Origin: Scyliorhinus canicula | Taxonomy: Eukaryota | DNA: 64,000 nt | Assembly: GCF_902713615.1 (NCBI RefSeq) | Contig: NC_052162.1 | Coordinates: forward strand, 127,124,653 to 127,188,652 | Direction: 5' to 3' | In this document: positions 1-64,000 of the stretch, in pieces | How positions within the stretch are numbered: the first letter of the stretch is position 1 | How the letters are laid out: each line of letters starts with the position of its first letter | The notes under the pieces: model-generated | The model's input: the letters and a program-made list of their open reading frames with translations, nothing else | Database searches by the model: none | What the model was told of the DNA's origin: nothing | Translations under genes and position numbers: made by a program

Positions 1-277
1 ATCTTTCTATACCCCGTCTGTTCATGTGCCTATCCAGATAAGTCTTAAAGGTCACCAACGTGTCTCAACCAGCTCACTTGGCAGTGCATTCCAGGCCACC
101 GCCACCCTCTGTGTAAAAAAAAAAAAACCCCCCGCACATCTCCACTGAACCTCTCCCCCCTCACCTTGAACTTGTGCCCCCTTGTAATTGTCATTTCCAC
201 CCTGGGAAAAGGCCTCCAACTGTTCACCCTGTCTATACCCCTAATGATTTTATAAACTTCTAACAGGTCGCCCCTCA
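1..277 (-). mobile_element. CR1-clade LINE ORF2 3' fragment, interrupted by a + strand CR1
   Basis: Translation LRGDLLEVYKIIRGIDRV...TRGHKFKVRGERF is the CR1 ORF2 C-terminus; continues at 1251-1790. Confidence 0.85.
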
Positions 278-1250
278 GGATCTGTTTTGGGGCCACTGCT
301 GTTTGTCATTTTTATAAATGACCTGGAAGAGGGTGTAGAAGGATGGGTTCGTAAATTTGCAGATGACACAAAGGTCGGTGGAGTTGTGGACAGTGCTGAT
401 CAATGTTATAGGTTACAGAGGGACATAGATAAGCTGCAGAGCTGGGCTGAGAGGTGGCAGATGGAGTTTAATGCGGAAAAGTGTGAGGTGGTTCACTTTG
501 GAAGGAGTAACAGGAATGCAGAGTACCGGGCTAATGGCAAGATTCTTGGTAGTGTAGATGAACAGAGAGATCTCGGCATCCAGGTACATAAATCCCTGAA
601 AGTTGCCACCCAGGTTAATAGGGCTGTTAAGAAGGCATATGGTGTGCTAGCCTTTATCAGTAGGAGGATTGAGTTTCAGAACCACGAGGTCATGCTGCAG
701 CTGTACAAAACTCTGGTGTGGCCACACCTGGAGTACTGCGTGCAGTTCTGGTCACCACATTATAGGAAGGATGTGGAAGCTTTGGAAAGGGTTCAGAGGA
801 GATTTACTAGGATGTTGCCTGGTATGGAGGGAAGGTCTTATGAGGAAAGGCTCAGGGACTTGAGGTTGTTTTCGTTAGAGAGGAGAAGGCTGAGGGGTGA
901 CTTAATAGAGACATATAAGATAGTCAGAGGGTTAGATAGGGTGGACAGTGAGAGTCTTTTTCCTCGGATGGTGATGACCAACACGAGGGGACATAGCTTT
1001 AAATTGAGGGGTGGTAGATATAGGACAGATGTCAGAGGCAGTTTCTTTACTCAGAGAGTAGTAGGGGTGTGGAACGCCCCACCTGCAACAGTAGTAGACT
1101 CGCCAAATTTAAGGGCATTTAAGTGGTCACTGGTTAGATATATGGATGAAAATGGAATAGTATAGGTCAGATAGGCTTCAGATGGTTTCACGGGTCGGCG
1201 CAACATCGAGGGCCGAAGGGCCCGTACTGCGCTGTAATGTTCTATGTTCT
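278..1250 (+). mobile_element. 5'-truncated young CR1 (HER1-like) LINE: RT C-terminal half, 3' UTR and (TTCTATG) tail
   Basis: Uninterrupted 292-codon frame 287-1165 with GSVLGPLLF, KFADDTK, QMEFNAEKC, PHLEYCVQFWSP; 3' end gggccgaagggcc...gttctatgttct. Confidence 0.93.
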
Positions 1251-1790
1251 ATCTGACTCTCGAGGGAGAGCAATCCCAGTTTATTCAATCCCTCCTCAGA
1301 GCTAATACCCTCAATACCAGGCAACATCCTGGTAAACCTTTTCTGTACTCTCTCCAAAGCCTCCACATCCTTCTGGTAGTGCGGTGACCAGAATTGGACA
1401 CAGTATTCCAAATGTGGCCGAACCAACGTTCAATATAATTGTAACATGATTTTACGAGCTTTTATACTTAATCCCCATCCTATGAAGGCAAGCATGCCAT
1501 ATGCTTTCTTTACCACCATTTCCACCTGTGCTGCCACTTTTAAGGATCTGTGGATCTGCACGCCCAGATCTCTCTGTGTCTCTACTCTCCTGATGAATCC
1601 GCCATTTATTTTGTAGCTCCCACCTGAATTGGAACTACCAAAATGCATCACCTTGCATCTGTCCAGGTTAAATACCATCTGCAATTTCTCTGCCTGTTTT
1701 TGCAGCCTATCTATACCCTGCTGTATTCTCTGACAATCATCATCACCATCTCCAACTCCTGCAATCTTAGTATCATCCGCAAACTTGTCT
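1251..1790 (-). mobile_element. CR1 LINE ORF2 fragment (same copy as 1-277)
   Basis: VRPHLEYCVQFWSPHY and QMVFNLDRCKVMHFG in shifted frames; KFADDTK near 1765-1786. Confidence 0.88.
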
Positions 1791-1799
1791 TACATGTAT

Positions 1800-2160
1800 C
1801 ACCTTTGATATTACCCTAAAGACCTCCCTCCAATACCCCTCCAGTCTCAGACAGGACCAAACCATATGGAAGTGATTTGCAGCCCCCCCCCCAACCACCA
1901 CACACCGTTCACAAAATCCTCTACCCCCTCAAAGAGTTGGCTCATCCTCGCCCTTGTGAGGTGCACCCTATACACCACCTTCAACTGTATCAGCCCCAAC
2001 CTCATGCACAAAGTTGACGCATTCACCCTCCGGAGAGCACCTCACACCACAACCCCTCCTCCATGTCCTACCCCAACTCTTCCTCCCACTTTGCCTTAAT
2101 CCTCTCAAGTGATGCCTTGTCTTCTCCCACAATAACCTCATAAATCGCTGACACGCCCCA
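1800..2160 (-). mobile_element. L1/Tx1-clade LINE ORF2 C-terminal fragment
   Basis: Reverse complement resembles the + strand L1/Tx1 pieces at 18113 and 54700 (EVLRRVNASTLCMRLGLIQLKVV-like). Confidence 0.6.
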
Positions 2161-2413
2161 CTTCTCAGAGGCAGAGGCGCAGTGTTTTTTTTTTTAATTT
2201 CCCCAAGTAATGGGCAATTTATTGTGGCCAATCCACCTACCCTGCATATTTTTGGGTTACAGGCGGGAGGGAGACCCACGCAGACACAGGGAGAATGGGG
2301 ATCAGGGGTTATGGGAAGAAGGCAGGAGAACGGGGATGAGAAAATATCAGCCATGATTGAATGGCAGTGCAGACGTCGATGGGCCGAGTGGCCTAATTCT
2401 GCTCCTGTATCTT

Positions 2414-2530
2414 AAGGAATGTGCAAACTCCACACGGACAGTGACCCGGGGCTGTGATTATACCCGGGCCCTCAGCGGTGTGAGGTAGCAGTGCTAACCA
2501 ATGCGCCACCGTGCCGCACTCTTTTTTTTT
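2414..2530 (-). mobile_element. HE1/V-SINE-like tRNA SINE 5' fragment
   Basis: Reverse complement gcggcacggtggcgcattggttagcactgctacctca...ggtcactgtccgtgtggagtttgcacatt. Confidence 0.75.
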
Positions 2531-3415
2531 TTGAAAGATTATAACAGCAAAAGAATTCACAGTCTAGGAGAATGCGAACTAGATGTCAGTGCAAAGAATA
2601 AAATGCATAAAGTGAAGCCTTCCATTGTCGAGACTAAATGTGAATCACTACTGAGAGTGGAAGCCTGTGAAGCACTGGAATTGGTAATAAGAGGATTCAG
2701 TGCTGACTGTGCTGCAATCACTCAAAAATACATCAGTGGATTCAATCCTTCCAGCATTTCCCGAAATATTTCAAGGATTTGGAGTTTTGCCATTCGCGTG
2801 TCGGATCCACCTGGAAGAGAATGAGCAACCAGTCATACATACACCAAGGTGAGTACCAGCCAACAGAAAAGATCGACTAAAAAAAATGACTTGGACAGGA
2901 TGACAAACCTGAGGTGACACAACGAATTGAAGAACCAACGGACTGGGTAAAATAATGACCTGCGAATCTGCATGGATCCCGAAGATCTCAATTTAAATAT
3001 AAAGAGAGAGCATTGTCCAATTGTGAAAAGAGAAGGGATTGTGTGCGAGATGTCCGGAGCGACCTGCTTCAGCAAACTAGATGCTCAGCAGGGTTTTTGG
3101 CAACTTGAGCTGGATGAGGAAAGCAGAAAGCTGTGCACCTTCAACACTGCATTCGGGCATGACTGATTTCTCCGAATGCCATTTGGTATTCTTTCAGCAT
3201 CTGAAACTTTCCGTAGGGCCATAGAACGTGTAGAAGAAATTCCAGGTGTCAAGAGTGTACGTAGACGATATCATTGTTTCGGGTTCAACAAAAGAAGAGC
3301 TCAGCTAAAGGCTTGTCGAAGTGTTGAGAAAAATAAAATTGTAAGTGTGGTCTCAGATTAAACGTGGCCAAATGCCAGTTTGGTGTTGAAGATATGACGT
3401 TCTTGGGCGGCAAAC
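2531..3415 (+). mobile_element. Gypsy/Ty3 LTR retrotransposon pol remnant (post-protease region and RT)
   Basis: RICMDPEDLN...FSKLDAQQGFWQLEL...LCTFNTAFG, RMPFGILSASETF, YVDDII (about 3258), AKCQFG; contains stops and frameshifts. Confidence 0.88.
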
Positions 3416-3530
3416 TTATGGCGGCACGCCAGCACGGTGGTTAGCACTGTTGCTTCACAGCACCACGTTCGATTCCCGGCTTGGGTCACTGTCTGTGCGG
3501 GGGGCCTGCACGTTCTCCCCGTGGGTTTCC

Positions 3531-3620
3531 TCATTCACCCGAGGAAGGAGCTGTGCTCCGAAAGCTAGTGAATTGAAACAAACCTGTTGGACTTTAACCT
3601 GGTGTCGTCAGAACTCTTAG
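3531..3620 (+). mobile_element. Penelope-like element terminal fragment with minimal hammerhead-ribozyme motif
   Basis: ATTCAC-CCGAGGA-A-GGAGC-tgt-GCTCC-GAAA-GC-TA-GTGAAT: helices I and II pair perfectly; core has U4>C. Confidence 0.7.
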
Positions 3621-3904
3621 TTTGCTCGTTATTTGGTTTAACACAGTGGGCGAAGACAGAGAGCTGGCTTGTAATAGAACATAGAACAGCACAGAACAGG
3701 CCCTTCGGCCCTCGATGTTGTGCCGAGCCATGATCACCCTAATGCAGACCAAGACCAGCAGTACGGGTTGAATTCCCGTACCAACCTCCCAAAACAGGCG
3801 CCGGAATGTGGCAACCAGGGGCTTTTCACAGTAATTTAATTGAAGCCCACTTGTGACAATAAGCTATTATTATTATTATTATCATCACTTCAGTTAGATA
3901 CACA

Positions 3905-4128
3905 GGGGCCAGTTTAGCTCAGACGGCTGGACAGTTGGTTCGAGATGCAGAGCGACGCCAACAGCGTGGGTTCAATTCCCGTACTGGCTGAGGTTATTCA
4001 TGAAGGCCCACTTTCTCAACCTTGCCCCTCGCCTGAGGTGTGGTGATGGTCAGATTAAATCACCACCAGGCAGCTCCCCCCGCAAAGGGGAAAGCAGACT
4101 ATGGTCATCTGGGACTATGGCCACTTTG
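3905..4128 (+). mobile_element. tRNA-derived SINE in ZNF intron (paralogous copies about 9823, 22716, 44254, 55763)
   Basis: A-box-like tagctcagacgg and B-box ggttcaattccc followed by a conserved body; repeated in each unit. Confidence 0.7.
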
Positions 4129-4734
4129 CTATAGATACAAATGGAGAAAGATTTTAAGGTCTCTCTATCTGGGACATGAAACAGTGACCATGGATCTGTT
4201 GCTCAAATTAAATCGTACCTTAACAAGAATTGGGAGGGTATATATTGGGTGGAGTGAGTGTTGGATGACTTTTGGGAAGGAGAGGGATCGAATGTTCATA
4301 GAAACTAGAATTGTCTGTTCTGAATGTCTATCCTGTACTAACAGTGATGATTGTGTGAACCCCTTTTACAGCATCTCAGAAGGTGAGGATTTACAGACAG
4401 AAATCTCAAAGCAAACTTCGCATCAACATCCGACAGCGTCGTTCAATTCATCGGGACTGGAATATCATCGGCCTTTAAATCTAGAAAGAGAAATGTTTGT
4501 CTGTTCTGTCTGCTTCAGAATGCTCTAAACATCAGTGTGACTGGAAAAGCACCGAGACACACACACCGGAGTGAGAGTGTTCCAGAGCACTGACTGTGGA
4601 AAGAGCTTTAACCAGTTACACAGCCTGAAAAACATCACACCATTCACAGCGGGGAGAGACCGTACACGTGTTCTGTGTGTGGACGAGGCCTCAACTGGGC
4701 GGTGAACCTGGAGAGACACAAGGGCACCCGCAGC

Positions 4735-5337
4735 ATGGAGAAACCGTGGAAATGTGGGGACTGTGGGAAGGGATTCAGAGCCCCATCCCAATTGGAAGCT
4801 CATCGACGCAGTCACAGTGGGGAGAGGCCGTTCACCTGCTCTCAGTGTGAGAAGGGATTCATTCGGATGTGTAACCTGCAGAGACACCAGCGAGTCCATA
4901 CTGGGGAGAGGCCATTCACCTGCTCTGTGTGTGGGACAGGATTCGCTCGGTTGTGCAACCTGCAGACACACCAGCGAGTCCACACCGGGGAGAGGCCATT
5001 CACCTGCTCCCAGTGTGGGAAGGGATTCAGTGAGTTATCCAACCTGCGGGTACACCTACGAGTCCACAGCGGGGAGAAGCCGTTCACCTGCTCGGACTGT
5101 GGGAAGAAATTCTCTAAGTCATCCAACCTGGTGACACACCAGCGAGTTCACACCAGGGAGAGGCCATTCACCTGCTCTGTGTGTGGTAAGAGATTCAGCG
5201 ATTCATCCACTCGGCTGACACACCAGCGCACTCACAGTAAGGAGAAGCCGTTCACCTGCTCCGAGTGTGGGAAGGGATTCACTCGGTCAACCTACCTGCT
5301 CAAACACCAGCAGGTTCACATCGGGAAGAGGCGGTGA
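4735..5337 (+). CDS. C2H2 zinc-finger protein A, 200 aa, 7 fingers, no effector domain
   Basis: [10 protein letters not shown] start (agcATGG), 7 CxxC-x12-HxxxH units with TGERP linkers; splice acceptor ttttacag ends 4371; its promoter is not in the window. Confidence 0.85.
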
Positions 5338-6117
5338 TACGATCTCTTATTTTATCTTCAATTAAGAGTTACAGGCTTGGTTGACTGGAGGAGTCCAAAA
5401 ATACAACTTTATTTGCGAATCATTCACCTTGATTCTCTTTAATAGAAAAACTAAATCAAAACTTTGATCAAATAATACATCATAACATAATAAAGAGAAT
5501 CAATACATGGTTCAGAATTTCTGCAAGCGTAAGTTGAGAATAAAGTTTGAATCATGAAGCCTTATTCTTAATGAAATTCTGATCAATGGTCTAATCCCTC
5601 ATTTACTCCCATTGGTTTCTAATTCTCAGCTGAAGCTTCCTGATTTATTCAAATATCTGTCTATCACTTAGAAAATGATTTGTTATCCAAGCATTCGTCA
5701 ATTCTTAAGATTTACTGATCTCCATCAAATTAATTAAATGTCTACGTGCTCCCGCCCCTTGTACCAATCCTACAAATATAAGGTGCTTGCATTAACCTTG
5801 CTGTTGCTGAGGCTTTGATACATTTTTATTACTAAATGTTGCTGTTGCTAAGGCTATGATACATTTTCATTACAGATTGTCTTGAGTAACAATGGTTTAT
5901 TAATTACATGGGGCTTTTATGCAATTTTTCATGAAACAATGTTAGATTCCTGCTTAGCAGTCCTTATTTATTATCTGAAACAATGACTATCTTTCCATAT
6001 TAGCCTTGTGGATATTAGATTCACTGTCTGTGCTCTGAATTAAGAAATGTACTGCATCAATTCTTAAAGGCATCAATAAAGCAATATATCAGTGAATCAA
6101 TCAATCAGTAAATATCT
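5335..6117 (-). mobile_element. LTR-like element A (about 780 bp) inserted in the last ZNF linker; supplies the stop codon
   Basis: Ends TGATA...TATCT; flanks GGCGG/GGCCG (GGCTG/GGCCG in other copies) as 5-bp TSD; ZNF sequence resumes after it. Orientation inferred from a reverse AATAAA near the left end. Confidence 0.7.
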
Positions 6118-6199
6118 GGCCGTTTATCTGCTGTGTGTGTGGGAAGCGTTTTCCCTGTTATCCACCCTGCGCAGCTACCAGCGAGTTCACAAGTGATGA
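6118..6199 (+). pseudogene. Orphaned terminal zinc finger (copies start at 12188, 26732, 37277, 46778, 58156)
   Basis: PFICCVCGKRF..LSTLRSYQRVHK** followed by about 120 bp homologous to the 3' end of the - strand ZNF genes (LRYQRAHK*). Confidence 0.8.
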
Positions 6200-7062
6200 C
6201 AGTGTTTGGGCTCTGCTGTTATTGCTGCTGTTAATCACACCCAGGACTGAACCATGTTCATTCTGACACTTGGTGAAGTGGGAGGGTCAGAGGGTTTCTC
6301 TCTGCTGGACTCAGTGAGGGGGGTGAGGAGATTTAGGAGAACCAGGGATGAGGGACTTCAGTTATTTGGAGAGACTGGAGGAAATTGTTCTCTTCAGACC
6401 ATAAGATCCATTCGGGAAGGAGGCCATTCAACCCATTGATACCATGCTGGCTCTCTGTGGAGAAAACTGGTCAGTCCCGTTTCCCTAAAATGTCCATCCA
6501 AATTTCATTTTGAAATAGTTCAGGGTGTCTGCTTCCACCATCCTCACGGGCAGCGAGTTCCACACTCACTGTGCACCTCCCTCCGCACCCGCATCTTTAT
6601 ACTTTCATTCTTTCATGGGATGTGGTGTTTCTGGCCAGGCCCAGCATTTGTTGTCCGTCCCTAATTGCTGCTTTAGAAGGTGTTGGGGGAGGCACCTTCT
6701 TGAACTGCTGAAGTCTGTGTGGTGTCGGTAACACCCCGGCAACAGACCGGTGACACCCACAATGCTGTCAGGGTGGGAGTTCCAGAATAGAAATTCAGAA
6801 CAGACAATTCTAGTTTCTGTGGAATATTCTTTCCTCTCATTCCCCAAGATCTGCAAGTCTCCATCCCAAACACTCTCCCTCCATTCTCACCCTGCTCTAA
6901 TATTCACCCTCCCAATTCTCCTGAAGGTGCTGATTCAGGCTGACTGACAGATCCCTGCTCACTGCTTCCTGTCCTGAACACAGAGACCTGAAAATCTTCC
7001 TGCAGGCTGCCAGACAGATGTATGTCTACATTACTGGACAGAGAATGTGTGTAATATACAGA

Positions 7063-7664
7063 CTGGATTCACTTCCTTTCCCTTCAGTTGCAGCAAGTCC
7101 CCAATGTCCCCCCAGAATGAGGAAAGAAATGGAAAGGGGGAAACATTGATTTCCTCCCAGATGTTGCAGAGGAGGAAGTTTTAGTCCAACCTCCGCATTG
7201 TGATGTCACAAGGGAGCCCTGCCAAGATCAGCCAATAGGAATTACTGATCCGTGGTGACGTCACCGGGCTCCATTGCGCAGAACCCGGGAGCCCCGGCCC
7301 CACCCATTGGTCCCCGCCCACCTCCTCCAGACAAGGTTTCCAGGGCTCCGGCCAGAGCGAGAAGCCGCTCAGTGACCTCCCCCTTCTCCTGGACTGCGCA
7401 TGTGCGGCTGAGAGCTCGCCCTCTGACCTTCCGGCTGAGGTGTTGACCAATGCGAAGATTGGAGGACCGGAAGTACTCTCTTGGTTCAGATCAAACCGCG
7501 GACTTCCGGTGTCTGAAATTGTCGATTCACACAGACTGAAACCTCCTCCTGTCTCCAACATCTGTGAGTAAAACACTTTCTTTTCTCCCCCTTTCCATTT
7601 CTTTTCTCATTCTCACCTTCAATTGGTCACTTGCAGCGACTGAAGGGAAAGGAAGTGAATCCAG
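7063..7664. promoter_or_regulatory. Bidirectional promoter cassette P1 with inverted arms; + exon-1 donor at 7564
   Basis: Arms 7063-7180 and 7539-7664 are diverged reverse complements; core has TGACGTCA, two CCAAT, TGCGCATG, CCGGAAG/CTTCCGG; donor ct|gtgagt. Confidence 0.8.
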
Positions 7665-7871
7665 GGAGGGTGCAGACTCTGCAAAGCTTGGCCCAGGTCT
7701 CTCTCTCTCTCTTAAAGACATTGACATCCTTTGCTCCCTCAGCTTGACACATTTATTTGTCTGGCTAAAAGGATGGTCTCTTTCCCAATGTTCACAATTA
7801 AGGGGCTGCTTTCCCCAGGAGATGGCTGACATTTAAGGGGATAGGAAAATAATATTTAAAAATTCATACAT

Positions 7872-8095
7872 GGGGGCAGCACGGTGGCGCAGTGTCTTAG
7901 CACTGCTGCCTCACGGCGCTGAGGTCCCAGGTTCGATCCCAGCTCTGGGTCACTGTCCGTGTGGAGTTTGCACATTCTCCCTGTGTTTGCGTGGGTTTCG
8001 CCGCCACAAGCCATAGATGTGGAAGTTAGGTAGATTGGCCATGGTAAATTGCACCTTAATTGGAAAAACTTAATTGTGTGCACCAAATTTATAAA
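7872..8095 (+). mobile_element. HE1/V-SINE-like SINE
   Basis: gggcagcacggtggcgcagtg...ggttcgatccc...gggtcactgtccgtgtggagtttgcacattctcc. Confidence 0.8.
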
Positions 8096-8234
8096 AAGAA
8101 AGGGGAAAAAAATAATTCAAAGGATGCAGTTGTTGCTCGTTTAGTCAGTGTTTATTTCGTATTCCTCCAATTCAGAGGGCATTTAAGAGTCAATCACTGT
8201 ATGGGTCGAGTTGAGAAACACCAAGGGGGCGAAA

Positions 8235-9220
8235 TACATTTGTCTGGGTGGTACACAGACCCTCAAACTGTATTGGTAACGTTGGGAATAGCATTAGACA
8301 GGAAATCAGAGATGGATGTGATAAAGGAACATCTGTGATTATGGGTGACTTTAAGCTGCAGATAGATTGGGTGAGTCAAATTAGTCACTCTAAAGAGAAA
8401 GAATTTCTGGAGTGTACTCGGGATGGTTTTCTGGACCAATATGGTGAGGAACCAACAAGGAAACAGCCCAACTTGGACTGGGTGTTGTGCAATGAGAAAG
8501 GCTTTGTTGGCAATCTTGTTATGAGAGAACCTTTGGGGATGTGTTGGGAGGGGAGATCAGTTGGGGAGCATGGGGTGAGGCACTGCAAAGGGTAAACGGG
8601 ACCTCCTCTTGTGCAAGGATGAGCCTGATACAGCTCTAGGTGGTGGGTGCAAATGACTTGGGCGAGAATGAGTGGGTTTTTTCAGGAGGTAGCAGATGGG
8701 TGTGGGCGGGGGCCAGCGAATCACGCGCACATGTTTTGCGGTTGTGTATAATTGGGAAGATTCTGGGCGCGAGTGTTTGCGGCCTTAGCCGGGATAGTGG
8801 AGGAGGAGGTGGACCCGGACCCTTTGGTGGCGATATTTGGGGTTTCAGAGAAGCCGGAGCTCATGGAGAGGAGGAAGGCCAATGTTGTGGCCTTCGCCTC
8901 CCTGATTTATGGTGGTGGATTTTACTGGAGTGGCGGTTGGCATTGCCACTGGGGGTAGCGGCTTAGTTGGGTGACCTGTACGACTTCCTGCGGTTGGAGA
9001 AGATAACGTATGAGTTAAGGGGCTCTGCAGAGGGGTTTGAGAAAAGCTGGGGGATGTTTGTGACTGTGTTTGAGGGGCTGTTCGTCGCAGGGTGGGTGTG
9101 GGTGGAAAAGGGAAACAATTTGTACAAACTGTCAAGTTGATAGCTGGGAAGTATGTTTCCCGGGCTGTTTATTTGCTGTCACCTGTTTTAATACATGTTT
9201 GTAATAAAATACATTTTAAA
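8235..9220 (+). mobile_element. CR1 endonuclease fragment fused (about 8540) to L1/Tx1 3' fragment
   Basis: VIMGDF...LDQYGEEPTRKQPNLDWVLCNE, then PLVAIFGVSEKP...VAFASLI and an A-rich tail. Confidence 0.7.
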
Positions 9221-9229
9221 AAAACATTT

Positions 9230-9650
9230 CTATGTATTGCTGTGGATCTGGGGTCACATGTAGGCCGGACCAGGTAAGGACGGCAGATTTCCTTCCCTAA
9301 ATGACATGAACGAACCAGTTGGGTTTTTACGACAATCGGCAATGGTTCCATGGTCATCATCAGACTTTTAATTCCAGATTTTTACTGAATTCAAATTGCA
9401 CCATCTGCTGTGGTGGGATTTGAACCCTGCTCCCCAGAGCATTTACAAAGCATCTGCTGTGACAAAGAGTCATCCAGACTGGAAACGTTAGCTCCCTTCT
9501 CTCCTCACAGATATTGTCAGACCTGCTGCGATTGTCCAGTATTTTCTGTTTTTGTTTCAGATTCCAGCATCTGCAGTAATTTGCTGTTCTCCCCAGAACA
9601 TTATCCTGGATCTCTGGATTACTGATCCTGTGATAATACCACTGCACCAT
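9230..9650 (-). mobile_element. tRNA-headed SINE (SacSINE/DeuSINE-like) interrupted by a Penelope fragment; copies about 22065-22486 and 55195-55534
   Basis: Reverse complement has A/B-box-like head (tggtgcagtgg; gggttcaaatccc). Confidence 0.55.
9444..9588 (+). mobile_element. Penelope-like 3' terminal fragment with degenerate hammerhead; 14-bp TSD
   Basis: TSD ctccccagagcatt/ctccccagaacatt; gct-GTGACAA-a-gagtc-atcca-gactg-GAAA-cgtt-agc. Confidence 0.65.
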
Positions 9651-10544
9651 GCACTGTGCCGAAGGCCCGGAATCGATCCCGTCCCCGGGTCACTGTCTGT
9701 GTGGAGTTTGCACTTTGCCTCCCCTTCAGTCATTTAGATTATCTGTCAGTTCCAGATTTCTCACATCCTCCTTCCACATAGGGTTCAGTATATTGCTCAT
9801 TATCAGTTCAGTTATATATACAGGGGCCGGTTTAGCTCAGATGGCTGGACAGTTGGTTCGAGATGCAGAGCGACGCCAACAGCGTGGGTTCAATTCCCGT
9901 ACTGGCTGAGGTTATTAATGAAGGCCCACTTTCTCAACCTTGCCCCTCGCCTGAGGTGTGGTGATGGTCAGATTAAATCATCACCAGGCAGCTCTCCCCG
10001 CAAAGGGGAAAGCAGACCATGGTTATCTGGGACCATGGCCACTTTGCTATAGATACAAATGGAGAAAGATTTTAAGGTCTGTCTGTCTGGGACATGAAAC
10101 AGTGACCATGGATCTATTGCTCAAATTAAATCGTACCTTAACAAGAATTGTGAGGGTATATATTGGGTGGAGTGAGTATTGGATGACTTTTGGGAAGGAG
10201 AAGGGATCGAATATTCATAGGAACTAGAATTGTCTGTTCTGAATGTCTATCCTGTACTGACTGTGATGATTGTGTAAACCCCTTTTACAGGATTTCAGAA
10301 GGTGAGGATTTACAGACAGAAATCTCAAAGCAAACTTCACGTCAACATCCGACAGCGTCGCTCAATTCATCGGGACTGGAATATCATCGGCCTTTAAATC
10401 GAGAAGGAGAAATGTTTGTTCTGTCTGTTTCAGAATGCTTTAAACATCAGTGTGACTGGAAAAGCACCGAGACACACACACCCGTGTGAGAGTGTTCCAG
10501 AGCACTGACTGGAGAACCTGGAGAGACACAAGGACACCCGCACC

Positions 10545-11351
10545 ATGGAGAAACCGTGGAAATGTGGGGACTGTGGGAAGGGATTCAGTGCCCCATCACG
10601 ACTGGAAGCTCATCGACGCAGTCACACTGGGGAGAGGCCGTTCACCTGCTCTCGGTGTGGGAAGGGATTCACTCACTTATTCACCCTGCAGAAACACCAG
10701 CGAGTTCACACTGGGGAGAAGCCGTTCACCTGCTCTCAGTGTGAGAAGGGTTTCACTCAGTTATCCAGCCTGCGGTCGCACCAGCAAGTTCACACTGGGG
10801 AGAGGCCGTTCACCTGCTCAGTGTGTGGGACAGGATTCACTCGGTTGTGTAACTTGCAGTCACACCAGCGAGTCCACACTGGGGAGAGGCCATTCACCTG
10901 CTCAGTGTGTGGGACAGGATTCACTCGGTTGTCCAACCTGCGGGTACACCAGCGAGTCCACACCGGGGAGAGGCCGTTCACCTGCTCCCAGTGCGGGAAG
11001 GGATTCAGTGAGTTATCCAACCTGCGGGTCCACGAGCGAGTTCACACTGGGGAGAGGCCATTCACCTGCTCGGACTGTGGGAGGAGATTCTCCAAATCAT
11101 CCAACATGGTGTCACACCAACGACTTCACACCAGGGAGAGGCCGTTCACCTGCTCTGAGTGTGGGAAGGGATTCAGCGATTCATCCTCCCGGCTGTCACA
11201 CCAGCGAATTCACAGTAAGGAGAGCCATTCACCATCTCCAAGTATGGGCTGGGATTCACTCGATCAACCTACCTGCTCAAACACCAGCGAATTTACACTG
11301 GGGAGAGGCCATTCACCTGCTCCGAGTTGGGGAAGGGATTCTCTCGGTTAA
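10545..11351 (+). CDS. C2H2 zinc-finger protein B, 8 intact fingers, frameshifted tail
   Basis: accATGG MEKPWKC; 1-nt deletion (gagagccattc) after finger 8; acceptor ends 10290. Confidence 0.75.
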
Positions 11352-11383
11352 CCTACCTGTAGGTTTACATCGACAAGAGGCTG

Positions 11384-12187
11384 TGATACGAACTCTGATT
11401 TTATCTTCAAATAAGAGTCACAGGTCCCGTTGCTTTGAGGTGTCTAAAATACAACCGTATTTGCTCAACATTCACCTTGATTCTCTAAAATTGAAAAAAA
11501 TAAATCAAATCTTAGATCCATTAATACATCAAAACATAATAACGAGAGTTAAACAAAAACATAAGAAAATATTAGAACATCAATAGATGGTTCAGAATTT
11601 ATTCAAGCATAAGTTCAGAACAAAACTTTAATCATGAAGCCTTATTCTTAATGAAATTCTGATCAATGATCTAATCCCTCATTTACTCTCATTGGTTTCT
11701 GCTTCTCAGCTGAAGCTTCCTGATTTATTCAAATATCTGTCTATCACTGAGAAAATGATTTGTTATCCAAGCATTGGGCATTACTTAACATTTATTAATG
11801 TCCATCATATTAATGAAATGTCTATGTGCCCCCGCTACATGTACCAATCCTACAAATATAAGGTGCTTGCATTAATCTTGCTGTTGCTAAAGCTTTGATA
11901 CATTTTTACTACTGAATGTTGCTGTTGTTCAGGTTGTGATGCATTTTCACGACAGATTTTGTTGAGGGACAATGGTTTGTTCATTACAAGGGGCTTTGAA
12001 GCAACTTTTCATGGAACATTGTTAGATTCCAGCTTAGCAGTTCTTATTTATTATCTGAAACAATGACTATCTTTCCACATTAGCCTTGTGGATATTCCAT
12101 TCACTGTCTGTGCTGAATTAAGAAATGTGTTGCATCAATTCTTAAAGGCACCAATAAATCCGTAAAGCAATAAATCAGTGAATATCT
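11384..12187 (-). mobile_element. LTR-like element A copy
   Basis: ggctg|TGATAC...TATCT|ggccg. Confidence 0.7.
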
Positions 12188-13130
12188 GGCCGTTTATCTG
12201 CTGTGTGTGTGGGAAGCGTTTTCCCTGTTATCCACCCTGCGCAGCTACCAGCGAGTTCACGAGTGATGACAGGGGTTGGACTCGGCTGTTATTGCTGCTG
12301 TTAATCTCACCCAGGACTGAACCATGTTCATTCTGACACTTGGTGAAGTGGGAAGGTCAGAGGGTTTCTCTCTGCTGGACTCAGTGGGGGGGGGGGGGGC
12401 TGAGGAGAGTTACGAGAACGGCACCAGGATTGAGGGACTTCAGTTAGTTGGAGTTACTGGAGCAGCTGAAATTGTTCTCTTCAGACCAGAGAGTCATTCG
12501 GGAAGGGAAGAAGGCCATTCAGCCCATTGACTTCATGCTGGCTCCTGTGGAGCAAACCGGTCAGTCCCATTTCCCTCAAGTGCCCATCCAACTTTCATTT
12601 TGAAATAGTTCAGGGTGTCTGCTTCCACCATCCTCACGGGCAGCGAGTTCCAGGTCATTACCACTCACTGTGCACCTCCCCCCACACTCACATCTTTCTA
12701 TTTTCATTCTTTCATGGGATGTGGTGTTTCTGGCTTGGGTCCAGCATTTGTTCTCCATCCCTAATTGCTGCTTTAGAAGGTGGTGGGTGAGGCACCTTCT
12801 TGAACTGCTGAAGTCTGTGTGGTGTCGGTAACAGCCCAGTAACACCCCCAGTGCTGTCAGGGAGGGAGTTCCAGGATTTGGACCCAGCGACAGTGGAGAA
12901 CAATGATATATATCTTCCTCGTACTAAAGCTTAAATGTGTGTCCCCCTTGTCCTTCTCCCATCATCTAATGGGAGCAGCTTTTCTTTGTCTTGTTCACCT
13001 ATATCCAATCACCCCTCAACCTCCTTTGCTCCAAAGTGAACAATCCCGGCTTCTCCATATGAGCCTTGTGGTTAAAATCCCTCCTCCAGAGAACCACTCG
13101 AAAAGTTACAGCCCAGAAAGAGGGCATTGT

Positions 13131-13320
13131 AGTGGTTTAGCACAGGGCTAAATCGCTGGCTTTAAAAGCAGACCAAGGCAGGCCAGCAGCACATTTCATT
13201 TCCCGTACCAGCCTCCCCGAACAGGCGCCGGAATGTGGCGACGAGGGGCTTTTCACAGTCACTTCATTTGAAGCCTACTTGTGACACTAAGTGATTTTCG
13301 TTTTCTTTTTCATTTCATTC
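13131..13320 (+). mobile_element. About 190-bp tRNA SINE with (TTTCA)n tail (copies 19537-19738, 48238-48410, 59622-59775, 60861-61052 on -)
   Basis: ggtttagcacagggctaaatcgctggc...gaagcctacttgtgac...ttcatttca recurs at these sites. Confidence 0.75.
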
Positions 13321-13404
13321 GTTCCATCTTGTCCATACCAGCCCGAGGAGACCCAGGTGCCCTTTCTAATCCCTGCTTCCTGCATCCGGCCCATAGCCCT
13401 GCCC

Positions 13405-13830
13405 TGGATCTCAGACAACAATGAGTCAGTACAGGAGGGAGATAGAGAACTTAGTAGCATGGAGCAACATCAACAATCTCTCCCTCAATGTCAGCAAAAC
13501 TAAGGAGCTGGTCATCAACTTCAGGAAGGGAAGTGCCGTCCACACCCCTGTCTGCATCAATGGTGACGAGGTGGAGATGTTTGACAGCTTCAAATTCCTA
13601 GGTGTGCAAATCATCAACAATCTGTCCTCGTCCATGCACATCAACGTCACAACAAATAAAACACAACAGCGCACATACTTCCTCACAAAAGTAAGGAAAC
13701 GCGGCCTGTCCACACTGACCCTCACCAATTTGACTCTAACCAATTTTTTCAGATGCACCTCTGGCTGCATCACAGCCTGGCATTGCAACTGCTCGGCCCA
13801 AGACCATGAGAAACGACAGAGAATCTTGTA
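13405..13830 (+). mobile_element. Rex1/Babar-like LINE RT fragment (copies about 48505-48915, 59870-60282)
   Basis: ENLVAWSNINNLSLNVSKTKELVINFRK...FKFLGVQIINNLS. Confidence 0.75.
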
Positions 13831-13950
13831 ATCAGCTGTGCACAACGGTCACGTTTAACATTATCAAGCATGTCATGTTGTGTAAGCACAGTTGCATTTC
13901 AACATATGATGCAGTGACATTTCTATGTAAATGTATAACAGTTCCAGAGT

Positions 13951-14254
13951 AAGGGGGATGTGTTGATATGCCTGTGCACAGTTCTGTACATAGTTAGATA
14001 TGTGACTTCCAACCAGCTGGTGGTGATAGAGATCCATCATGTGACTCGAGACACCCGCCAGTTGGCAGTGAGGCGGACAAGAAGATGGTCACACTTAGAG
14101 TAGCTGCAGGAGAATTCACTGAATTTATTAGTCATTGTCTGAATTGTAGTTTGTTAGTTTGCTTTCCACGTGTTTGTAGGTAAATCATCTTTCCAGTGAA
14201 AGAACCAGATGTTCTCTGTCCATCGTTACCACGGCCAGAACACAGAACAGAATA
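13951..14254 (+). mobile_element. Polypurine tract plus about 300-bp Gypsy-like 3' LTR (LTR copies 49081-49378, 60448-60745)
   Basis: aagggggatg precedes TGTTG; the other two copies end CAACA. Confidence 0.6.
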
Positions 14255-14669
14255 ACTTTTAGTTTGAGATTTGGTTTTCTTTTAAATGTAAGATAAATGG
14301 AAATTCTGGATTTGATAAAAACACCCTCAGGGAATTCCCAATCACAAGGTGTGGCCCATGTTGACAGAAGAAGTCAAAGCTGGAAGGGTAAGATCTGTAA
14401 AAGGGCAGCTGGGCTATTTTAGCTGGAGACCTGGAGACATCGAGTCTGACAATTACTGTCCTGTCTTTGTTACAGAGGTGAATTCTTCATGCAGACCTCA
14501 GTGTCGAATGGTTTGGTTTTGAAGCTAAAAGTCGATTAATATGAACATCTGTTGGACATCCCAATGAGTCTGTGTGACCATGGGGATCAGTGATTCAGGG
14601 TGGAGCCTTGGTTGGAATTCTAGGTGTTTCTCGCAGAAAGCAGGCAGTCTGCAGTTAGCGTGGAAGCAG

Positions 14670-15190
14670 TCAGCTGTGGGAGCAGGAGCTGTGAACCAGC
14701 TGTGGGAGCAGGAGCTGTGAACCAGCTGTGGGAGCAGGAGCTGTGTACCAGCTGTGGGAGCAGGAGCTGTGAACCAGCTGTGGGAGCAGGAGCTGTGAAC
14801 CAGCTGTGGGAGCAGGAGCTGTGAACCAGCTGTGGGAGCAGGAGCTGTGAACCAGCTGTGGGACCAGGGAGCCAGCTGTGGGAGCAGGAGCTGGGAACCA
14901 GCTGTGGGAGCAGGAGCTGTGGGAGCAGGAGCAGTGAACCGGCTGCAAGAGCAGGAGCAGTGAACCGGCTGCCGGAGCAGGAGCAGTGAACCGGCTGCCG
15001 GAGCAGGAGCAGTGAACCGGCTGCCGGAGCAGGAGCAGGGAACCGGCTGCGGGAGCAGGAGCAGGGAACCGACGGCGGGAGCAGGAGCAGGGAACCTGGC
15101 TGCGGGAGCAGGAGCTGGGAACCGGCTGCGGGAGCAGGAGCTGTGAACCAGCTGCGGGAGCAGGAGCTGTGAACCAGCTGTGGGAGCAGG
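14670..15190. repeat. 26-bp minisatellite (TGTGGGAGCAGGAGCTGTGAACCAGC)n, about 20 units
   Basis: Direct tandem repeat with variant units. Confidence 0.95.
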
Positions 15191-15294
15191 AATCTGGAAG
15201 GCCATGAGGAACCGGGGGTGTTCCTAATGTTTAAATCCCTCAGGTGGAAGGGAGTGAAGCTCGCGCTTGGACTGAAGAGTCAACAATTTATCTG

Positions 15295-15570
15295 AATGGT
15301 ACCATTTGTTTCAGCCAGGGTCACTACTTAAAGCTCTTTCCTCAGTCAGTGCACTGGAACACTCCCACTTGATTGTCTGTTTGTCTTGATGCTGTTTCTT
15401 CACATTGATGCTTAATATCATTGGAAACAGACAGAATAGCCAAACATTTATCCTTCTAGATTCAAAGGCCAATGATATGTAGGTTCTTAGAATCTGACAT
15501 TCACTTTTTGATATGACGTTTGGTGTGAAATTTCTGTCTGTAAATCCTCTCGTTCCGATAGCCGATAAAA
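15295..15570 (-). pseudogene. Truncated 5' part of - strand partner ZNF exon (copies about 50820-51090, 61980-62250)
   Basis: Reverse complement aligns to the + exon leader (ggcctttgaatctagaagga; agtgttccagtgcactgactg); acceptor ttttacag mutated to ttttatcg. Confidence 0.75.
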
Positions 15571-15882
15571 GGAGTTTACATAAATCATCACTGTCAGTAC
15601 ATAATAGAAATTCAGAACAGACAATTTAGTTTCTATGAAACATTCCTTCCTCTCATTCCCCAAAAGCTCTAAATCTCCACCCCACACACTCTCCCTCCAT
15701 TCTCACTCTGCTGTATCTAATATTCACCCTCCCAATTCTCCTGAAGGTGCTGATTCAGGCTGACTGACAGATCCCTGCTCACTGCTTCCTGTCCTGGACA
15801 CAGAGACCTGAAAATCTTCCTGCAGGCTGCCAGACGGATGTATGTCTACAATACTGGACAGAAAATGTGTGTAATATATAGA

Positions 15883-16507
15883 CTGGATTCACTTCCTTTC
15901 CCTTCAGTTGCTGCAAGTCCCCAATGCCCCCCCCCCAGAATGAGGAAAGAAATGGAAAGGGGGAAACATTGATTTCCTCCCAGATGTTGCAGAGGAGGAA
16001 TTTTTCGTCTTACTTCCGCATTGTGACGTCACAAGAAAACCCTGCCGGGATCAGCTAATAGGAATCACTCTGCCCGTGGTGACGTCAGCGGGCTCCAGTG
16101 CGCATGCCCGGCGCGGACACGGGAGCCCCGCCCCCACCCATTGTTCCCCACCCACCTCCTCCAGACAGGGTTTCCAGGCCACCGGCAGACGGCTCGGGCC
16201 AGAGCGAGAAGCCGCTCAGCGACCTCCCCCTTCCCCGGGACTGCGCATGTGGGGCTGAAAGCCCGACCTCTGACCTTCGGCTGAGTTGTTGACCAATGGG
16301 AAGATTGGGGAACCGGAATGACTCAGGTCCTCCAGCCAATCAGAGCGCGCGCTTTGTGGGACGACAGAGCTTCACACCGACTGAACCCTCCTCCTCTCCA
16401 ACATCTGTGAGTAAAACACTTTCTTTTCTCCCCCTTTCCATTTCTTTTCTCATTCTCACCTTCAATTGGTCACTTGCAGCAACTGAAGGGAAAGGAAGTG
16501 AATCCAG
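15883..16507. promoter_or_regulatory. Bidirectional promoter cassette P2; donor at 16407
   Basis: Same arms; TGTGACGTCACA, TGCGCATG, CCAAT motifs; right part of the core is divergent. Confidence 0.78.
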
Positions 16508-16819
16508 GGAGGGTGCAGACTCTGGAAAGGTTGGCCCAGGTCTCTCTCTCTCTCTCTCTTAAAGACATTGACATCCTTTGCTCCCCCAGCTTGTCACATT
16601 TATTTGTCTGGCTAAAAGGATGGCCTCTTTCCCAATGTTCACAATTAACGGGCTGCTTTCCCCAGGAGATGGCTGACATTTAAGGGGACAGGAAAATAAT
16701 TTTAAAAATTCATTCATGGGATGCAGTTGTTGATCGTTTGGTCAGTTTTATTGCCTATTCCTCCAATTCAGAAGTCATTTCAGAGACAACCGCTGTATGG
16801 GTCGAGTTAAATTCATTCG

Positions 16820-19410
16820 TAGGAGTGGTGCACAGGCCCTCAAACTGCATCAGTAACATTAGGAATAGCATTAGAGAGGGAAATCAGAGATGGATGTGAT
16901 AAAGGAATATCTGTGATTAAATTTGACTTTAATCTCCATATAGATTGGTTGAGTCAAAGTAGTCACAGTAGAATAGAGGAGGAATTTCTGGAGTGTAAAT
17001 GGGATGGTTTTCTGGACCACAAGTGTTGAGGAACAAACAAGGGAACAGGCCATCTTGGTCTGGGTGTTGTTCAATGAGAAAGGATTCGTTGGCAATCTCA
17101 ATGTGAGAGAATCTTTGGGGATGAGTGACCAGAAGATGATAGAATTCTTTATCAAGGGGGATCGTGAGGTTGTTGATTTTGTGTCCAGGGTACTGAATCA
17201 ATAAAGGTAACTATGATGAGATGAGACATGAGTTGGTATGATGGATTGGGAAATACTACTGAAAGGAAGAACTGTGGACAGGCAATGGAGACATTCAAGG
17301 AATGAATACGTGAACTCCAAAAGTTGTTCATTCCTATTTGACGCAATAGGAGAAAGGGAACTGTGGCCAAACCATGGCTTACAAGTGAAATTAGAGATTG
17401 TATTAGATTCAAAGAAGAGGCACACAAATTAGCAAGCAAAAACAATAGACCTGAGGATTGGGAACAGTTTAAAATTCAGCAAAGTCAGGCCAAGGGATTG
17501 GTTGAGAAGGGGAAAATACATTATGAAAGCAAGCTAGCGAGGAACATAGTAACTGACTAAAAGTTTCTCTAGGTTGTAAAGAGAAAAGGTTTGATAAAAA
17601 CTAATGTAGTAGACCAATTCGGTCAGTCAGTAGTAGAGAAATGGTTTGGGGGAAATTAATGGGATTGAGGGTAAATAAATCTCCAGGTCCTAATAATCTT
17701 CATCCCAGAGTACTTAGGCAACTGGCCCGAGAAGAAGTAAATCCATTGGTGGTCACTTTCCAACATTCTTTGGAGAGACTGGTTAGGTTGGGTTTGTTTT
17801 GTCTGGAGCAGAGAAGGCTGAGGGGGGACCTGATTGAGGTGTATAAAATTATGAGGGACGTAGATAGGGTGGGTAGGAAGATAGTTTTCCCCTTTGTGGA
17901 GGGGTCAATAACCAGGGGCATAGATTTAATGTAATGGGCAGGAGGCATAGATTTGATGGAATGGGCAGGTGGTTTAGAGGATATGTGAGGATAAGCTTTT
18001 TCACCCAGAGGGTGGTGGGAATCTAGAACTCGCTGCCTGAAAGGGTGGTAGGGGCGGGAACCCTCACAACATTTCAGAAGTATTTAGATGAGCCCTTGAA
18101 ATGCCAATGCATGGGGGAACAGATCGAAGACGGGACATGGGCTGATGCCCTGGAGAGAGTTAATTCTTCCTCCTCGTGTGCGCGGCTTAGCCTCATTCAA
18201 TTCAAGGTGCTGCACCGGGCCCACATGACTGGGACGAGGATGGGTAGGTTCTTTGGGGGTGAGGACAGGTGTGTCAGGTGCTCGGGAAGTCCAGCGAACC
18301 ATGCCCATATGTTCTGGGCATGCCCGGCACTGGAGGAGTTCTGGAAGGGGGTGGCGAGGACGGTGTCGAGGGTGGTGGGATCCAGGGTCAAGCCAGGATG
18401 GGGACTCGCGATTTTTGGGATTGGGGTGGAGCCGGGAGTGCAGGAGGCGAAAGAGGCCGGTGTGCTGGCCTTTGCGTCCCTAGTAGCCCAGCGAAGGATC
18501 TTGCTACAATGGAAGGATGCGAGGCCCCTAAGCGTGGAGACCTGGATCAATGACATGGCGGGTTTCATTAAGCTAGAGAAGGTCAAATTCACCCTGAGAG
18601 GATCGGTACAAGGGTTCTTTAAACGGTGGCAACCTTTCCTCGACTTTCTGGCTCAACGATAGGGTACGGGGACAGCAGCAGCAGCAACCCGGGGAGGGAA
18701 AAGGGGAGGGAAAAGGGGGGGGGGCGACAATGACTATGTTTGTTTATTTAATTTTAATATTTTTTAAGTTCTTTTGTTGTTCATTAGGGTTGGGGGGGTG
18801 GGGGGATGTGATACATGCGCCGATACGGTCTGGGGGTGTCACAGTTATTGTGGGTTATTTTGTTGCATTTTATTGTTTGTCGTTATGTTTTATATTTTCT
18901 GTAAAAAATTCCAATAAAAATTATATTAAAAAAAAGAAATGCCAATGCATACAAGGCCACAGGACCAAGTCCTGGAAAATGGGATTAGAATAGTTAGCTG
19001 CTTGATGGTTGGCGCGGACCCGATGGGCCGAAGGGTCCCTTTCCATGCTGTAAGACTCTATGACTGTGGAATAGTTCCCACAGATTGGAGGTGAGCTAAT
19101 ATAACTCTGCTATTCAAAAAGGAAGGGAGAGAGAAAACAGGGAACTTACACCAGTGAGCCTCACGTCGGGAACAGGGAAGTTGCTGGGGTCCATCATCCA
19201 GGATTTCACAGCACAGCATTTGGAAAGCAGTGGTGCAATCAGACAAAGTCAGCATGGATTTACAAAAGGGAAATCATGCTTGACAGATCTCCAGGAATTC
19301 TTTGAAGATGTAACTCGTAGAGTTGACCAGGGAGAACTGGTGGATGTGATTTATTTAGACTTTCAGAAGATTTTGACAAGGTCTCTCATGGCAGATTATC
19401 ATGTAAAGAT
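16820..19410 (+). mobile_element. Decayed CR1 ORF2 pieces in the intron of gene C (interrupted at 18113-18935)
   Basis: NKSPGPNNLHPRVLRQLA, LEQRRLRGDLIEVYKI, QSQHGFTKGKSCLTDL, VDVIYLDFQK. Confidence 0.8.
18113..18935 (+). mobile_element. 5'-truncated L1/Tx1 LINE with poly(A) and 15-bp TSD
   Basis: TSD gaaatgccaatgcat both sides; open frame with CVRC...HMFWACP; AATAAA and A tail. Confidence 0.9.
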
Positions 19411-19759
19411 TTTTTTGAAAACATTTTATTTAGGTATTTTTAATTTTATAATAACAGTAACAACAACAGTTAACAATGCAGATCCAAATATAAACATCGT
19501 GCATAAATCATCTCCATCCCTAACAAGCCCCTACAGGGGCTGATTTAGCACAGGGCTAAATCGCCGGCTTTGAGAGCCGACCAAAGCAGGCCAGCAGCAC
19601 GGTTCAATTCCCGTATCAGCCTCCCCGAACAGGCGCCGGAATGTGGCGACTCGGGGCTTTTCACAGTAACTTCATTGAAGCCTACTTGTGACAATAAGCG
19701 ATTTTCATTTCATTTTCATTTCATTTCATTTCATTTCAAGTCCCATCTACCCTATACAG

Positions 19760-21370
19760 ACAATAGGGTGTGTGTGGGCAGGCAAGAACCCGCGGGTCAG
19801 GGAGGCTTTTGTAGAGCGGGGGAGGGGAGGTTGGCGTTGCCAAATATAATGAATTACTACTGGGCGGTGAACATTGCCATGGTTAGGGAATGGGTAGTCG
19901 GGGGAGGGGTCAGTGTGAGGGCGGATGGAGGCGGCTTCATACAGGGGTACGAGCTGAAGGGCGTTGTTAACAACGCCTTTACCATTCTCCGGCTCGACAC
20001 TCTGTGAGCCCAGTGGTGGTGTTGGTTTGAAGGTGTGGGGGCAGTGGAGGCAGCATTTGGGACTGGAGGCTGCCTCGGTGTAGGCACCGATCTGTGACAA
20101 CCACAGGTTTGTGCCGGGGGGAGTGGGGGGGGATGCTGTTTGCAAGGTTTCAGGGATGGCGGCAGGCAGGGATTGAGCGATTTGGCAATCTGTTTATCGG
20201 GGGCAGATTCCCAAAAACTGGAGGACCGGGAGCTGGGGGACCGGGAGCTGGAGGACAGGCAGCTGGAGGACCGGGAGCTGGGGGACCGGGAGCTGGAGGA
20301 CAGGCAGCTGGAGGACCGGGAGCTGGGGGACCGGGAGCTGGAGGCCCGGGAGCTGAGGGACCAGGACCGGGAGCTTGATCATCGGGAGCTGGGGGACCGG
20401 GAGCTGGGGGACTGGGAGATGGGGGATCGGGAGCTGGAGGACAGACAGCTGGAGGACAGACAGCTGGAGGACAGACAGCTGGAGGACCGGGAGCTGGGGG
20501 ACTGGGAGCTGGGGGCCCGGGAGCCGGGGGCCCAGGAGCCGGGGGCCCGGGGCCCGGGAGCCGGGGGCCCGGGAGCCGGGGGACTGGGAGGAAGTGTATG
20601 AGCTGCCCAGGGGGAACAGATTTAGGTACTTGCAGGTCTGGGATTTAGTGAGGAGGGAGGTGCTGTCTTTTCCTGGGCTACCGCCCCTGGGTTGCAGGAT
20701 AAGGTCCTGTCGAAGGAGGAGAAAGGGGGAGGGGCAGGTGTCCGAGGTCTTAAGGAGTTGATAGACTGGGAGGGGGACCCTGGTGGGGGATAAAAGAATA
20801 AGTGGGAGGAGGAGCTGGGTGGGGAGGTGGAGGTTGGGACGCGGGCTGAGGCCTTGCGGAGGGTGAATGCGTCCTCGTGGTGTGTGAGGCTAAGCCTCAT
20901 TCATGGAGCACAGAGACGGTGGCACGGATGAGTGGGTTTTTTGAGGGAGTAGTGGGTTGGTGAGTGCGGAAGGCTCGGGAATCATGTCCGAAGCTGAAGG
21001 GGTTGCGGCAGGGGTTTGTGGACCCAATGTCCGAGGTGCTGGGGGTGAAGGTGGCCCTGAGTCCAGAGGTAGCCATATTCGGGGTATGGGAAGACCCAGG
21101 GGGGCGTGAGAGGCCGGTGTCTTGGCCTTTGCCTCCCTGATAGCCTGGAGGCCGATCTTGCTCAGGTGGAGGGACTCGGAGCCTCCGAATGCCGGGGTGT
21201 GGGTGAGCGACCTGACGAAATTCCTGAGGCTGGAGAAGGTCAAGCTCATCCTGAAGGGGTCGGTTGATGGGTTCGCTCGGAGATGGATGCCGTTCATTGA
21301 CTTCTTTAAGGAGGATTGAGGGGTCAGCAAAGCGCTGGGGGTGGTGGAAGGGGGGTTAAAATGGGGAAGG
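19760..21370 (+). mobile_element. Decayed L1/Tx1 ORF2 C-terminal region containing a 15-bp minisatellite
   Basis: LALPNIMNYYWAVN, ELPRGNRFRYLQV, LAFASLIAWRPILLRW. Confidence 0.8.
20217..20590. repeat. 15-bp G-rich minisatellite (GGGAGCTGGRGGACC)n, about 25 units
   Basis: Direct tandem repeat; reads DRELG/DRQLE in one frame. Confidence 0.92.
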
Positions 21371-21384
21371 CAGGATGGGGGAAG

Positions 21385-21692
21385 TGTTACATTCTGGTGC
21401 TTGGCCGCACGGAATTAGTGCACTAGAGAAGGTCTAGTTTGTGACTAGTTGAATGTTTATTGTTAAACAATAATGCGGGTCAGATAACACTAAGAAAACT
21501 ATCAAAATCTACGAACTACTATATTGCTATTATGAAATTATCTGCGAGCTATTACAAATGCGACTATCCACTATGGTGACTATCTCCAGACTCCCCAAAG
21601 GAACAGTGTCACGTAGATGTTCTTTACTGCCACCTGCTGGCTGGAGGTTGCAACCATTAATATTTACATGATTGCTGATGCATATCATCACA
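21385..21692 (-). mobile_element. Solo LTR, 308 bp, 5-bp TSD
   Basis: ggaag|TGTTA...TCACA|ggaag; shares a segment with the LTR at 13961. Confidence 0.75.
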
Positions 21693-23556
21693 GGAAGGGG
21701 GCGATAGTGGGGAGCAGTGGGAGGAGAGTGGGTGCTGGTTATTTCTATTGTGCGATTTTTCTTCTTTTCAATTAAAATGTCTGAATTAAGTAATTTTTTA
21801 AAAATGAATTGCAGAGCAGGCTTGAAGGGCCGAATGGCCACCTCCTGCTTCTATTTTCTCTGTATGTTTGTATGTGTTGCTGTGGATCTTGGGTCATATG
21901 TAGGCCGGACCAGGTAAGTTCGGCAGATTTCCTTCCCTAAATGACATGATAATAGTTGTACAAACTGTGTAGTTGATTGCTGGGAAGTATGTTTCCCGGG
22001 CTGTTTATTTGCGGTAACCTGTTTTAATACATGTTTGTAATAAAATACATTTTTTAAAAACATTTCTCTGTATTGCTGTGGATCTGGGGTCACATGTAGG
22101 CCGGACCAGGTAAGGACGGCAGATTTCCTTCCCTAAATGACATGAACGAACCAGTTGGGTTTTTACGACAATCGGCAATGGTTCCATGGTCATCATCAGA
22201 CTTTTAATTCCAGACTTTTACTGAATTCAAATTGCACCATCTGCTGTGGTGGGATTTGAACCCTGCTCCCCAGAGCATTTACAAAGCATCTGCTGTGACA
22301 AAGAGTCATCCAGACTGGAAACGTTAGCTCCCTTCTCTCCCCACAGATATTGTCAGACCTGCTGCGATTGTCCAGTATTTTCTGTTTTTGTTTCAGATTC
22401 CAGCATCTGCAGTAATTTGCTGTTCTCCCCAGAACATTATCCTGGATCTCTGGATTACTGATCCAGAGATAATACCACTGCACCATGCGCAGTGGCTAGC
22501 ACTGTGCCGAAGGACCGGGTACGATCCCGGCCCCGGGTCACTGTACGTGTGGAGTTTGCACATTCTCCCCGTGTCTGCGTGGGCCCCACCCGCCTTTTGA
22601 AATACTTTGCCTCCCCCTTCCGTCATTTAGATTGTCTGTCAGTTCCAGATTTCTCACATCCTCCTCCCCCATAGGGTTCAGTATATTGCTCATTATCAGT
22701 TCAGTTATATACACAGGGGCCGGTTTAGCTCAGACGGCTGGACAGTTGGTTAGAGATGCAGAGCGACGCCAACAGCGTGGGTTCAATTCCCGTACTGGCT
22801 GAGGTTATTCATGAAGGCCCACTTTCTCAACCTTGCCCCTCGCCTGAGGTGTGGTGATGGTCAGATTAAATCACCACCAGGCAGCTCTCCCCGCAAAGGG
22901 GAAAGCAGACTATGGTCATCTGGGACTATGGCCACTTTGCTATAGATACAAATGGAGAATGGAGAACGATTTTAAGGTCTGTCTGTCTGGGACATGAAAC
23001 AGTGACCATGGATCTGTTGCTCAAATTAAATCGTACCTTAACAAGAATTGTGAGGGTATATATTGGGTGGAGTGAGTGTTGGATGACTTTTGGGAAGGAG
23101 AGAGGATCGAATGTTCATAGAAACTAGAATTGTCTGTTCTGAATGTCTGTCCTGTACTGACAGTGATGATTGTGTGAACTCCTTTTACAGGATCTCAGAA
23201 GGTGAGGATTTACAGACAGAAACCTCAAAGCAAACTTCACATCAACATCTGACAGCGTCGCTCAATTCATCGGGACTGGAATATCATCGGCCTTTAAATC
23301 TAGAAGGAGAAATGTTTGTCTGTTCTGTCTGCTTCAGAATGTTTTAAACGTCAGTGTGATTGGAAATGCACCGAGACACACACACACCCGAGTGAGTGTG
23401 TTCCAGAGCACTGACTGTGGAAAGAGCTCTAACCAGTTACACAGACTGAAAAAACATCACACCATTCACAGCGGGGAGAGACCGTACACGTGTTCTGTGT
23501 GTGGACGAGGTTTCAACTGGGCGGTGAACCTGGAGAGACACAAGGGCACCCGCACC

Positions 23557-24579
23557 ATGGAGAAACCGTGGAAATGTGGGGACTGTGGGAAGGGATTCAG
23601 AGTACCATCACGACTGGAAGCTCATCGACGCATTCACACTGGGGAGAGGCCCTTCACCTGCTCCCGGTGTGGGAAGGGATTCGCTCAATTATCCAACCTG
23701 TGGATACACGAGCGCGTTCACACTGGGGAGCGACCATTCACCTGCTCTCAGTGTGGGAATGGATTTGCTCTGTTATCCAGCCTGCGGACACACCAGCGAG
23801 TTCACACTGGGGAGAGGCCGTTCACCTGCTCTAAGTGTGAGAAGGGATTCGCTCACTTATCCAGCCTGCGGACACACCAGCGAGTTCACACTGGGGAGAA
23901 GCCATTCACCTGCTCTCAGTGTGGGAAGGGATTCGCTCACTTATCCAGTCTGCGGAAACACCAGCGCGTTCACACTGGGGAGAAGCCATTCACCTGCTCT
24001 CACTGTGAGAAGGGATTCGCTCACTTATCCAGCCTGCAGACACACCAGCGAGTTCACACTGGGGAGAAGCCATTCACCTGCTCTCAGTGTGGGAAGGGAT
24101 TCACTCGGTTATACAGCCTGAAGAAACATCAGCGAATTCACACTGGGGAGAGACCGTTCACCTGCTCTCAGTGTGAGAAGGGATTCATTCGGTTATCCAA
24201 CCTGCTGACACACCAGCGAGTTCACACTGAGGCGAAGCCATTCACCTGCTCTCAGTGTGAGAAGGGATTCATTCGGTTATCCAACCTGCAGACACACCAG
24301 CGAGTTCACAATGGGGAGAAACCGTTCACCTGCTCTCAGTGTGAGAAGGGATTCGCTCACTTATCCAACCTGCGGACACACCAGCGAGTTCACACTGGGG
24401 AGAAGCCGTTCATCTGCTCTTTGTGTGGGAAGAGATTCACTCAGTCATCTCATCTGCAGGCACACCAGCGAGTTCACACTGGGGAGAGTCCGTTCACCTG
24501 CTCCGAGTGTGGGAAAGGATTCACTCGGTCAATCTTCCTGCTCAAACACCAGCAGGTTCACATCGGGAAGAGGCTGTGA
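23557..24579 (+). CDS. C2H2 zinc-finger protein C, 340 aa, 12 fingers
   Basis: accATGG MEKPWKC; intact frame to GKRL*; acceptor ends 23190. Confidence 0.88.
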   Translation: MEKPWKCGDCGKGFRVPSRLEAHRRIHTGERPFTCSRCGKGFAQLSNLWIHERVHTGERPFTCSQCGNGFALLSSLRTHQRVHTGERPFTCSKCEKGFAHLSSLRTHQRVHTGEKPFTCSQCGKGFAHLSSLRKHQRVHTGEKPFTCSHCEKGFAHLSSLQTHQRVHTGEKPFTCSQCGKGFTRLYSLKKHQRIHTGERPFTCSQCEKGFIRLSNLLTHQRVHTEAKPFTCSQCEKGFIRLSNLQTHQRVHNGEKPFTCSQCEKGFAHLSNLRTHQRVHTGEKPFICSLCGKRFTQSSHLQAHQRVHTGESPFTCSECGKGFTRSIFLLKHQQVHIGKRL

Positions 24580-25124
24580 TACAATATCTTATTTTATCTT
24601 CAAATAAGAGTCACAGATCCAGTTGATTGCAAGTGTCTAAAAATACAACTTTATTTGCTAAACATTCACCTTGATTCTATTTTTAAAAAAACTTAATAAA
24701 AACTTAGATCCAATAATACATCAAAACATAACAATGAGAGTTAAACGAAAACATAAAAAAAATTAGAAAATCAATAGATTGTTCAGAATCAGTTCAGAAC
24801 AAAGCTTTAATCATGAAGCCTTATTCTTAATGAAATTCTGATCAATGGTCTAATCCCTCATTTACTCTCATTGGTTTCTAATTCTCAGCTGGAGATTCCT
24901 GATTTATTCAAATATCTGTCTATCACTTAGAAAATGATTTGTTATCCAAGCACTGGTCATAACTTAAGATTTACTAATCTTCATCATATTAATTAAATGT
25001 CTACGTGCCCCCACCACGTGTGCCAATCCTACAAATATAAAGTTCTTGCATTAACCTCGCTGTTGCTAAGGCTTTGATACATTTTTCTTGCTAAATGTTG
25101 CTGTTTCTAAGGCTTTGATATATT

Positions 25125-26449
25125 TGTTATGGGCCAGGGTTTAGAGCATTGTTCTTCAAACTTTTTTTCCGGGGACACATTTTTACCAACCGGCCAACCT
25201 TCGGGACCCAACCCGGCCGACCTTCGGGACCCAACCCGGCCGATCTGCGCGACCCAACCCAGCCGACCTTCGCGACCCAACCCAGCCGACCTGCGCGACC
25301 CAACCCAGCCGACCTGTGCGACCCACCATTTTCTCTGACCTTGTTTGCTGCTGATAAAAATGGAGGAAATGGTTTTGGGTCCCTTTGTCCTCGTACCTGC
25401 TCCTCCAATGGAACCTGTTGGATGAAGGTGAAGCCTTCCGGTGTCGGAAAGTATGGAGCCTCCATCTGTCCAAAGTTCTGCATTTTTTTCCTGTAAGATT
25501 TTATGAAATAAAACCCACCGAACTTGTAAAAAAAATAATAAAATAAAAGAAAAAAAAATTTAATGAATAAAATAAATCAATACAATTAATTAACTCCCCC
25601 GAACTTGTAAAACAAAAAGCTGCGACCGGTTAAAAAATAAGCGGCCGCACTGCGCATGCGTGCCCGATCATCGGCGCACATGCGCATAGTTTTGCGTTTG
25701 CGGCCGGTGATCTGACACGCATGCGCAGTGAAGGCGCATTTTTTTTTACACGTTTGTGGCCATTTTGAAGGCAGCTTGCAGCCTGCGTTATTAACAGCTG
25801 GCTGCTGCAGCTGTTGCACGCTGATTTGCGCAATCTGGAGCGCCGCGACAGACGGCTCCACCGCCCTCCCGGTACCCACCGGGTGGCACCCTGAGTTTGA
25901 CAATGCCTGGTTTAGAGAACCCCAAAGTGTATCATGGAGTTCACCTGACCCACGACCTTTAATAGATTCTGGCTATGGGGAGCACATGGGCCCACTCTGC
26001 AGGTGTGATGCAACAGAACTCTACAGTACTTTTAAATTAAAACAATGTTTATTTATGAAACCAGTTCACACTTTATAAACCCACAGTAAACATCTGAACA
26101 ATATCAACACCAATAAATCCCCCAAAGAATACAGTGCTCTCTGAGTAACTCTGAGTTCATCTTTCCTTGCAACATCCATAAGACAAAAAGAACCCTTTTT
26201 ACAGAAAGACATCAGGTTGAATGTCACTGCTGAGAACAGTTACCACTTTGAAATCACCAAATGAACATTCATAAGCTTGCAGACATTCCGACACATCTTG
26301 CTGTGACTGCAGCTTCTCCAAATCTAAAAGGAAACTAAACACACCCTGTAGCTGCAAGCCCAAAGTGAAAGTCAAAGCAGACAGGCATCTCCACCCACAC
26401 TCAGACATCACTGATAAACACCATTTCTTAAAGGTACTCTCACATGTCA
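25125..26449 (-). mobile_element. Solo LTR B (Gypsy-like) nested in element A; copy 35796-36995
   Basis: TGTTAT...ATGTCA/ATGACA; flanks tatt/catt; absent in units A, B, E, F. Confidence 0.8.
25147..25909. mobile_element. Non-autonomous hAT (Charlie/Buster-like) transposon; copy 35818-36449
   Basis: 8-bp TSD GTTTAGAG; imperfect TIRs CA(G/T)TGTTCTTCAAACT / AGTTTGACAATGCCTG; about 22-bp subterminal repeats. Confidence 0.88.
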
Positions 26450-27479
26450 CATTTTTATTACTAAATGTTGCGATGGTTTTGATACATTTTCATTACAGAT
26501 TGTGTTGAGGAACAATGGTTTATTATTTACAAGGGGCTTTTATGAACCATTCATGAAACAATGTGAGATTCTTGCTTCGCAGTTCTTATTTATTATCTGA
26601 AACAATGACTATCCATCCACATTAGCTTTGTGGATATTCCATTCACTGTCTGTGCTCTGAATTAAGAAATGTGTTGCATCAATTCTTAAAGGCACCAATA
26701 AATCAGTGAATCAATAAATCAGTAAATATCTGGCCATTTATCTGCTGTGTGTGTGGGAAGGGTTTTCCCTGTTATCCACCCTGCGCAGCTACCAGCGAGT
26801 TCACGAGTGATGACAGGGGTTGGACTCTGCTGTTATTGCTGCTGTTAATCACACCCAGGACTGAACCATGTTCATTCTGACACTTGGTGAAGTGGGAGGG
26901 TCGGAGGGTTTCTCTCTGCTGGACTCAGTGAGGGGGGGGTGAGGAGATTTACGAGAACGGCACCAGGAATGAGGGACTTCAGTTAGTTGGAGTTACTGGA
27001 GCAGCTGAAATTGTTCTCTTCAGACCATAGAGTCATTCGGGAAGAGAGGGAGGCCATTCAGCCCATTGATCCCATGCAGGCTCTCTGTGAAGCAAACCGG
27101 TCAGTCCCATTTCCCTCAAGCACTCTATCCTAAGCTCATTCCCCCAGCTAGGTAAATGGTAAAGTCACCATAGTCCCAGATGACCATAGGCATATCCCCT
27201 TTAAGGGGCGGGTGGGGGGGAGCTGACTGCTGGTGATTTAACCTCAGGCAAGGATCAAGTTGACAAGCTCCCACTGACACTAGTGGGGAGAGTGCAGGCA
27301 GGAACCTCGATCCCTGATCACTCTTCCTTTTCACTCAGCCCCCCCTCCATTTATTGTGTGCGGGTGGAAGGGGGCAGCCATCGCAAAACCCCTCTTGCAC
27401 ACGTGTATATGTGTAAAAATGAAGCAACCACTTTATTTCACCATCCCCCGAGTTTGTTGTGGAAGGTATTGATCGAGGA

Positions 27480-28610
27480 TGTGAACATGTCTAAAGTGAA
27501 GGGTTGGAGAAAAATACCCCACCGTTTTTAACAGGAGAAAGACCCCCCCCCCCCCCACTTCCTGTCCATGACACGTGGGAGATTCAGAGACTTAGAAAAG
27601 AGTTAGTATTAGAAAGAAATTTCCAAAATTGGATAAGCTGTCAACATCAGTCACAAGGAAGCAAATGAAATTCATTCTGAATGGGATGAGGAAGAATTGG
27701 GACATTTCGGGATGGATTCCCCGTTCCCCCGGCCGTGTGTTTCTCGGCAGTGTGCCGTTCGCTGGGTGGTGAGATTCTCTGTTCCTGCCGCCTGTCACTG
27801 GGATTTCCCATTGAAGCCCCCCCCCCAACGCCGTGGGGTAACCTGCGGGCGGGGGTGCCCTGCCAGCGGGACAGGTGAATTACAGCAGCTGGAGAATTCC
27901 GGCCTTCGAATTGTTTGATGATCAGACCAAATGGGAACATCAAACCTTTCCACTTGAACATAAAAAGCTTCTGAGTGATATTCGTAAAGTGGCCCAAGGA
28001 CGGGATTGGCCAATGAGCAAACGGATTGTTGGTCATGTGTCGGCAAACAAGTTCCTTCATTGGTCTTGGAATTTGGTGTGGGAGGGGAAGCTGAGTTGGA
28101 AGATTTGCCCAGCTTGAAGCGAGAGGAAGAAATCTCCTGGGGTCCCTACAGTGAGAGGCAGTTAGCCATGTGACAGAAAGCAGTCAGCTTGGAAAGAGCT
28201 GTGAAGAAGCTGTGTGAACTGACTGAGAAAAAGCAGGTCTGTCCAAAGTCAGATCAAGAAGGAAGTGGAACCTTCACAAGCAAAAGATCACTTACAGTTG
28301 AATATCCCAACTGAAAAATTGGGGAGAAAATAAAGTGAATTCCAGATGATTGTGGCATATCTACAGGTTGGTCCCTAAAGAAAGCGAATAAGCTTCAGAA
28401 GCTTTTGTGAGATAAGGAATCTCTTGGGAAGGGAGTAAAGCGAAAACTGGATTCATCGAATAAAGATATAAACTCGAGTGTTAAGGTAGGAGAGCTAACT
28501 TTAACTTTATATATGCAATAAAGGTCTGTTTTAGTTGAGAAACATGACATTCTATGACGTAGGTCATTCACTGAATTGCTGGGTGTTCAGACTTCTCTTC
28601 AAACATTAAC
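27480..28610 (+). mobile_element. Possible long LTR-like repeat (copy about 38020-39213)
   Basis: AATAAA about 90 bp before a TTAACA end; left boundary and TSD not resolved. Confidence 0.35.
27709..27904. mobile_element. MITE-like element (possibly PIF/Harbinger-derived); copy 38294-38499
   Basis: Imperfect TIRs gggatggattcccc / ggagaattccggcc; ttc on both flanks; GC-rich inside AT-rich host. Confidence 0.55.
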
Positions 28611-29092
28611 AGCCCCTTCCGGGATGGTAATGTTCTCCTTTGTGGCCCGGGGTCAGAAATGGTCAGCGAGCATCTCCAAGGAGAGCGAGAGGCAGGAGAG
28701 GAAAGCCAGTCAGTTTCAGGAAGAGATGACCAGGTCATGGACATGTTTGAGTTCCAAAGTGGGACAGGGTGGTGCATTTGTTGCCCTCCTTTGTCACGGG
28801 TGCAATGTCAGAAACAAAGGCTTTTCAAATTAATCCTTTCATGGGATTGGAGCATCGCTGGCAAGGCCAGCATTTATTGCCCATCCCTGATTTCCCGAGC
28901 GGAGGTGAGCCGCCTTCTTGATGCGCGGCAGGACCTATTTACCCATGGAATGGCAGAAGGAGGCCATTCGGCCCAGTGGGGCTGCACCGACACTCTGAAA
29001 GAGCGCCCAACCTAGGTCCAATCCCCCGACCTATCCCCCGTGACCCCACTTCCACCACCCTCGTAGGCAGCGAGTTCCAGGACATGGAGCAA

Positions 29093-29410
29093 TAAGGTGA
29101 CATGGTGGTTAGCACTGTTGGCTCAAAATGGCAGAAGCTCTGGGTTCGATTCCGGCCTCGGGTTACTGGGGTTTGTACATTCTTCCCGTGTCTGTGTGGG
29201 TTTCCTCCGGGTGCTCCGGTTTCCTCCCACTGACCAACGGTGTGCAGGTTTAGTTGGATTGGTCATGCTAAGTTGCCGCTCAGTGTTGAACGATCAGGTG
29301 GGGTTACTGGGATAGGTGAGGGATTGGGCCGAGGTAGGGTGGTCTTTCGGAGGGATGGTGCAGACTTGATGAGCTGAATGCCTGTCTTCTGCACTGTTGG
29401 GATTCTATGA
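29093..29410 (+). mobile_element. HE1/V-SINE-like SINE (copy 39660-41010 interrupted by a LINE)
   Basis: tggtggttagcactg...gggtttcctccgggtgctccggtttcctccca...gggattctatg tail. Confidence 0.75.
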
Positions 29411-30173
29411 CATGACCAATCGCCGCGCATCCCCCATATCACTAAGTAATAGATTTGTGTAGTGGTTCAGTATACGTATATATATTATGATTCTTGGGCA
29501 AACCCCTTAAGAACCAAGAATGTTTTGATGAAATCGATAAAAGTTTGAGATTGAAGACACTCAGTCGGCAAATAAAACCACAGGATTCCGTAGGTTTTGA
29601 ACAACAAAAATAAAGTCTACGATACAAAGTCAGAAAGATAAAACACTGTACATTATCTACCTTAAATTCTAACCTTCACGTTGGAATAGAGGGACGTGTG
29701 AATAAACACATATAATGTGCTTGAATAGGCAACACACCATAAATGGCAGGTGCGACCAAGACAGAGTCCATGGAAATCTCACCCAAACGTCAGTAAACAC
29801 TGAGTCAGCCAATCTCACTGAAAATTAGTCACTTGTGAGGGATTTTCGTGTTCACCTTCAAAGATCTAACCGTGGAATTCTGTCCTTTCCTGGCCCGCAC
29901 TGCAGACTCAACAGAGCAGAGACAAATGTATTTATTTTGGATCTACCTGCCGTGGAGGTAAAACACTGTTTAATATCCTGGATGAAATAAATGGACTTCA
30001 TCAGCTTTTGCAGATCATTTCAGTGGAGATGTGCTCTCCCAGGCTAAAAGAACATCGGCCCACTGGAAGTCGTGAGACCAGCCAGTTCAGCAGAAAGCAA
30101 CCCTCCAACCCTCCCACTTCACCAAGTCTCAGAATGAACATGGTTCAGTCCTGGATGTGATTAACAGCAGCAA

Positions 30174-30500
30174 AAACATAGAACATTACAGTGCAGTACA
30201 GGCCCTTTGGCCCTCAATGTTGCGCTGACCTGTGATACCCCTCCAAAGTCCTTCTACACTACTCCCTTGTTGTCCATATGCCTATCCAATGACCATTTGA
30301 ATGCGTTTAGTGTTGGCGAGTCCACTAATGTTGCAGGCAGTGCATTTCACGCCCTTACTACTCTCTGAGTAAAGAACCTACCACGGACATCTGTCCTATA
30401 TCTATCTCCCCACAATTTACAGCTATGTCCCCTCGTGCTGGACATCACCATCCGAGGAAAAAGGCTCTCAATGTCCTCTGATCATCTTGTATTTGGAAAG
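30174..30500 (-). mobile_element. CR1 3' fragment inserted downstream of - strand ZNF pseudogene
   Basis: Reverse-complement match to the 3' end of the CR1 at 950-1250; absent at the paralogous site near 41770. Confidence 0.8.
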
Positions 30501-30544
30501 TTTAATTCCCCCATAACAACTACAGCACAATCGAATCTCTGTCA

Positions 30545-30967
30545 TCACTTGTGAGCTCGCTGGTATCTCAGCACGTGGGGTGACCGATTGAATCCCTTCC
30601 CACACCGAGGGCAGGCAAACAGCTTCTCCCCAGTGTGAACGCGCGGGTGCCTCTGCAGGTTGGATGACTGAGTGAAACCCTTCCCGCAAACGGGGCATGG
30701 AAATGGCCTTTTGCCAGTGTTAACTCGCTGGTGTCAAATGAGGGCGGATGAATCACTGAATCCCTTCCCACACTGAGAGCAGGCGAATGGCCTCACCCCG
30801 GTGTGAATGCGCTGGTGTGTCAGCAGGGCAGATGAATGAGTGAATACCTTCCCACACTTGAAGCAGGTGAATGGCCTCTCCCCAGTGTGACAGAGTCGAT
30901 GAGTTTTGAGAGGAGATGGGGAACTGAGTCCCTTCCCACAATCCCCACATTTCCATGGTTTTTCCAT
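30545..30967 (-). pseudogene. - strand partner C2H2 ZNF pseudogene, about 5 finger units
   Basis: [10 protein letters not shown] start; premature TGA at 30734; lost His ligands; ends LRYQRAHK*. Confidence 0.85.
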
Positions 30968-31296
30968 GGCAATGGTGTCCTTGTGTTTTTCCAGGTCCAA
31001 TGATCAGTCCCAGCCTCGTCCACTTGTACGGTCTCTCCGCACTGTGAATTGTGCGATATTTTCTCTTCCTATGTAACCGTTTAAAGCTCGCTCCACAGTC
31101 AGTTCACTGGAACACTGTCACTCAGGTCTTTGTGTGTCTCGGTGCATTTCCAATCACACTGATGTTTAAATGTTTTGAAGCAGACAGAACAGACAAACAT
31201 TTCTCCTTCTAGATTCAAAGGCCGATGACATTCAGGCCACAATGAATTAAATGAAGATCTCAGATCCTGACCTTACATCCACATTTGATATCCTGT

Positions 31297-32368
31297 TGTC
31301 ATGTCAGAGTACCTTTAAGAAATGGGCGTTTACGAAATGCACCTTTAAGAAATGGGTGTTTATCAGTGATGTCAGAGAGTGGGTGGAGCTGGGCTGTCTG
31401 GCAGCTTTTTCCTTTCGTTTTAGGCTATTTGCTGCAGGATGTGTTTTCGTTTCTGTAGAAGGGGCTTTACTTGGCGGGTTAGTTGCCTTAATACACGGTA
31501 TTCTTTCTAACCGTCTTCTTGACTATATTTCATGGCAATAGGCACTTGGCAAAGCATGATGGATATATATTAGCCTTATTTCAGTCAAGAAGTTCTGCAT
31601 GTAATAGCAGAAGGTCAGTCTATGTAAACAAGTGCACAGCTGCACATTGTTGCTGACAGCAGACAATTGTTATTGCTCGTAGACTACGAATTCAAGGCCT
31701 GTTGTTTAAGGCTGCTCGCTTTTCTGTCTCTGGGCTTATCAGTGGAATGCCTCGTTTTTCTAAATATTGCTTATTGAACAATATAAAGTACTGCCTTGCC
31801 TTTGTACAGTGGGGAACAATTAGAAGGACTTTGGTCACTCTAAATCCCCCCACAAAACTTTGTGTTAAAATAAAGGACCTTTGGCGAAAACTCGAAGTGC
31901 TGGTATTTTTTCCTCAACAGTTTCGTTCTCAGAGCTGGATAGCTGCAGTCACAGTCAGAAGGTGTATGAGTCTCTCTCTCTGTAATCTAAAAATTGTAAA
32001 TCGATCCTTTGGTGATTTAAAACTAATAACTGCTCTTAGTAGTGGCTTTAACATGAATTGCTTCTGTTTAAAGGTTTTTTTAAAGTCTTATGGATGTAAA
32101 AAGGACAGCTTGAGTATTACTTAGTGTTGTATTCTTTGGGGCTGTATTTGAATTGATGGTTGCTAAGATGTTCACTGTATGTTTTAAAAAGATTAACTTG
32201 AATTCATAGAATGAACATTGTTTTGCTTTTAAAAAATACTTTTCCATTTCTGTTGTACCACACCTGTAGAGTGGCCCGCGTGCTCCCCATACCACACTCT
32301 ATTACAAGTTGTGGGTCGGGTGAATTCCATGATACACTTTGGGGTTCTCTAAACCCTGGCCCATAACA
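31297..32368 (+). mobile_element. Solo LTR B inserted at the splice acceptor of the - gene; copy 42757-43184
   Basis: ctgt|TGTCAT...ATAACA|ctgt, 4-bp TSD. Confidence 0.85.
31454..31919 (+). mobile_element. 466-bp solo LTR nested in LTR B
   Basis: gtttc|TGTAGA...TCAACA|gtttc; AATAAA near the 3' end; absent from the 42757 copy. Confidence 0.82.
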
Positions 32369-32688
32369 CTGTAAAAGGAGTTTACAAACGTCATCGGTGT
32401 CAGAACAGAATAGAAATTCAGAACAGACAATTCTAGTTTCTGTGGAATATTCTTTCCTCTCATTTCCCCAAGATCTGCAATTCTCCATCCCACACACTCT
32501 CTCCATTCTCACCCTCCTGTATCTAATATTCACCCTCCCAATTCTCCTGAAGGTGCTGATTCAGGCTGATTGACAGATCCCTGCTCACTGCTTCCTGTCC
32601 TGGACACAGAGACCTGAAAATCTTCCTGCAGGCTGCCAGACAAATGTCTGTCTGCATTACTGGACAGAAAATGTGTGTAATATACAGA

Positions 32689-33312
32689 CTGGATTCACTT
32701 CCTTTCCCTTCAGTTGCTGCAAGTCCCCAATGTCCCCCCAGAATGAGGAAAGAAATGGAAAGGGGGAAACATTGATTTCCTCCCAGATGTTGCAGAGGAG
32801 GAAGTTTGAGTCCAACTTCTGCCTTGTGACGTCACAGGGGAACCCTACCTGGATCAGCCAATAGGAATCACTCTGCTTCGTGGTGACGTCTCCGGGTTCC
32901 AGTGCGCAGGTCGGCGTGGACACGGGAGCCCCGCCCCAGCCTTTGTTCCCCGCCCACCTCCTCCAGACAGGGTTTCCAGGCAACCGGCTGACGGCTCCAG
33001 CGTGAGCGAGAAGCCGCAAAGTGACCGCCCCCTTGCCCGGGACTGCGCATGTGCAGCTGAGAGCCCGCCCCCTAACCTTCCGGCTGAGCTGTTGACCAAT
33101 GGGAAGATTGAAGGACCGGAAGGACTCTTTCGTTCACATCAAACAGCGGATTTCCGGTGTCTGAAAATGGCGCTTCACACAGACTGAAACCTCCTCCTGT
33201 CTCCAACATCTGTGAGTAAAACACTTTCTTTTCTCCCCCTTTCCATTTCTTTTCTCATTCTCACCTTCAATTGGTCACTTGCAGCAACTGAAGGGAAAGG
33301 AAGTGAACCCAG
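32689..33312. promoter_or_regulatory. Bidirectional promoter cassette P3; donor at 33212
   Basis: TGTGACGTCACA, two CCAAT, GC box, TGCGCATGTGCA, CCGGAAG, AAAATGGCG. Confidence 0.82.
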
Positions 33313-33990
33313 GGAGGGTGCTGACTCTGGAAAGCTTGGCCAAGGTGTCTCTCTTATAGCACAATTGCTTTACAGCTCCAGGTTCCCAGTTCGAATCCGG
33401 CCCCGGGTCACTGTCCGTGTGGAGTCTGCAAGTTCTCCCAGTGTCTGCGTTCCCCCCCCCCCCCCCCCCCCCCCCCGTCCCCCCCCCCCCCGCAAAGGGG
33501 AAGTCAGATAATGGTTATCTGGGACTATGGCAACTTTGCTATGGATAAAAATGGAGAATGGAGAAACATTTTAGGGTCCCTCTGTCTGGGACATGAAACA
33601 GTGACCATGGATCTTTTGCTCAAATTAAATCTTATCTTAACAAGAATTGGGAGGGTATATATTGGGTGGAGTGAGTATAGGATGACTTTTGGGAAGGAGA
33701 GAGGATTGAATGTTCATAGAAAGTAGGATTGTCTGTTCTGAATGTCTATCCTGTACTGACAGTGATGATTGTGTGAACTCCTTTTACAGGATCTCAGAAG
33801 GTGAGGATTTACAGACAGAAATCTCAAAGCAAACTTCACGTCAACATCCGACAGCGTCGCTCATTTCATCAGGACTGGAGTATCATCGGCCTTTAAATTG
33901 TTTGTCTGTTCAGTCTGCTTCTGAATGCTTTAAATATCAGTGTGACTCGAAAAGCACCGAGACACACACATCCGAGTGAGAGTGTTCTAG

Positions 33991-34083
<93 letters not shown>

Positions 34084-34128
34084 TAAGGACGAGGCCTCAA
34101 CTGGGCGATGAACAAGGACACCCGCACC

Positions 34129-35238
34129 ATGGAGAAACCGTGGAAATGTGGGGACTGTGGGAAGGGATTCAGTGCCCCATCACGACTGGAAGCCCATCGA
34201 CGCAGTCACACTGGGGAGAGGCCGTTCACCTGCTCCCGTTGTGAGAAAGGATTCACTCACTTATCCAGCCTGCGGACACACCAGCGAGTTCACACTGGGG
34301 AGAGGCCGTTCACCTGCTCCCAGTGTGAGAAGAGATTCGCTCACTTATCCAGCCTGCGGAAACACCAGCTAGTTCACACTGGGGAGAGGCCCTTCACCTG
34401 CTCTCAGTGTGAGAAGGGATTCACTCACTTATCCAACCTGTGGACACACCAGCGCGTTCACACTGGGGAGAGGCCATTCACCTGCTCTCAGTGTGAGAAG
34501 GGATTTGCTCACTTATCCAGTCTGCGGAAACACCAGCTAGTTCACACTGGGGAGAGGCCGTTCACCTGCTCTCAGTGTGAGATGGGATTCATTCGGTTAT
34601 CCAACCTGCGGGCGCACCAGCGGGTTCACACTGGAGAGAGGCCGTTCACCTGCTCTCAGTGTGAAATGGCATTCGCTCACTTATCCAACCTGCGGACACA
34701 CCAGCGCGTTCACACTGGGGAGAAGCCATTCACTTGCTCTCAGTGTGAGAAGGGATTCGCTCTGTTATCCAGCCTGCGGACACACCAGCGAATTCACACT
34801 GGGGAGAGGCCATTCATCTGCTCTGTGTGTGGGAAGGGATTCACTCAGTCATCTCACCTGCAGGCACACCAGCGAGTTCACACTGGGGAGAGGCCGTTCA
34901 CCTGCTCTCAGTGTGGGAAGGGATTCACTCGGGCATCTTTCCTGCAGGAAACACCAGCGAGTTCACACTGGGGAGGAGGCCGTATCATCTGCTCTGTGTG
35001 TGGGAAGGGATTCACTCGGTCATCTCACCTGCAGATACACCAGCGAGTTCACACTGGGGAGAGGCCATTCATCTGCTCTGAGTGTGGGAAGGGATTCAGC
35101 GATTCATCCTCCCGGCTGTCACACCAGCGAATTCACAGTAAGGAGAGACCATTCACCTGCTCCGAGTGTGGGAAGGGATTCACTCGGTCAACCTTCCTGC
35201 TCAAACACCAGCAGGTTCACATTGGGAAGAGGCTGTGA
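34129..35238 (+). CDS. C2H2 zinc-finger protein D, 13 finger units (12 intact); alternative in-frame ATG at 34108
   Basis: accATGG MEKPWKC; finger 10 scrambled by three +1 insertions; acceptor ends 33789. Confidence 0.82.
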   Translation: MEKPWKCGDCGKGFSAPSRLEAHRRSHTGERPFTCSRCEKGFTHLSSLRTHQRVHTGERPFTCSQCEKRFAHLSSLRKHQLVHTGERPFTCSQCEKGFTHLSNLWTHQRVHTGERPFTCSQCEKGFAHLSSLRKHQLVHTGERPFTCSQCEMGFIRLSNLRAHQRVHTGERPFTCSQCEMAFAHLSNLRTHQRVHTGEKPFTCSQCEKGFALLSSLRTHQRIHTGERPFICSVCGKGFTQSSHLQAHQRVHTGERPFTCSQCGKGFTRASFLQETPASSHWGGGRIICSVCGKGFTRSSHLQIHQRVHTGERPFICSECGKGFSDSSSRLSHQRIHSKERPFTCSECGKGFTRSTFLLKHQQVHIGKRL

Positions 35239-37276
35239 TACGATCTCTTATTTTATCTTCAAATAAGTGTCACGGGTCCAGCTGATTGCAGATGTCTAAA
35301 AATAGAACTTTATTTGCTAAACATTCACCTTGATTCTGTTTTTAAAAAAACTTAATAAAAACTTAGATCCAATAATACATCAAAACATAACAATGAGAGT
35401 TAAATGAAAATATAAGAAAATATGAGAAAATCAGTAGATGGTACAGAATTTATTCAAGCATAAGTTCAGAACAAAGCTTTAATCATGAAGCCTTATTCTT
35501 AATGAAATTCTGATCAATGTTCTAATCCCTCATTTACTCCCATTGGTTTCTAATTCTCAGCTGAAGCTTCCTGATTTATTCAAATATCTGTCTATCACTT
35601 AGAAAATGATTTGTTATCCAAGCACTGGTCGTGACTAAGATTTACTAATCACCATCAAATTGATTAAATGTCTATGTGCCCCCACCACGTGTGCCAATCC
35701 TATAAATATAAGGTGCTTGCATTAACCTTGCTGTTGGTAAAGCTTTGATACATTGTTGTTGCTAAATGTTGCTGTTGCTAAGGCTTTGATATATTTGTTA
35801 TGGGCCAGGGTTTAGAGCAGTGTTCTTCAAACTTTTTTTCCTAGGACACATTTTTACCAACCGGCCAACCTTCGGGACCCAACCCGGCCGACCTTCGCGA
35901 CCCACGCCGGCCGACCAGCGTGACCCACCATTTTCTCTGACCTTGTTTGCTGCTGACAAAAGTGGAGGAAATGGTTTTGGGTCCCTTTGGCCCTCGTACC
36001 TGCTCCTCCAATGGAACCTGTTGGATGAAGGTGAAGCCTTCCGGTGTCGGAAAGTATGGAGTCTCCATCTGTCCAAAGGTTGGCATTTTTTTCCTGTCAG
36101 ATTTTATCAAATAAAACCCCCCGAACTTGTAAAAAAAAAATGAAAAAAATAAAAATTAAATGAATAAAATAAATAAATAAAATGAATAAACTCCCCCGAA
36201 CTTGTGAAACAAAAAGCTGCGACATAGTTTTGCGTTTGCGGCCGGTGATCTGACACGCATGCGCAGTGCAGCCGCATTTTCTTTACACGTTTGCGGCCAT
36301 TTTGAAGGCAGCTTGCAGCCTGCGTTATTAACAGCCGGCTGCTGCAGCTGTTGCACGCTGATTTGCGCAATCTGGAGCGCCGCAACAGTCGGCTCCGATC
36401 CCTCCCAATACCCACTCGCTGGTCGCGCCTCTGAGTTTGACAATGCCTGGTTTAGAGAACCCCAAAGTATATCATGGAGTTCACCTGACCCACGACCTTT
36501 AATAGATTGTGGTTATGGGGAGCACACGGGTCCATTCTGCACGTGTGATGCAACAGAAATCTACAGTACTTTTAAATTAAAACAATATTTATTTATGAAT
36601 CCAGTTCACACTTTATAAACCCACAGTAAAATCTTAACACCCATCAACACCAATAAATCCCCCAAAGAATACAGTGCTCTCTGAGTAACTCTGAGTTCAT
36701 CTTTCCTTGCAACATCCATAAGACAAACAGAACCCTTTTTACAGAAAGACATCAGGTTGAATTTCACTGCTGAGAACAGTTACCACTTTGAAATCACCAA
36801 ATGAACATTCACAAGCTTGCAGACATTCCGACACATCTTGCTGTGACTGCAGCTTCTCCAAATCTAAAACAAAACTAAACACACCCTGTAGCTGCAAGCC
36901 CAAAGTGAAAGTCAAAGCAGACAGGCAGCCCAGCTCCACCCACACTCAGACATAACTGATAAACACTCAATTCTTAAAGGTACTCTCACATGACACAATT
37001 GTATTACTAAATGTTGCTAAAGCTGTGATACATTTTCATTACAGATTGTGTTGAGGAACAATGGTTTATTATTTACAAGGAGCTTTTATGCAACTTTTCA
37101 TGAAACAATGTTAGATTCCTGCTTAGCAGTTCTTATTTATTATCTGAAACAATGACTATTTTGCCACATTAGCCTTGTGGATATTCCATTCACTGTCTGT
37201 GCTGAATTAAGAAATGTACTGCATCAATTCTTAAAGGCACCAATAAATTAGTGAATCAATAAATCGGTTAATATCT
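35236..37276 (-). mobile_element. LTR-like element A with nested LTR B and hAT
   Basis: Same junctions as 24577-26731. Confidence 0.7.
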
Positions 37277-38084
37277 GGCCATTTATCTGCTGTGTGTGTG
37301 GGAAGGGTTTCCCTGTTATCCACCCTGCGCAGCTACCAGCGAGTTCACGAGTGATGACAGGGGTTGGACTCGGCTGTTATTGCTGCTGTTAATCACACCA
37401 GGACCTGAACCATGTTTCATTCTGACACTTGGTGAAGTGGGAGGGTCGGAGGGTTTCTCTCTGCTGGACTCAGTGAGGTGGGTGAGGAGATTTACGAGAA
37501 CGGCACCAGGAATGAGGGACTTCAGTTAGCTGGAGAGACTGGAGCAGCTGAAATTGTTCTCTTCAGACCGTAGAGTCATTTGGGAAGAGAGGGAGGCCAT
37601 TCGACCCATTGATCCCATGCTGGCTCTCTGTGGAGCAAACCGGTCAGTCCCATTTCCCTCAAGCACTCTACCCTAGGCTCATTCCCTCAGCTAGGTAAAT
37701 GGGAAAGTCACCATAGTCCCAGATGACCACAGGCATTTCCCCTTAAAGGGGCGGGTGGGGGGAGCTGACTGCTGGTGATTTAACCTCAGGCAAGGATCAA
37801 AGTTGAGAAGCTCCCACTGACACTAGTGGGGCGAGTGCAGGCGGGAACCCCGAGCTCTGATCACGCTTCCTTTTCACTCAGCCCCCCCTCCATTTATTGT
37901 GTGAGTGTGGAAGGGGGCAGCCATCGCAAAACCCCTCTTGCACATGTGTTAGTGTAAAAATGAAGCAACCACTTTATTTCACCATCCCCCGAGTTTGTTG
38001 TGCAAGTTATTGATTGAGGATTTGAACATGTCTAAAGTGAAGGGTTGCAGAAAAATACCCCACCGTTTTTAACAGGAGAAAGAC

Positions 38085-38124
<40 letters not shown>

Positions 38125-39846
38125 CCCCCCCCCCCCCCCCCACTTCCTGTCCATGACACGTGGGAGATTCAGAGACTTAGAAAAGAGTTAGTATTAGAAA
38201 GAAATTTCCAAAATTGGATAAGCTGTCAACATCAGTCACAAGGAAGCAAATGAAATTCATTCTGAATGGGATGAGGAAAAATTGGGACATTTCGGGATGG
38301 ATTCCCCATTTCCCGGCCGTGTGTTTTCTCGGCAGTGTGCCGTTCGCTGGTGGTGAGATTCTCTGTTCCTGCCGCCTGTCACTGGGATTTCCCATTGAAG
38401 CCCCCCCCCCCCCCCCCCCGCCACACCGTGGGGTAACCTGCGGGCGGGGGTGCCCTGCTAGCGGGACAGGTGAATTGCAGCGGCTGGAGAATTCTGGCCT
38501 TCGAATTGTTTGATGATCAGACCAAATGGGAACATCAAACCTTTCCACTTGAACATAAAAAGCTTCTGAGTGATATTCGTAAAGTGGCCCAAGGACGGGA
38601 TTGACCAATGAGCAAACGGGTTGTTGGTCATGTGTCGGCAAACAAGTAGTTCCGTCATTGGTCTTGGAATTTGGTGTGGGAGGGGAAGCTGAGCTGGAAG
38701 ATTTGCCCAGCTTGAAGCGAGAGGAAGAAATCTCCTGGGGTCCCCACAGTGAGAGGCAGTTAGCCATGTGACAGAAAGCAGTCAGGTTGGAAAGAGCTGT
38801 GAAGAAGCTGTGGGAACTGACTGAGAAAAAGCAGAAGGTCTGTCCAAAGTCAGCTCAAGAAGGAAATGGAACCTTCACAAGCAAAAGATCACTGAAAGTC
38901 GAATATCACAACTGAGAAATTGGGGAGAAAATAAAGTGAATTCCAGAGGGCTGTGGCATATCTTCAGGTTGGTCCCTAAAGAAAGCGAATAAGCTTCAGA
39001 AGTTTTTGTGAGATAAGGAATCTCTTGGGAAGGGAGTAAAGCAAAAACTGGATTCATCGAATAAAGATATAATACTCGAGTGATAAGGTAGAAGAGCTAA
39101 CTTTAACTTTATATATGCAATAAAGGTCTGTTTTTGTTGAGCAACGTGACATTCTATGGCGTAGGTCATTCACTGAATTGCTGGCTGTTCAGATTTCTCT
39201 TCAAACATTAAACAGCCCTTCCGGGATGGTAATGTTCTCCTTTGTGGCCCGAGCATCTCCAAGGAGAGCGAGAGGCAGGAGAGGAAAGCCAGTCAGGTTC
39301 AGGAAGAGATGACCAGGTCATAGTCATGTTAGAGTTCCAAAGTGGGACAGGGTGGTGCATTTGTTGCCCTCCTTTGTCACGGGTGCAATGTCAGAAACAA
39401 AGGCTTTTCAAATTAATCCTTTCATGGGATTGGAGCATCGCTGGCAAGGCCAGCATTTATTGCCCATCCCTGATTTCCCGAGCTGAGGGGCCGTCTTCAC
39501 CCATAGAATCCCTACTGTGCAGAAGGACATCATTCAGCCCAGAAGATCTGCACCAACCCTCTGAAAGAGCGCCTGACCTCGGTCCAATCCCCCGGCCTAT
39601 CCCCGTAACCCCACTTCCACCACTGTCGTAGGCAGCGAGTTCCAGGACATGGGGAATAGGGTGACATGGTGGTTAGCACTGTTGCCTCAAAGTGGCAGAA
39701 GCTCTGGGTTCGATTCCGACCTTGGGTGACTGTGGGGTTTGTACATTCTTCTCGTGTCTGTGTGGGTTTCCTCCGGGTGCTCCGGTTTCCACCCACTGTC
39801 CAAAGATGTGCAGGTTTAGTTGGATTGGTCATGCTAAGTTGCCGCT

Positions 39847-40869
39847 AAGCCTGCATAGGGTCAACTCCACCTCCACGTGCGCAAGGCTCAGCCTGACGTA
39901 GCTAAAAGTGGCACCTAGAGCCCACTTAACAAGAAACCGTGTGAGTAGGTTATTCCTGGAGGTGGAGAACGGTGCCAAAGAGGCCCGGCCAACCACGCCC
40001 ACATGTTCTGCTCTTGCCCCAGACTTGTGGAGAACTAGACAGCCTTCTTCGAGGCTATGTCCAAAGTGGTGGGGGTGAGGGTGGAGCCATGCCCGATAGT
40101 GGCGGTCTTCGGGGTTTCAGACCAGCCTGATCTATTCCTGGGGAGGAGGGCGGACGCCTTGCCTTTGCCTCCCTGATCGCCCGCCGTAGAATCCAGTTTG
40201 GCTGGCGGTCAGCAGCACCACCCAGAGCTGCAGACTGGCTGTCCGACCTCTCGGAATCTCTCCAAATGGAGAAAATCAAATTCGCCATCCGAGGGTCAGA
40301 TGATGGCTTCCACAGAACGTGGTAGCCATTCATGCAATTGTTCCGGGACCTGTTTGTGGCCAACGAACAAGAAGAAGAATAGTCGGGTGGCCAAGAATCA
40401 GGGGAAAATGGACGGGAATCGGGGGTAGGTAGCCGGGGGGGGGGGGGGGGGGCTACGGGTTCGTTATGGGGTTTGTTCTCATTGTTTTATGCTTATTTCT
40501 TTCTTGATATTTATTGTTTTTGTATTGGAGGGGAGGGGTTACTGTTTTTCTCTGTTGTGATAAAATTTGTTGTTGAAAACTTGAATAAAAAGTATTCCAA
40601 AAAGAAAGGAAGGACAAAGCCGCAAGCGACAGTCTGACGGCAAGCTAAGGCCCAAAACCAAATTGTAAATATAATGCCTATAAACATGTGCCTCGGCCAT
40701 ATTGGGGAATGTAAAATATGTATGCGGTTAAAGGGGGCGGCCACAGTTGTTATTATGAAGATGCTTGCCTGTAAATTATACATGTTAATTTTTGCGTGTT
40801 TTTTTCTAATAATTTGTAATTTGTTGGATATAAAATATGAAAACTCAATAAAAAAACATTTCCAAAAAA
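39847..40869 (+). mobile_element. 5'-truncated L1/Tx1 LINE inserted in a SINE; 11-bp TSD
   Basis: TSD aagttgccgct; two AATAAA/A-rich ends; empty site near 29270. Confidence 0.85.
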
Positions 40870-41795
40870 AAGTTGCCGCTCAGTGTTGAACGATCAGGTG
40901 GGGTTACTGGGATAGGTGAGGGATTGGGCCGAGGTAGGGTGGTCTTTCAGAGGGACGGTGCAGACTTGATGAGGCGAATGACCGAGTTCTGCACTGTTGG
41001 GATTCTATGACATCACCAATTGCTGCGCATCCCCCCATATCACTAAGCAATAGATTTGTGTAGTGGTTCAGTATACGTATATATATTATGATTCTTGGGC
41101 AGACCCCTTAAGAACCAAGAATGTTTTGATGAAGTCGATAAAAGTTTGAGATTGAAGACACTCAGTCGGCAAATAAAACCACAGGATTCCGCAGGTTGTG
41201 AACAAACATAAATAAAGTTTACGATACAAAGTCAGAAAGATAAAACACTGTACATCATCTACCTTAAATTCCAACCTTCACTGTGGAATAGAGGGACGTG
41301 TAAATAAACACATATAATGAGCTCGAACACACACCACACCATAAATGGCAGGTGCAACCAAGACAGAGTCCATGGAAATCTCACCCAGACGTCAGTAAAC
41401 ACTGAGTCAGCCAATCTCACTGAAAATCAGTCTCTCGTGAGGAATTCACGTGTTCACCTTCAAAGATCTAACCGTGGAATTCTGTCCTTTCCTGGCCCGT
41501 ACTGCACTCGACAGAGCAGAGAGAAATGTATTTATTTTGGATCTACCTGCCGTGGGGGTAAAACACTGTTTAATATCCTGGATGAAATAACTGGACTTCA
41601 TCAGCTTTTGCAGATCATTTCAGTGGAGATGAGCTCTCCCAGGCTAAAAGAATATCGGCCCACTGGAAGTCGTGAGACCGGCCAGTTCAGCAGAAAGAAA
41701 CCCTCCGACCCTCCCACTTCAAGTCTCACAATGAACATGGTTCAATCCTGGATGTAATTAACAGCAGCAAAAACAGCAGAATCCAATCCCTGTCA

Positions 41796-42432
41796 TCACT
41801 TGTGAGCTCGCTGGTATCTCAGCAAGTGGAGTGACTGATTGAATCCCTTCCCACACTGAGAGCAGGCAAACAGCTTCTCCCCAGTGTGAACGCGCCAGTG
41901 CTTCTGCAGGTTGGATGACTGAGTGAAACCCTTCCCGTACACGGGGCAGGGAAATGGCCTGTTGCCAGTGTGAACTCGCTGGTGTCTAATGAGGGCGGAT
42001 GAATCTCTGAAACCCTTCCCATATGCATGGCAGATGGACAGCTGAATCCCTTCCCACAATCAGAGCAGGCGAATGGCCTCTTCCCAGTGTGAACCTTATG
42101 GTGCGTGTGCAGGCTGGCTGACTGAGTGAAGCCCTTCCCACACACACACACACCAGATGAATGGCTTCTCCCCGGTGTGAACCCGCTGCTGTGTTTGCAG
42201 GGCGGATGAATCACTGAATCCCTTCCCACACTGAGAGCAGGTGAATGGCCTCTCCCCGGTGTGAATGCGCTGGTGTGTCAGCAGGGCAGATGAATGAGTG
42301 AATGCCTTCCCACACTTCCCACACCTGAAGCAGGTGAATGGCCTCTCCCCGGTGTGACAGCATCGATGAGTTTCGAGAACAGATGGGTAACTGAGTCCCT
42401 TTCCACAATCCCCACATTTCCAGTTTCTCCAT
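41796..42432 (-). pseudogene. - strand partner C2H2 ZNF pseudogene, multiple frameshifts
   Basis: [17 protein letters not shown] units spread over three frames; ends LRYQRAHK*. Confidence 0.85.
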
Positions 42433-43506
42433 GGTGTTAGTGTCCTTGCGTTTCTCCAGGTCCAATGATCATTTCCAGCCTCGTCCACACAGAGAACACT
42501 TTTACAGTCTCTCGCCACTGAATGGTGCGATATTTTCTCTTCCGATGTAACCGTTTAAAGCTCGGTCCACAGTCAGTTCACTGGAAAACTCTCACTCAGA
42601 TCTTTGTGTGTCTTGGTGCATTTCCAATCACACATTGAAGCAGACAGAACAGCCAAACATTTGTCCTTCTAGATTCAAAGGCCGATGATATTCAGGTCAC
42701 AATGAATTGAATGAGGATGTCAGATCCTGACCGTACATCCACATCTGATATCCTGTTGTCATGTGCGAGCACCATTAAGAAATAGGTGTTTAAGAAATGC
42801 ACCTTTAAGAAATGTGTGTTTATCTGTGATGTAGAGTGTGGGTGGAGCTTTGCTTTCTGTCAGCTTTTTACTTTCGTTTTAGGCTGTTTGCTCCAGGGTG
42901 TGTTTTAGTTTTGTTTTCAGAGCTGGATAGCTGCAGTCACAGCCAGAAGGGGTATTAGTCTCTCTCTCTCTGTCATCTAAAAACTGTAAATTGATCCTTT
43001 GGTGATTTAAAACTTGAGTTCATAGAATAAACATTGTTTTGTTGTTAAAAATGCTTTTCCATTTCTGCTGTACCACACCTGTAGAGTGGGCTGTGTGCTC
43101 CCCATACCACAATCTATTACAAGTTGTGGGTCGGTTAACTCCATGATACACTTTGGGGTTCTCTCTAAACACTGGCCCATAACACTGTCAAGGGAGTTTA
43201 CAAAAGTCATTGGTGTCAGAACAGGATAGAAATTCAGAACAGACAATTCTAGTTTCTATGGAATATTCTTTCCTCTCATTTCCCCAAGATCTGTAATTCT
43301 CCAACCCACACACTTTCTTTCCATTCTCATCCTCCTCTTTCTAATATTCACCCTCCCAATTCTCCTGAAGGTGCTGATTCAGGCTGATTGACAGATCCCT
43401 GCTCACTGCTTCCTGTCCTGGACACAGAGACCTGAAAATCTTCCTGCAGGCTGCCAGACAAATGTCTGTCTATATTACTGGGCAGAAAAGGTGTGTAATA
43501 TACAGA

Positions 43507-43974
43507 CTGGAATAACTTTCTTTCCCTTCAGTTGCTGCAAGCCCCCAATGTCCCCCCAGATGTTGCAGAGGAGGAAGTTTTCATCCAACTTCCGGATTGT
43601 GACGTCACAAGGGAGTATTGCCGGGATCAGCCAATAGGAATCACTGCTCCGTGGTGACGTCTCCGGGTTCCAGTGCGCAGGTTCGGCGCGGACACGTGAA
43701 CGCCTCCCGCACCCATTGTTCCAGAGGTCGCCCCCTGACCTTCCGGCTGAGGTATTGACCAATGGGAAGGTTAGAGGACCGGAAGGACTGTCTCCGTTCA
43801 GATCAAACCGCGGACTTCCGGTGTCTGCAAATGGCGCTTCACACAGACTGAAACCTCCTCCTGTCTCCAGCATCTGTGAGTAAAACACTTTCTTTTCTCC
43901 CCCTTCCATTTCTTTTCTCATTCTCACCTTGAATTGGGGACTTGCAGCAGCTGAAGAGAAAGGAAGTGAATCCA
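43507..43974. promoter_or_regulatory. Bidirectional promoter cassette P4 (internal deletions); donor at 43876
   Basis: Keeps CRE, CCAAT, ETS and AAATGGCG; lacks about 100 bp including the NRF1-like site. Confidence 0.75.
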
Positions 43975-45037
43975 GGGAGGGTGCAGACTCTGCAAAGCTT
44001 GGCTCAGGTCTCTCTCGCTCTTATAGCACAATTGCTTCACAGCTTCAGGGTCCCAGGTTCGATTCCCGGCCCCGGGTCACTGTCCGTGTGGATATTGCAC
44101 ATTCTCCCCGTGTGTGCGTGGGTCCCACCCGCCTTTTGAAATACTTTGCCTCCCCTTCCGTCATTTAGATTGTCTGTCAGTTCCAGATTTCTCACATCCT
44201 CCTCCCACATAGGGTTCAATATATTGCTCATTATCAGTTCAGTTATATACACAGGGGACAGTTTAGCTCAGATGGCTGGACAGTTGGTTCGAGATGCAGA
44301 GCAATGCCAACAGCGTGGGTTCAATTCCTGGACTCGCTGAGGTTATTCATGAAGGCCCACTTTCTCAACCTTGCCCCTCGCCTGAGGTGTGGTGATGGTC
44401 AGATTAAATCACCACCAGGCAGCTCCCCCCGCAAAGGGGAAAGCAGACTATGGCCATCTGGGACTATGGCCACTTTGCTACAGATACAAATGGAGAAAGG
44501 TTTTAAGGTCTCTCTATCTGGGACATGAAACAGTGACCATGGATCTGTTGCTCAAATTAAACCGTACCTGAACAAGAATTGGGAGGGTATATATTGCGTG
44601 GAGTGAGCGTTGGATGACTTTTGGGAAGGAGAGAGGATCGAATGTTCATAGAAACTAGAATTGTCTGTTCTGAATGTCTATCCTGTACTGACAGTGATGA
44701 TCCTTTTACAGGATCTCAGAACGTGAGGATTTACAGATAGAAATCTCAAAGCAAACTTCACGTCAACATCCGACAGCGTCGCTCAATTCATCAAGACTGG
44801 AATATCATCGGCCTTTAAATCTGTCTGCTTCAAACATTGTACTGGAAAAGCACCGAGACACACACGCCCGAGTGGGAGAGTTCCAGAGCACTGACTGTGA
44901 AAAGAGCTTTAACCAGTTACACAGCCTGAAAAAAACATCACACCATTCACAGCGGGGAGAGACTGTACACGTGTTCTGTGTGTGGACGAGGCATCAACTG
45001 GGCGGTGAACCTGGAGAGACAAAAGGACACCCGCACT

Positions 45038-45934
45038 ATGGAGAAACCCTGGAAATGCGGAGACTGTGGGAAGGGATACAGTGCCCCATCACGACTGGAA
45101 GCTCATCGACGCAGTCACACTGGGGAGAGGCCGTTCACCTGCTCCCGGTGTAGGAAAGGATTCACTCACTTATTCACCCTGCAGAAACACCAGCGAGTTC
45201 ACACTGGGGAGAGGCCGTTCACCTGCTCTCAATGTGAGAAGGGATTCACTCAGTCATCTCACCTGCGGACACACCAGCGAGTTCACACTGGGGAGAGGCC
45301 ATTCACCTGCTCTCAGTGTGAGAAGGGATTCACTCACTCATCCAGCCTGCGGGCACACCAGCGGGTTCACACTGGGGAGAGGCCGTTCACCTGCTCTCGG
45401 TGTGGGAAGGGATTCACTCACTCATCGACCCTGCTGAACCACCAGCGATTTCACACTGGGGAGAGGCCGTTCACCTGCTCTCAGTGTGAGAAGGGATTCA
45501 CTCAATTATCTGACCTGCAGATACACCAGCGAGTTCACACGGGGGAGAGACCGTTCACCTGCTCTGTGTGTGGGAAGGAATTCACTCTGTTGTGTAACCT
45601 GCAGAAACATCAGCGAGTCCACACCGGGGAGAGGCCCTTCACCTGCTCTCAGTGTGGGACAGGATTTGCTCGGTTGTCCAACCTGCAGACACACCAGCGA
45701 GTCCACACTGGGGAGAGGCCGTTCACGTGCTCTGTGTGTGAGTCAGGATTCACTCGGTTGTCCAACCTGCAGAGACACCAGCGAGTCCACACCGGAGAGA
45801 GGCCCTTCACCTGCTCGCAGTGTGGGAAGGGATTCAGCGCGTTATCCAACCTCCGGGTTCACCAGCGAGTTCACACCAGTGAAGAGTTTCAGCGATTCAT
45901 CCTCCCGGCTGCCACACAGGCGCACTCACAGTAA
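45038..45934 (+). CDS. C2H2 zinc-finger protein E, 10 intact fingers, frameshifting deletion near the C-terminus
   Basis: actATGG MEKPWKC; last finger lies in another frame ending 46031; acceptor ends 44711. Confidence 0.75.
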
Positions 45935-46028
45935 GGAGAAGCCATTCACCTGCTCCGAGTGTGGGAAGGGATTCACTCGGTCATCCTACCTGCTCAAACA
46001 CCAGCAGGTTCACATCTGGAAGAGGCTG

Positions 46029-46777
46029 TGACACGATCCGGTTGATTGGTGGTGTCTAAAAATACAACTTTATTTGCTAATCATTCACCATCATTCTCTT
46101 AAATAAAGAAATTAAATCAAAACCTAGATCAAATAATGCATCAAAACATAATAAAGAGAGTTAAACAAAAACATAAGAAAATATTAGAAAATCAATAGAT
46201 GGTTCAGTATTTCTTCATGCATCAGTTCAGAATAAAGCTTTAATCATGAAGCCTTATTCTTAATGAAATTCTGATCAATGGTCTAATCCCTCATTTACTC
46301 TCATTGGTTTCTAATTCTCAGCTGCAGCTTCCTGATTTATTCAAATATCTGTCTATCACTTAGAAAATGATTTGTTATCCAAGCATTGGTCATAACTTAA
46401 GATTTACTAATCATATTAATGAAATGTCTATGTGCCCCCACCACATGTACCAATCCTACAAATATAAGGTGCTTGCATTAACCTTGCTGTTGGTAAAGCT
46501 TTGATACATTTTTACTACTGAATGTTGCTGTTGCTGAGGCTTTGATACATTTTCATTACAGAATGTATTAAGGAACAATGGTTTATTCATTACAAGGGGC
46601 GTTGATGCAACTTTTCATGGAACATTGTTAGATTCCTGCTTAGCAGTTCTTATTAATTATCTGAAACAATGAAGATCTTTCCACATTAGCCTTGTAGATA
46701 TTCCATTCTCTGTCTGCGCTGAATTAAGAAATGTGTTGCATCAATTCTTAAAGGCACCAATAAATCAGTAAATATCT
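46029..46777 (-). mobile_element. LTR-like element A copy
   Basis: ggctg|TGACAC...TATCT|ggccg. Confidence 0.68.
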
Positions 46778-46799
46778 GGCCGTTCATCTGCTGTGTGTG

Positions 46800-47556
46800 T
46801 GATAGATCTGTACTTTGGTCGATATATCTTTTGTGTTGCCGCACGATATATCACCCGACTGAACTTAAAACTGAGCTTCATGTGTGAGGTAAATTGTAGT
46901 TTTATTCAGTCAGTTTTCAAATGTCTCTTGATCAGGTCAGTTTGCTTGCAAATACAGAGTTTTAAAGGTTTGCTTTGTCCAAGCAAGTACAGATGACTGA
47001 GTTAAATTCAATGCAGATTACAGCTCTTGATGTTTCCTTCAAATTAAAATACACGATACAGAGAAGTTGAAAATAGACAACGTGGCAGCTTTCAGAGCAA
47101 AGCGCAGGAAATAGTTAAAGACCGACATAAGTTGATTCCGGAATAATTTGCTCAAAATGGGCACCTATTTTTAAGGTAATTGCTATTGCTAATGTTCTGG
47201 CCCCTTTCTGTCTGTGATTGGGTCATAATAATTATAGTTCATTTTATTCGATAGAAATGGCTGTCCATCACATTTTTAGTATGGGGTGACTGTAACATCT
47301 CGTTCCCACCACACGTTATCAGTTCTCATGACCACTGAACGAGGAACTTTGCCCAGATTCACAAACCAACGAATGAGTGTGTCTGCGGTTTTAATCTAAC
47401 CATTCTCATGCTATTCTGCTGTTTTCACTGCCTCTCTGTTTGAACTCTGTGACCTTAGTGAACCATTTCGATCCTGAATCACTTTATAAAGCCATTTTGA
47501 TTTTGAACCATTTCTTCCTTTTAAACTTATTATATATTAAAACTAGATTTCTATCA
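46800..47556 (-). mobile_element. 757-bp solo LTR inserted in the orphan finger; copy 58177-58932
   Basis: gtgtg|TGATAGA...TCTATCA|gtgtg; empty sites near 6135, 12205, 26750, 37295. Confidence 0.85.
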
Positions 47557-49791
47557 GTGTGGAAAGGGTTTTCCCTGTTATCCGCCCTGCGCAGCTACCA
47601 GCGAGTTCACGAGTGATGACAGGGGTTGGACTCGGCTGTTATTGCTGCTGTTAATCACACCCAGGACTGAACCATGTTCATTCTGACACTTGGTGAAGTG
47701 GAAGGGTCAGAGGGTTTCTCTCTGCTGGACTCAGTGAGGGGGCTGAGGAGATTTACGAGAACGGCACCAGGAATGAGGGACTGCAGTTAGTTGGAGAGAC
47801 TGGAGCAGCTGAAAAAGTTCTCTTCAGACCATAGAGTAATTCGGGAAGAGATGGAGGCCATTCAGCCCATTGACTCCATGCTGGATCTCTGTGGAAAAAA
47901 CTGGTCAGTTCCATTTCCTGCAAGTGCCCATCCAAATTTCATTTTGAAATAGTTCAGGGTGTCTGCTTCCACCATCCTCACGGGCAGCGAGTTCCAGGTC
48001 ATTACCACTCGCCGTGCACCTCCCTCCACACCTGCCCTCAAGTGTGTGTCCCCCTCGTCCTTGTCCCATCAGCTAATGGGAGCAGCTTTTGTTTGTCTTG
48101 TCCACCTATATCCAATCTCCCCTCAACCTCCTTTGCTCCAAAGTGAACAATCCCGGCTTCTCCGTCTGAGCCTTGTGGTTGAAATCCCTCCTCCGTAGAA
48201 CCATTGAAAAGTTACAGCCCAGACAGAGGCCATTCTAGTGGTTTAGCACAGGGCTAAATCACTGTCTTTGAAAGCAGGCCAGCAGCACGGTTCATTTCCC
48301 GTACCAGCCTCCCCGAACAGGTGCTGGAATGTTGCGACGAGGGGCTTTTCACAGTAACTTCATTTGAAGCCCACTTGTGACATGAAGCGATTTTGATTTT
48401 TCATTTCATTCGTTCCATCTTGTCCATACCAGCCCGAGGAAACCCAGGTGCCCTTTCTAATCCCCGCTTCCTACATCCGGCCCATAGCCCTGTAGCTTAT
48501 ACCCCTGGACCTCAAACAGCAATGAGTCAGTACAGGAGGGAGATAGAGAACTTAGTAGCATAGTGCAACATCAACAATCTATCCCTCAATGTCAGCAAAA
48601 CTAAGGAGCTGGTCATCAACTTCAGGAAGCAAAGTATTGTCCACACCCCTGTCTGCATCAATGGTGACGAGGTGGAGATGTTTGACAGCTTCAAATTCCT
48701 AGGTGTGCAAATCATCAACAATCTGTCCTGGTCCATGCACATCGACGTTACAACCAAGAAAACACAACAGTGCGTATCCGTCCTCGGAAAAGTAAGGAAA
48801 CTCGGCCTGTCCACATTGACTCTGACCAATTTTTACAGATGCACCTCTGGCTGCATCACAGCCTGACATTGCAACTGCTCGGCCCAAGACCATAAGAAAC
48901 CACAGAGAATTGTGTAATAAGCTGTGCACAAAGGACACATTTCATATTATCAAGCATGTCATTTGTGTAAGCACAGTTGCATTTCGACATGACAGTTTAA
49001 AATTATGATGCAGATCATGTTTTGTAAGATGCAGTTACATTTTTATGTAAACGTATAACAGTTCCAGAGTAAGGGGGATGTGTTGATATACCTGTGCACA
49101 GTTCTGTACATAGTTAGATATGTGACCTCCAACCAGCTGGTGGTGATAGAGATCCATCATGTGACTTGAGACACCCGCCAGTTGGCAGTGAGGCGGACAA
49201 GAAGATGGTCACACTGAGAGTAGCTGCAGGAGAATTCACTGAATTTGTTTATTAGTCATTGTCTGAATTGTAGTTTGTTATTTTTCTTTCCACGTGTTTG
49301 TAGGTAAATCACCTTTCCAGTGAAAGAACCAGATGTTCTGTGTCCATCGTTGCCACGGCCAGAACACAGAACACAACAACTTTTAGTTTGAGAATTGGTT
49401 TTCTTTTAAATGTAGGATAAATGGAAATTCTGGGTTTGATAAAAACACCCTCCGGGAATTCACAATCACAAGGTGTGGCCCAAGTTGACTGAAGAAGTCA
49501 AAGCTGGAAGGGTAAGATCTGTAAAAGGGCAGCTGGATCTTTTAGCTGCAGACCTGGAGACATCGGGTCTGACAATTACTGTCCTGTCTTTGTTACAGAG
49601 GTGAATTCTTCATGCAGACCTCAGGGTCGAAAGGTTTGGTTTTGTAGTTAAAAGTCGATTAATTTGAACATTTGTTGGACATCCCAACGAGTCTGTGTTA
49701 CCATGGGGATCAGTGATTCAGGGTGGAGCCTTGGTTGGAATTCTGGGTATTTCTCACAGAAAGCAGGCAGTCTGCAGTTAGCGTGGAAGCA

Positions 49792-50716
49792 GCCAGCTGT
49801 GGGAGGGAGCTGTGAACCAGCTGTGGGAGGGAGCTGTGAACCAGCTGCGGGCGCAGGAGCAGTGACCCAGCTGTGGGAGCAGGAGCAGTGAGCCAGCTGT
49901 GGGAGCAGGAGCTGTGAGCCAGCTGTGGGAGCAGGAGCTGTGAACCAGCTGTGGGAGCAGGAGCTGGGAACCAGCTGTGGGAGCAGGAGCTGTGAAGCAG
50001 CTGTGGGAGCAGGAGCTGGGAACCAGCTGTGGGAGCAGGAGCTGTGAACCAGCTGTGGGAGCAGGAGCTGGGAACCAGCTGTGGGACCCGGAGCTGTGAA
50101 CCAGCTGTGGGAGCAGGAGCTGGGAACCAGCTGTGGGAGCAGGAGCAGTAAGCCAGCTGTGGGAGCAGGAGCAGTGAGCCAGCTGTGGGAGCAGGAGCAG
50201 TGACCCAGCTGTGGGAGCAGGAGCTGTGAACCAGCTGTGGGAGCAGGAGCTGTGAACCAGCTGTGGGAGCAGGAGCAGTGAACCAGCTGTGGGAGCAGGA
50301 GCAGTGAACCAGCTGTGGGAGCAGGAGCAGTGAACCAGCTGTGGGAGCAGGAGCTGGGAACCAGCTGTGGGAGCAGGAGCTGTGAACCAGCTGTGGGACC
50401 CAGGAGCTGTGAACCAGCTGTGGGAGCAGGAGCTGTGAACCAGCTGTGGGAGCAGGAGCTGGGAACCAGCTGTGGGAGCAGGAGCTGTGAACCAGCTGTG
50501 GGAGCAGGAGCTGTGAACCAGCTGCGGGCGCAGGAGCAGTGAACCAGCTGTGGGAGCAGGAGCTGGGAACCAGCTGTGGGAGCAGGAGCTGGGAACCAGC
50601 TGTGGGAGCAGGAGCTGTGAACCAGCTGTGGGACCAGGAGCTGTGAACCAGCTGTGGGAGCAGGAGCTGGGAACCAGCTGTGGGACCAGGAGCTGTGAAC
50701 CAGCTGTGGGAGCAGG
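49792..50716. repeat. 26-bp minisatellite, about 35 units
   Basis: Same unit as 14670-15190. Confidence 0.95.
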
Positions 50717-51398
50717 AACCTAGAGGGCCATGAGGAATCAGGGGTGTTCCTAATATTTAAATCCCTCAGGAGGAAGGGAGTGAAGCTCACGCTTGGACTG
50801 AGGAATCAACAATTTATCTGAATGGTATCATTTTTTTCAGTCAGGGTATCGACTTAAAACTCTTTCCTCAGTCAGTGCACTGGAACACTACCACTCGATT
50901 GTCTGTCTCGATGCTGTTCCTTCACATTGATGCTTAATATCATTGGAAACAGACAGAATAGCCAAACATTTATCCTTCTAGATTCAAAGGCCAATGGTAT
51001 GTCGGTTCTCAGAATCTGATATTGAATTTTTGATATGTTTGGTGTGAGATTTCTGTCTGTACGCTCCTTCTGATAGACGATAAAAGGAGTTTACTATAAA
51101 TCATCACTGTCAGTACATAATAGAAATTTAGAACAGACAATTTAGTTTCTATAGAACATTTCTTCCTATTATTCCCTAAAAGCTGTAAATGTCCATCCCA
51201 CACACTCTCCCTCCATTCTCACCCTCCTGTATCTAATATTCACCCTCCCAATTCTCCTGAAGGTGCTGATTCAGGCTGATTGACAGATCCATGCTCACTG
51301 CTTCCTGTCCTGAACACAGAGACCTGAAAATCTTCCTGCAGGCTGCCAGACAGATGTATGTCTACATTACTGGACAGAGAATGTGTGTAATATACAGA

Positions 51399-52022
51399 CT
51401 GGATTCACTTCCTTTCCCTTCAGTTGCTGCAAGTCCCCAATGTCCCCCCAGAATGAGGAAAGAAATGGAAAGGGGGAGACATTGATTTCCTCCCAGATGT
51501 TGCAGAGGAGGAAGTTTTAGTCAAACTTCCGGATTGTGACGTCACAGGGGAGCCTTGCCAGGATCAGCCAATAGGAATCACTGTGCTCCGTGGTGACGTC
51601 TCCGGGTTCCATTGCGCAGGCTCAGCGCGGACACAGGAGCCACGCCCCCACACATTGTTCCCCGCCCACCTCCTCCAGACAAGGTTTCCAGGCAACCGGC
51701 TGACGGCTCCGGCCAGAGCGAGAAGCCGCTCAGTGACCTTCCCCTTCCCCGGGACTGCGCATGTGCTGGTGTGTGCCCGCCCCTGACCTTCCGGCTGAGG
51801 TATTGACCAATGGGAACGTTGGAGGACCGGAAGGACTCTTCGTTCAGATCAAAATTCGGACTTCCGGTGTCTGAAAATGGCGCTTCACACAGACTGAAAC
51901 CTCCTCCTGTCTCCTACATCTGTGAGTAAAACACTTTCTTTTCTCCCCCTTTCCATTTCTTTTCTCATTCTCACCTTCAATTGGTCACTTGCAGCAACTG
52001 AAGGGAAAGGAAGTGAATCCAG
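51399..52022. promoter_or_regulatory. Bidirectional promoter cassette P5; donor at 51922
   Basis: Full motif set and inverted arms. Confidence 0.82.
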
Positions 52023-52257
52023 GGAGGGTGCAGACTCTGCAAAGCTTGGCCCAGGTCTCTCTCTCTCTTAAAGACATTGACATCCTTTGCTCCCTCAGCT
52101 TGACACATTTATTTGTCTGGCTAAAAGGAAGGTCTCTTTCCTAATGTTCACAATTAAAGAGCTGCTTTCCCCAGGAAATGGATGACATTTAAGGGCACAG
52201 GAAAATAATTTTTAAAGATTCATTCATGGGATGCAGTTGTCGCTTGTTTGGTCAGCA

Positions 52258-52785
52258 TTTATATCGGAGACCAAACGTAGACTGGATAATCGCTTGGCTG
52301 AGCATCTTCGGTCTGTTCGCAAACAAAACCCTGACCTTCCTGTTGCTGGCCATTTTAACAGAAGACCCAGCTCCCATGCCCACATGTCTGTCCTTGGCCT
52401 GCGGCCATGTTCCAGTGAAGCTCAACGCAATCTGGAGGAGCAACATCTTACCTTCCAGTCTCAACATCAAATTCAACAACTTCAGATGATTAGCTCCACC
52501 CCACCTTCACCCCTTTTTTTCATTCCATTTCACTTTAACTTTCTTTTATCTTTTATTTATTTCTTGTCTTTCCTTATATATATCCCCCCCCCGCTCTTTT
52601 CCCCTATCTTCACCCCCCCTTTATTTACCTTTTCTCCCCCTTGCTTCCCCTTCCACCCTTTTTCTCATTTTCCCTCTCTCCCACACATGTCCCCCCTGCC
52701 CCCACATCTGCATCTGTCACAGCTTACTCTCTGATTTTAGTTTCTCTGCTGTTTGGCCTTTCACACCTTTTATTCTCTCTGGGGG
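52258..52785 (+). mobile_element. Penelope-like element fragment (GIY-YIG endonuclease C-terminus and pyrimidine-rich 3' region)
   Basis: YIG/ETKRRLDNRLAEHLRSV...PVAGHFN...NLEEQHL...LNIKFNNFR. Confidence 0.82.
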
Positions 52786-52984
52786 CTGGGTGTTGGTTAT
52801 TTATAATGTTGTTTGATTTTTCTTCTGCTTTTGTTTGTTTCCATGAAAATGCCTGAATAAAATATATTTTAAAAAATGAATGGAGAAACAGGCTTGAAGG
52901 GCCAAATGGCCTCCTGCTTCTATTTCCTTTTTATGTTTCTACGTATTGAAGGGGGCCATCTGGGATGGGCTGGGTACAGGAGTT

Positions 52985-55190
52985 AAGTGGAGAAGATGAC
53001 AGATGGGAGAGGGGATTTCAGGCATAAGCCTTCGGTAAGGTTGGTACCCTGGAACGTCCGGGGACTGAATGGGCCGGTTAAAAGGTCGCGGGTCTTCGCT
53101 CACCTCAGGAACTTGAAAGGGGGGGGGGTGGTGTTTCTGCAGGAAGGACCTCGTCAGGTTACGGAAGGGGTGGGTCGGGCAGGTTTTCCATTCGGGGTTT
53201 GATTTGAAATCGAGGGGAGTGGTGATTTTAATGAACAGCTGGTGGTGTTGGTAAACGTGGATGCACCAAATTGGGATGATGTGGGTTTTATAAGAGGGTT
53301 GGTGGCAGCAATCCCGGATTTGGCCACGCAGCAGTTGATCGTGGGAGGAGATTTTAACTGTGTCCGGGGTTTGATCCGGGGTTGTTGTCGGATGGAGGTT
53401 TTTGTGATAAGGTGCAGGTGGTGATTAAGGAGCATGTGGAGTTCAAAGATCATAGAATGTATAGTGCAGAAGGAGGCCATTCAGCCCATCGAGTCTGCAC
53501 CGGCTCCTGGAAAGAGCACCCTACCCAAGGTTAACACCTCCACCCTATCCCCATAACCCAGTAACCCCACCCAACACTAAGGGACACTAAGGGGCAATTT
53601 AGCATGGCCAATCTACCTAACCTGCACATCTTTGGACTGTGGGAGGAAACCGGAGCACCCGGAGGAAACCCACGCACACACGGGGAGGACGTGCAGACTC
53701 CGCACAGACAGTGACCCAAGCCGGAATCGAACCTGGGACCCTGGAGCTGTGAAGCGATTATGCTATCCACAATGCTACCGTGCTGCCCCACAGTGTCAGA
53801 ATGGGGAGGTATTGGCAGCTACTTTCTGGGAAGCAATGAAGGCAGTGGCCAGTTTTGGGGGGGGGGGGGGGGATTATTTTGTTTGAGACTCGTGTGGATA
53901 GGGAAAGGACGGAGGAAAATGACCGTCTAGTGAGCGAGATAGTGGAGGTGGATAGGGAGTATTCGAGGATGCCCACCGCGGAGGGAATGGCGTGGAGGAA
54001 AAAATTGCAGAGGCAGTTTGACAGGCTGACAACGGGGAGGGCAGTAGGGCTATTATGTAAGGCAAGAGGGGAGCAATATGAGTATGGGGAGAAGGCGAGC
54101 CGCATGCTGGCACACCAGCTACAGAGGCAGGCCCACGCAGACATGGGGAGAATGTGCAAACTCCACACGGACAGTGACCCAGAGCCGGGATCGAACCTGG
54201 GATCTCGGTGCTGCGAGGCACTGGTGTTAATCACTGTGCCACCGTGTTGCCCTCATGAGGGGTCTAGTTTGAGGACTATGGTGACGGCAGCGTTACCAAT
54301 CGCTCCGAGTAGGTATTCAGGGGGCCCGGTGGTGTAGTGCACGGTGACGATATGGGATCAGTTGAAGAGGCATTTTAGGGTGGAAGGGATGTCGGTGTTA
54401 ACGCCGCTGTGTGAGAATAATGGGTTTGAGCCGGGGGGTTGGGTGGATAGTGTATGGTTGAGGTGGAGGGAGGTGGGGCTGGTCAAGGTAAGGGATCTGT
54501 ATTTGGAGGAAGGGTTCACCAGTCTTGAGGTGCTAGGGGAGAGGGTAGAGCTGCCGAGGGAGAGTGAGTTCAGCTATCTGCAGGTTAGGGACTTTGCGGG
54601 AAAGGTCTGGAAGGGGTTCCTTAGGTTGCCTGGATACACCCTGCTGGAGCGACTGCTGTTTCCGGATGTGAAAGGGGAGGGAAGAATTGGGGATATATAC
54701 AAGTGGCTGGGGGAGCAGGAAGGCGAGCTGGTGTTGAAGATCAAGGAGAAATGGCGAGGAGAGATCAATTGGGGAGTATGGAGTGAGGCACTGTGAAGGG
54801 CAAACAAGACCTCCTCTTGTGCAAGGATGATCCTGATACAGTTTAAAGTGGTGGGTGCAAATGAGTCGGATGAGAATGTGTGGGTTCTTTCAGGAGTGTG
54901 TGTGAGGAGTGTGGGCGGGGGCCAGCGAATCACGTGCACATGTTTTGGGCTTGTGTATAATTGGGAAGATTCTGGGCGGGAGTGTTTGTGGTCTTGGCCA
55001 GGATAGTGGAGGATGAGGAGGTGGACCCGGACCCTTTGGTGGCGATATTTGGGGTCTCAGAGAAGCCGGAGCTCACGGAGAGGAGGAAAGCCAATTTCGT
55101 CACCTTCGCCTCTCTGATTTATGGCGGCCAATTTTGTTTCCCGGGCTGTTTATTTGCTATAACCTGTTTTAATACATGTTTGTGATGAAA
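52985..55190 (+). mobile_element. Heavily deleted L1/Tx1 ORF2 (endonuclease to C-terminus) with two nested - strand SINEs (about 53450-53790, 54131-54252)
   Basis: WNVRGLNGPVKR, LIVGGDFNCV, YEYGEKASRMLAHQL, FSYLQVRDF, PLVAIFG. Confidence 0.85.
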
Positions 55191-56576
55191 TACAAAAACC
55201 AGTTGGGTTTTTCCGACAATCGGCAATGGTTCCATGGTCATCATCAGACTTTTAATTCCAGACTTTTACTGAATTCAAATTGCACCATCTGCTGTGGTGG
55301 GATTTGAACCCTGCTCCCCAGAGCATTTACAAAGCATCTGCTGTGACAAAGAGTCATCCAGACTGGAAATGTTAGCTCCCTTCTCTCCCCACAGATATTG
55401 TCAGACCTGCTGCGATTGTCCAGTATTTTCTGTTTTTGTTTCAGATTCCAGCATCTGCAGTAATTTGCTGTTCTCCCCAGAACATTATCCTGGATCTCTG
55501 GATTACTGATCCAGAGATAATACCACTGCACCATGCGCAGTGGTTAGCACTGTGCCGAAGGACCGGGTTCGATCCCGACCCCGGGTCACTGTCCGTGTGG
55601 AGTTTGCACATTCTCCCCGTGTCTGCGTGGGCCCCACCCGCCTTTTGAAATACTTTGCCTCCCCTTCAGTCATTTAGATTATCTGTCAGTTCCAGATTTC
55701 TCACATCCTCCTCCCACATAGGGTTCAGTATATTGCTCATTATCAGTTCAGTTATATACACAGGGGCCGGTTTAGCTCAGACGGCGCCAACAGTTGGTTC
55801 GAGATGCAGAGCGACACCAACAGCGTGGGTTCAATTCCCGTACTGGCTGAGGTTATTCATGAAGGCCCACTTTCTCAACCTTGCCCCTCGCCTGAGGTGT
55901 GGTGATGGTCAGATTAAATCACCACCAGGCAGCTCTCCCCGCAAAGGGGAAAGCAGACTATGGTCATCTGGGACTATGGCCACTTTGCTATAGATACGAA
56001 TGGAGAAAGGTTTTAAGGTCTGTCTGGGACATGAAACAGTGACCATGGATCTGTTGCTCAAATTAAATCGTACCTTAACAAGAATTGGGAGGATATATAT
56101 TGAGTGGAGTGAGTGTTGGATGACTTTTGGGAAGGAGGATCGAATGTTCATAGAAACTAGAATTGTCTGTTCTGAATGTCTATCCTGTACTGACAGTGAT
56201 GATTGTGTAAACCCCTTTTACAGCATCTCAGAAGGTGAGGATTTACAGACAGAAATCTCAAAGCAAACTTCACGTCAACATCCAACAGCGTCGCTCAATT
56301 CATCGGGACTGGAATATCATCGGCCTTTAAATCGTTTGTTTGTTCTGTCTGCTTCAGAATGCTTTAAACATCAGTGTGACTGGAAAAGCACCGAGACACA
56401 CACACACCCGAGTGAGAGTGTTCCAGAGCACTGACTGTGGAAAGAGCTTTAACCAGTTACACAGCCTGAAAACACATCACATCATTCACAGCGGGGAGAG
56501 ACCGTACACGTGTTCTGTGTGTGGACGAGGCCTCAACTGGGCGGTGAACCTGGAGAGACACAAGGACACCCCCACC

Positions 56577-57347
56577 CTGGAGAAACCGTGGAAATGTGGG
56601 GACTGTGGGAAGGGATTCATAGCCCCATCACGACTGGAAGCTCATCGACGCATTCACACTGGGGAGAGGCCGTTCACCTGCTCTCAGTGTGAGAAGGGAT
56701 TCGCTCACTTATCCAGCCTGCATAGACACCAGCGAGTTCACACTGGAGAGAGGCCGTTCACTTGCTCTGTGTGTGAGAAGGGATTCGCTCACTTATCCAC
56801 CATGCGGACACACCAGCGAGCTCACACTGGGGAGAAGCCATTCACCTGCTCTCAGTGTGGGAAGGGATTCACTCGGTTATCCAGTCTGCGGAAACATCAG
56901 CGAGTTCACACTGTGGAGAAGCCGTTCACCTGCTCTCAGTGTGAGAAGGAATTCGCTCACTTATCCAGCCTGCGGAGACACCAGCGAGTTCACACTGGAG
57001 AGAGGCCGTTCACTTGCTCTGTGTGTGAGAAGGGATTCGCTCACTTATCCACCATGCGGACACACCAGCGAGCTCACACTGGGGAGAAGCCATTCACCTG
57101 CTCTCAGTGTGGGAAGGGATTCACTCGGTTATCCAGTCTGCGGAAACATCAGCGAGTTCACACTGTGGAGAAGCCGTTCACCTGCTCTCAGTGTGAGAAG
57201 GAATTCACTCACTTATCCAACCTGCGGACACACCAGCGAGTTCACACTGGGGAGAGTCCGTTCACCTGCTCCGAGTGTGGGAAAGGATTCACTCGGTCAA
57301 TCTTCCTGCTCAAACACCAGCAAGTTCACATCGGGAAGAGGCTGTGA
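56577..57347 (+). CDS. C2H2 zinc-finger protein F, 9 fingers; start ATG mutated to CTG
   Basis: accCTGG LEKPWKC; frame intact to GKRL*; acceptor ends 56223. May be a young pseudogene. Confidence 0.6.
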   Translation: MEKPWKCGDCGKGFIAPSRLEAHRRIHTGERPFTCSQCEKGFAHLSSLHRHQRVHTGERPFTCSVCEKGFAHLSTMRTHQRAHTGEKPFTCSQCGKGFTRLSSLRKHQRVHTVEKPFTCSQCEKEFAHLSSLRRHQRVHTGERPFTCSVCEKGFAHLSTMRTHQRAHTGEKPFTCSQCGKGFTRLSSLRKHQRVHTVEKPFTCSQCEKEFTHLSNLRTHQRVHTGESPFTCSECGKGFTRSIFLLKHQQVHIGKRL

Positions 57348-58155
57348 TACAATATCTTATTTTATCTTCAAATAAGAATCACAGATCCAGTTGATTGCAG
57401 ATGTCTAAAAATACAACTTTATTTGCTAAATATTCACCTTGATTCTGTTTTTAAAAAAACTTAATAAAAACTTAGATCCAATATCCAAACATAACAATGA
57501 GAGTTAAACGAAAACATAAGAAAACATTAGAAAATCAATAGATTGTACAGAATTTATTCAAGCATATGTTCAGAACAAAATTTGAATCATGAAGCCTTAT
57601 TCTTAATGAAATTCTGATCAATGGTCTAATCCCTCATTTACTCTCATTGGTTTCTAATTCTCAGCTGAAGCTTCCTGATTTATTCAAATATCTGTCTATC
57701 ACTGAGAAAATGATTTGTTACCCAAGCACTGGTCATAACTTAAGATTTACTAATCTTCATCATATTAATTAAATGTCTACGTGCCCCAACACGTGTACTA
57801 ATCCTAAAAATATAAAGTGCTTGCATTAACCTTGCTGTTGCTTAGCTGTGACACTTTTATTACTGAATGTTGCTGTTGCTGAGGCTTTGATACATTTTCA
57901 TTACAGAATGTGTTGAGGAACAATGGTTTATTTCATTACAAGGGGCGTTGATGCAACTTTTCATGAAACAATGTTAGATTCCTGCTTAGCAGTTCTTATT
58001 TATTATCTGAAACAATGACTATCTTTCCACATTAGCTTTGTGGATATTCCATTCTCTGTCTGCGCTGAATTAAGAAATGTACTGCATCAATTCTTAAAGG
58101 TACCAATAAATCAGGAATGCAATAAATCAGTGAATCAGTAAATCAGTAAATATCT
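57345..58155 (-). mobile_element. LTR-like element A copy
   Basis: ggctg|TGATAC...TATCT|ggccg. Confidence 0.7.
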
Positions 58156-61100
58156 GGCCGTTCATCTGTGTGTGTGTGATAGATCTGTACTTTGGTCGAT
58201 ATATCTTATGTGTTGCCGCACGATATATCACCCGACTGAACTTAAAACTGAGCTTCATGTGTGAAGTAAATTGTAGTTTTATTCAGTCAGTTTTCAGATG
58301 TCTCTTGATCAGGTCAGTTTGCTTGCAAATACAGAGTTTTAAAGGTTTGCTTTGTCCAAGCAAGTACAGATGACTGAGTTAAATTCAATACAGATTACAG
58401 CTCTTGATGTTTCCTTCAAGTTAAAATACACGATACAGAGAAGTTGAAAATAGACAACATGGCAGCTTTCAGAGCAAAGCGCAGGAAATAGTTAAAGGCA
58501 ACATAAGTTGATTCCGGAATAATTTGCTCAAAATGGGCACCGATTTTTAAGGTAATTGCTATTGCTAATGTTCTGGCCCCTTTCTGTCTGTGATTGGGTC
58601 ATAATAATTATAGTTCATTTTATTCGATAGAAATGGCTGTCCATCACATTTTTAGTATGGGGTGACTGTAACATCTCGTTCCCACCACACGTTATCAGTT
58701 CTCATGACCACTGAACGAGGAACTTTGCCCAGATTCACAAACCAACGAATGAGTGTGTCTGCGGTTTTAATCTAACCATTCTCATGCTATTCTGCTGTTT
58801 TCACTGCCTCTGTGTTTGAACTCTGTGACCTTAGTGAACCATTTTGATCCTGAATCACTTTATATAGCCATTTTGATTTTGAACCATTTCTTCCTTTTAA
58901 ACTTATTATATATTAAAACCAGATTTCTATCAGTGTGGAAAGGGTTTTCCCTGTTATCCACCCTGCGCAGCTACCAGCGAGTTCACGATTGATGACAGGG
59001 GTTGGACTCGGCTGTTATTGCTGCTGTTAATCACACCCAGGACTGAACCATGTTCATTCTGACACTTGGTGAAGTGGGAGGGTCGGAGGGTTTCTCTCTG
59101 CTGGACTCAGTGAGGGGGCTGAGGAGATTTACGAGAACGGCACCAGGAATGAGGGACTGCAGTTAGTTGGAGAGAGTGGAGCAGCTGAAATTGTTCTCTT
59201 CAGACCATAGAGTAATTCGGGAAGAGATGGAGGCCATTCAGCCCATTGACTCGATGCTGGCTCTCTGTGCAAAAAACTGGTCAGTTCCATTTCCCTAAAG
59301 TGCCCATCCAAATTTCATTTTGAAATAGTTCAGGGTGTCTGCTTCCACCATCCTCACGGGCTGCGAGTTCCAGGTCATTACCACTCGCCGTGCACCTCCC
59401 TCCATACCTGCCCTAAAGTGTGTGTCCCCCTCGTCCTTGTCCCATCAGCTAATGGGAGCAGCTTTTGTTTGTCTTGTCCACCTATATCCAATCTCCCCTC
59501 AACCTCCTCTGCTCCAAAGTGAACAATCCCGGCTTCTCCGTCTGAGCCTTGTGGTTGAAATCCCTCCTCCGTAGAACCACCGAACCATTGAAAAGTTACA
59601 GCCCAGACAGAGACCATTCTAGTGGTTTAGCACAGGGCTAAATCGCTGGCTTTGAAAGCCGGCTGGCAGCACGGTTCATTTCCCGTACCAGCCTCCCCGA
59701 ACAGGTGCCGGAATGTGGCGACGAGGGGCTTTTCACAGTAACTTCATTTGAAGCCGACTTTCTTTTCATTTCATTCGTTCCATCTTGTCCATACCAGCCA
59801 GACGAAACCCAGGTGCCCTTTCTAATCCCTGCTTCCTGCCTCCGGCCCATAGCCCTGTAGCTTATGCCCCTGGATCTCAAACAACAATGAGTCAGTACAG
59901 GAGGGAGATAGAGAACTTAGTAGCATAGTGCAACATCAACAATCTCTCCCTCAATGTCAGCAAAACTAAGGAGCTGGTCATCAACTTCAGGAAGCAAAGT
60001 ATCGTCCACACCCCTGTCTGCAACAATGGTGACGAGGTGGAGATGTTTGACAGCTTCAAATTCCTAGGTGTGCAAATCATCAACAATCTGTCCTGGTCCA
60101 TGCACATCGACGTTACAACCAAGAAAACACAACAGTGCGTATACGTCCTCGGAAAAGTAAGGAAACTCGGCCTGTCCACATTGACTCTGACCAATTTTTA
60201 CAGATGCACATCTGGCTGCATCACAGCCTGGCATTGCAACTGCTCGGCCCAAGACCATAAGAAACCACAGAGAATTGTGTAATAAGCTGTGCACAAAGGA
60301 CACATTTCATATTATCAAGCATGTAATTTGTGTAAGCACAGTTGCATTTCGACATATGACAGTTTAAAATTATGATGCAGATCATGTTTTGTAAGACGCA
60401 GTTACATTTCTATGTAAACGTATAACAGTTCCAGAGTAAGGGGGATGTGTTGAAATGCCTGTGCACAGTTCTGTCCATAGTTAGATATGCAACCTCCAAC
60501 CAGCTGGTGGTGATAGAGATCCATCATGTGACTCGAGACACCCGCCTGTTGGCAGTGAGGAGGACAAGAAGATGGTCACACTGAGAGTAGCTGCAGGAGA
60601 ATTCACTGAATTTGTTTATTAGTCATTGTCTGAATTGTAGTTTGTTATTTTTCTTTCCACGTGTTTGTTGGTAAATCACCTTTCCAGTGAAAGAACCAGA
60701 TGTTCTGTGTCCATCGTTACCACGGCCATAACACAGAACACAACAACCTTTAGTTTGAGAATTGGTTTTCTTTTAAATTTAAGATAAATGGAAATTCTGG
60801 ATTTGATAAAAAACACCCTCAGGGAATTCACAATCACAAGGTGTGGCCCATGTTGACTGAAAATGAAATGAAATGAAATGAAAATCGCTTATTGTCACGA
60901 GTAGGCTTCAATGAAGTTACTGTGAAAAGCCCCTCGTCGCCACATTCTGGCGCCTGCTCGGTGGAGGCTGGTATGGGAATCGAACCGTGCTGCTGGCCTG
61001 CTTGGTCTGCTTTAAGAGCCAGCGATTGAGCTCAGTGAGCTAAACCAGCCCCTGTCAAAGAAGAAGAAGTCAAAGCTGGAAGGGTAAGATCTGTAAAAGG

Positions 61101-61365
61101 GCAGCTGGGCTATTTTAGCCGGAGACCTGGAGACATCGGGTCTGACAATTACTGCCCTGTCTTTGTTACAGAGGTGAATTCTTCATGCAGACCTCAGGGT
61201 CGAAAGGTTTGGTTTTGAAGCTAAAAGTCGATTAATTTGTACATCTGTTGGACATCATAACAAGTCTGTGTTACCATGGGGATCAGTGATTCAGGGTGGA
61301 GCCTTGGTTGAAATTCTGGGTGTTTCTCACAGAAAGCAGGCAGTCTGCAGTTAGCGTGGAAGCAG

Positions 61366-61880
61366 CCAGCTGTGGGAGCAGGAGCTGTGAACCAGCTGTG
61401 GGAGCAGGAGCTGGGAACCAGCTGGGGGAGCAGGAGCTGGGAACCAGCTGTGGGAGCAGGAGCTGTGAACCAGCTGTGGGAGCAGGAGCGGGGAACCAGC
61501 TGTGGGAGCAGGAGCTGTGAACCAGCTGTGGGAGCAGGAGCTGTGGGAGCAGGAGCTGTGGGAGCAGGAGCTGTGAACCAGCTGTGGGTCCAGGAGCTGT
61601 GACCCAGCTGTGGGAGCAGGAGCTGTGTACCAGCTGTGGGAGCAGGAGCTGTGAACCAGCTGTGGGAGCAGGAGCTGTGAGCCAGCTGTGGGAGCAGGAG
61701 CTGTGAACCAGCTGTGGGAGCAGGAGCTGTGAACCAGCTGTGGGAGCAGGAGCTGTGAACCAGCTGTGGGAGCAGGAGCTGTGAACCGGCTGTGGGAGCA
61801 GGAGCTGTGGACCGGCTGTGGGAGCAGGAGCTGTGAACCGGCTGTGGGAGCAGGAGCTGTGAATCGGCTGTGGGAGCAGG
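61366..61880. repeat. 26-bp minisatellite, about 20 units
   Basis: Same unit as 14670-15190. Confidence 0.95.
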
Positions 61881-62420
61881 AACCTAGAGGGCCATGAGGA
61901 ATCAGGGGTGTTCCTAATGTTTAAATCCCTCAGGAGGAAGGGAGTGAAGCTCACGCTTGGACTGAGGAGTCAACAATTTATCTGAATGGTATCATTTTTT
62001 TCAGCCAAGGTTACTACTTAAAGCTCTTTCCTCAGTCAGTGCACTGGATCACCCCCACTCGATTGTCTGTTTGTCTTGATGCTGTTCCTTCATATTGATG
62101 CTTAATATCATTGGAAACAGACAGAATAGCCAAACATTTATCCTTCTAGATTCAAAGGCCAATGGTATGTAGGTTCTCAGAATCTGACATTGAATTTTTG
62201 ATATGTTTGGTGTGAGATTTCTGTCTGTACTCTCCTTCTGATAGCCGATAAAAGGAGTTTACTATAAATCATCACATCAGTACATAATAGAAATTTAGAA
62301 CAGACAATTTAGTTTCTATAGAACATTTCTTCCTCTCATTCCCCAAAAGCTCTAAATCTCCATCCCACACACTCTCCCTCCATTCTCACTCTGCTCTATC
62401 TAATATTCACCCTCCCAATT

Positions 62421-62703
62421 CCCGGCTGGGTCACTGTCTGTGTGGAGTCTGCACGTCCTCCCCCTGTGTGCGTGGGTTTCCTCCGGGTGCTCCGGTTTCC
62501 TCCCACAGTCCAAAGATGTGCGGGTTAGGTGGATTGGCCATGCTAAATTGCCCGTAGTGTCCTAATAAAAAGTAAGGTTAAGGGGGGGTTGTTGGGTTAC
62601 GGGTATAGGGTGGATACGTAGGTTTGAGTAGGGTGATCATGGCTCGGCACAACATTGAGGGCCGAAGGGCCTGTTCTGTACTGTACTGTTCTATGTTCTA
62701 TGT
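62421..62703 (+). mobile_element. 5'-truncated HE1-like SINE with CR1-type tail
   Basis: Flanked by aatt; absent in the five other left flanks; tail matches 1200-1250. Confidence 0.85.
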
Positions 62704-62852
62704 AATTCTCCTGAAGGTGCTGATTCAGGCTGATTGACAAATCCCTGCTCACTGCTTCCTGTCCTGGACACAGAGACCTGAAAATCTTCCTGCAGGCTGC
62801 CAGATAGATGTCTGCCTACATGACTTGTCAGAAAATGTGTGTAATATACAGA

Positions 62853-63478
62853 CTGGATTCACTTCCTTTCCCTTCAGTTGCTGCAAGTCCCCAATGTCCC
62901 CCCAGAATGAGGAAAGAAATGGAAAGGGGGAAACATTGATTCCCTCCCAGATGTTGCAGAGGAGGAAGTTTTAGTCAAACTTCCGGATTGTGACGTCACA
63001 GGGGAGCCTTGCCAGGATCAGCCAATAGGAATCACTGTGCTCCGTGGTGACGTCTCCGGGTTCCATTGCGCAGGCTCAACGCGGACACGGGAGCCCCGCC
63101 CCCACCCATTGTTCCCCGCCCACCTCCTCCAGACAAGGTTTCCAGGCAACCGGCTGACGGCTCCGGCCAGAGCGAGAAGCCGCTCAGTGACCTCCCCCTT
63201 GCCCGGGACTGCGGGTGTGCTGATGAGTGCCCGCCCCTGACCTTCCGGCTGAGGTATTGACCAATGGGAAGATTGGAGGACCGGAAGGACTCTCTTCATT
63301 CAGATCAAACCGCGGACTTCCGGTGTCTGAAAATGGCGCTTCACACAGACTGAAACCTCCTCCTGTCTCCAACATCTGTGAGTAAAACACTTTCTTTTCT
63401 CCCCCTTTCCATTTATTTTCTCATTCTCACCTTCAATTGGTCACTTGCAGCAAGTGAAGGGAAAGGAAGTGAATCCAG
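62853..63478. promoter_or_regulatory. Bidirectional promoter cassette P6; donor at 63378
   Basis: CRE, CCAAT, ETS and YY1 motifs and inverted arms; NRF1-like site mutated. Confidence 0.82.
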
Positions 63479-63926
63479 GGAGGGTGCAGACTCTGCAAAG
63501 CTTGGCCAAGGTCTCTCTCTTATAGCACAATTGCTTTACAGCTCCAGGTTCCCAGTTCGATTCCGGCCCCGGGTCACTGTCCGTGTGGAGTCTGCAAGTT
63601 CTCCCAGTGTCTTCGCCCCCCCCCCCCCGCAAAGGGGAAAGCAGACTCTGGTCATCTGGGACTATGGAAACTTTGCTATGGATACAAATGGAGAATGGAG
63701 AAACGTTTTAAGGTCTCTCTGTCTGGGACATGAAACAGTGACCATGGATCTGTTGCTCAAATTAAATCGTACCTCAACAAGAATTGGGAGGGTATATATT
63801 GAGCAGAGTTAGTGTTGGATGACTTTTGGGAAGGAGAAGGGATTGAATGTTCATAGAAACTAGAATTGTCTGTTCTGAATGTCTATCCTGTACTGACAGT
63901 GATGATTGTGTAAACCCCTTTTACAG

Positions 63927-64000
63927 CATCTCAGAAGGTGAGGATTTACAGACAGAAATCTCAAAGCAAATTTCACGTCAACATCCGACAGCGTCGCTCA
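63927..64000 (+). other. Start of terminal exon of a seventh ZNF gene (G), cut by the window end
   Basis: ccccttttacag|catctcagaagg as in genes A and F. Confidence 0.75.

What the first reader, a model, noticed from the sequence alone, without database searches (positions are those of the whole stretch)
4372..4737. Start codon born inside a zinc-finger linker; fossil fingers form the 5' UTR
Seen in all copies: after the acceptor come three decayed fingers, MFVCSVCFRM(L/F)[21 protein letters not shown]...HHTIH (Cys>Ser) and YTCSVC...ERHKDTR (His lost). Next is T-M-EKP at the TGEKP linker position, in strong Kozak context (accATGG). Indels pile up upstream of this Met (about 110-bp deletion in B, small deletions in D, E, F) while the frame downstream is kept. 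The - genes share the same Met. Inference: the family shed its N-terminus and restarts at a linker-derived ATG, giving finger-only proteins.
Basis: partly seen in the sequence, partly recalled or inferred. Interest (0 to 1): 0.72.

Follow-up and report, generated by a model that had tools for sequence, protein, structure and literature searches.

The report
Shark zinc-finger genes restarted mid-array
In a cluster of catshark zinc-finger genes the front of the coding exon has decayed into an untranslatable leader, and the only usable start codon now sits in the linker before the first intact finger; this is a tidy example of a start codon moving downstream, but use of that start is not yet shown by RNA or protein data.

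Summary
After a strong splice acceptor (4371/4372) come about 125 nt of former N-terminal coding sequence and three dead fingers. Then comes an ATG (4735) at the G position of a TGEKP-type linker, in A(-3)/G(+4) context, followed by intact fingers.

Three details are wrong:
- Copy F has CTG, not ATG.
- Copies B, D and E carry frame lesions downstream of the start.
- Both minus-strand copies are broken.

The two stops in fossil finger 1 and the ATG are shared by copies about 20% diverged. Since then the in-frame fingers have diversified without one hit on a zinc-ligand codon (0 of 154 non-synonymous changes). Non-3n indels are about five-fold rarer in the fingers than in the leader.

A conserved promoter island with a predicted non-coding exon 1 precedes copies B to G, but not A. 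It feeds no ORF into the leader.

Relatives in other sharks still translate this leader. What was lost is a short domain-less N-terminus plus two or three fingers, not an effector domain.

The scan had already noted this fingers-only family elsewhere in this genome, but the notes my look-ups returned do not mention the linker start.

Verdict: partly confirmed, partly supported, modest interest.

The parts
4336..4371 (+). 3' splice site of the large terminal exon (copy A): branch-site match TACTAAC, pyrimidine run and TTTTACAG
   Evidence: Sequence read. Conserved in all plus copies and in minus-strand partial copies. Use in RNA was not tested.
4372..4495 (+). Fossil N-terminal coding sequence, now leader. 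The frame from 4373 reads ISEGEDLQTEISKQTSHQ...SSGLEYHRPLNLERE.
   Evidence: Aligns to residues 6-47 of Cetorhinus P0137 (E 4e-6) and 97-151 of Stegostoma P0096 (E 3e-6). Positions where relatives have Met read ATC (4373-4375), CTG (4457-4459) and CTA (4481-4483).
4496..4564 (+). Fossil finger 1 (FVCSVCFRML*TSV*LEKHRDTH), with TAA at 4526-4528 and TGA at 4538-4540
   Evidence: Both stops are shared with the minus copies (about 20% diverged) and with the still older partial copies.
4580..4647 (+). Fossil finger 2 ([10 protein letters not shown]...HHTIH): first Cys is Ser (4586-4588), with a frame slip in the A-run near 4627
   Evidence: Partial minus copies at 15293-15824 and their kin keep TGC at the Cys codon, which shows the ancestral state.
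4663..4731 (+). Fossil finger 3 ([23 protein letters not shown]): second His is Arg (4729-4731)
   Evidence: The homologous finger is still coding in relatives. It lacks the second His in S. torazame P0031 and Mustelus P0124 and keeps it in Cetorhinus P0058.
4735..4737 (+). Candidate start codon at the G position of a TGEKP-type linker (T/S-M-E-K-P-W), context agcATGg (accATGg in the other copies)
   Evidence: Homologous ATGs lie at 10545, 23557, 34129 and 45038, and on the minus strand at 30967-30965 and 42432-42430. Copy F has CTG at 56577.
4735..5337 (+). ORF of copy A: Met plus seven intact C2H2 fingers (200 codons) and a stop
   Evidence: Sister ORFs: C 23557-24579 (12 fingers) and D 34129-35238 (one damaged unit). 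B and E are truncated by frameshifts. F lacks the ATG.
32800..33211 (+). Promoter-like island and predicted non-coding exon 1 upstream of copy D (CRE palindrome, CCAAT, GC and ETS-type boxes; donor GTGAGTAAAAC at 33212)
   Evidence: Alignment of six copies. Donors lie at 7564, 16407, 33212, 43876, 51922 and 63378. No ATG-started ORF crosses into the terminal exon. The island is absent in the 4.3 kb upstream of copy A. The exon is predicted from sequence only.

Best explanation
The stretch is the front of the single large coding exon of an effector-less C2H2 zinc-finger gene. The gene is one of at least six tandem paralogs in a catshark-type genome.

The ancestral gene, still seen in other sharks, translated this exon from its first codons. 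Its order was a short domain-less N-terminus, then fingers, then the constant finger [12 protein letters not shown], then the variable array.

In this subfamily the old start positions are gone and three fingers have died through stops, ligand losses and frame slips. The roughly 360 nt between the acceptor and 4734 now act as an untranslated leader.

Translation most likely begins at the ATG in the linker before the constant finger. The Thr codon ACC before that ATG and the Glu codon GAG after it supply a near-optimal initiation context. The product would be a protein made of fingers only, beginning [10 protein letters not shown].

Shown here: the anatomy, the age of the stops and of the ATG, and continued selection on the fingers.

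Inferred: the exon 1 model, that the leader is in the mRNA, and that ribosomes start at this ATG.

Not all copies are alive. F has lost the ATG, B and E are truncated, and A has no promoter island.
For: 1. The two stops and the ATG lie at homologous columns in plus copies (about 5% apart) and minus copies (about 20% from the plus copies), so they predate the cluster's expansion.
2. Selection on the fingers. I built a minimum spanning tree over the 58 in-frame finger units. On edges with at most 8 differences there are 154 non-synonymous and 75 synonymous changes. None of the 154 hits the four zinc-ligand codons (26 expected by simulation; binomial P 5e-11). Forty-six hit the DNA-contact positions -1, 2, 3 and 6 (P 5e-7). 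On the youngest edges (at most 5 differences) the ligand count is 0 of 50 (P 4.5e-4).
3. Internal control. The two B fingers that lie behind its 1-nt deletion have lost both cysteines in one unit and one cysteine in the other, and gained a stop.
4. Indels. The leader shows 10 distinct events in 2.18 kb, similar to the proximal intron. The coding arrays show 4-5 non-3n events in 5.0 kb (binomial P about 0.002-0.004).
5. The linker ATG is the only in-frame ATG after the last upstream stop in A, B, C and E. It has A at -3 and G at +4. The leader holds 0-3 short upstream ORFs that end more than 150 nt before it.
6. The predicted exon 1 in the conserved promoter island brings no open frame into the leader.
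7. Database proteins of other sharks begin at this same linker position: Chiloscyllium P0131 ([10 protein letters not shown]) and Mustelus P0123 ([10 protein letters not shown]).
8. Transcriptome-sized assemblies from at least six studies hold 0.37-0.53 of the sampled words of 3900-5400, against 0.19-0.24 of the upstream stretch 3300-4365. This is weak and indirect.
Against: - There is no read-level RNA evidence.
- Overall substitution rates are equal in the intron, the leader and finger 1. Overall dN/dS on the fingers is about 0.8 and not clearly below 1.
- Three of six plus copies carry frame lesions downstream. F lacks the ATG. Both minus copies are dead.
- Copy A, the one at the given coordinates, has no promoter island within 4.3 kb.
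- None of the five Met-started ORFs is in the 15-billion protein collection.
- Most database proteins that start at this Met in other sharks contain frame-shifted finger translation. They may be gene-finder picks on broken genes.
Confidence: 0.55

Rival explanations
1. The whole cluster is a set of decaying pseudogene copies. The linker ATG is incidental. The clean fingers reflect recent duplication and gene conversion from working family members elsewhere, not translation of these copies.
For: - Equal substitution rates in intron, leader and finger 1.
- Lesions in B, D, E and F and in both minus copies.
- A lacks a promoter island.
- No matching protein in the large collection.
- Met-started models in other sharks look broken.
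- An in-frame ATG somewhere in the 41 open codons before finger 1 has roughly even odds by chance (own estimate).
Against: - Zero ligand-codon hits in 154 non-synonymous changes, and 0 of 50 on the youngest edges. Fingers that fell out of frame in B decayed quickly.
- A five-fold deficit of frame-breaking indels relative to the leader.
- Three 1-nt insertions in one D unit that together restore the frame.
- The ATG and its context are kept across 20% divergence.
- Gene conversion would need donors that also lack a working N-terminus, because the stops are shared.
Confidence: 0.27
2. The fingers are translated from an upstream coding exon or through an alternative acceptor that bypasses the stops, so the linker Met is an internal residue.
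For: - Gene models of relatives (S. torazame P0031, Stegostoma P0096, Cetorhinus P0137) have longer N-termini reaching through the homologous leader.
- There are AG dinucleotides inside the leader, for example after 4516 and after 4651 in copy A.
- Regions of 2-6 kb between the island and the exon in B, C and F were not examined for further exons.
Against: - In frame with the fingers, copy A is closed by stops up to 4611.
- The candidate acceptor at 4651 lies inside the 107 bp deleted in B.
- The acceptor-like CAG right before the ATG exists in A only.
- The predicted exon 1 has one ATG, followed by a stop six codons later, and no open frame across either candidate donor in 4 of 5 copies.
- In the compact copies D and G only about 580 nt separate the donor from the acceptor.
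Confidence: 0.08
3. The leader is kept as a regulatory RNA element. Short upstream ORFs such as MFVCSVCFRML would throttle translation, so the leader would not be a neutral fossil.
For: - Upstream ATGs with A at -3 at 4493 and 4520 in A and at homologous sites in B and C.
- A strong-context ATG with a 6-codon ORF in the predicted exon 1 of D, E, F and G.
- The leader's substitution rate is no higher than the intron's.
Against: - The upstream ATG at 4493 is deleted in D, E and F, and E has no upstream ATG in the exon at all.
- Indel density in the leader equals or exceeds that of the intron.
- B has lost 107 bp of the leader.
Confidence: 0.05

Closest known systems
Shark and ray effector-less C2H2 family whose arrays begin with the constant finger [12 protein letters not shown]
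   Same: - Same constant first finger (77-87% identity over the first 40 residues).
- Same degenerate finger before it.
- Homologous leader sequence.
- No Pfam effector domain.
- Head-to-head partners around a promoter island.
   Different: - In those relatives the leader and the finger before the constant finger are still coding, and the linker residue is E, G, R, T or V.
- Here the leader is closed by stops, two extra dead fingers are present, and the linker residue is Met.
Mammalian KRAB-ZNF clusters with degenerate fingers and finger rows stranded in untranslated regions, such as the eleven fingers in the ZNF252 3' UTR (PMC2865497)
   Same: Tandem clusters of poly-finger genes that gain and lose fingers. 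Dead fingers remain in the transcript outside the ORF. Many members are pseudogenes.
   Different: In ZNF252 a premature stop strands fingers in the 3' UTR and the start is untouched. Here the stranded fingers are predicted to lie in the 5' leader and the start codon itself would have moved into the array. There is no KRAB domain.
Start-codon loss with use of a downstream in-frame ATG (general, well-known mode of N-terminal truncation; own knowledge)
   Same: The ancestral start positions are mutated and the next good-context in-frame ATG defines a shorter protein.
   Different: The new start lies in a repeat linker whose own codons supply the initiation context. The same column is a predicted start in two other shark orders.

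Membership tests
Krueppel-type C2H2 poly-zinc-finger genes | Tandem C-X2-C-X12-H-X3-H units of 28 residues joined by TGEKP-like linkers | tested here: met
   59 regular fingers in six plus-strand arrays, in 84-nt register.
Krueppel-type C2H2 poly-zinc-finger genes | All fingers in one large terminal exon behind a splice acceptor | tested here: inconclusive
   A strong conserved acceptor and branch site are present. Use in RNA could not be tested.
Shark/ray fingers-only family with constant first finger | Array opens with the finger [21 protein letters not shown] | tested here: met
   Present in all six plus copies and both minus copies. It is 77-87% identical to proteins of Scyliorhinus torazame, Heterodontus, Cetorhinus, Chiloscyllium and Mustelus.
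Shark/ray fingers-only family with constant first finger | No recognisable effector domain | tested here: met
   No Pfam family matches the translated leader or the N-termini of P0031, P0096 and P0037. P0124 and P0058 have only zinc-finger families above the Pfam gathering cut-offs. Undescribed short motifs cannot be excluded.
Shark/ray fingers-only family with constant first finger | Head-to-head gene pairs around a shared promoter island | tested here: inconclusive
   The island recurs before B to G, and minus-strand partial copies abut its left side. Two-way promoter use was not tested, and A has no island.
KRAB zinc-finger proteins | KRAB A/B box encoded upstream of the fingers | tested here: not met
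   No KRAB hit in the leader or in the relatives' N-termini. The predicted exon 1 is non-coding.
Processed (retro) pseudogene | Intronless copy with poly(A) tail and target-site duplications, dispersed | tested here: not met
   Copies keep about 490 nt of homologous intron, the acceptor and the promoter island. They lie in tandem units of about 11 kb.

The most novel reading that the evidence does not exclude
TGEKP-type linkers are latent start sites. The Thr codon ACC and the Glu codon GAG already frame the middle codon with an optimal initiation context. A poly-finger gene whose 5' end is damaged can therefore be rescued by one or two substitutions that create ATG in a linker.

In sharks this would have happened at the linker before the constant finger, possibly more than once: ME-KPW here and in Chiloscyllium, MG-KPW in Mustelus. 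The result would be a translated subfamily whose N-terminus is the constant finger itself.
Probability: 0.2. Interest if true: 0.5.

Novelty: new variant of a known kind. Interest (0 to 1): 0.3.

Why it matters
If the linker ATG is really used, this shows how fast-evolving zinc-finger genes can survive loss of their 5' coding end. The repeat linker itself would offer a ready-made initiation site, and dead fingers would be recycled as 5' leader.

It would also fix the true N-terminus of a large shark gene family that is unannotated at this locus. That N-terminus matters for gene models and for asking what the constant first finger does.

If the ATG is not used, the locus is an ordinary decaying zinc-finger cluster.

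Tried and rejected
- **Reads.** I called read laying on window 4350-10349 with runs X24, X1, X5 and X15. I sent those places to no search tool afterwards and left them out of the copy-B alignment.
- **Word shares.** Shares from the look-up of sequencing runs are only suggestive. None of the holders is on record as RNA.
- **Exact look-up.** The five Met-started ORFs are not in the collection.
- **DNA of relatives.** The look-up of encoding contigs for Mustelus P0123 and the ENA proteins P0136 and P0139 gave gene ranges but no DNA. I could not check for fossil fingers upstream in other species.
- **Pairwise dN/dS.** dN/dS over chained 'orthologous' fingers is unreliable. Internal fingers are 90-100% alike within arrays. 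I replaced it with spanning-tree edges and site classes.
- **Upstream exons.** tblastn of the relatives' non-finger N-termini showed no further coding exon in the window in the part of the output I could see. That output was cut.
- **Papers.** Two paper searches found nothing on shark zinc-finger start codons.
- **Earlier notes.** Findings look-ups by sequence and by some word sets returned nothing.
- **Transposon copies.** I rejected this because whole units of about 11 kb, including the partners, are collinear.

Full report
**What is there**

The window carries a cluster of C2H2 zinc-finger genes.
- Six plus-strand copies have their candidate starts at A 4735, B 10545, C 23557, D 34129, E 45038 and F 56577.
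- A seventh copy, G, is cut by the window end.
- Two minus-strand copies have candidate starts at 30967 and 42432.
- Three older minus-strand partial copies lie near 15293-15824, 50819-51340 and 61983-62347.
- Earlier notes of this scan call the genome a catshark.

In copy A the order is as follows:
- A branch-site match (TACTAAC) and TTTTACAG end at 4371.
- About 125 nt of non-finger sequence follow.
- Fossil finger 1 (4496-4564) has TAA at 4526 and TGA at 4538.
- Fossil finger 2 (4580-4647) has Ser at its first Cys and a frame slip in an A-run.
- Fossil finger 3 (4663-4731) has Arg at its second His.
- ATG 4735 reads S-M-E-K-P-W in context agcATGg. The other copies read T-M-E-K-P-W in accATGg or actATGg.

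- Copy F has CTG instead of ATG, and its next in-frame ATG lies inside finger 3.
- Copy E has deleted most of fossil finger 1.
- The frame downstream is not clean everywhere.
  - B has a 1-nt deletion near 11225. The two fingers behind it have lost cysteines and gained a stop.
  - D has one unit of 87 nt with three 1-nt insertions that together restore the frame.
  - E has an out-of-frame deletion near 45886.
- Both minus copies keep the ATG but are broken soon after it.

**Age of the arrangement**

- The two stops of fossil finger 1 and the linker ATG sit at homologous columns in the plus copies and in the minus copies.
- Plus copies differ from each other by about 5% in this region. Minus copies differ from plus copies by 19-20%.
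- The stops are also present in partial copies 38% away.
- The leader was therefore closed, and the ATG present, well before the present arrays diversified.

**Are the fingers behind the ATG under selection?**

Raw rates say nothing.
- Mean pairwise differences are about 0.05 in the proximal intron, 0.06 in the leader and 0.06 in finger 1.
- Chained pairwise dN/dS is unsafe, because internal fingers are up to 100% alike within one array.

I therefore took all 58 finger units that are in frame up to the first lesion, without filtering on finger integrity, and built a minimum spanning tree.
- On edges of at most 8 differences there are 154 non-synonymous and 75 synonymous changes. Overall dN/dS is near 0.8.
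- None of the 154 falls on the four ligand codons. Simulation expects 26, and the binomial P is 5e-11.
- Forty-six fall on the DNA-contact positions -1, 2, 3 and 6 (P 5e-7).
- On edges of at most 5 differences, as young as the flanks, the ligand count is still 0 of 50 (P 4.5e-4).
- B's out-of-frame fingers show what happens without selection.

Frame-breaking indels point the same way.
- They number 4-5 in 5.0 kb of array, against 10 events in 2.18 kb of leader.
- The proximal intron has a density similar to the leader's.

This is the usual signature of working, diversifying finger arrays, and it postdates the upstream stops.

**Where could translation start?**

- In frame with the fingers, the linker ATG is the first ATG after the last stop in A, B, C and E.
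- D has one more in-frame ATG seven codons upstream, at 34108, made by a 12-bp deletion.
- The leader holds 0-3 upstream ATGs, with ORFs of 2-25 codons that end more than 150 nt before the linker ATG.

A block of about 1.1 kb recurs upstream of B to G.
- It carries a TGACGTCA palindrome, CCAAT, GC and ACTTCCGG boxes.
- It ends in a conserved donor, GTGAGTAAAAC, at 7564, 16407, 33212, 43876, 51922 and 63378.
- I joined this predicted exon 1 to the acceptor, using either of two possible donors. No ATG-started frame enters the terminal exon in 4 of 5 copies.
- The one good-context ATG in exon 1 stops after six codons.
- This exon is a sequence-based prediction only.

Copy A has no such island in the 4.3 kb available upstream.

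**What was lost**

- The leader, translated from 4373, aligns to the N-terminus of Cetorhinus P0137 (45% identity, E 4e-6). That protein's fourth residue, a Met, falls on the ATC at 4373.
- The leader also aligns to Stegostoma P0096 (E 3e-6).
- Mustelus P0124 starts MEYHQILKMEGK where the window reads L(CTG)EYHRPLNL(CTA)ERE.
- These relatives carry no Pfam domain ahead of the fingers.
- The finger just before the constant finger already lacks its second His in S. torazame and Mustelus proteins, where it is still coding.
- The subfamily therefore lost a short, domain-less N-terminus and two or three N-terminal fingers, not an effector domain.

**The linker column in relatives**

- At the column of the Met, relatives have E, G, R, T or V. 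V (GTG) occurs in the sister catshark protein P0132.
- Proteins that begin at this very column exist: Chiloscyllium P0131 ([10 protein letters not shown]), Mustelus P0123 and P0056 (MGKPWKC) and an ENA protein, P0139.
- P0131, P0056 and P0139 contain frame-shifted finger translation. They may be gene-finder choices on broken genes.

**Expression**

I worked beside that place afterwards.
- Transcriptome-sized assemblies from several studies hold about twice the share of words from the exon-bearing stretch as from the upstream stretch.
- Their nature as RNA is only a guess.
- None of the ORFs is in the large protein collection.

**Verdict**

- The anatomy is real and old, and the fingers behind the ATG were kept by selection after the front died. 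That makes a restart at the linker ATG the most likely mechanism (about 0.55).
- A decaying pseudogene cluster is the main rival (about 0.27).
- Degenerate fingers and fingers stranded in a 3' UTR are known in mammalian clusters (PMC2865497).
- Fingers stranded in a 5' leader, with the start moved into a linker, turned up in neither of my two paper searches. It is a small variation on known zinc-finger gene turnover.

Noticed in passing
window 6783-7874, 15600-16720, 32406-33354, 43222-44021, 51116-52230, 62704-63520: A conserved promoter-like island lies before each plus copy except A. It has a CRE palindrome, CCAAT, GC and ETS-type boxes and a conserved donor GTGAGTAAAAC. Its left 220 nt are an inverted copy of the proximal intron of the plus genes, which fits head-to-head partners.
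   Followed up: partly
window 56757-56924 and 57009-57176: In copy F, fingers 3-4 and 6-7 are 100% identical and fingers 2 and 5 are 96% alike. This points to a very recent 252-bp internal duplication of three fingers.
   Followed up: partly
window 11225-11351: Behind a 1-nt deletion in copy B, the last two finger units have lost cysteines and carry a TAG. B also has one extra 84-nt unit here. This serves as an internal example of decay once a finger is out of frame.
   Followed up: yes
window 34897-34983: One finger unit of copy D is 87 nt long, with three separate 1-nt insertions that together restore the frame. The helix and His part of that finger is read out of frame.
   Followed up: partly
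window 34108-34110: Copy D has an extra in-frame ATG seven codons before the linker ATG ([12 protein letters not shown]). It was created next to a 12-bp deletion in fossil finger 3.
   Followed up: no
window 3881-4076: A tRNA-derived SINE-like insert lies in the intron of copies A, B, C, E and F but not D or G. It marks two sub-lineages of the duplicated unit. Upstream of it, copy A loses all homology with the other copies.
   Followed up: partly
window 5335-5345 and homologous sites: The shared stop codon (TGA) sits where similarity to the finger-linker consensus breaks off (…AAGAGGC|TGTGATAC…). I did not test it.
   Followed up: no
I did not examine it further and sent it to no search tool.
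   Followed up: no

What the first reader, a model, noticed from the sequence alone, without database searches (positions are those of the whole stretch)
5330..6199. An LTR's first three bases are the stop codon of the + strand ZNF genes
Seen: each + array ends AAG AGG CTG TGA (CGG TGA in A), and this TGA begins an about 780-bp AT-rich element (TGATA...TATCT). On its far side the interrupted linker resumes (ggccg tttatctgc = PFIC), with GGCYG duplicated. A stranded last finger and 3' sequence follow, matching the uninterrupted ends of the - strand paralogs. This TGA is the in-frame stop in A, C, D and F; B and E frameshift earlier. Inference: one ancestral insertion truncated the protein, donated the stop and 3' UTR, and was then amplified six times.
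Basis: partly seen in the sequence, partly recalled or inferred. Interest (0 to 1): 0.78.

Follow-up and report, generated by a model that had tools for sequence, protein, structure and literature searches.

The report
Mobile-element insert ends six shark ZNF genes
One old 0.8-kb transposon-like insertion landed in the last linker of a shark zinc-finger gene, its first three bases became the stop codon, and the cut gene was then copied six times in tandem; this is a clean example of a known process, and the claim that the insert is an LTR is not proven.

Summary
Six + strand C2H2 arrays (A-F) end AAG AGG CTG TGA (CGG TGA in A). The TGA is the first codon of a 749-811 bp, 31-33% GC, non-coding insert. 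A 5-bp duplication flanks it (GGCTG or GGCGG on the left, GGCCG or GGCCA on the right).

Removing the insert and one duplicate restores a canonical H-IGKR(L/P)F-IC linker. The restored sequence aligns without a gap at the junction to the intact ends of two - strand paralogs.

All six units share the site, the duplication, the odd 3' end (..ATATCT) and a 1-nt deletion in the stranded finger. So there was one insertion, followed by tandem duplication with later recombination between units.

The lost finger was already degenerate (Tyr in place of the first His). A, C, D and F keep open frames ending at this TGA.

Two parts of the reading are not shown:
- **LTR identity.** It has TG but not CA ends, no other copy in the window, and 8-bp tandem units at its 3' end like a non-LTR tail.
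- **Donated 3' UTR.** Only contigs were available. The sole poly(A) hexamer kept in all six units is AATAAA about 40 nt before the insert's end.

A 155-bp core of the insert and the old 3' block are unexpectedly conserved.

The scan had not noted this feature before. Related earlier notes describe a solo LTR amplified inside a satellite and a Penelope copy at a ZNF stop codon.

The parts
5254..5334 (+). Last retained finger of gene A plus the linker remnant IGKR(R/L). The final codon (CGG in A, CTG in B-F) is host sequence and part of the left copy of the target-site duplication.
5330..5334 (+). Left copy of the 5-bp target-site duplication (GGCGG in A, GGCTG in B-F).
5335..5337 (+). TGA: the first three bases of the insert and the in-frame stop of gene A. 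The same holds at 24577-24579 (C), 35236-35238 (D) and 57345-57347 (F).
5335..6117 (+). Insert, copy A: 783 bp, 31.9% GC, 12-26 stops in every frame, no tRNA-like head and no Rfam family. It is transposon-like; its class is unresolved, with a solo LTR as the leading candidate.
5546..5700 (+). Core of the insert. It is nearly invariant among the six units (9% variable columns against 34-58% beside it) and is covered by many more DNA contigs than the rest of the insert.
5798..5879 (+). 41-bp tandem duplication inside the insert. The nested insertion of units C and D sits in this region.
6075..6080 (+). AATAAA, the only poly(A) hexamer after the stop that is kept in all six units. It lies about 40 nt before the insert's 3' end, and the GT-rich start of the orphan finger follows it.
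6083..6117 (+). Run of 8/16-bp tandem units (AAATCAGT GAATCAAT) at the 3' end of the insert. The unit number differs among copies A-F.
6118..6122 (+). Right copy of the target-site duplication (GGCCG; GGCCA in C and D).
6118..6196 (+). Stranded last finger (PFICCVCGKRF / SLLSTLRSYQRVHK*). All six units carry a 1-nt deletion relative to the - paralogs. The old stop TGA is at 6194-6196. Tyr replaces the first zinc-binding His, as in the paralogs.
6197..6315 (+). Old 3' block shared with the - strand paralogs and, judging by contig depth, with many ZNF genes of the genome. It has 11% variable columns against 42% downstream.
11384..12187 (+). Insert, copy B. The gene is frameshifted before the TGA.
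24577..26731 (+). Insert, copy C, carrying a nested 1.3-kb insertion at 25126-26448.
35236..37276 (+). Insert, copy D, carrying the same nested insertion at about 35797-36990.
46029..46777 (+). Insert, copy E, with a 33-bp deletion near its 5' end. The gene is frameshifted earlier.
57345..58155 (+). Insert, copy F.
41684..41990 (-). Uninterrupted end of a - strand paralog, equivalent to an empty site: linker GEKLFAC, last finger ...LLRYQRAHK*, and the same 3' block.
30084..30720 (-). Second uninterrupted - strand paralog end. A LINE fragment (30178-30480) lies inside its 3' block.

Best explanation
A single mobile-element-like sequence of about 0.8 kb integrated into the coding exon of an ancestral shark C2H2 zinc-finger gene. 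It landed exactly in the linker between the second-to-last and last fingers and duplicated 5 bp of target (probably GGCTG).

The insert begins TGA and the integration fell between codons. Translation therefore stops right after the host codon CTG (Leu), and the protein loses only its last finger. That finger was already degenerate (C2-YH).

The shortened gene stayed usable. It was then multiplied, with insert and stranded finger, by tandem segmental duplication into at least six units, which later exchanged segments by recombination or gene conversion.

Inferred, not shown: the mRNAs now end at the AATAAA near the insert's 3' end, helped by the GT-rich remnant of the orphan finger just downstream. 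The class of the insert is open. A solo LTR is the leading candidate and a non-LTR retroposon is the main alternative.
For: - **Junctions and duplication.** They are identical in six units.
- **Empty-site test.** Removing the insert and one duplicate from unit C gives an alignment to the - paralog end with no gap at the junction, running through linker, finger, old stop and 3' block. The same match appears by BLAST and by eye.
- **Stop codon.** ORFs of A, C, D and F end at the insert's TGA.
- **Shared derived states.** All six have a 1-nt deletion in the orphan finger and a terminal ...ATATCT.
- **Age.** The insert's divergence (87-93% pairwise) is like that of its flanks.
- **Later recombination.** Unit F is C-like left of about 5730-5780 and E-like right of it.
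- **Retained function.** Cys/His scaffold and linkers are kept and changes concentrate in helix positions. dN/dS is 0.35-0.67 for most pairs over the first 87 codons.
- **No coding or known RNA.** The insert has no coding capacity, no tRNA head and no Rfam family.
- **Poly(A) signal.** The only poly(A) hexamer kept in all six units is AATAAA at 6075. Unit A has none for 2 kb after the old stop.
- **Junction contig.** A 168-bp contig with no mismatch spans the junction at 5303-5470 in a run guessed to be RNA.
Against: - No second, independent copy of the insert was found: none in the window. In DNA contigs at 80% likeness most of the insert is not clearly more abundant than its ZNF flanks. Its status as a transposon therefore rests on the duplication and the empty-site comparison.
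- The two duplicate copies differ at one of five bases in every unit.
- Expression, the poly(A) site and the absence of splicing across the insert are untested. The runs are contigs and their RNA label is a guess.
- Units B and E are pseudogenes, and F has CTG where the others have the presumed ATG start. Not all copies are working genes.
Confidence: 0.85

Rival explanations
1. The insert is specifically a solo LTR, in sense orientation, left by LTR-LTR recombination of a Gypsy- or ERV-type element. Its R region supplies the poly(A) signal.
For: - It has a 5-bp duplication, typical of LTR integrases, and begins TG.
- The termini TGATA...TATCT form a 4-of-5 inverted repeat.
- Its size of about 0.8 kb fits.
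- A TATA-like AAATATAAGG at about 5771 and AATAAA at 6075 lie in the same orientation.
- It has no coding capacity.
- Earlier notes report many solo LTRs in this genome (unchecked).
Against: - The 3' end is CT, not CA, in all six copies.
- With cleavage after AATAAA at 6075, U5 would be only about 15-25 nt.
- Poly(A)-type hexamers and TATA-like strings also occur on the other strand, so the orientation is not fixed.
- No paired or dispersed copy was seen in the window.
- There is no clear excess of copies over the flanks in DNA contigs, apart from the core.
- The 3'-terminal tandem 8-mers are not an LTR trait.
Confidence: 0.45
2. The insert is a non-LTR retroposon: a 5'-truncated LINE 3' UTR, a long LINE-dependent non-autonomous element, or a retroposed transcript. 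It would have been inserted by target-primed reverse transcription, with the 8/16-bp units as its 3' tail.
For: - Tandem units (AAATCAGT/GAATCAAT), 2-5 per copy, lie directly at the 3' end and vary in number between copies. AATAAA sits just upstream.
- The 5' end has no recognisable terminal structure.
- Short duplications of variable length occur with such elements (established knowledge).
Against: - There is no reverse-transcriptase remnant and no tRNA/5S-type head.
- The last unit deviates (AAATATCT).
- Contig depth does not rise towards the 3' end; it peaks in the middle.
- The tail differs from that of the LINE fragment seen in the window (..GTAATGTTCTATGTT).
Confidence: 0.3
3. The segment is not a transposon. 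It would be filler DNA captured at a staggered double-strand break, or an organelle or other copied fragment, and the 5-bp duplication would be a repair by-product.
For: The segment occurs only behind ZNF arrays in the window, and no family membership could be shown.
Against: - A clean 5-bp duplication with exact restoration of the reading frame.
- The core is present in far more DNA contigs (about 76) than the flanks, and some contigs match only the core.
- Words of the core occur in runs of two other organisms.
- No source copy lies in the window.
Confidence: 0.1
4. The segment is removed from the mRNA as an intron, so the real protein still carries the last finger.
For: Unit A has GT right after ..GGCG (G|GTGATA), and there is an AG at ..AATCAG|TAAATATCT.
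Against: - Units B-F have T at position -1.
- No polypyrimidine tract precedes the AG.
- The spliced frame would read RKYLAVYLLCVWEA..., which destroys the two Cys.
- The orphan finger carries a frameshift in all units, and in E and F a 755-bp insertion.
- None of the listed joints links 5337 to 6118, although the table is truncated.
Confidence: 0.03

Closest known systems
Gene truncation by a retrotransposon that brings a stop codon and poly(A) site, e.g. mouse Zfp69 and IAPLTR1a (PMC2696593)
   Same: A retroelement-type insertion shortens a zinc-finger transcription-factor gene. The stop, and probably the poly(A) signal, lie in or next to inserted sequence.
   Different: In Zfp69 the 7-kb IAP sits in an intron and acts as a gene trap through a splice acceptor, giving a loss-of-function allele. 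Here the insert lies in the coding exon, removes only one degenerate finger, and leaves open frames that were later amplified. Use of the poly(A) site is not shown here.
Transposon-derived poly(A) sites and 3' ends of vertebrate genes (Lee, Ji and Tian 2008, PMC2553571)
   Same: An inserted repeat provides AATAAA in sense orientation downstream of a coding region.
   Different: That work rests on mapped poly(A) sites in human and mouse. Here the site is predicted only from a hexamer kept in six paralogs and a GT-rich host sequence downstream.
Solo LTR carried along by tandem duplication of its host array
   Same: One insertion is multiplied passively because its host sequence is tandemly duplicated.
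   Different: There the host is an intronic satellite without coding consequence. Here the host unit is an ~11-kb gene-bearing segment and the insert defines the end of the protein.

Membership tests
Solo LTR of an LTR retrotransposon or endogenous retrovirus | Flanked by a 4-6 bp target-site duplication | tested here: met
   The duplication is 5 bp: GGCTG/GGCCG, with 4 of 5 bases identical in every unit. Removing one copy restores the linker.
Solo LTR of an LTR retrotransposon or endogenous retrovirus | Termini 5'-TG...CA-3' within short inverted repeats | tested here: not met
   The 5' end is TGATA and the 3' end is TATCT in all six copies. TG is present but CA is absent, and the inverted repeat matches at 4 of 5 positions. 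One post-insertion A>T change in the ancestor could explain this, but that cannot be shown.
Solo LTR of an LTR retrotransposon or endogenous retrovirus | Other copies in the genome, some as direct pairs around a gag-pol interior, each with its own duplication | not testable with these tools
   There are no copies in the 64-kb window besides the six inherited ones. No tool searches the whole genome. Contigs of one DNA run show about 9-20 distinct contigs over most of the insert and about 76 over the core.
Solo LTR of an LTR retrotransposon or endogenous retrovirus | U3-R-U5 layout with promoter and poly(A) signal in one orientation | tested here: inconclusive
   A TATA-like string at about 5771 and AATAAA at 6075 lie on the + strand, but AATAAA strings also occur on the - strand, and U5 would be very short.
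Non-LTR retroposon (LINE 3' fragment or LINE-dependent element) | 3' end made of poly(A) or short tandem repeats | tested here: inconclusive
   8/16-bp units in 2-5 copies lie next to the 3' end and vary between units, but the final unit deviates and there is no poly(A) run.
Non-LTR retroposon (LINE 3' fragment or LINE-dependent element) | Reverse-transcriptase remnant (LINE) or pol III head (SINE) | tested here: not met
   Every frame has 12-26 stops and the longest open stretch is 45 codons. ARAGORN finds no tRNA-like sequence.
Transposon-derived gene end (stop plus poly(A) site from an insert) | The in-frame stop lies inside the inserted sequence | tested here: met
   The TGA is bases 1-3 of the insert and closes the long ORF in A, C, D and F.
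Transposon-derived gene end (stop plus poly(A) site from an insert) | mRNA 3' ends map inside the insert | not testable with these tools
   All runs available were contigs, without ends, strand or a confirmed RNA label.

The most novel reading that the evidence does not exclude
The insertion was co-opted rather than merely tolerated. On this reading, its 155-bp core (5546-5700), together with the retained old 3' block (6141-6315), is kept by selection in all paralogs as a 3'-UTR or chromatin control module. The insertion would then have founded a new, expanding subfamily of shark ZNF genes that lack the degenerate terminal finger.
Probability: 0.15. Interest if true: 0.5.

Novelty: new member of a known kind. 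Interest (0 to 1): 0.3.

Why it matters
This is a well-resolved natural example of a transposon-type insertion redefining the C-terminus, and probably the 3' end, of a transcription-factor gene without killing it, after which the new form spread by tandem duplication. The ancestral state is preserved in cis (the stranded finger and old stop) and in neighbouring paralogs. It adds to the picture of how ZNF clusters and mobile elements shape each other outside mammals. It does not reveal a new mechanism: an immediate TGA is expected in a noticeable fraction of in-frame insertions of elements that begin TG. The unexplained conservation of two non-coding blocks is the only part that could lead further.

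Tried and rejected
- **Intron reading.** Weak splice sites, a broken frame and a decayed orphan finger argue against it. It is rejected as unlikely, though RNA joints could not be checked fully because the joint table is truncated.
- **Known RNA family or structured RNA.** Rfam gives only a chance-level mir-927 match (E 0.96). Fold z-scores are -0.7, +0.3 and -2.05.
- **SINE head or organelle tRNA.** None found.
- **Pfam scan of the six-frame translation.** Stops were counted instead.
- **Long terminal inverted repeats (DNA transposon or MITE).** Only 4 bp match.
- **Other copies in the window.** BLAST and nhmmer find none.
- **Reads.** The single read-laying run at 80% likeness was swamped by the ZNF family. 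It gave contigs only, so there are no ends, no strand and no safe copy number.
- **Core in other organisms.** The core's words occur at a small share (0.16) in runs of two other organisms. This is not interpretable without laying them.
- **Annotated proteins ending ...HIGKRL.** The homology search was dominated by generic multi-finger proteins, and nine exact look-ups were not in the collection.
- **Earlier findings.** Searches by words, place and sequence returned no note on this element.
- **dN/dS on the last 56 codons.** Uninformative, because the second-to-last fingers are not in register between units.

Full report
**What is there**

The window holds six + strand C2H2 zinc-finger arrays (A-F), spaced about 6 to 13 kb apart. 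Each ends ...CAC ATC GGG AAG AGG CTG TGA (CGG TGA in A).

At that TGA a 749-811 bp stretch of 31-33% GC begins. Units C and D are longer because of a nested insertion. The stretch starts TGATAC (TGACAC in E) and ends ATATCT in all six units.

It is preceded by GGCTG (GGCGG in A) and followed by GGCCG (GGCCA in C and D). After that comes TTTATCTGC..., the F-I-C start of one more finger. This finger runs to an old stop codon (A 6194-6196, B 12264-12266, C 26808-26810, D 37352-37354, E 47614-47616, F 58990-58992).

**Is it an insertion?**

Two - strand paralogs in the same window have uninterrupted ends. Their stops are at 41798-41796 and 30547-30545.

I removed the AT-rich stretch and one copy of the 5-mer from unit C and aligned the result to the paralog at 41690-41990 (-). 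The alignment runs through four features in order, with no gap at the junction:
- the second-to-last finger;
- the linker (GGGAAGAGGCTGTTTATCTGC against GGGGAGAAGCTGTTTGCCTGC);
- the last finger and the old stop;
- about 115 bp of 3' sequence.

The restored peptide H-IGKR(L/P)F-IC has the canonical seven residues between the last His of one finger and the first Cys of the next. This is the empty-site test, done with paralogs.

The paralog has CTG at the linker codon. The target was therefore probably GGCTG, and the Leu that ends the protein is host sequence. The right-hand copy later changed to GGCCG.

**One event or six?**

All six units share four things:
- the same junction and the same 5-bp duplication;
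- the same unusual final T of the insert;
- a 1-nt deletion in the stranded finger relative to the - paralogs (44 against 45 nt between TGTGGG and TACCAG);
- insert divergence of 87-93% pairwise, in the range of the flanks.

So there was one insertion, followed by tandem duplication of a gene-bearing unit.

The units later exchanged pieces. Unit F is 95-99% like C left of about 5730-5780 and 94-99% like E to the right. C and D share a 1.3-kb nested insertion. E and F share a 755-bp insertion inside the stranded finger.

**Consequence for the protein**

Only the last finger is lost. That finger has Tyr in place of the first zinc-binding His, both in the stranded copy (..LRSYQRVHK*) and in the intact paralogs (..LLRYQRAHK*). 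The loss was probably of little cost.

The retained fingers keep all Cys/His and linker residues, and changes concentrate in the helix. dN/dS over the first 87 codons is 0.35-0.67 for most pairs. This fits genes that went on working, but the sample is small.

F has CTG where the others have the ATG of MEKPWKC.

**What is the insert?**

It has no coding capacity: 12-26 stops per frame. It has no tRNA-like head, no Rfam family and no long terminal inverted repeats.

Features that favour a solo LTR:
- a 5-bp duplication;
- a TG start;
- a 4-of-5 terminal inverted repeat (TGATA/TATCT);
- a size of about 0.8 kb;
- a TATA-like string at about 5771 and AATAAA at 6075 on the same strand.

Features that argue against it:
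- the 3' end is CT, not CA;
- U5 would be only about 20 nt;
- similar signals occur on the other strand;
- nhmmer with the six-copy profile finds no other copy in 64 kb;
- the 3' end consists of 8/16-bp tandem units (AAATCAGT GAATCAAT) whose number varies from about 2 to 5 between units. This is a hallmark of non-LTR retroposon tails (my own knowledge, not tested here).

Against a LINE fragment: there is no RT remnant, and contig depth peaks in the middle, not at the 3' end.

I therefore do not file it as an LTR. I rate LTR about 0.45, non-LTR retroposon about 0.3, and other origins lower.

**Evidence from public runs**

Twenty runs of one organism, from seven studies, hold the stretch. All are kept as contigs.

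Laid at 80% likeness, the finger region is swamped by the genome-wide ZNF family. In the DNA run X15, contig coverage was:

| Region | Distinct contigs |
|---|---|
| Most of the insert | about 9-20 |
| Core 5525-5755 | about 76, some matching only the core |
| Flank 6320-6490 | 1-7 |

The flank has diverged below 80% between some units, so this comparison does not show a dispersed family. It shows only that the core is shared more widely.

A 168-bp contig without mismatch bridges the junction (5303-5470) in a run guessed to be RNA. The guess is unconfirmed, and contigs show neither ends nor strand.

A few words of the core also occur in runs of two other organisms.

**The 3' end**

After the TGA, the only AATAAA/ATTAAA kept in all six units is AATAAA at A-position 6075, about 40 nt before the insert's end. 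The GT-rich start of the stranded finger (CTGCTGTGTGTGTGGG) follows it.

Unit A has no such hexamer for 2 kb after the old stop. The - paralogs have one about 265 nt after theirs.

This makes a poly(A) site at the insert's 3' edge a reasonable prediction, but it is an inference.

**Unexplained conservation**

Two non-coding blocks are far better kept among the six units than their surroundings:

| Block | Variable columns | Comparison region | Fisher p |
|---|---|---|---|
| Insert core 5546-5700 | 9% | 34-58% beside it | about 3e-15 |
| 6141-6315 (end of the stranded finger plus old 3' block) | 11% | 42% downstream | about 2e-13 |

Neither block shows a convincing RNA fold. Selection on a 3'-UTR or chromatin element, or local gene conversion, could explain this. 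I could not separate the two.

**Organism**

The best named ZNF relatives are from sharks and a ray: Mustelus asterias at 73%, Pristiophorus japonicus and Hemitrygon akajei. Earlier notes of this scan call the genome a catshark (unchecked).

**Comparison with what is known**

Retroelement insertions that shorten genes and bring stop and poly(A) signals are well documented. One example is the IAPLTR1a insertion in mouse Zfp69, which makes a truncated mRNA by intronic polyadenylation (PMC2696593). Transposon-derived poly(A) sites are also known to be common (PMC2553571).

The present case differs in three ways. The insert lies in the coding exon, it removes only a degenerate finger, and it was amplified with the gene.

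An immediate TGA is no more than a mild coincidence for an element that begins TG and lands between codons.

**Verdict**

- Observation: confirmed.
- Interpretation: partly supported.
- Novelty: a new member of a known kind.
- Interest: modest.

Noticed in passing
window 5546-5700 and 6141-6315 (and the equivalent places in units B-F): Two non-coding blocks are nearly invariant among six paralogous units whose neighbouring sequence varies at 34-58% of columns. The first lies inside the insert; the second is the old 3' end of the gene. The cause is unknown (selection or gene conversion).
   Followed up: partly
window 25126-26448 and about 35797-36990: Units C and D share a 1.3-kb insertion nested in the 41-bp repeat region of the insert. 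Parts of it recur at 32005-32355 (-), 43019-43164 (-), 42801-42947 (-) and 31341-31446 (-), so it belongs to a dispersed repeat.
   Followed up: partly
window 46802-47556 and 58179-58932: Units E and F share a 755-bp insertion inside the stranded finger, 98% identical between the two units. It has imperfect inverted ends (ATAGATCTG... / ...CAGATTTCTAT) and possibly a short TGTG duplication. Its class was not determined.
   Followed up: no
window 56577-56579: Unit F has CTG where A-D have the ATG of MEKPWKC, the presumed start codon of this ZNF family, so F may lack that start.
   Followed up: no
window about 5730-5800 (equivalent place in unit F, about 57750-57830): A recombination or gene-conversion breakpoint lies inside the insert. 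F matches C upstream and E downstream.
   Followed up: partly
window 30178-30480 (-): A LINE 3' fragment with an RT C-terminus (tail ..GTAATGTTCTATGTT) is inserted into the conserved 3' block of the - strand paralog. It is related to the RT ORF at 287-1165.
   Followed up: no
protein P0084 (Mustelus asterias, NCBI): An annotated protein starts MEKPWKC like the genes here and runs from six fingers straight into a LINE reverse-transcriptase C-terminus.
   Followed up: no
window 6214-6300: The ~90 bp just after the old stop (..GCTGCTGTTAATCACACCCAGGACTGAACCATGTTCATTCTGACACTTGGTGAAGTGGGAGGG..) has very high summed contig depth in all four runs. It is far above its neighbours, so it is probably shared by very many ZNF genes of this genome.
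   Followed up: no

Follow-up and report, generated by a model that had tools for sequence, protein, structure and literature searches.

The repeats of a C2H2 zinc-finger (ZNF) gene array contained in 64 kb of DNA from Scyliorhinus canicula (the window) probably each consist of one live-looking plus-strand gene, a dead mirror-image partner and one asymmetric promoter, and are not live two-gene cassettes. On this reading, what seems to be a bidirectional cassette of two genes amounts, in this window, to one gene and a fossil, and counts of head-to-head ZNF pairs across the S. canicula genome need to have donors, acceptors and frames checked on both sides. The array would also provide a dated case in which a promoter became one-directional, the mirrored 5′ splice site having been lost ahead of a large expansion of the family.

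The window contains six promoter units, each with a CpG-rich core between two inverted arms (P1, 7063–7664; P2, 15883–16507; P3, 32689–33312; P4, 43507–43975; P5, 51399–52022; P6, 62853–63478), and on this point an earlier sequence-only reading, which had claimed six such structures, is borne out. A 36-nt arm motif occurs at 11 sites with three mismatches or fewer, compared with none expected from shuffles, and a twelfth arm at 43507, on the left of P4, completes the six inverted pairs, with four mismatches and an internal deletion. The arms are ∼123–131 bp long, with a complementarity between left and right of 78–86% (about 79%). The cores of 347–389 bp (P1, 7187–7533; P2, 16000–16388; P3, 32813–33181; P5, 51523–51891; P6, 62977–63347; shorter in P4, which has internal deletions) have a GC content of 0.60–0.62 and a CpG observed/expected ratio of 0.69–0.78, compared with a window-wide 0.44; CpG is nearly absent from the arms. 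Simple pattern counts predict CRE, CCAAT, NRF1-like and ETS sites, as had been proposed from the sequence, and also GC boxes in most units, but the YY1-like motif of that proposal is exact in only three of the six. The core itself is not palindromic: a test for a hidden palindrome within it was negative, the P3 core is not self-complementary, and the island is single and asymmetric instead of comprising two promoters in mirror image. When both strands of each arm were folded as RNA, the z-scores ranged from 0.32 to −1.95 and gave no indication of a hairpin precursor or other structured RNA. Rfam matched no family anywhere in the window, and literature searches turned up no description of such a ZNF promoter cassette. 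An assembly artefact is unlikely, as the copies differ by 4–12% and have distinct insertions, and RNA contigs from independent studies match the units.

All open finger arrays in the window are on the plus strand, and together they form a tandem cluster of paralogous multi-finger C2H2 genes in one orientation. The six plus-strand arrays have 8–13 fingers each, with 7–12 in the open frames, and the fingers are in one exon with an 84-bp periodicity, the copies being 88–96% alike and mosaic in structure. A GT donor is present in all six right arms and an AG acceptor in all seven right copies. The P1 gene has its exon 1 end at 7563 in the right arm (7534–7664), a GT at 7564, an acceptor AG ending at 10290 and an open reading frame (ORF) of eight fingers at 10545–11351; for P2 the corresponding features are at 16406 (right arm 16389–16507), 16407, 23190 and 23557–24579 (12 fingers, frame open from 23206). 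The P3 gene (right arm 33182–33312, exon 1 end 33211, acceptor AG end 33789, ORF 34108–35238) has 12 fingers, for which Pfam gives zf-C2H2 only, and the P4 gene (right arm 43841–43975, GT 43876, acceptor AG end 44711, ORF 45038–45934) has 10. The P5 gene (right arm 51892–52022, exon 1 end 51921, GT 51922, acceptor AG end 56223) has a finger frame open from 56331 and an ORF of 56802–57347 from the first ATG, P6 has its right arm at 63348–63478 with a GT at 63378 and the plus-gene acceptor at 63926, and a seventh plus-strand gene (acceptor AG end 4371, ORF 4735–5337) has its promoter outside the window.

The longest open frames match the Pfam families zf-C2H2 and zf-H2C2_2 (E values down to 1e-100) and contain zinc-finger families only, with no KRAB, SCAN or BTB effector domain detected by Pfam. 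Exact-protein look-ups of four plus-strand ORFs matched no record, and a homology search with the 376-aa ZNF ORF was saturated with generic ZNF matches and gave no gene models. The window would be part of a tandem array of effector-less C2H2 genes, all on the plus strand, in which a CpG-island promoter of ∼350 bp would be followed by a short exon 1 without coding sequence, with its GT donor in the inner portion of the right arm, by one intron of 0.5–6.8 kb, its length set by insertions, and by one large ZNF exon. Lineage-specific tandem C2H2 clusters are known from the KRAB-ZNF genes of human chromosome 19 and the ZNF arrays of zebrafish chromosome 4, which the window resembles in its many paralogues of one orientation, single finger exon and mosaic structure suggesting unequal exchange. 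Unlike the KRAB-ZNF clusters, however, the genes here have no KRAB or other effector by Pfam, and each period contains a mirror-image pseudogene.

That pseudogene is what remains of the second gene. Inverted homology continues past the arms in all six units through the distal intron, acceptor and pre-finger ZNF exon (67–71%), as the sequence-only reading had stated, and extends into the fingers only to the left of P3 and P4. The P3 array (30550–31271, minus strand) is decayed, with three recognizable fingers and 10–11 stops per frame, and that of P4 (41768–42731, minus strand) has two recognizable fingers and 7–10 stops per frame; minus-strand relic fingers therefore have 7–11 stops per frame or are absent, versus the open arrays of the plus strand, and none of the six left partners has an open finger array. 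To the left of P2, P5 and P6 there is a 26-bp minisatellite instead of fingers, which at P2 (14671–15191) occupies their expected place, at P5 (49793–50717, 35.7 copies) replaces them, and at P6 (61366–61881) lies beyond the left relic. To the left of P1 the distal-intron mirror (6783–7062, minus strand) ends at 6783 through a ∼2.7-kb deletion.

The splice sites of the minus partner are damaged as well. The mirrored donor is GG, not GT, in all six left arms, following the mirrored exon-1 end at 7159 in P1 (arm 7063–7186), 15982 in P2 (15883–15999), 32785 in P3 (32689–32812), 43558 in P4 (arm at the start of the unit), 51495 in P5 (51399–51522) and 62949 in P6 (62853–62976). The left acceptor AG is changed to CG in three of the six, at 15563 in the P2 relic (15293–15882, where intron end, acceptor and pre-finger exon are mirrored), at 51078 in the P5 relic (50819–51398) and at 62246 in the P6 relic (61983–62421), which is adjoined by an insertion of ∼280 bp (62422–62703). 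Two further left partners have foreign repeat sequence right behind the acceptor, namely P3, where the AG is retained at 32369 at the edge of the relic intron (32369–32688) and is directly followed by an inserted repeat (31272–32368) in which the loose ends of RNA contigs fall at 32368, and P4 (relic intron 43185–43506); P1, the sixth, is truncated. Hence the proposal that two ZNF paralogues share a promoter is not supported in this window, and the units do not qualify as bidirectional promoters with two functional protein-coding partners. Because the GT to GG donor change is common to all six copies, the minus partner would already have been disabled before the array grew.

RNA evidence points in the same direction. 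A GT..AG joint from 33211 to 33790/33791, linking the right-arm donor of P3 to the plus-strand ZNF exon, was found in four runs (X1, X4, X12, and X20), and among the joints listed, in stranded RNA and RNA contigs alike, none is a mirror splice; the runs are of low depth and contain 26 further, weaker joints beyond that listing. In the stranded run X20, exon 1 has a depth of 2.0 on the RNA-sense side versus 0.14 on the opposite side, which amounts to a few reads from an oligo-dT protocol that would miss unstable antisense RNA, and the left arm has a depth of 0.2–0.44 on either strand, which corresponds to no more than roughly one read per bin. All reads over 33948–33988 differ from the window sequence and therefore derive from paralogues that are at least 95% identical, so that the RNA evidence applies to the family. 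Stable spliced output would run in the plus direction.

A live head-to-head ZNF pair on one bidirectional promoter, with the two-gene cassette as the amplified functional unit, was the central idea of the sequence-only reading, and the mirror gene anatomy of all six units does fit it. Vertebrate bidirectional CpG-island promoters between head-to-head pairs have a motif set of ETS/GABP, NRF1, YY1, NF-Y/CCAAT, and CRE sites, and the units share with them an island without a TATA box, that motif set and mirrored exon-1 ends ∼320–430 bp apart within a shared CpG island, which keeps the start regions within 1 kb of each other. Unlike such promoters, however, the units have a work-ready donor, acceptor and open frame on one side only, and stable spliced RNA is likewise seen on one side only; together with the unmirrored core this makes a live pair highly improbable, and for this window the splice-site and frame data largely refute it. 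The other possibility raised with that reading, that a dispersed transposon or MITE happens to be located at ZNF promoters and has the arms as its terminal inverted repeats, would explain inverted termini ∼600 bp apart that recur many times. Yet the arms run on into mirrored ZNF intron, acceptor and exon, their outer edges have no direct repeat that would mark a target-site duplication, the arm motif is absent from the window outside the six units, and the right arm holds a donor used in RNA. The arms are almost certainly not such termini, and identity as a transposon or MITE is rejected on the mirrored gene anatomy.

On the origin of the mirror, in contrast to its function, the sequence-only reading is supported: an old inverted duplication would have made it before the array amplified. 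Left arms and right arms group into one clade each (support 100/100), with ∼80% identity between the clades and 97.5–98.5% within them, except for the deleted or divergent arms L4, R4 and R2 (89–95%). These clean clades imply a single inverted duplication well before local amplification. The mirror is present in every array period, and its distal part has a Jukes–Cantor (JC) distance of ∼0.40, versus 0.06–0.10 between array copies. A single inverted duplication, preceding the local amplification several-fold, would have placed a mirror upstream of each promoter, beginning in the final ∼20 nt of exon 1 and running outward; the breakpoint inside exon 1 would have left this copy without a promoter of its own, and its decay would have continued by acceptor loss, insertion of a repeat, a minisatellite taking the place of the fingers, and deletion. 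That the two-gene module is the duplicating unit is trivially true, as for any tandem period, but its halves have been reshuffled: left type and right SINE state are found in each of their four possible combinations, and the module has therefore recombined at the promoter. The class of the SINE-like element that follows the right arm was assigned from sequence only, and ARAGORN did not recognize this element.

Paralogue pairs arranged head-to-head around one promoter by inverted duplication include COL4A1/COL4A2 and histone H2A/H2B, and the units here would have arisen in like manner, from an inverted copy set back to back against the parent gene. Unlike in those pairs, one partner here died before amplification and the breakpoint lies inside exon 1. 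The units also have the inverted arms, short spacer and amplified gene family of the ampliconic palindromes of primate sex chromosomes, whose arms are kept identical by arm-to-arm gene conversion, but the arms here are ∼80% and not >99% identical. Unit-specific substitutions are not common to the left and right arms of a unit and thus give no evidence of recent conversion between them, and the units lack both the near-identical arms and the shared copy-specific variants of gene-converting palindromes.

By analogy with most CpG islands, short and unstable antisense transcripts may still be initiated in the island. A stronger version, in which the promoter fires in both directions to give a long unspliced or non-coding minus-strand RNA through the left arm and relic, is compatible with one live gene and a dead mirror but seems unlikely; in type-A units this RNA would also run through the stop-free minisatellite and could have a role of its own. 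It is consistent with the generally divergent initiation of CpG-island promoters, with the well-conserved left arm and near flank, and with the RNA-library contigs that cover the left arm at low depth, although the latter may be trace DNA from a multi-copy family, and the sparse stranded reads of the left arm compare poorly with the clear sense signal of exon 1. The minisatellite ORFs are of little help, as one of 226 aa has no Pfam match, one of 380 aa has a single low-complexity RINGv match with no qualifying stretch, and a stop-free frame has a calculated chance expectation of ∼0.3 for a 26-bp unit. The antisense side has no AATAAA or ATTAAA within 1 kb in any of the six units, which favors a long antisense RNA and sets the units apart from the U1-PAS axis, in which a 5′ splice site downstream of the transcription start favors productive elongation and the antisense side is enriched in poly(A) signals. 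They resemble that system in having a strong U1-type site ∼200 nt from the island center in the sense direction in all six, with the mirrored site destroyed in all six.

Both arms are more conserved than flanks or core. Variable non-CpG columns make up 4–5% of the arms, versus 12–14% of the flanks (p = 0.0009) and 24% of the core (p = 3e-11), the right arm compared with the right flank alone not being significant (p = 0.12). An outer 36-nt block is identical in left and right arms, and a 28-nt pyrimidine block matches at 27 of 28 positions. Neutral causes, such as slow mutation of CpG-free pyrimidine/purine-rich sequence or short-tract gene conversion among copies, are suggested by the scarcity of CpG, by the exchange at the promoter and by the non-significant right-arm comparison, but they are rather doubtful: CpG columns were already left out, conversion would have homogenized the core, which is instead the most variable part, and a block identical in left and right despite a JC distance of ∼0.4 elsewhere needs left-right exchange or selection, the former at odds with copy-specific variants confined to one arm of a unit. 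On balance, and by a modest preference, the two shared blocks would persist as orientation-independent cis-elements flanking the island. It is a good deal more speculative, and in our view improbable, that they are selected, family-specific, orientation-symmetric "book-ends" of the CpG core, kept even on the dead-gene side and able to bind ETS/IRF-type factors, whose sites the blocks presumably resemble, or the family's own ZNF proteins, perhaps accompanied by a long antisense RNA across the relic. That two short arm blocks have stayed conserved beside a dead gene is a hint, open to testing, of elements that flank the promoter.

Six promoter units, each consisting of a left arm (L1-L6), a CpG-rich core and a right arm (R1-R6), lie at 7063-7664 (P1), 15883-16507 (P2), 32689-33312 (P3), 43507-43975 (P4), 51399-52022 (P5) and 62853-63478 (P6). 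The inverted arms proposed in the sequence-only reading are borne out both by a 36-nt arm motif, which has 11 matches at ≤3 mismatches in the window where shuffled sequences lead one to expect none, and by a BLAST self-comparison of the window with its reverse strand, which gives arms of 123-131 bp with 78-86% complementarity around each centre. The twelfth arm, the left arm of P4, has four mismatches to the motif and an internal deletion, and aligns clearly. The cores are 347-389 bp long, with a GC content of 0.60-0.62 and a CpG observed/expected ratio of 0.69-0.78 (0.44 window-wide), while CpG is nearly absent from the arms. Simple pattern counts place CRE, CCAAT, NRF1-like, ETS and GC-box motifs in most units, largely as had been claimed, and an exact YY1-like motif in only three. 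The cores show no self-complementarity beyond that of shuffled sequences and arm-to-arm homology begins only ∼20 nt before the splice donor, and the mirror copy therefore has no recognizable promoter of its own. The island is a single asymmetric promoter rather than two fused ones.

To the right of each island lies a plus-strand ZNF gene (exon 1, intron, ZNF exon), and under sensitive search settings the reverse-complemented left flank matches this gene beyond the arm in every unit. This match takes in the distal intron and the acceptor as well as the ∼260 bp of exon that precede the fingers, with 67-71% identity (P2, 15824-15293; P5, 51340-50819; P6, 62349-61983). Left of P3 and P4 it is interrupted at the acceptor and picks up again in decayed fingers (31271-30550 and 42731-41768), and left of P1 it ends at 6783. 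The earlier account of inverted homology resuming in the distal intron, acceptor and ZNF exon was therefore correct, though only two units of the six have mirrored fingers, whose place is taken by a 26-bp minisatellite in another three. Repeat sequence lies directly behind the relic acceptor in the left partners of P3 (31272-32368, its boundary at 32368 marked by many loose ends of RNA contigs) and P4 (42732-43184), and since the two insertions have one common junction, the insertion is older than their duplication. The left relic of P6 carries an insertion of ∼280 bp (62422-62703) that is not in P5 or P2.

The proposal that each promoter serves two working ZNF genes is not supported in this window. 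All six open-finger arrays are on the plus strand, in open frames of 7-12 fingers in which Pfam detects C2H2 families only and no effector domain, while the two minus-strand arrays retain 2-3 recognizable fingers and have 7-11 stop codons in every frame. In all six right arms the end of exon 1 is followed by GTGAGT, and all six left arms have GG at the exact mirror position of this donor. The acceptor (a pyrimidine tract, then ACAG) is retained in 7/7 right-hand copies, the seventh belonging to the plus-strand gene whose promoter lies outside the window; at this position P2, P5 and P6 have ATCG in their left copies, and P3 and P4 retain the AG there with foreign sequence immediately after it. 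A regular-expression scan of the six units found that each has a U1-type site on its sense side, ∼200 nt away from the centre of the island, and none at the mirrored place. This 5′ splice site asymmetry fits the prediction of the U1-PAS model of promoter directionality; the antisense side of the units shows no enrichment of poly(A) signals. In the plus-strand genes the first ATG is inside the finger region and fossil fingers with stop codons lie upstream (33790-34107 and 4372-4737), and the pre-finger part of the exon therefore acts as a long 5′ UTR.

Transcription was assessed over 30000-35999, chosen as the unit best representing the two-gene model, using three sets of RNA contigs, each from a different study, and the raw reads of one stranded run. 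All four contain a GT..AG joint that links 33211 to 33790/33791, as predicted if exon 1 of the plus-strand gene is spliced to its ZNF exon, and no mirror splice is among the joints listed for this region, which rank above 26 weaker ones. In the stranded run, ZNF exon coverage of 22-69 on one strand versus ∼1 on the other fixes the polarity of the library; exon 1 has, on few reads, a depth of 2.0 in the sense direction versus 0.14, and the left arm a depth of 0.2-0.44 on either strand. None of the reads across 33948-33988 is identical to the window, hence much of the signal comes from paralogues that are at least 95% alike. The right-arm donor is used by the gene family, and antisense initiation is still compatible with these data, which come at low depth from an oligo-dT library blind to unstable antisense RNA.

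That the inverted duplication is old, as had been suggested, is upheld by the tree of the twelve arms, in which left and right arms separate with 100/100 support, and by JC distances, which reach ∼0.40 in the distal mirror and 0.23 in the arms versus 0.06-0.10 between array copies. Left and right arms are ∼80% identical to each other, and within either group identity is mostly 97.5-98.5%, falling to 89-95% for L4, R4 and R2, which are deleted or divergent. These clades and distances place one inverted duplication well before the amplification seen in the window, and the GG change common to all left arms shows that the donor of the mirror copy was also lost before amplification. The array has a period of 7.5-16.8 kb with a mirror in every period, which agrees with the view that the mirror-bearing unit is what duplicates, but the same holds for any feature of a tandem array. 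In P1 a deletion of ∼2.7 kb (junction at 6744-6783, relative to 12844-15600) took the spacer and nearly the whole left relic, while the promoter and the structure of the plus-strand gene are unchanged, and this makes the left partner dispensable cargo, not half of a functional pair. Block identities across the array form a mosaic. Left type B occurs in L1, L3 and L4 and type A in L2, L5 and L6, and P3, P4 and P6 share a SINE-like insertion at an identical site behind the right arm that P1, P2 and P5 lack. Both are characters of single origin, and the occurrence of all four combinations requires at least one exchange within or adjoining the promoter unit.

Several known systems resemble parts of this arrangement. 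The island is like vertebrate bidirectional promoters in composition and motifs but lacks their defining property, two functional partners. The mirror is like head-to-head paralogue pairs derived from inverted duplication, except that here one partner is dead. The array itself is an ordinary example of the lineage-specific tandem ZNF clusters, without a KRAB domain. If the arms were terminal inverted repeats of a transposon unrelated to ZNF genes, homology would not be expected to continue into a mirrored ZNF intron, acceptor and exon, as it does, and this explanation is rejected. So is a gene-converting palindrome: no unit-specific substitution was found in the opposite arm of the same unit, hence there is no sign of recent arm-to-arm conversion. 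The original observation is confirmed and its interpretation supported in part: the feature is a fossil inverted duplication that a tandem ZNF array has carried with it, and its productive expression runs in one direction. Literature searches turned up no description of such a cassette.

This reading leaves unexplained the unusually high conservation of the arms relative to flanks and core. Among five units, 4-5% of non-CpG columns are variable in the arms, compared with 12-14% in the immediate flanks (Fisher p = 0.0009; p = 0.015 when the left arm is set against the left flank only) and 24% in the core (p = 3e-11). The left and right consensus are identical over the outer 36 nt of the arms and match at 27/28 positions of a 28-nt pyrimidine block, while mirrored sequence beyond the arms is only 68-76% identical; an identical run of 36 nt would arise with a probability of roughly 0.0005-0.03, according to which background identity is assumed. 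A serious rival to a regulatory explanation is that CpG-free sequence mutates slowly, or that conversion has been patchy. No significant stable RNA fold of the arms was found on either strand and Rfam gave no match, which favours reading the blocks as putative DNA-level cis-elements symmetrically flanking the island; they may resemble ETS/IRF-type sites. Arms this well conserved merit a functional test. Another candidate constrained element is a ∼60-nt intronic block just upstream of the acceptor (33690-33789 and mirrored copies), nearly invariant in all twelve copies, even the dead left ones.

The 26-bp minisatellite, in 20-36 copies, lies where the fingers of the minus-strand partner are expected (14671-15191, 49793-50717 and 61366-61881). 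Its minus strand has no stops, giving ORFs of 223-380 aa, and those scanned (226 and 380 aa) have no meaningful Pfam match; by our own calculation, chance alone would leave a 26-bp unit without stop triplets ∼0.3 of the time. The SINE-like element just behind the right arm (33340-33492 in P3, ∼43990-44053 in P4 and 63500-63628 in P6) has a tRNA T-arm-like motif, drew no ARAGORN call and, in P3, has a long poly-C run behind it. Upstream of the first ZNF exon there is a LINE reverse-transcriptase fragment (Pfam RVT_1, 287-1162), and the P2 gene has within its long intron a weak zf-RVT match (18045-18659), a tRNA-Ser-like sequence (19537-19625) and a G-rich 15-bp minisatellite (20218-20551).
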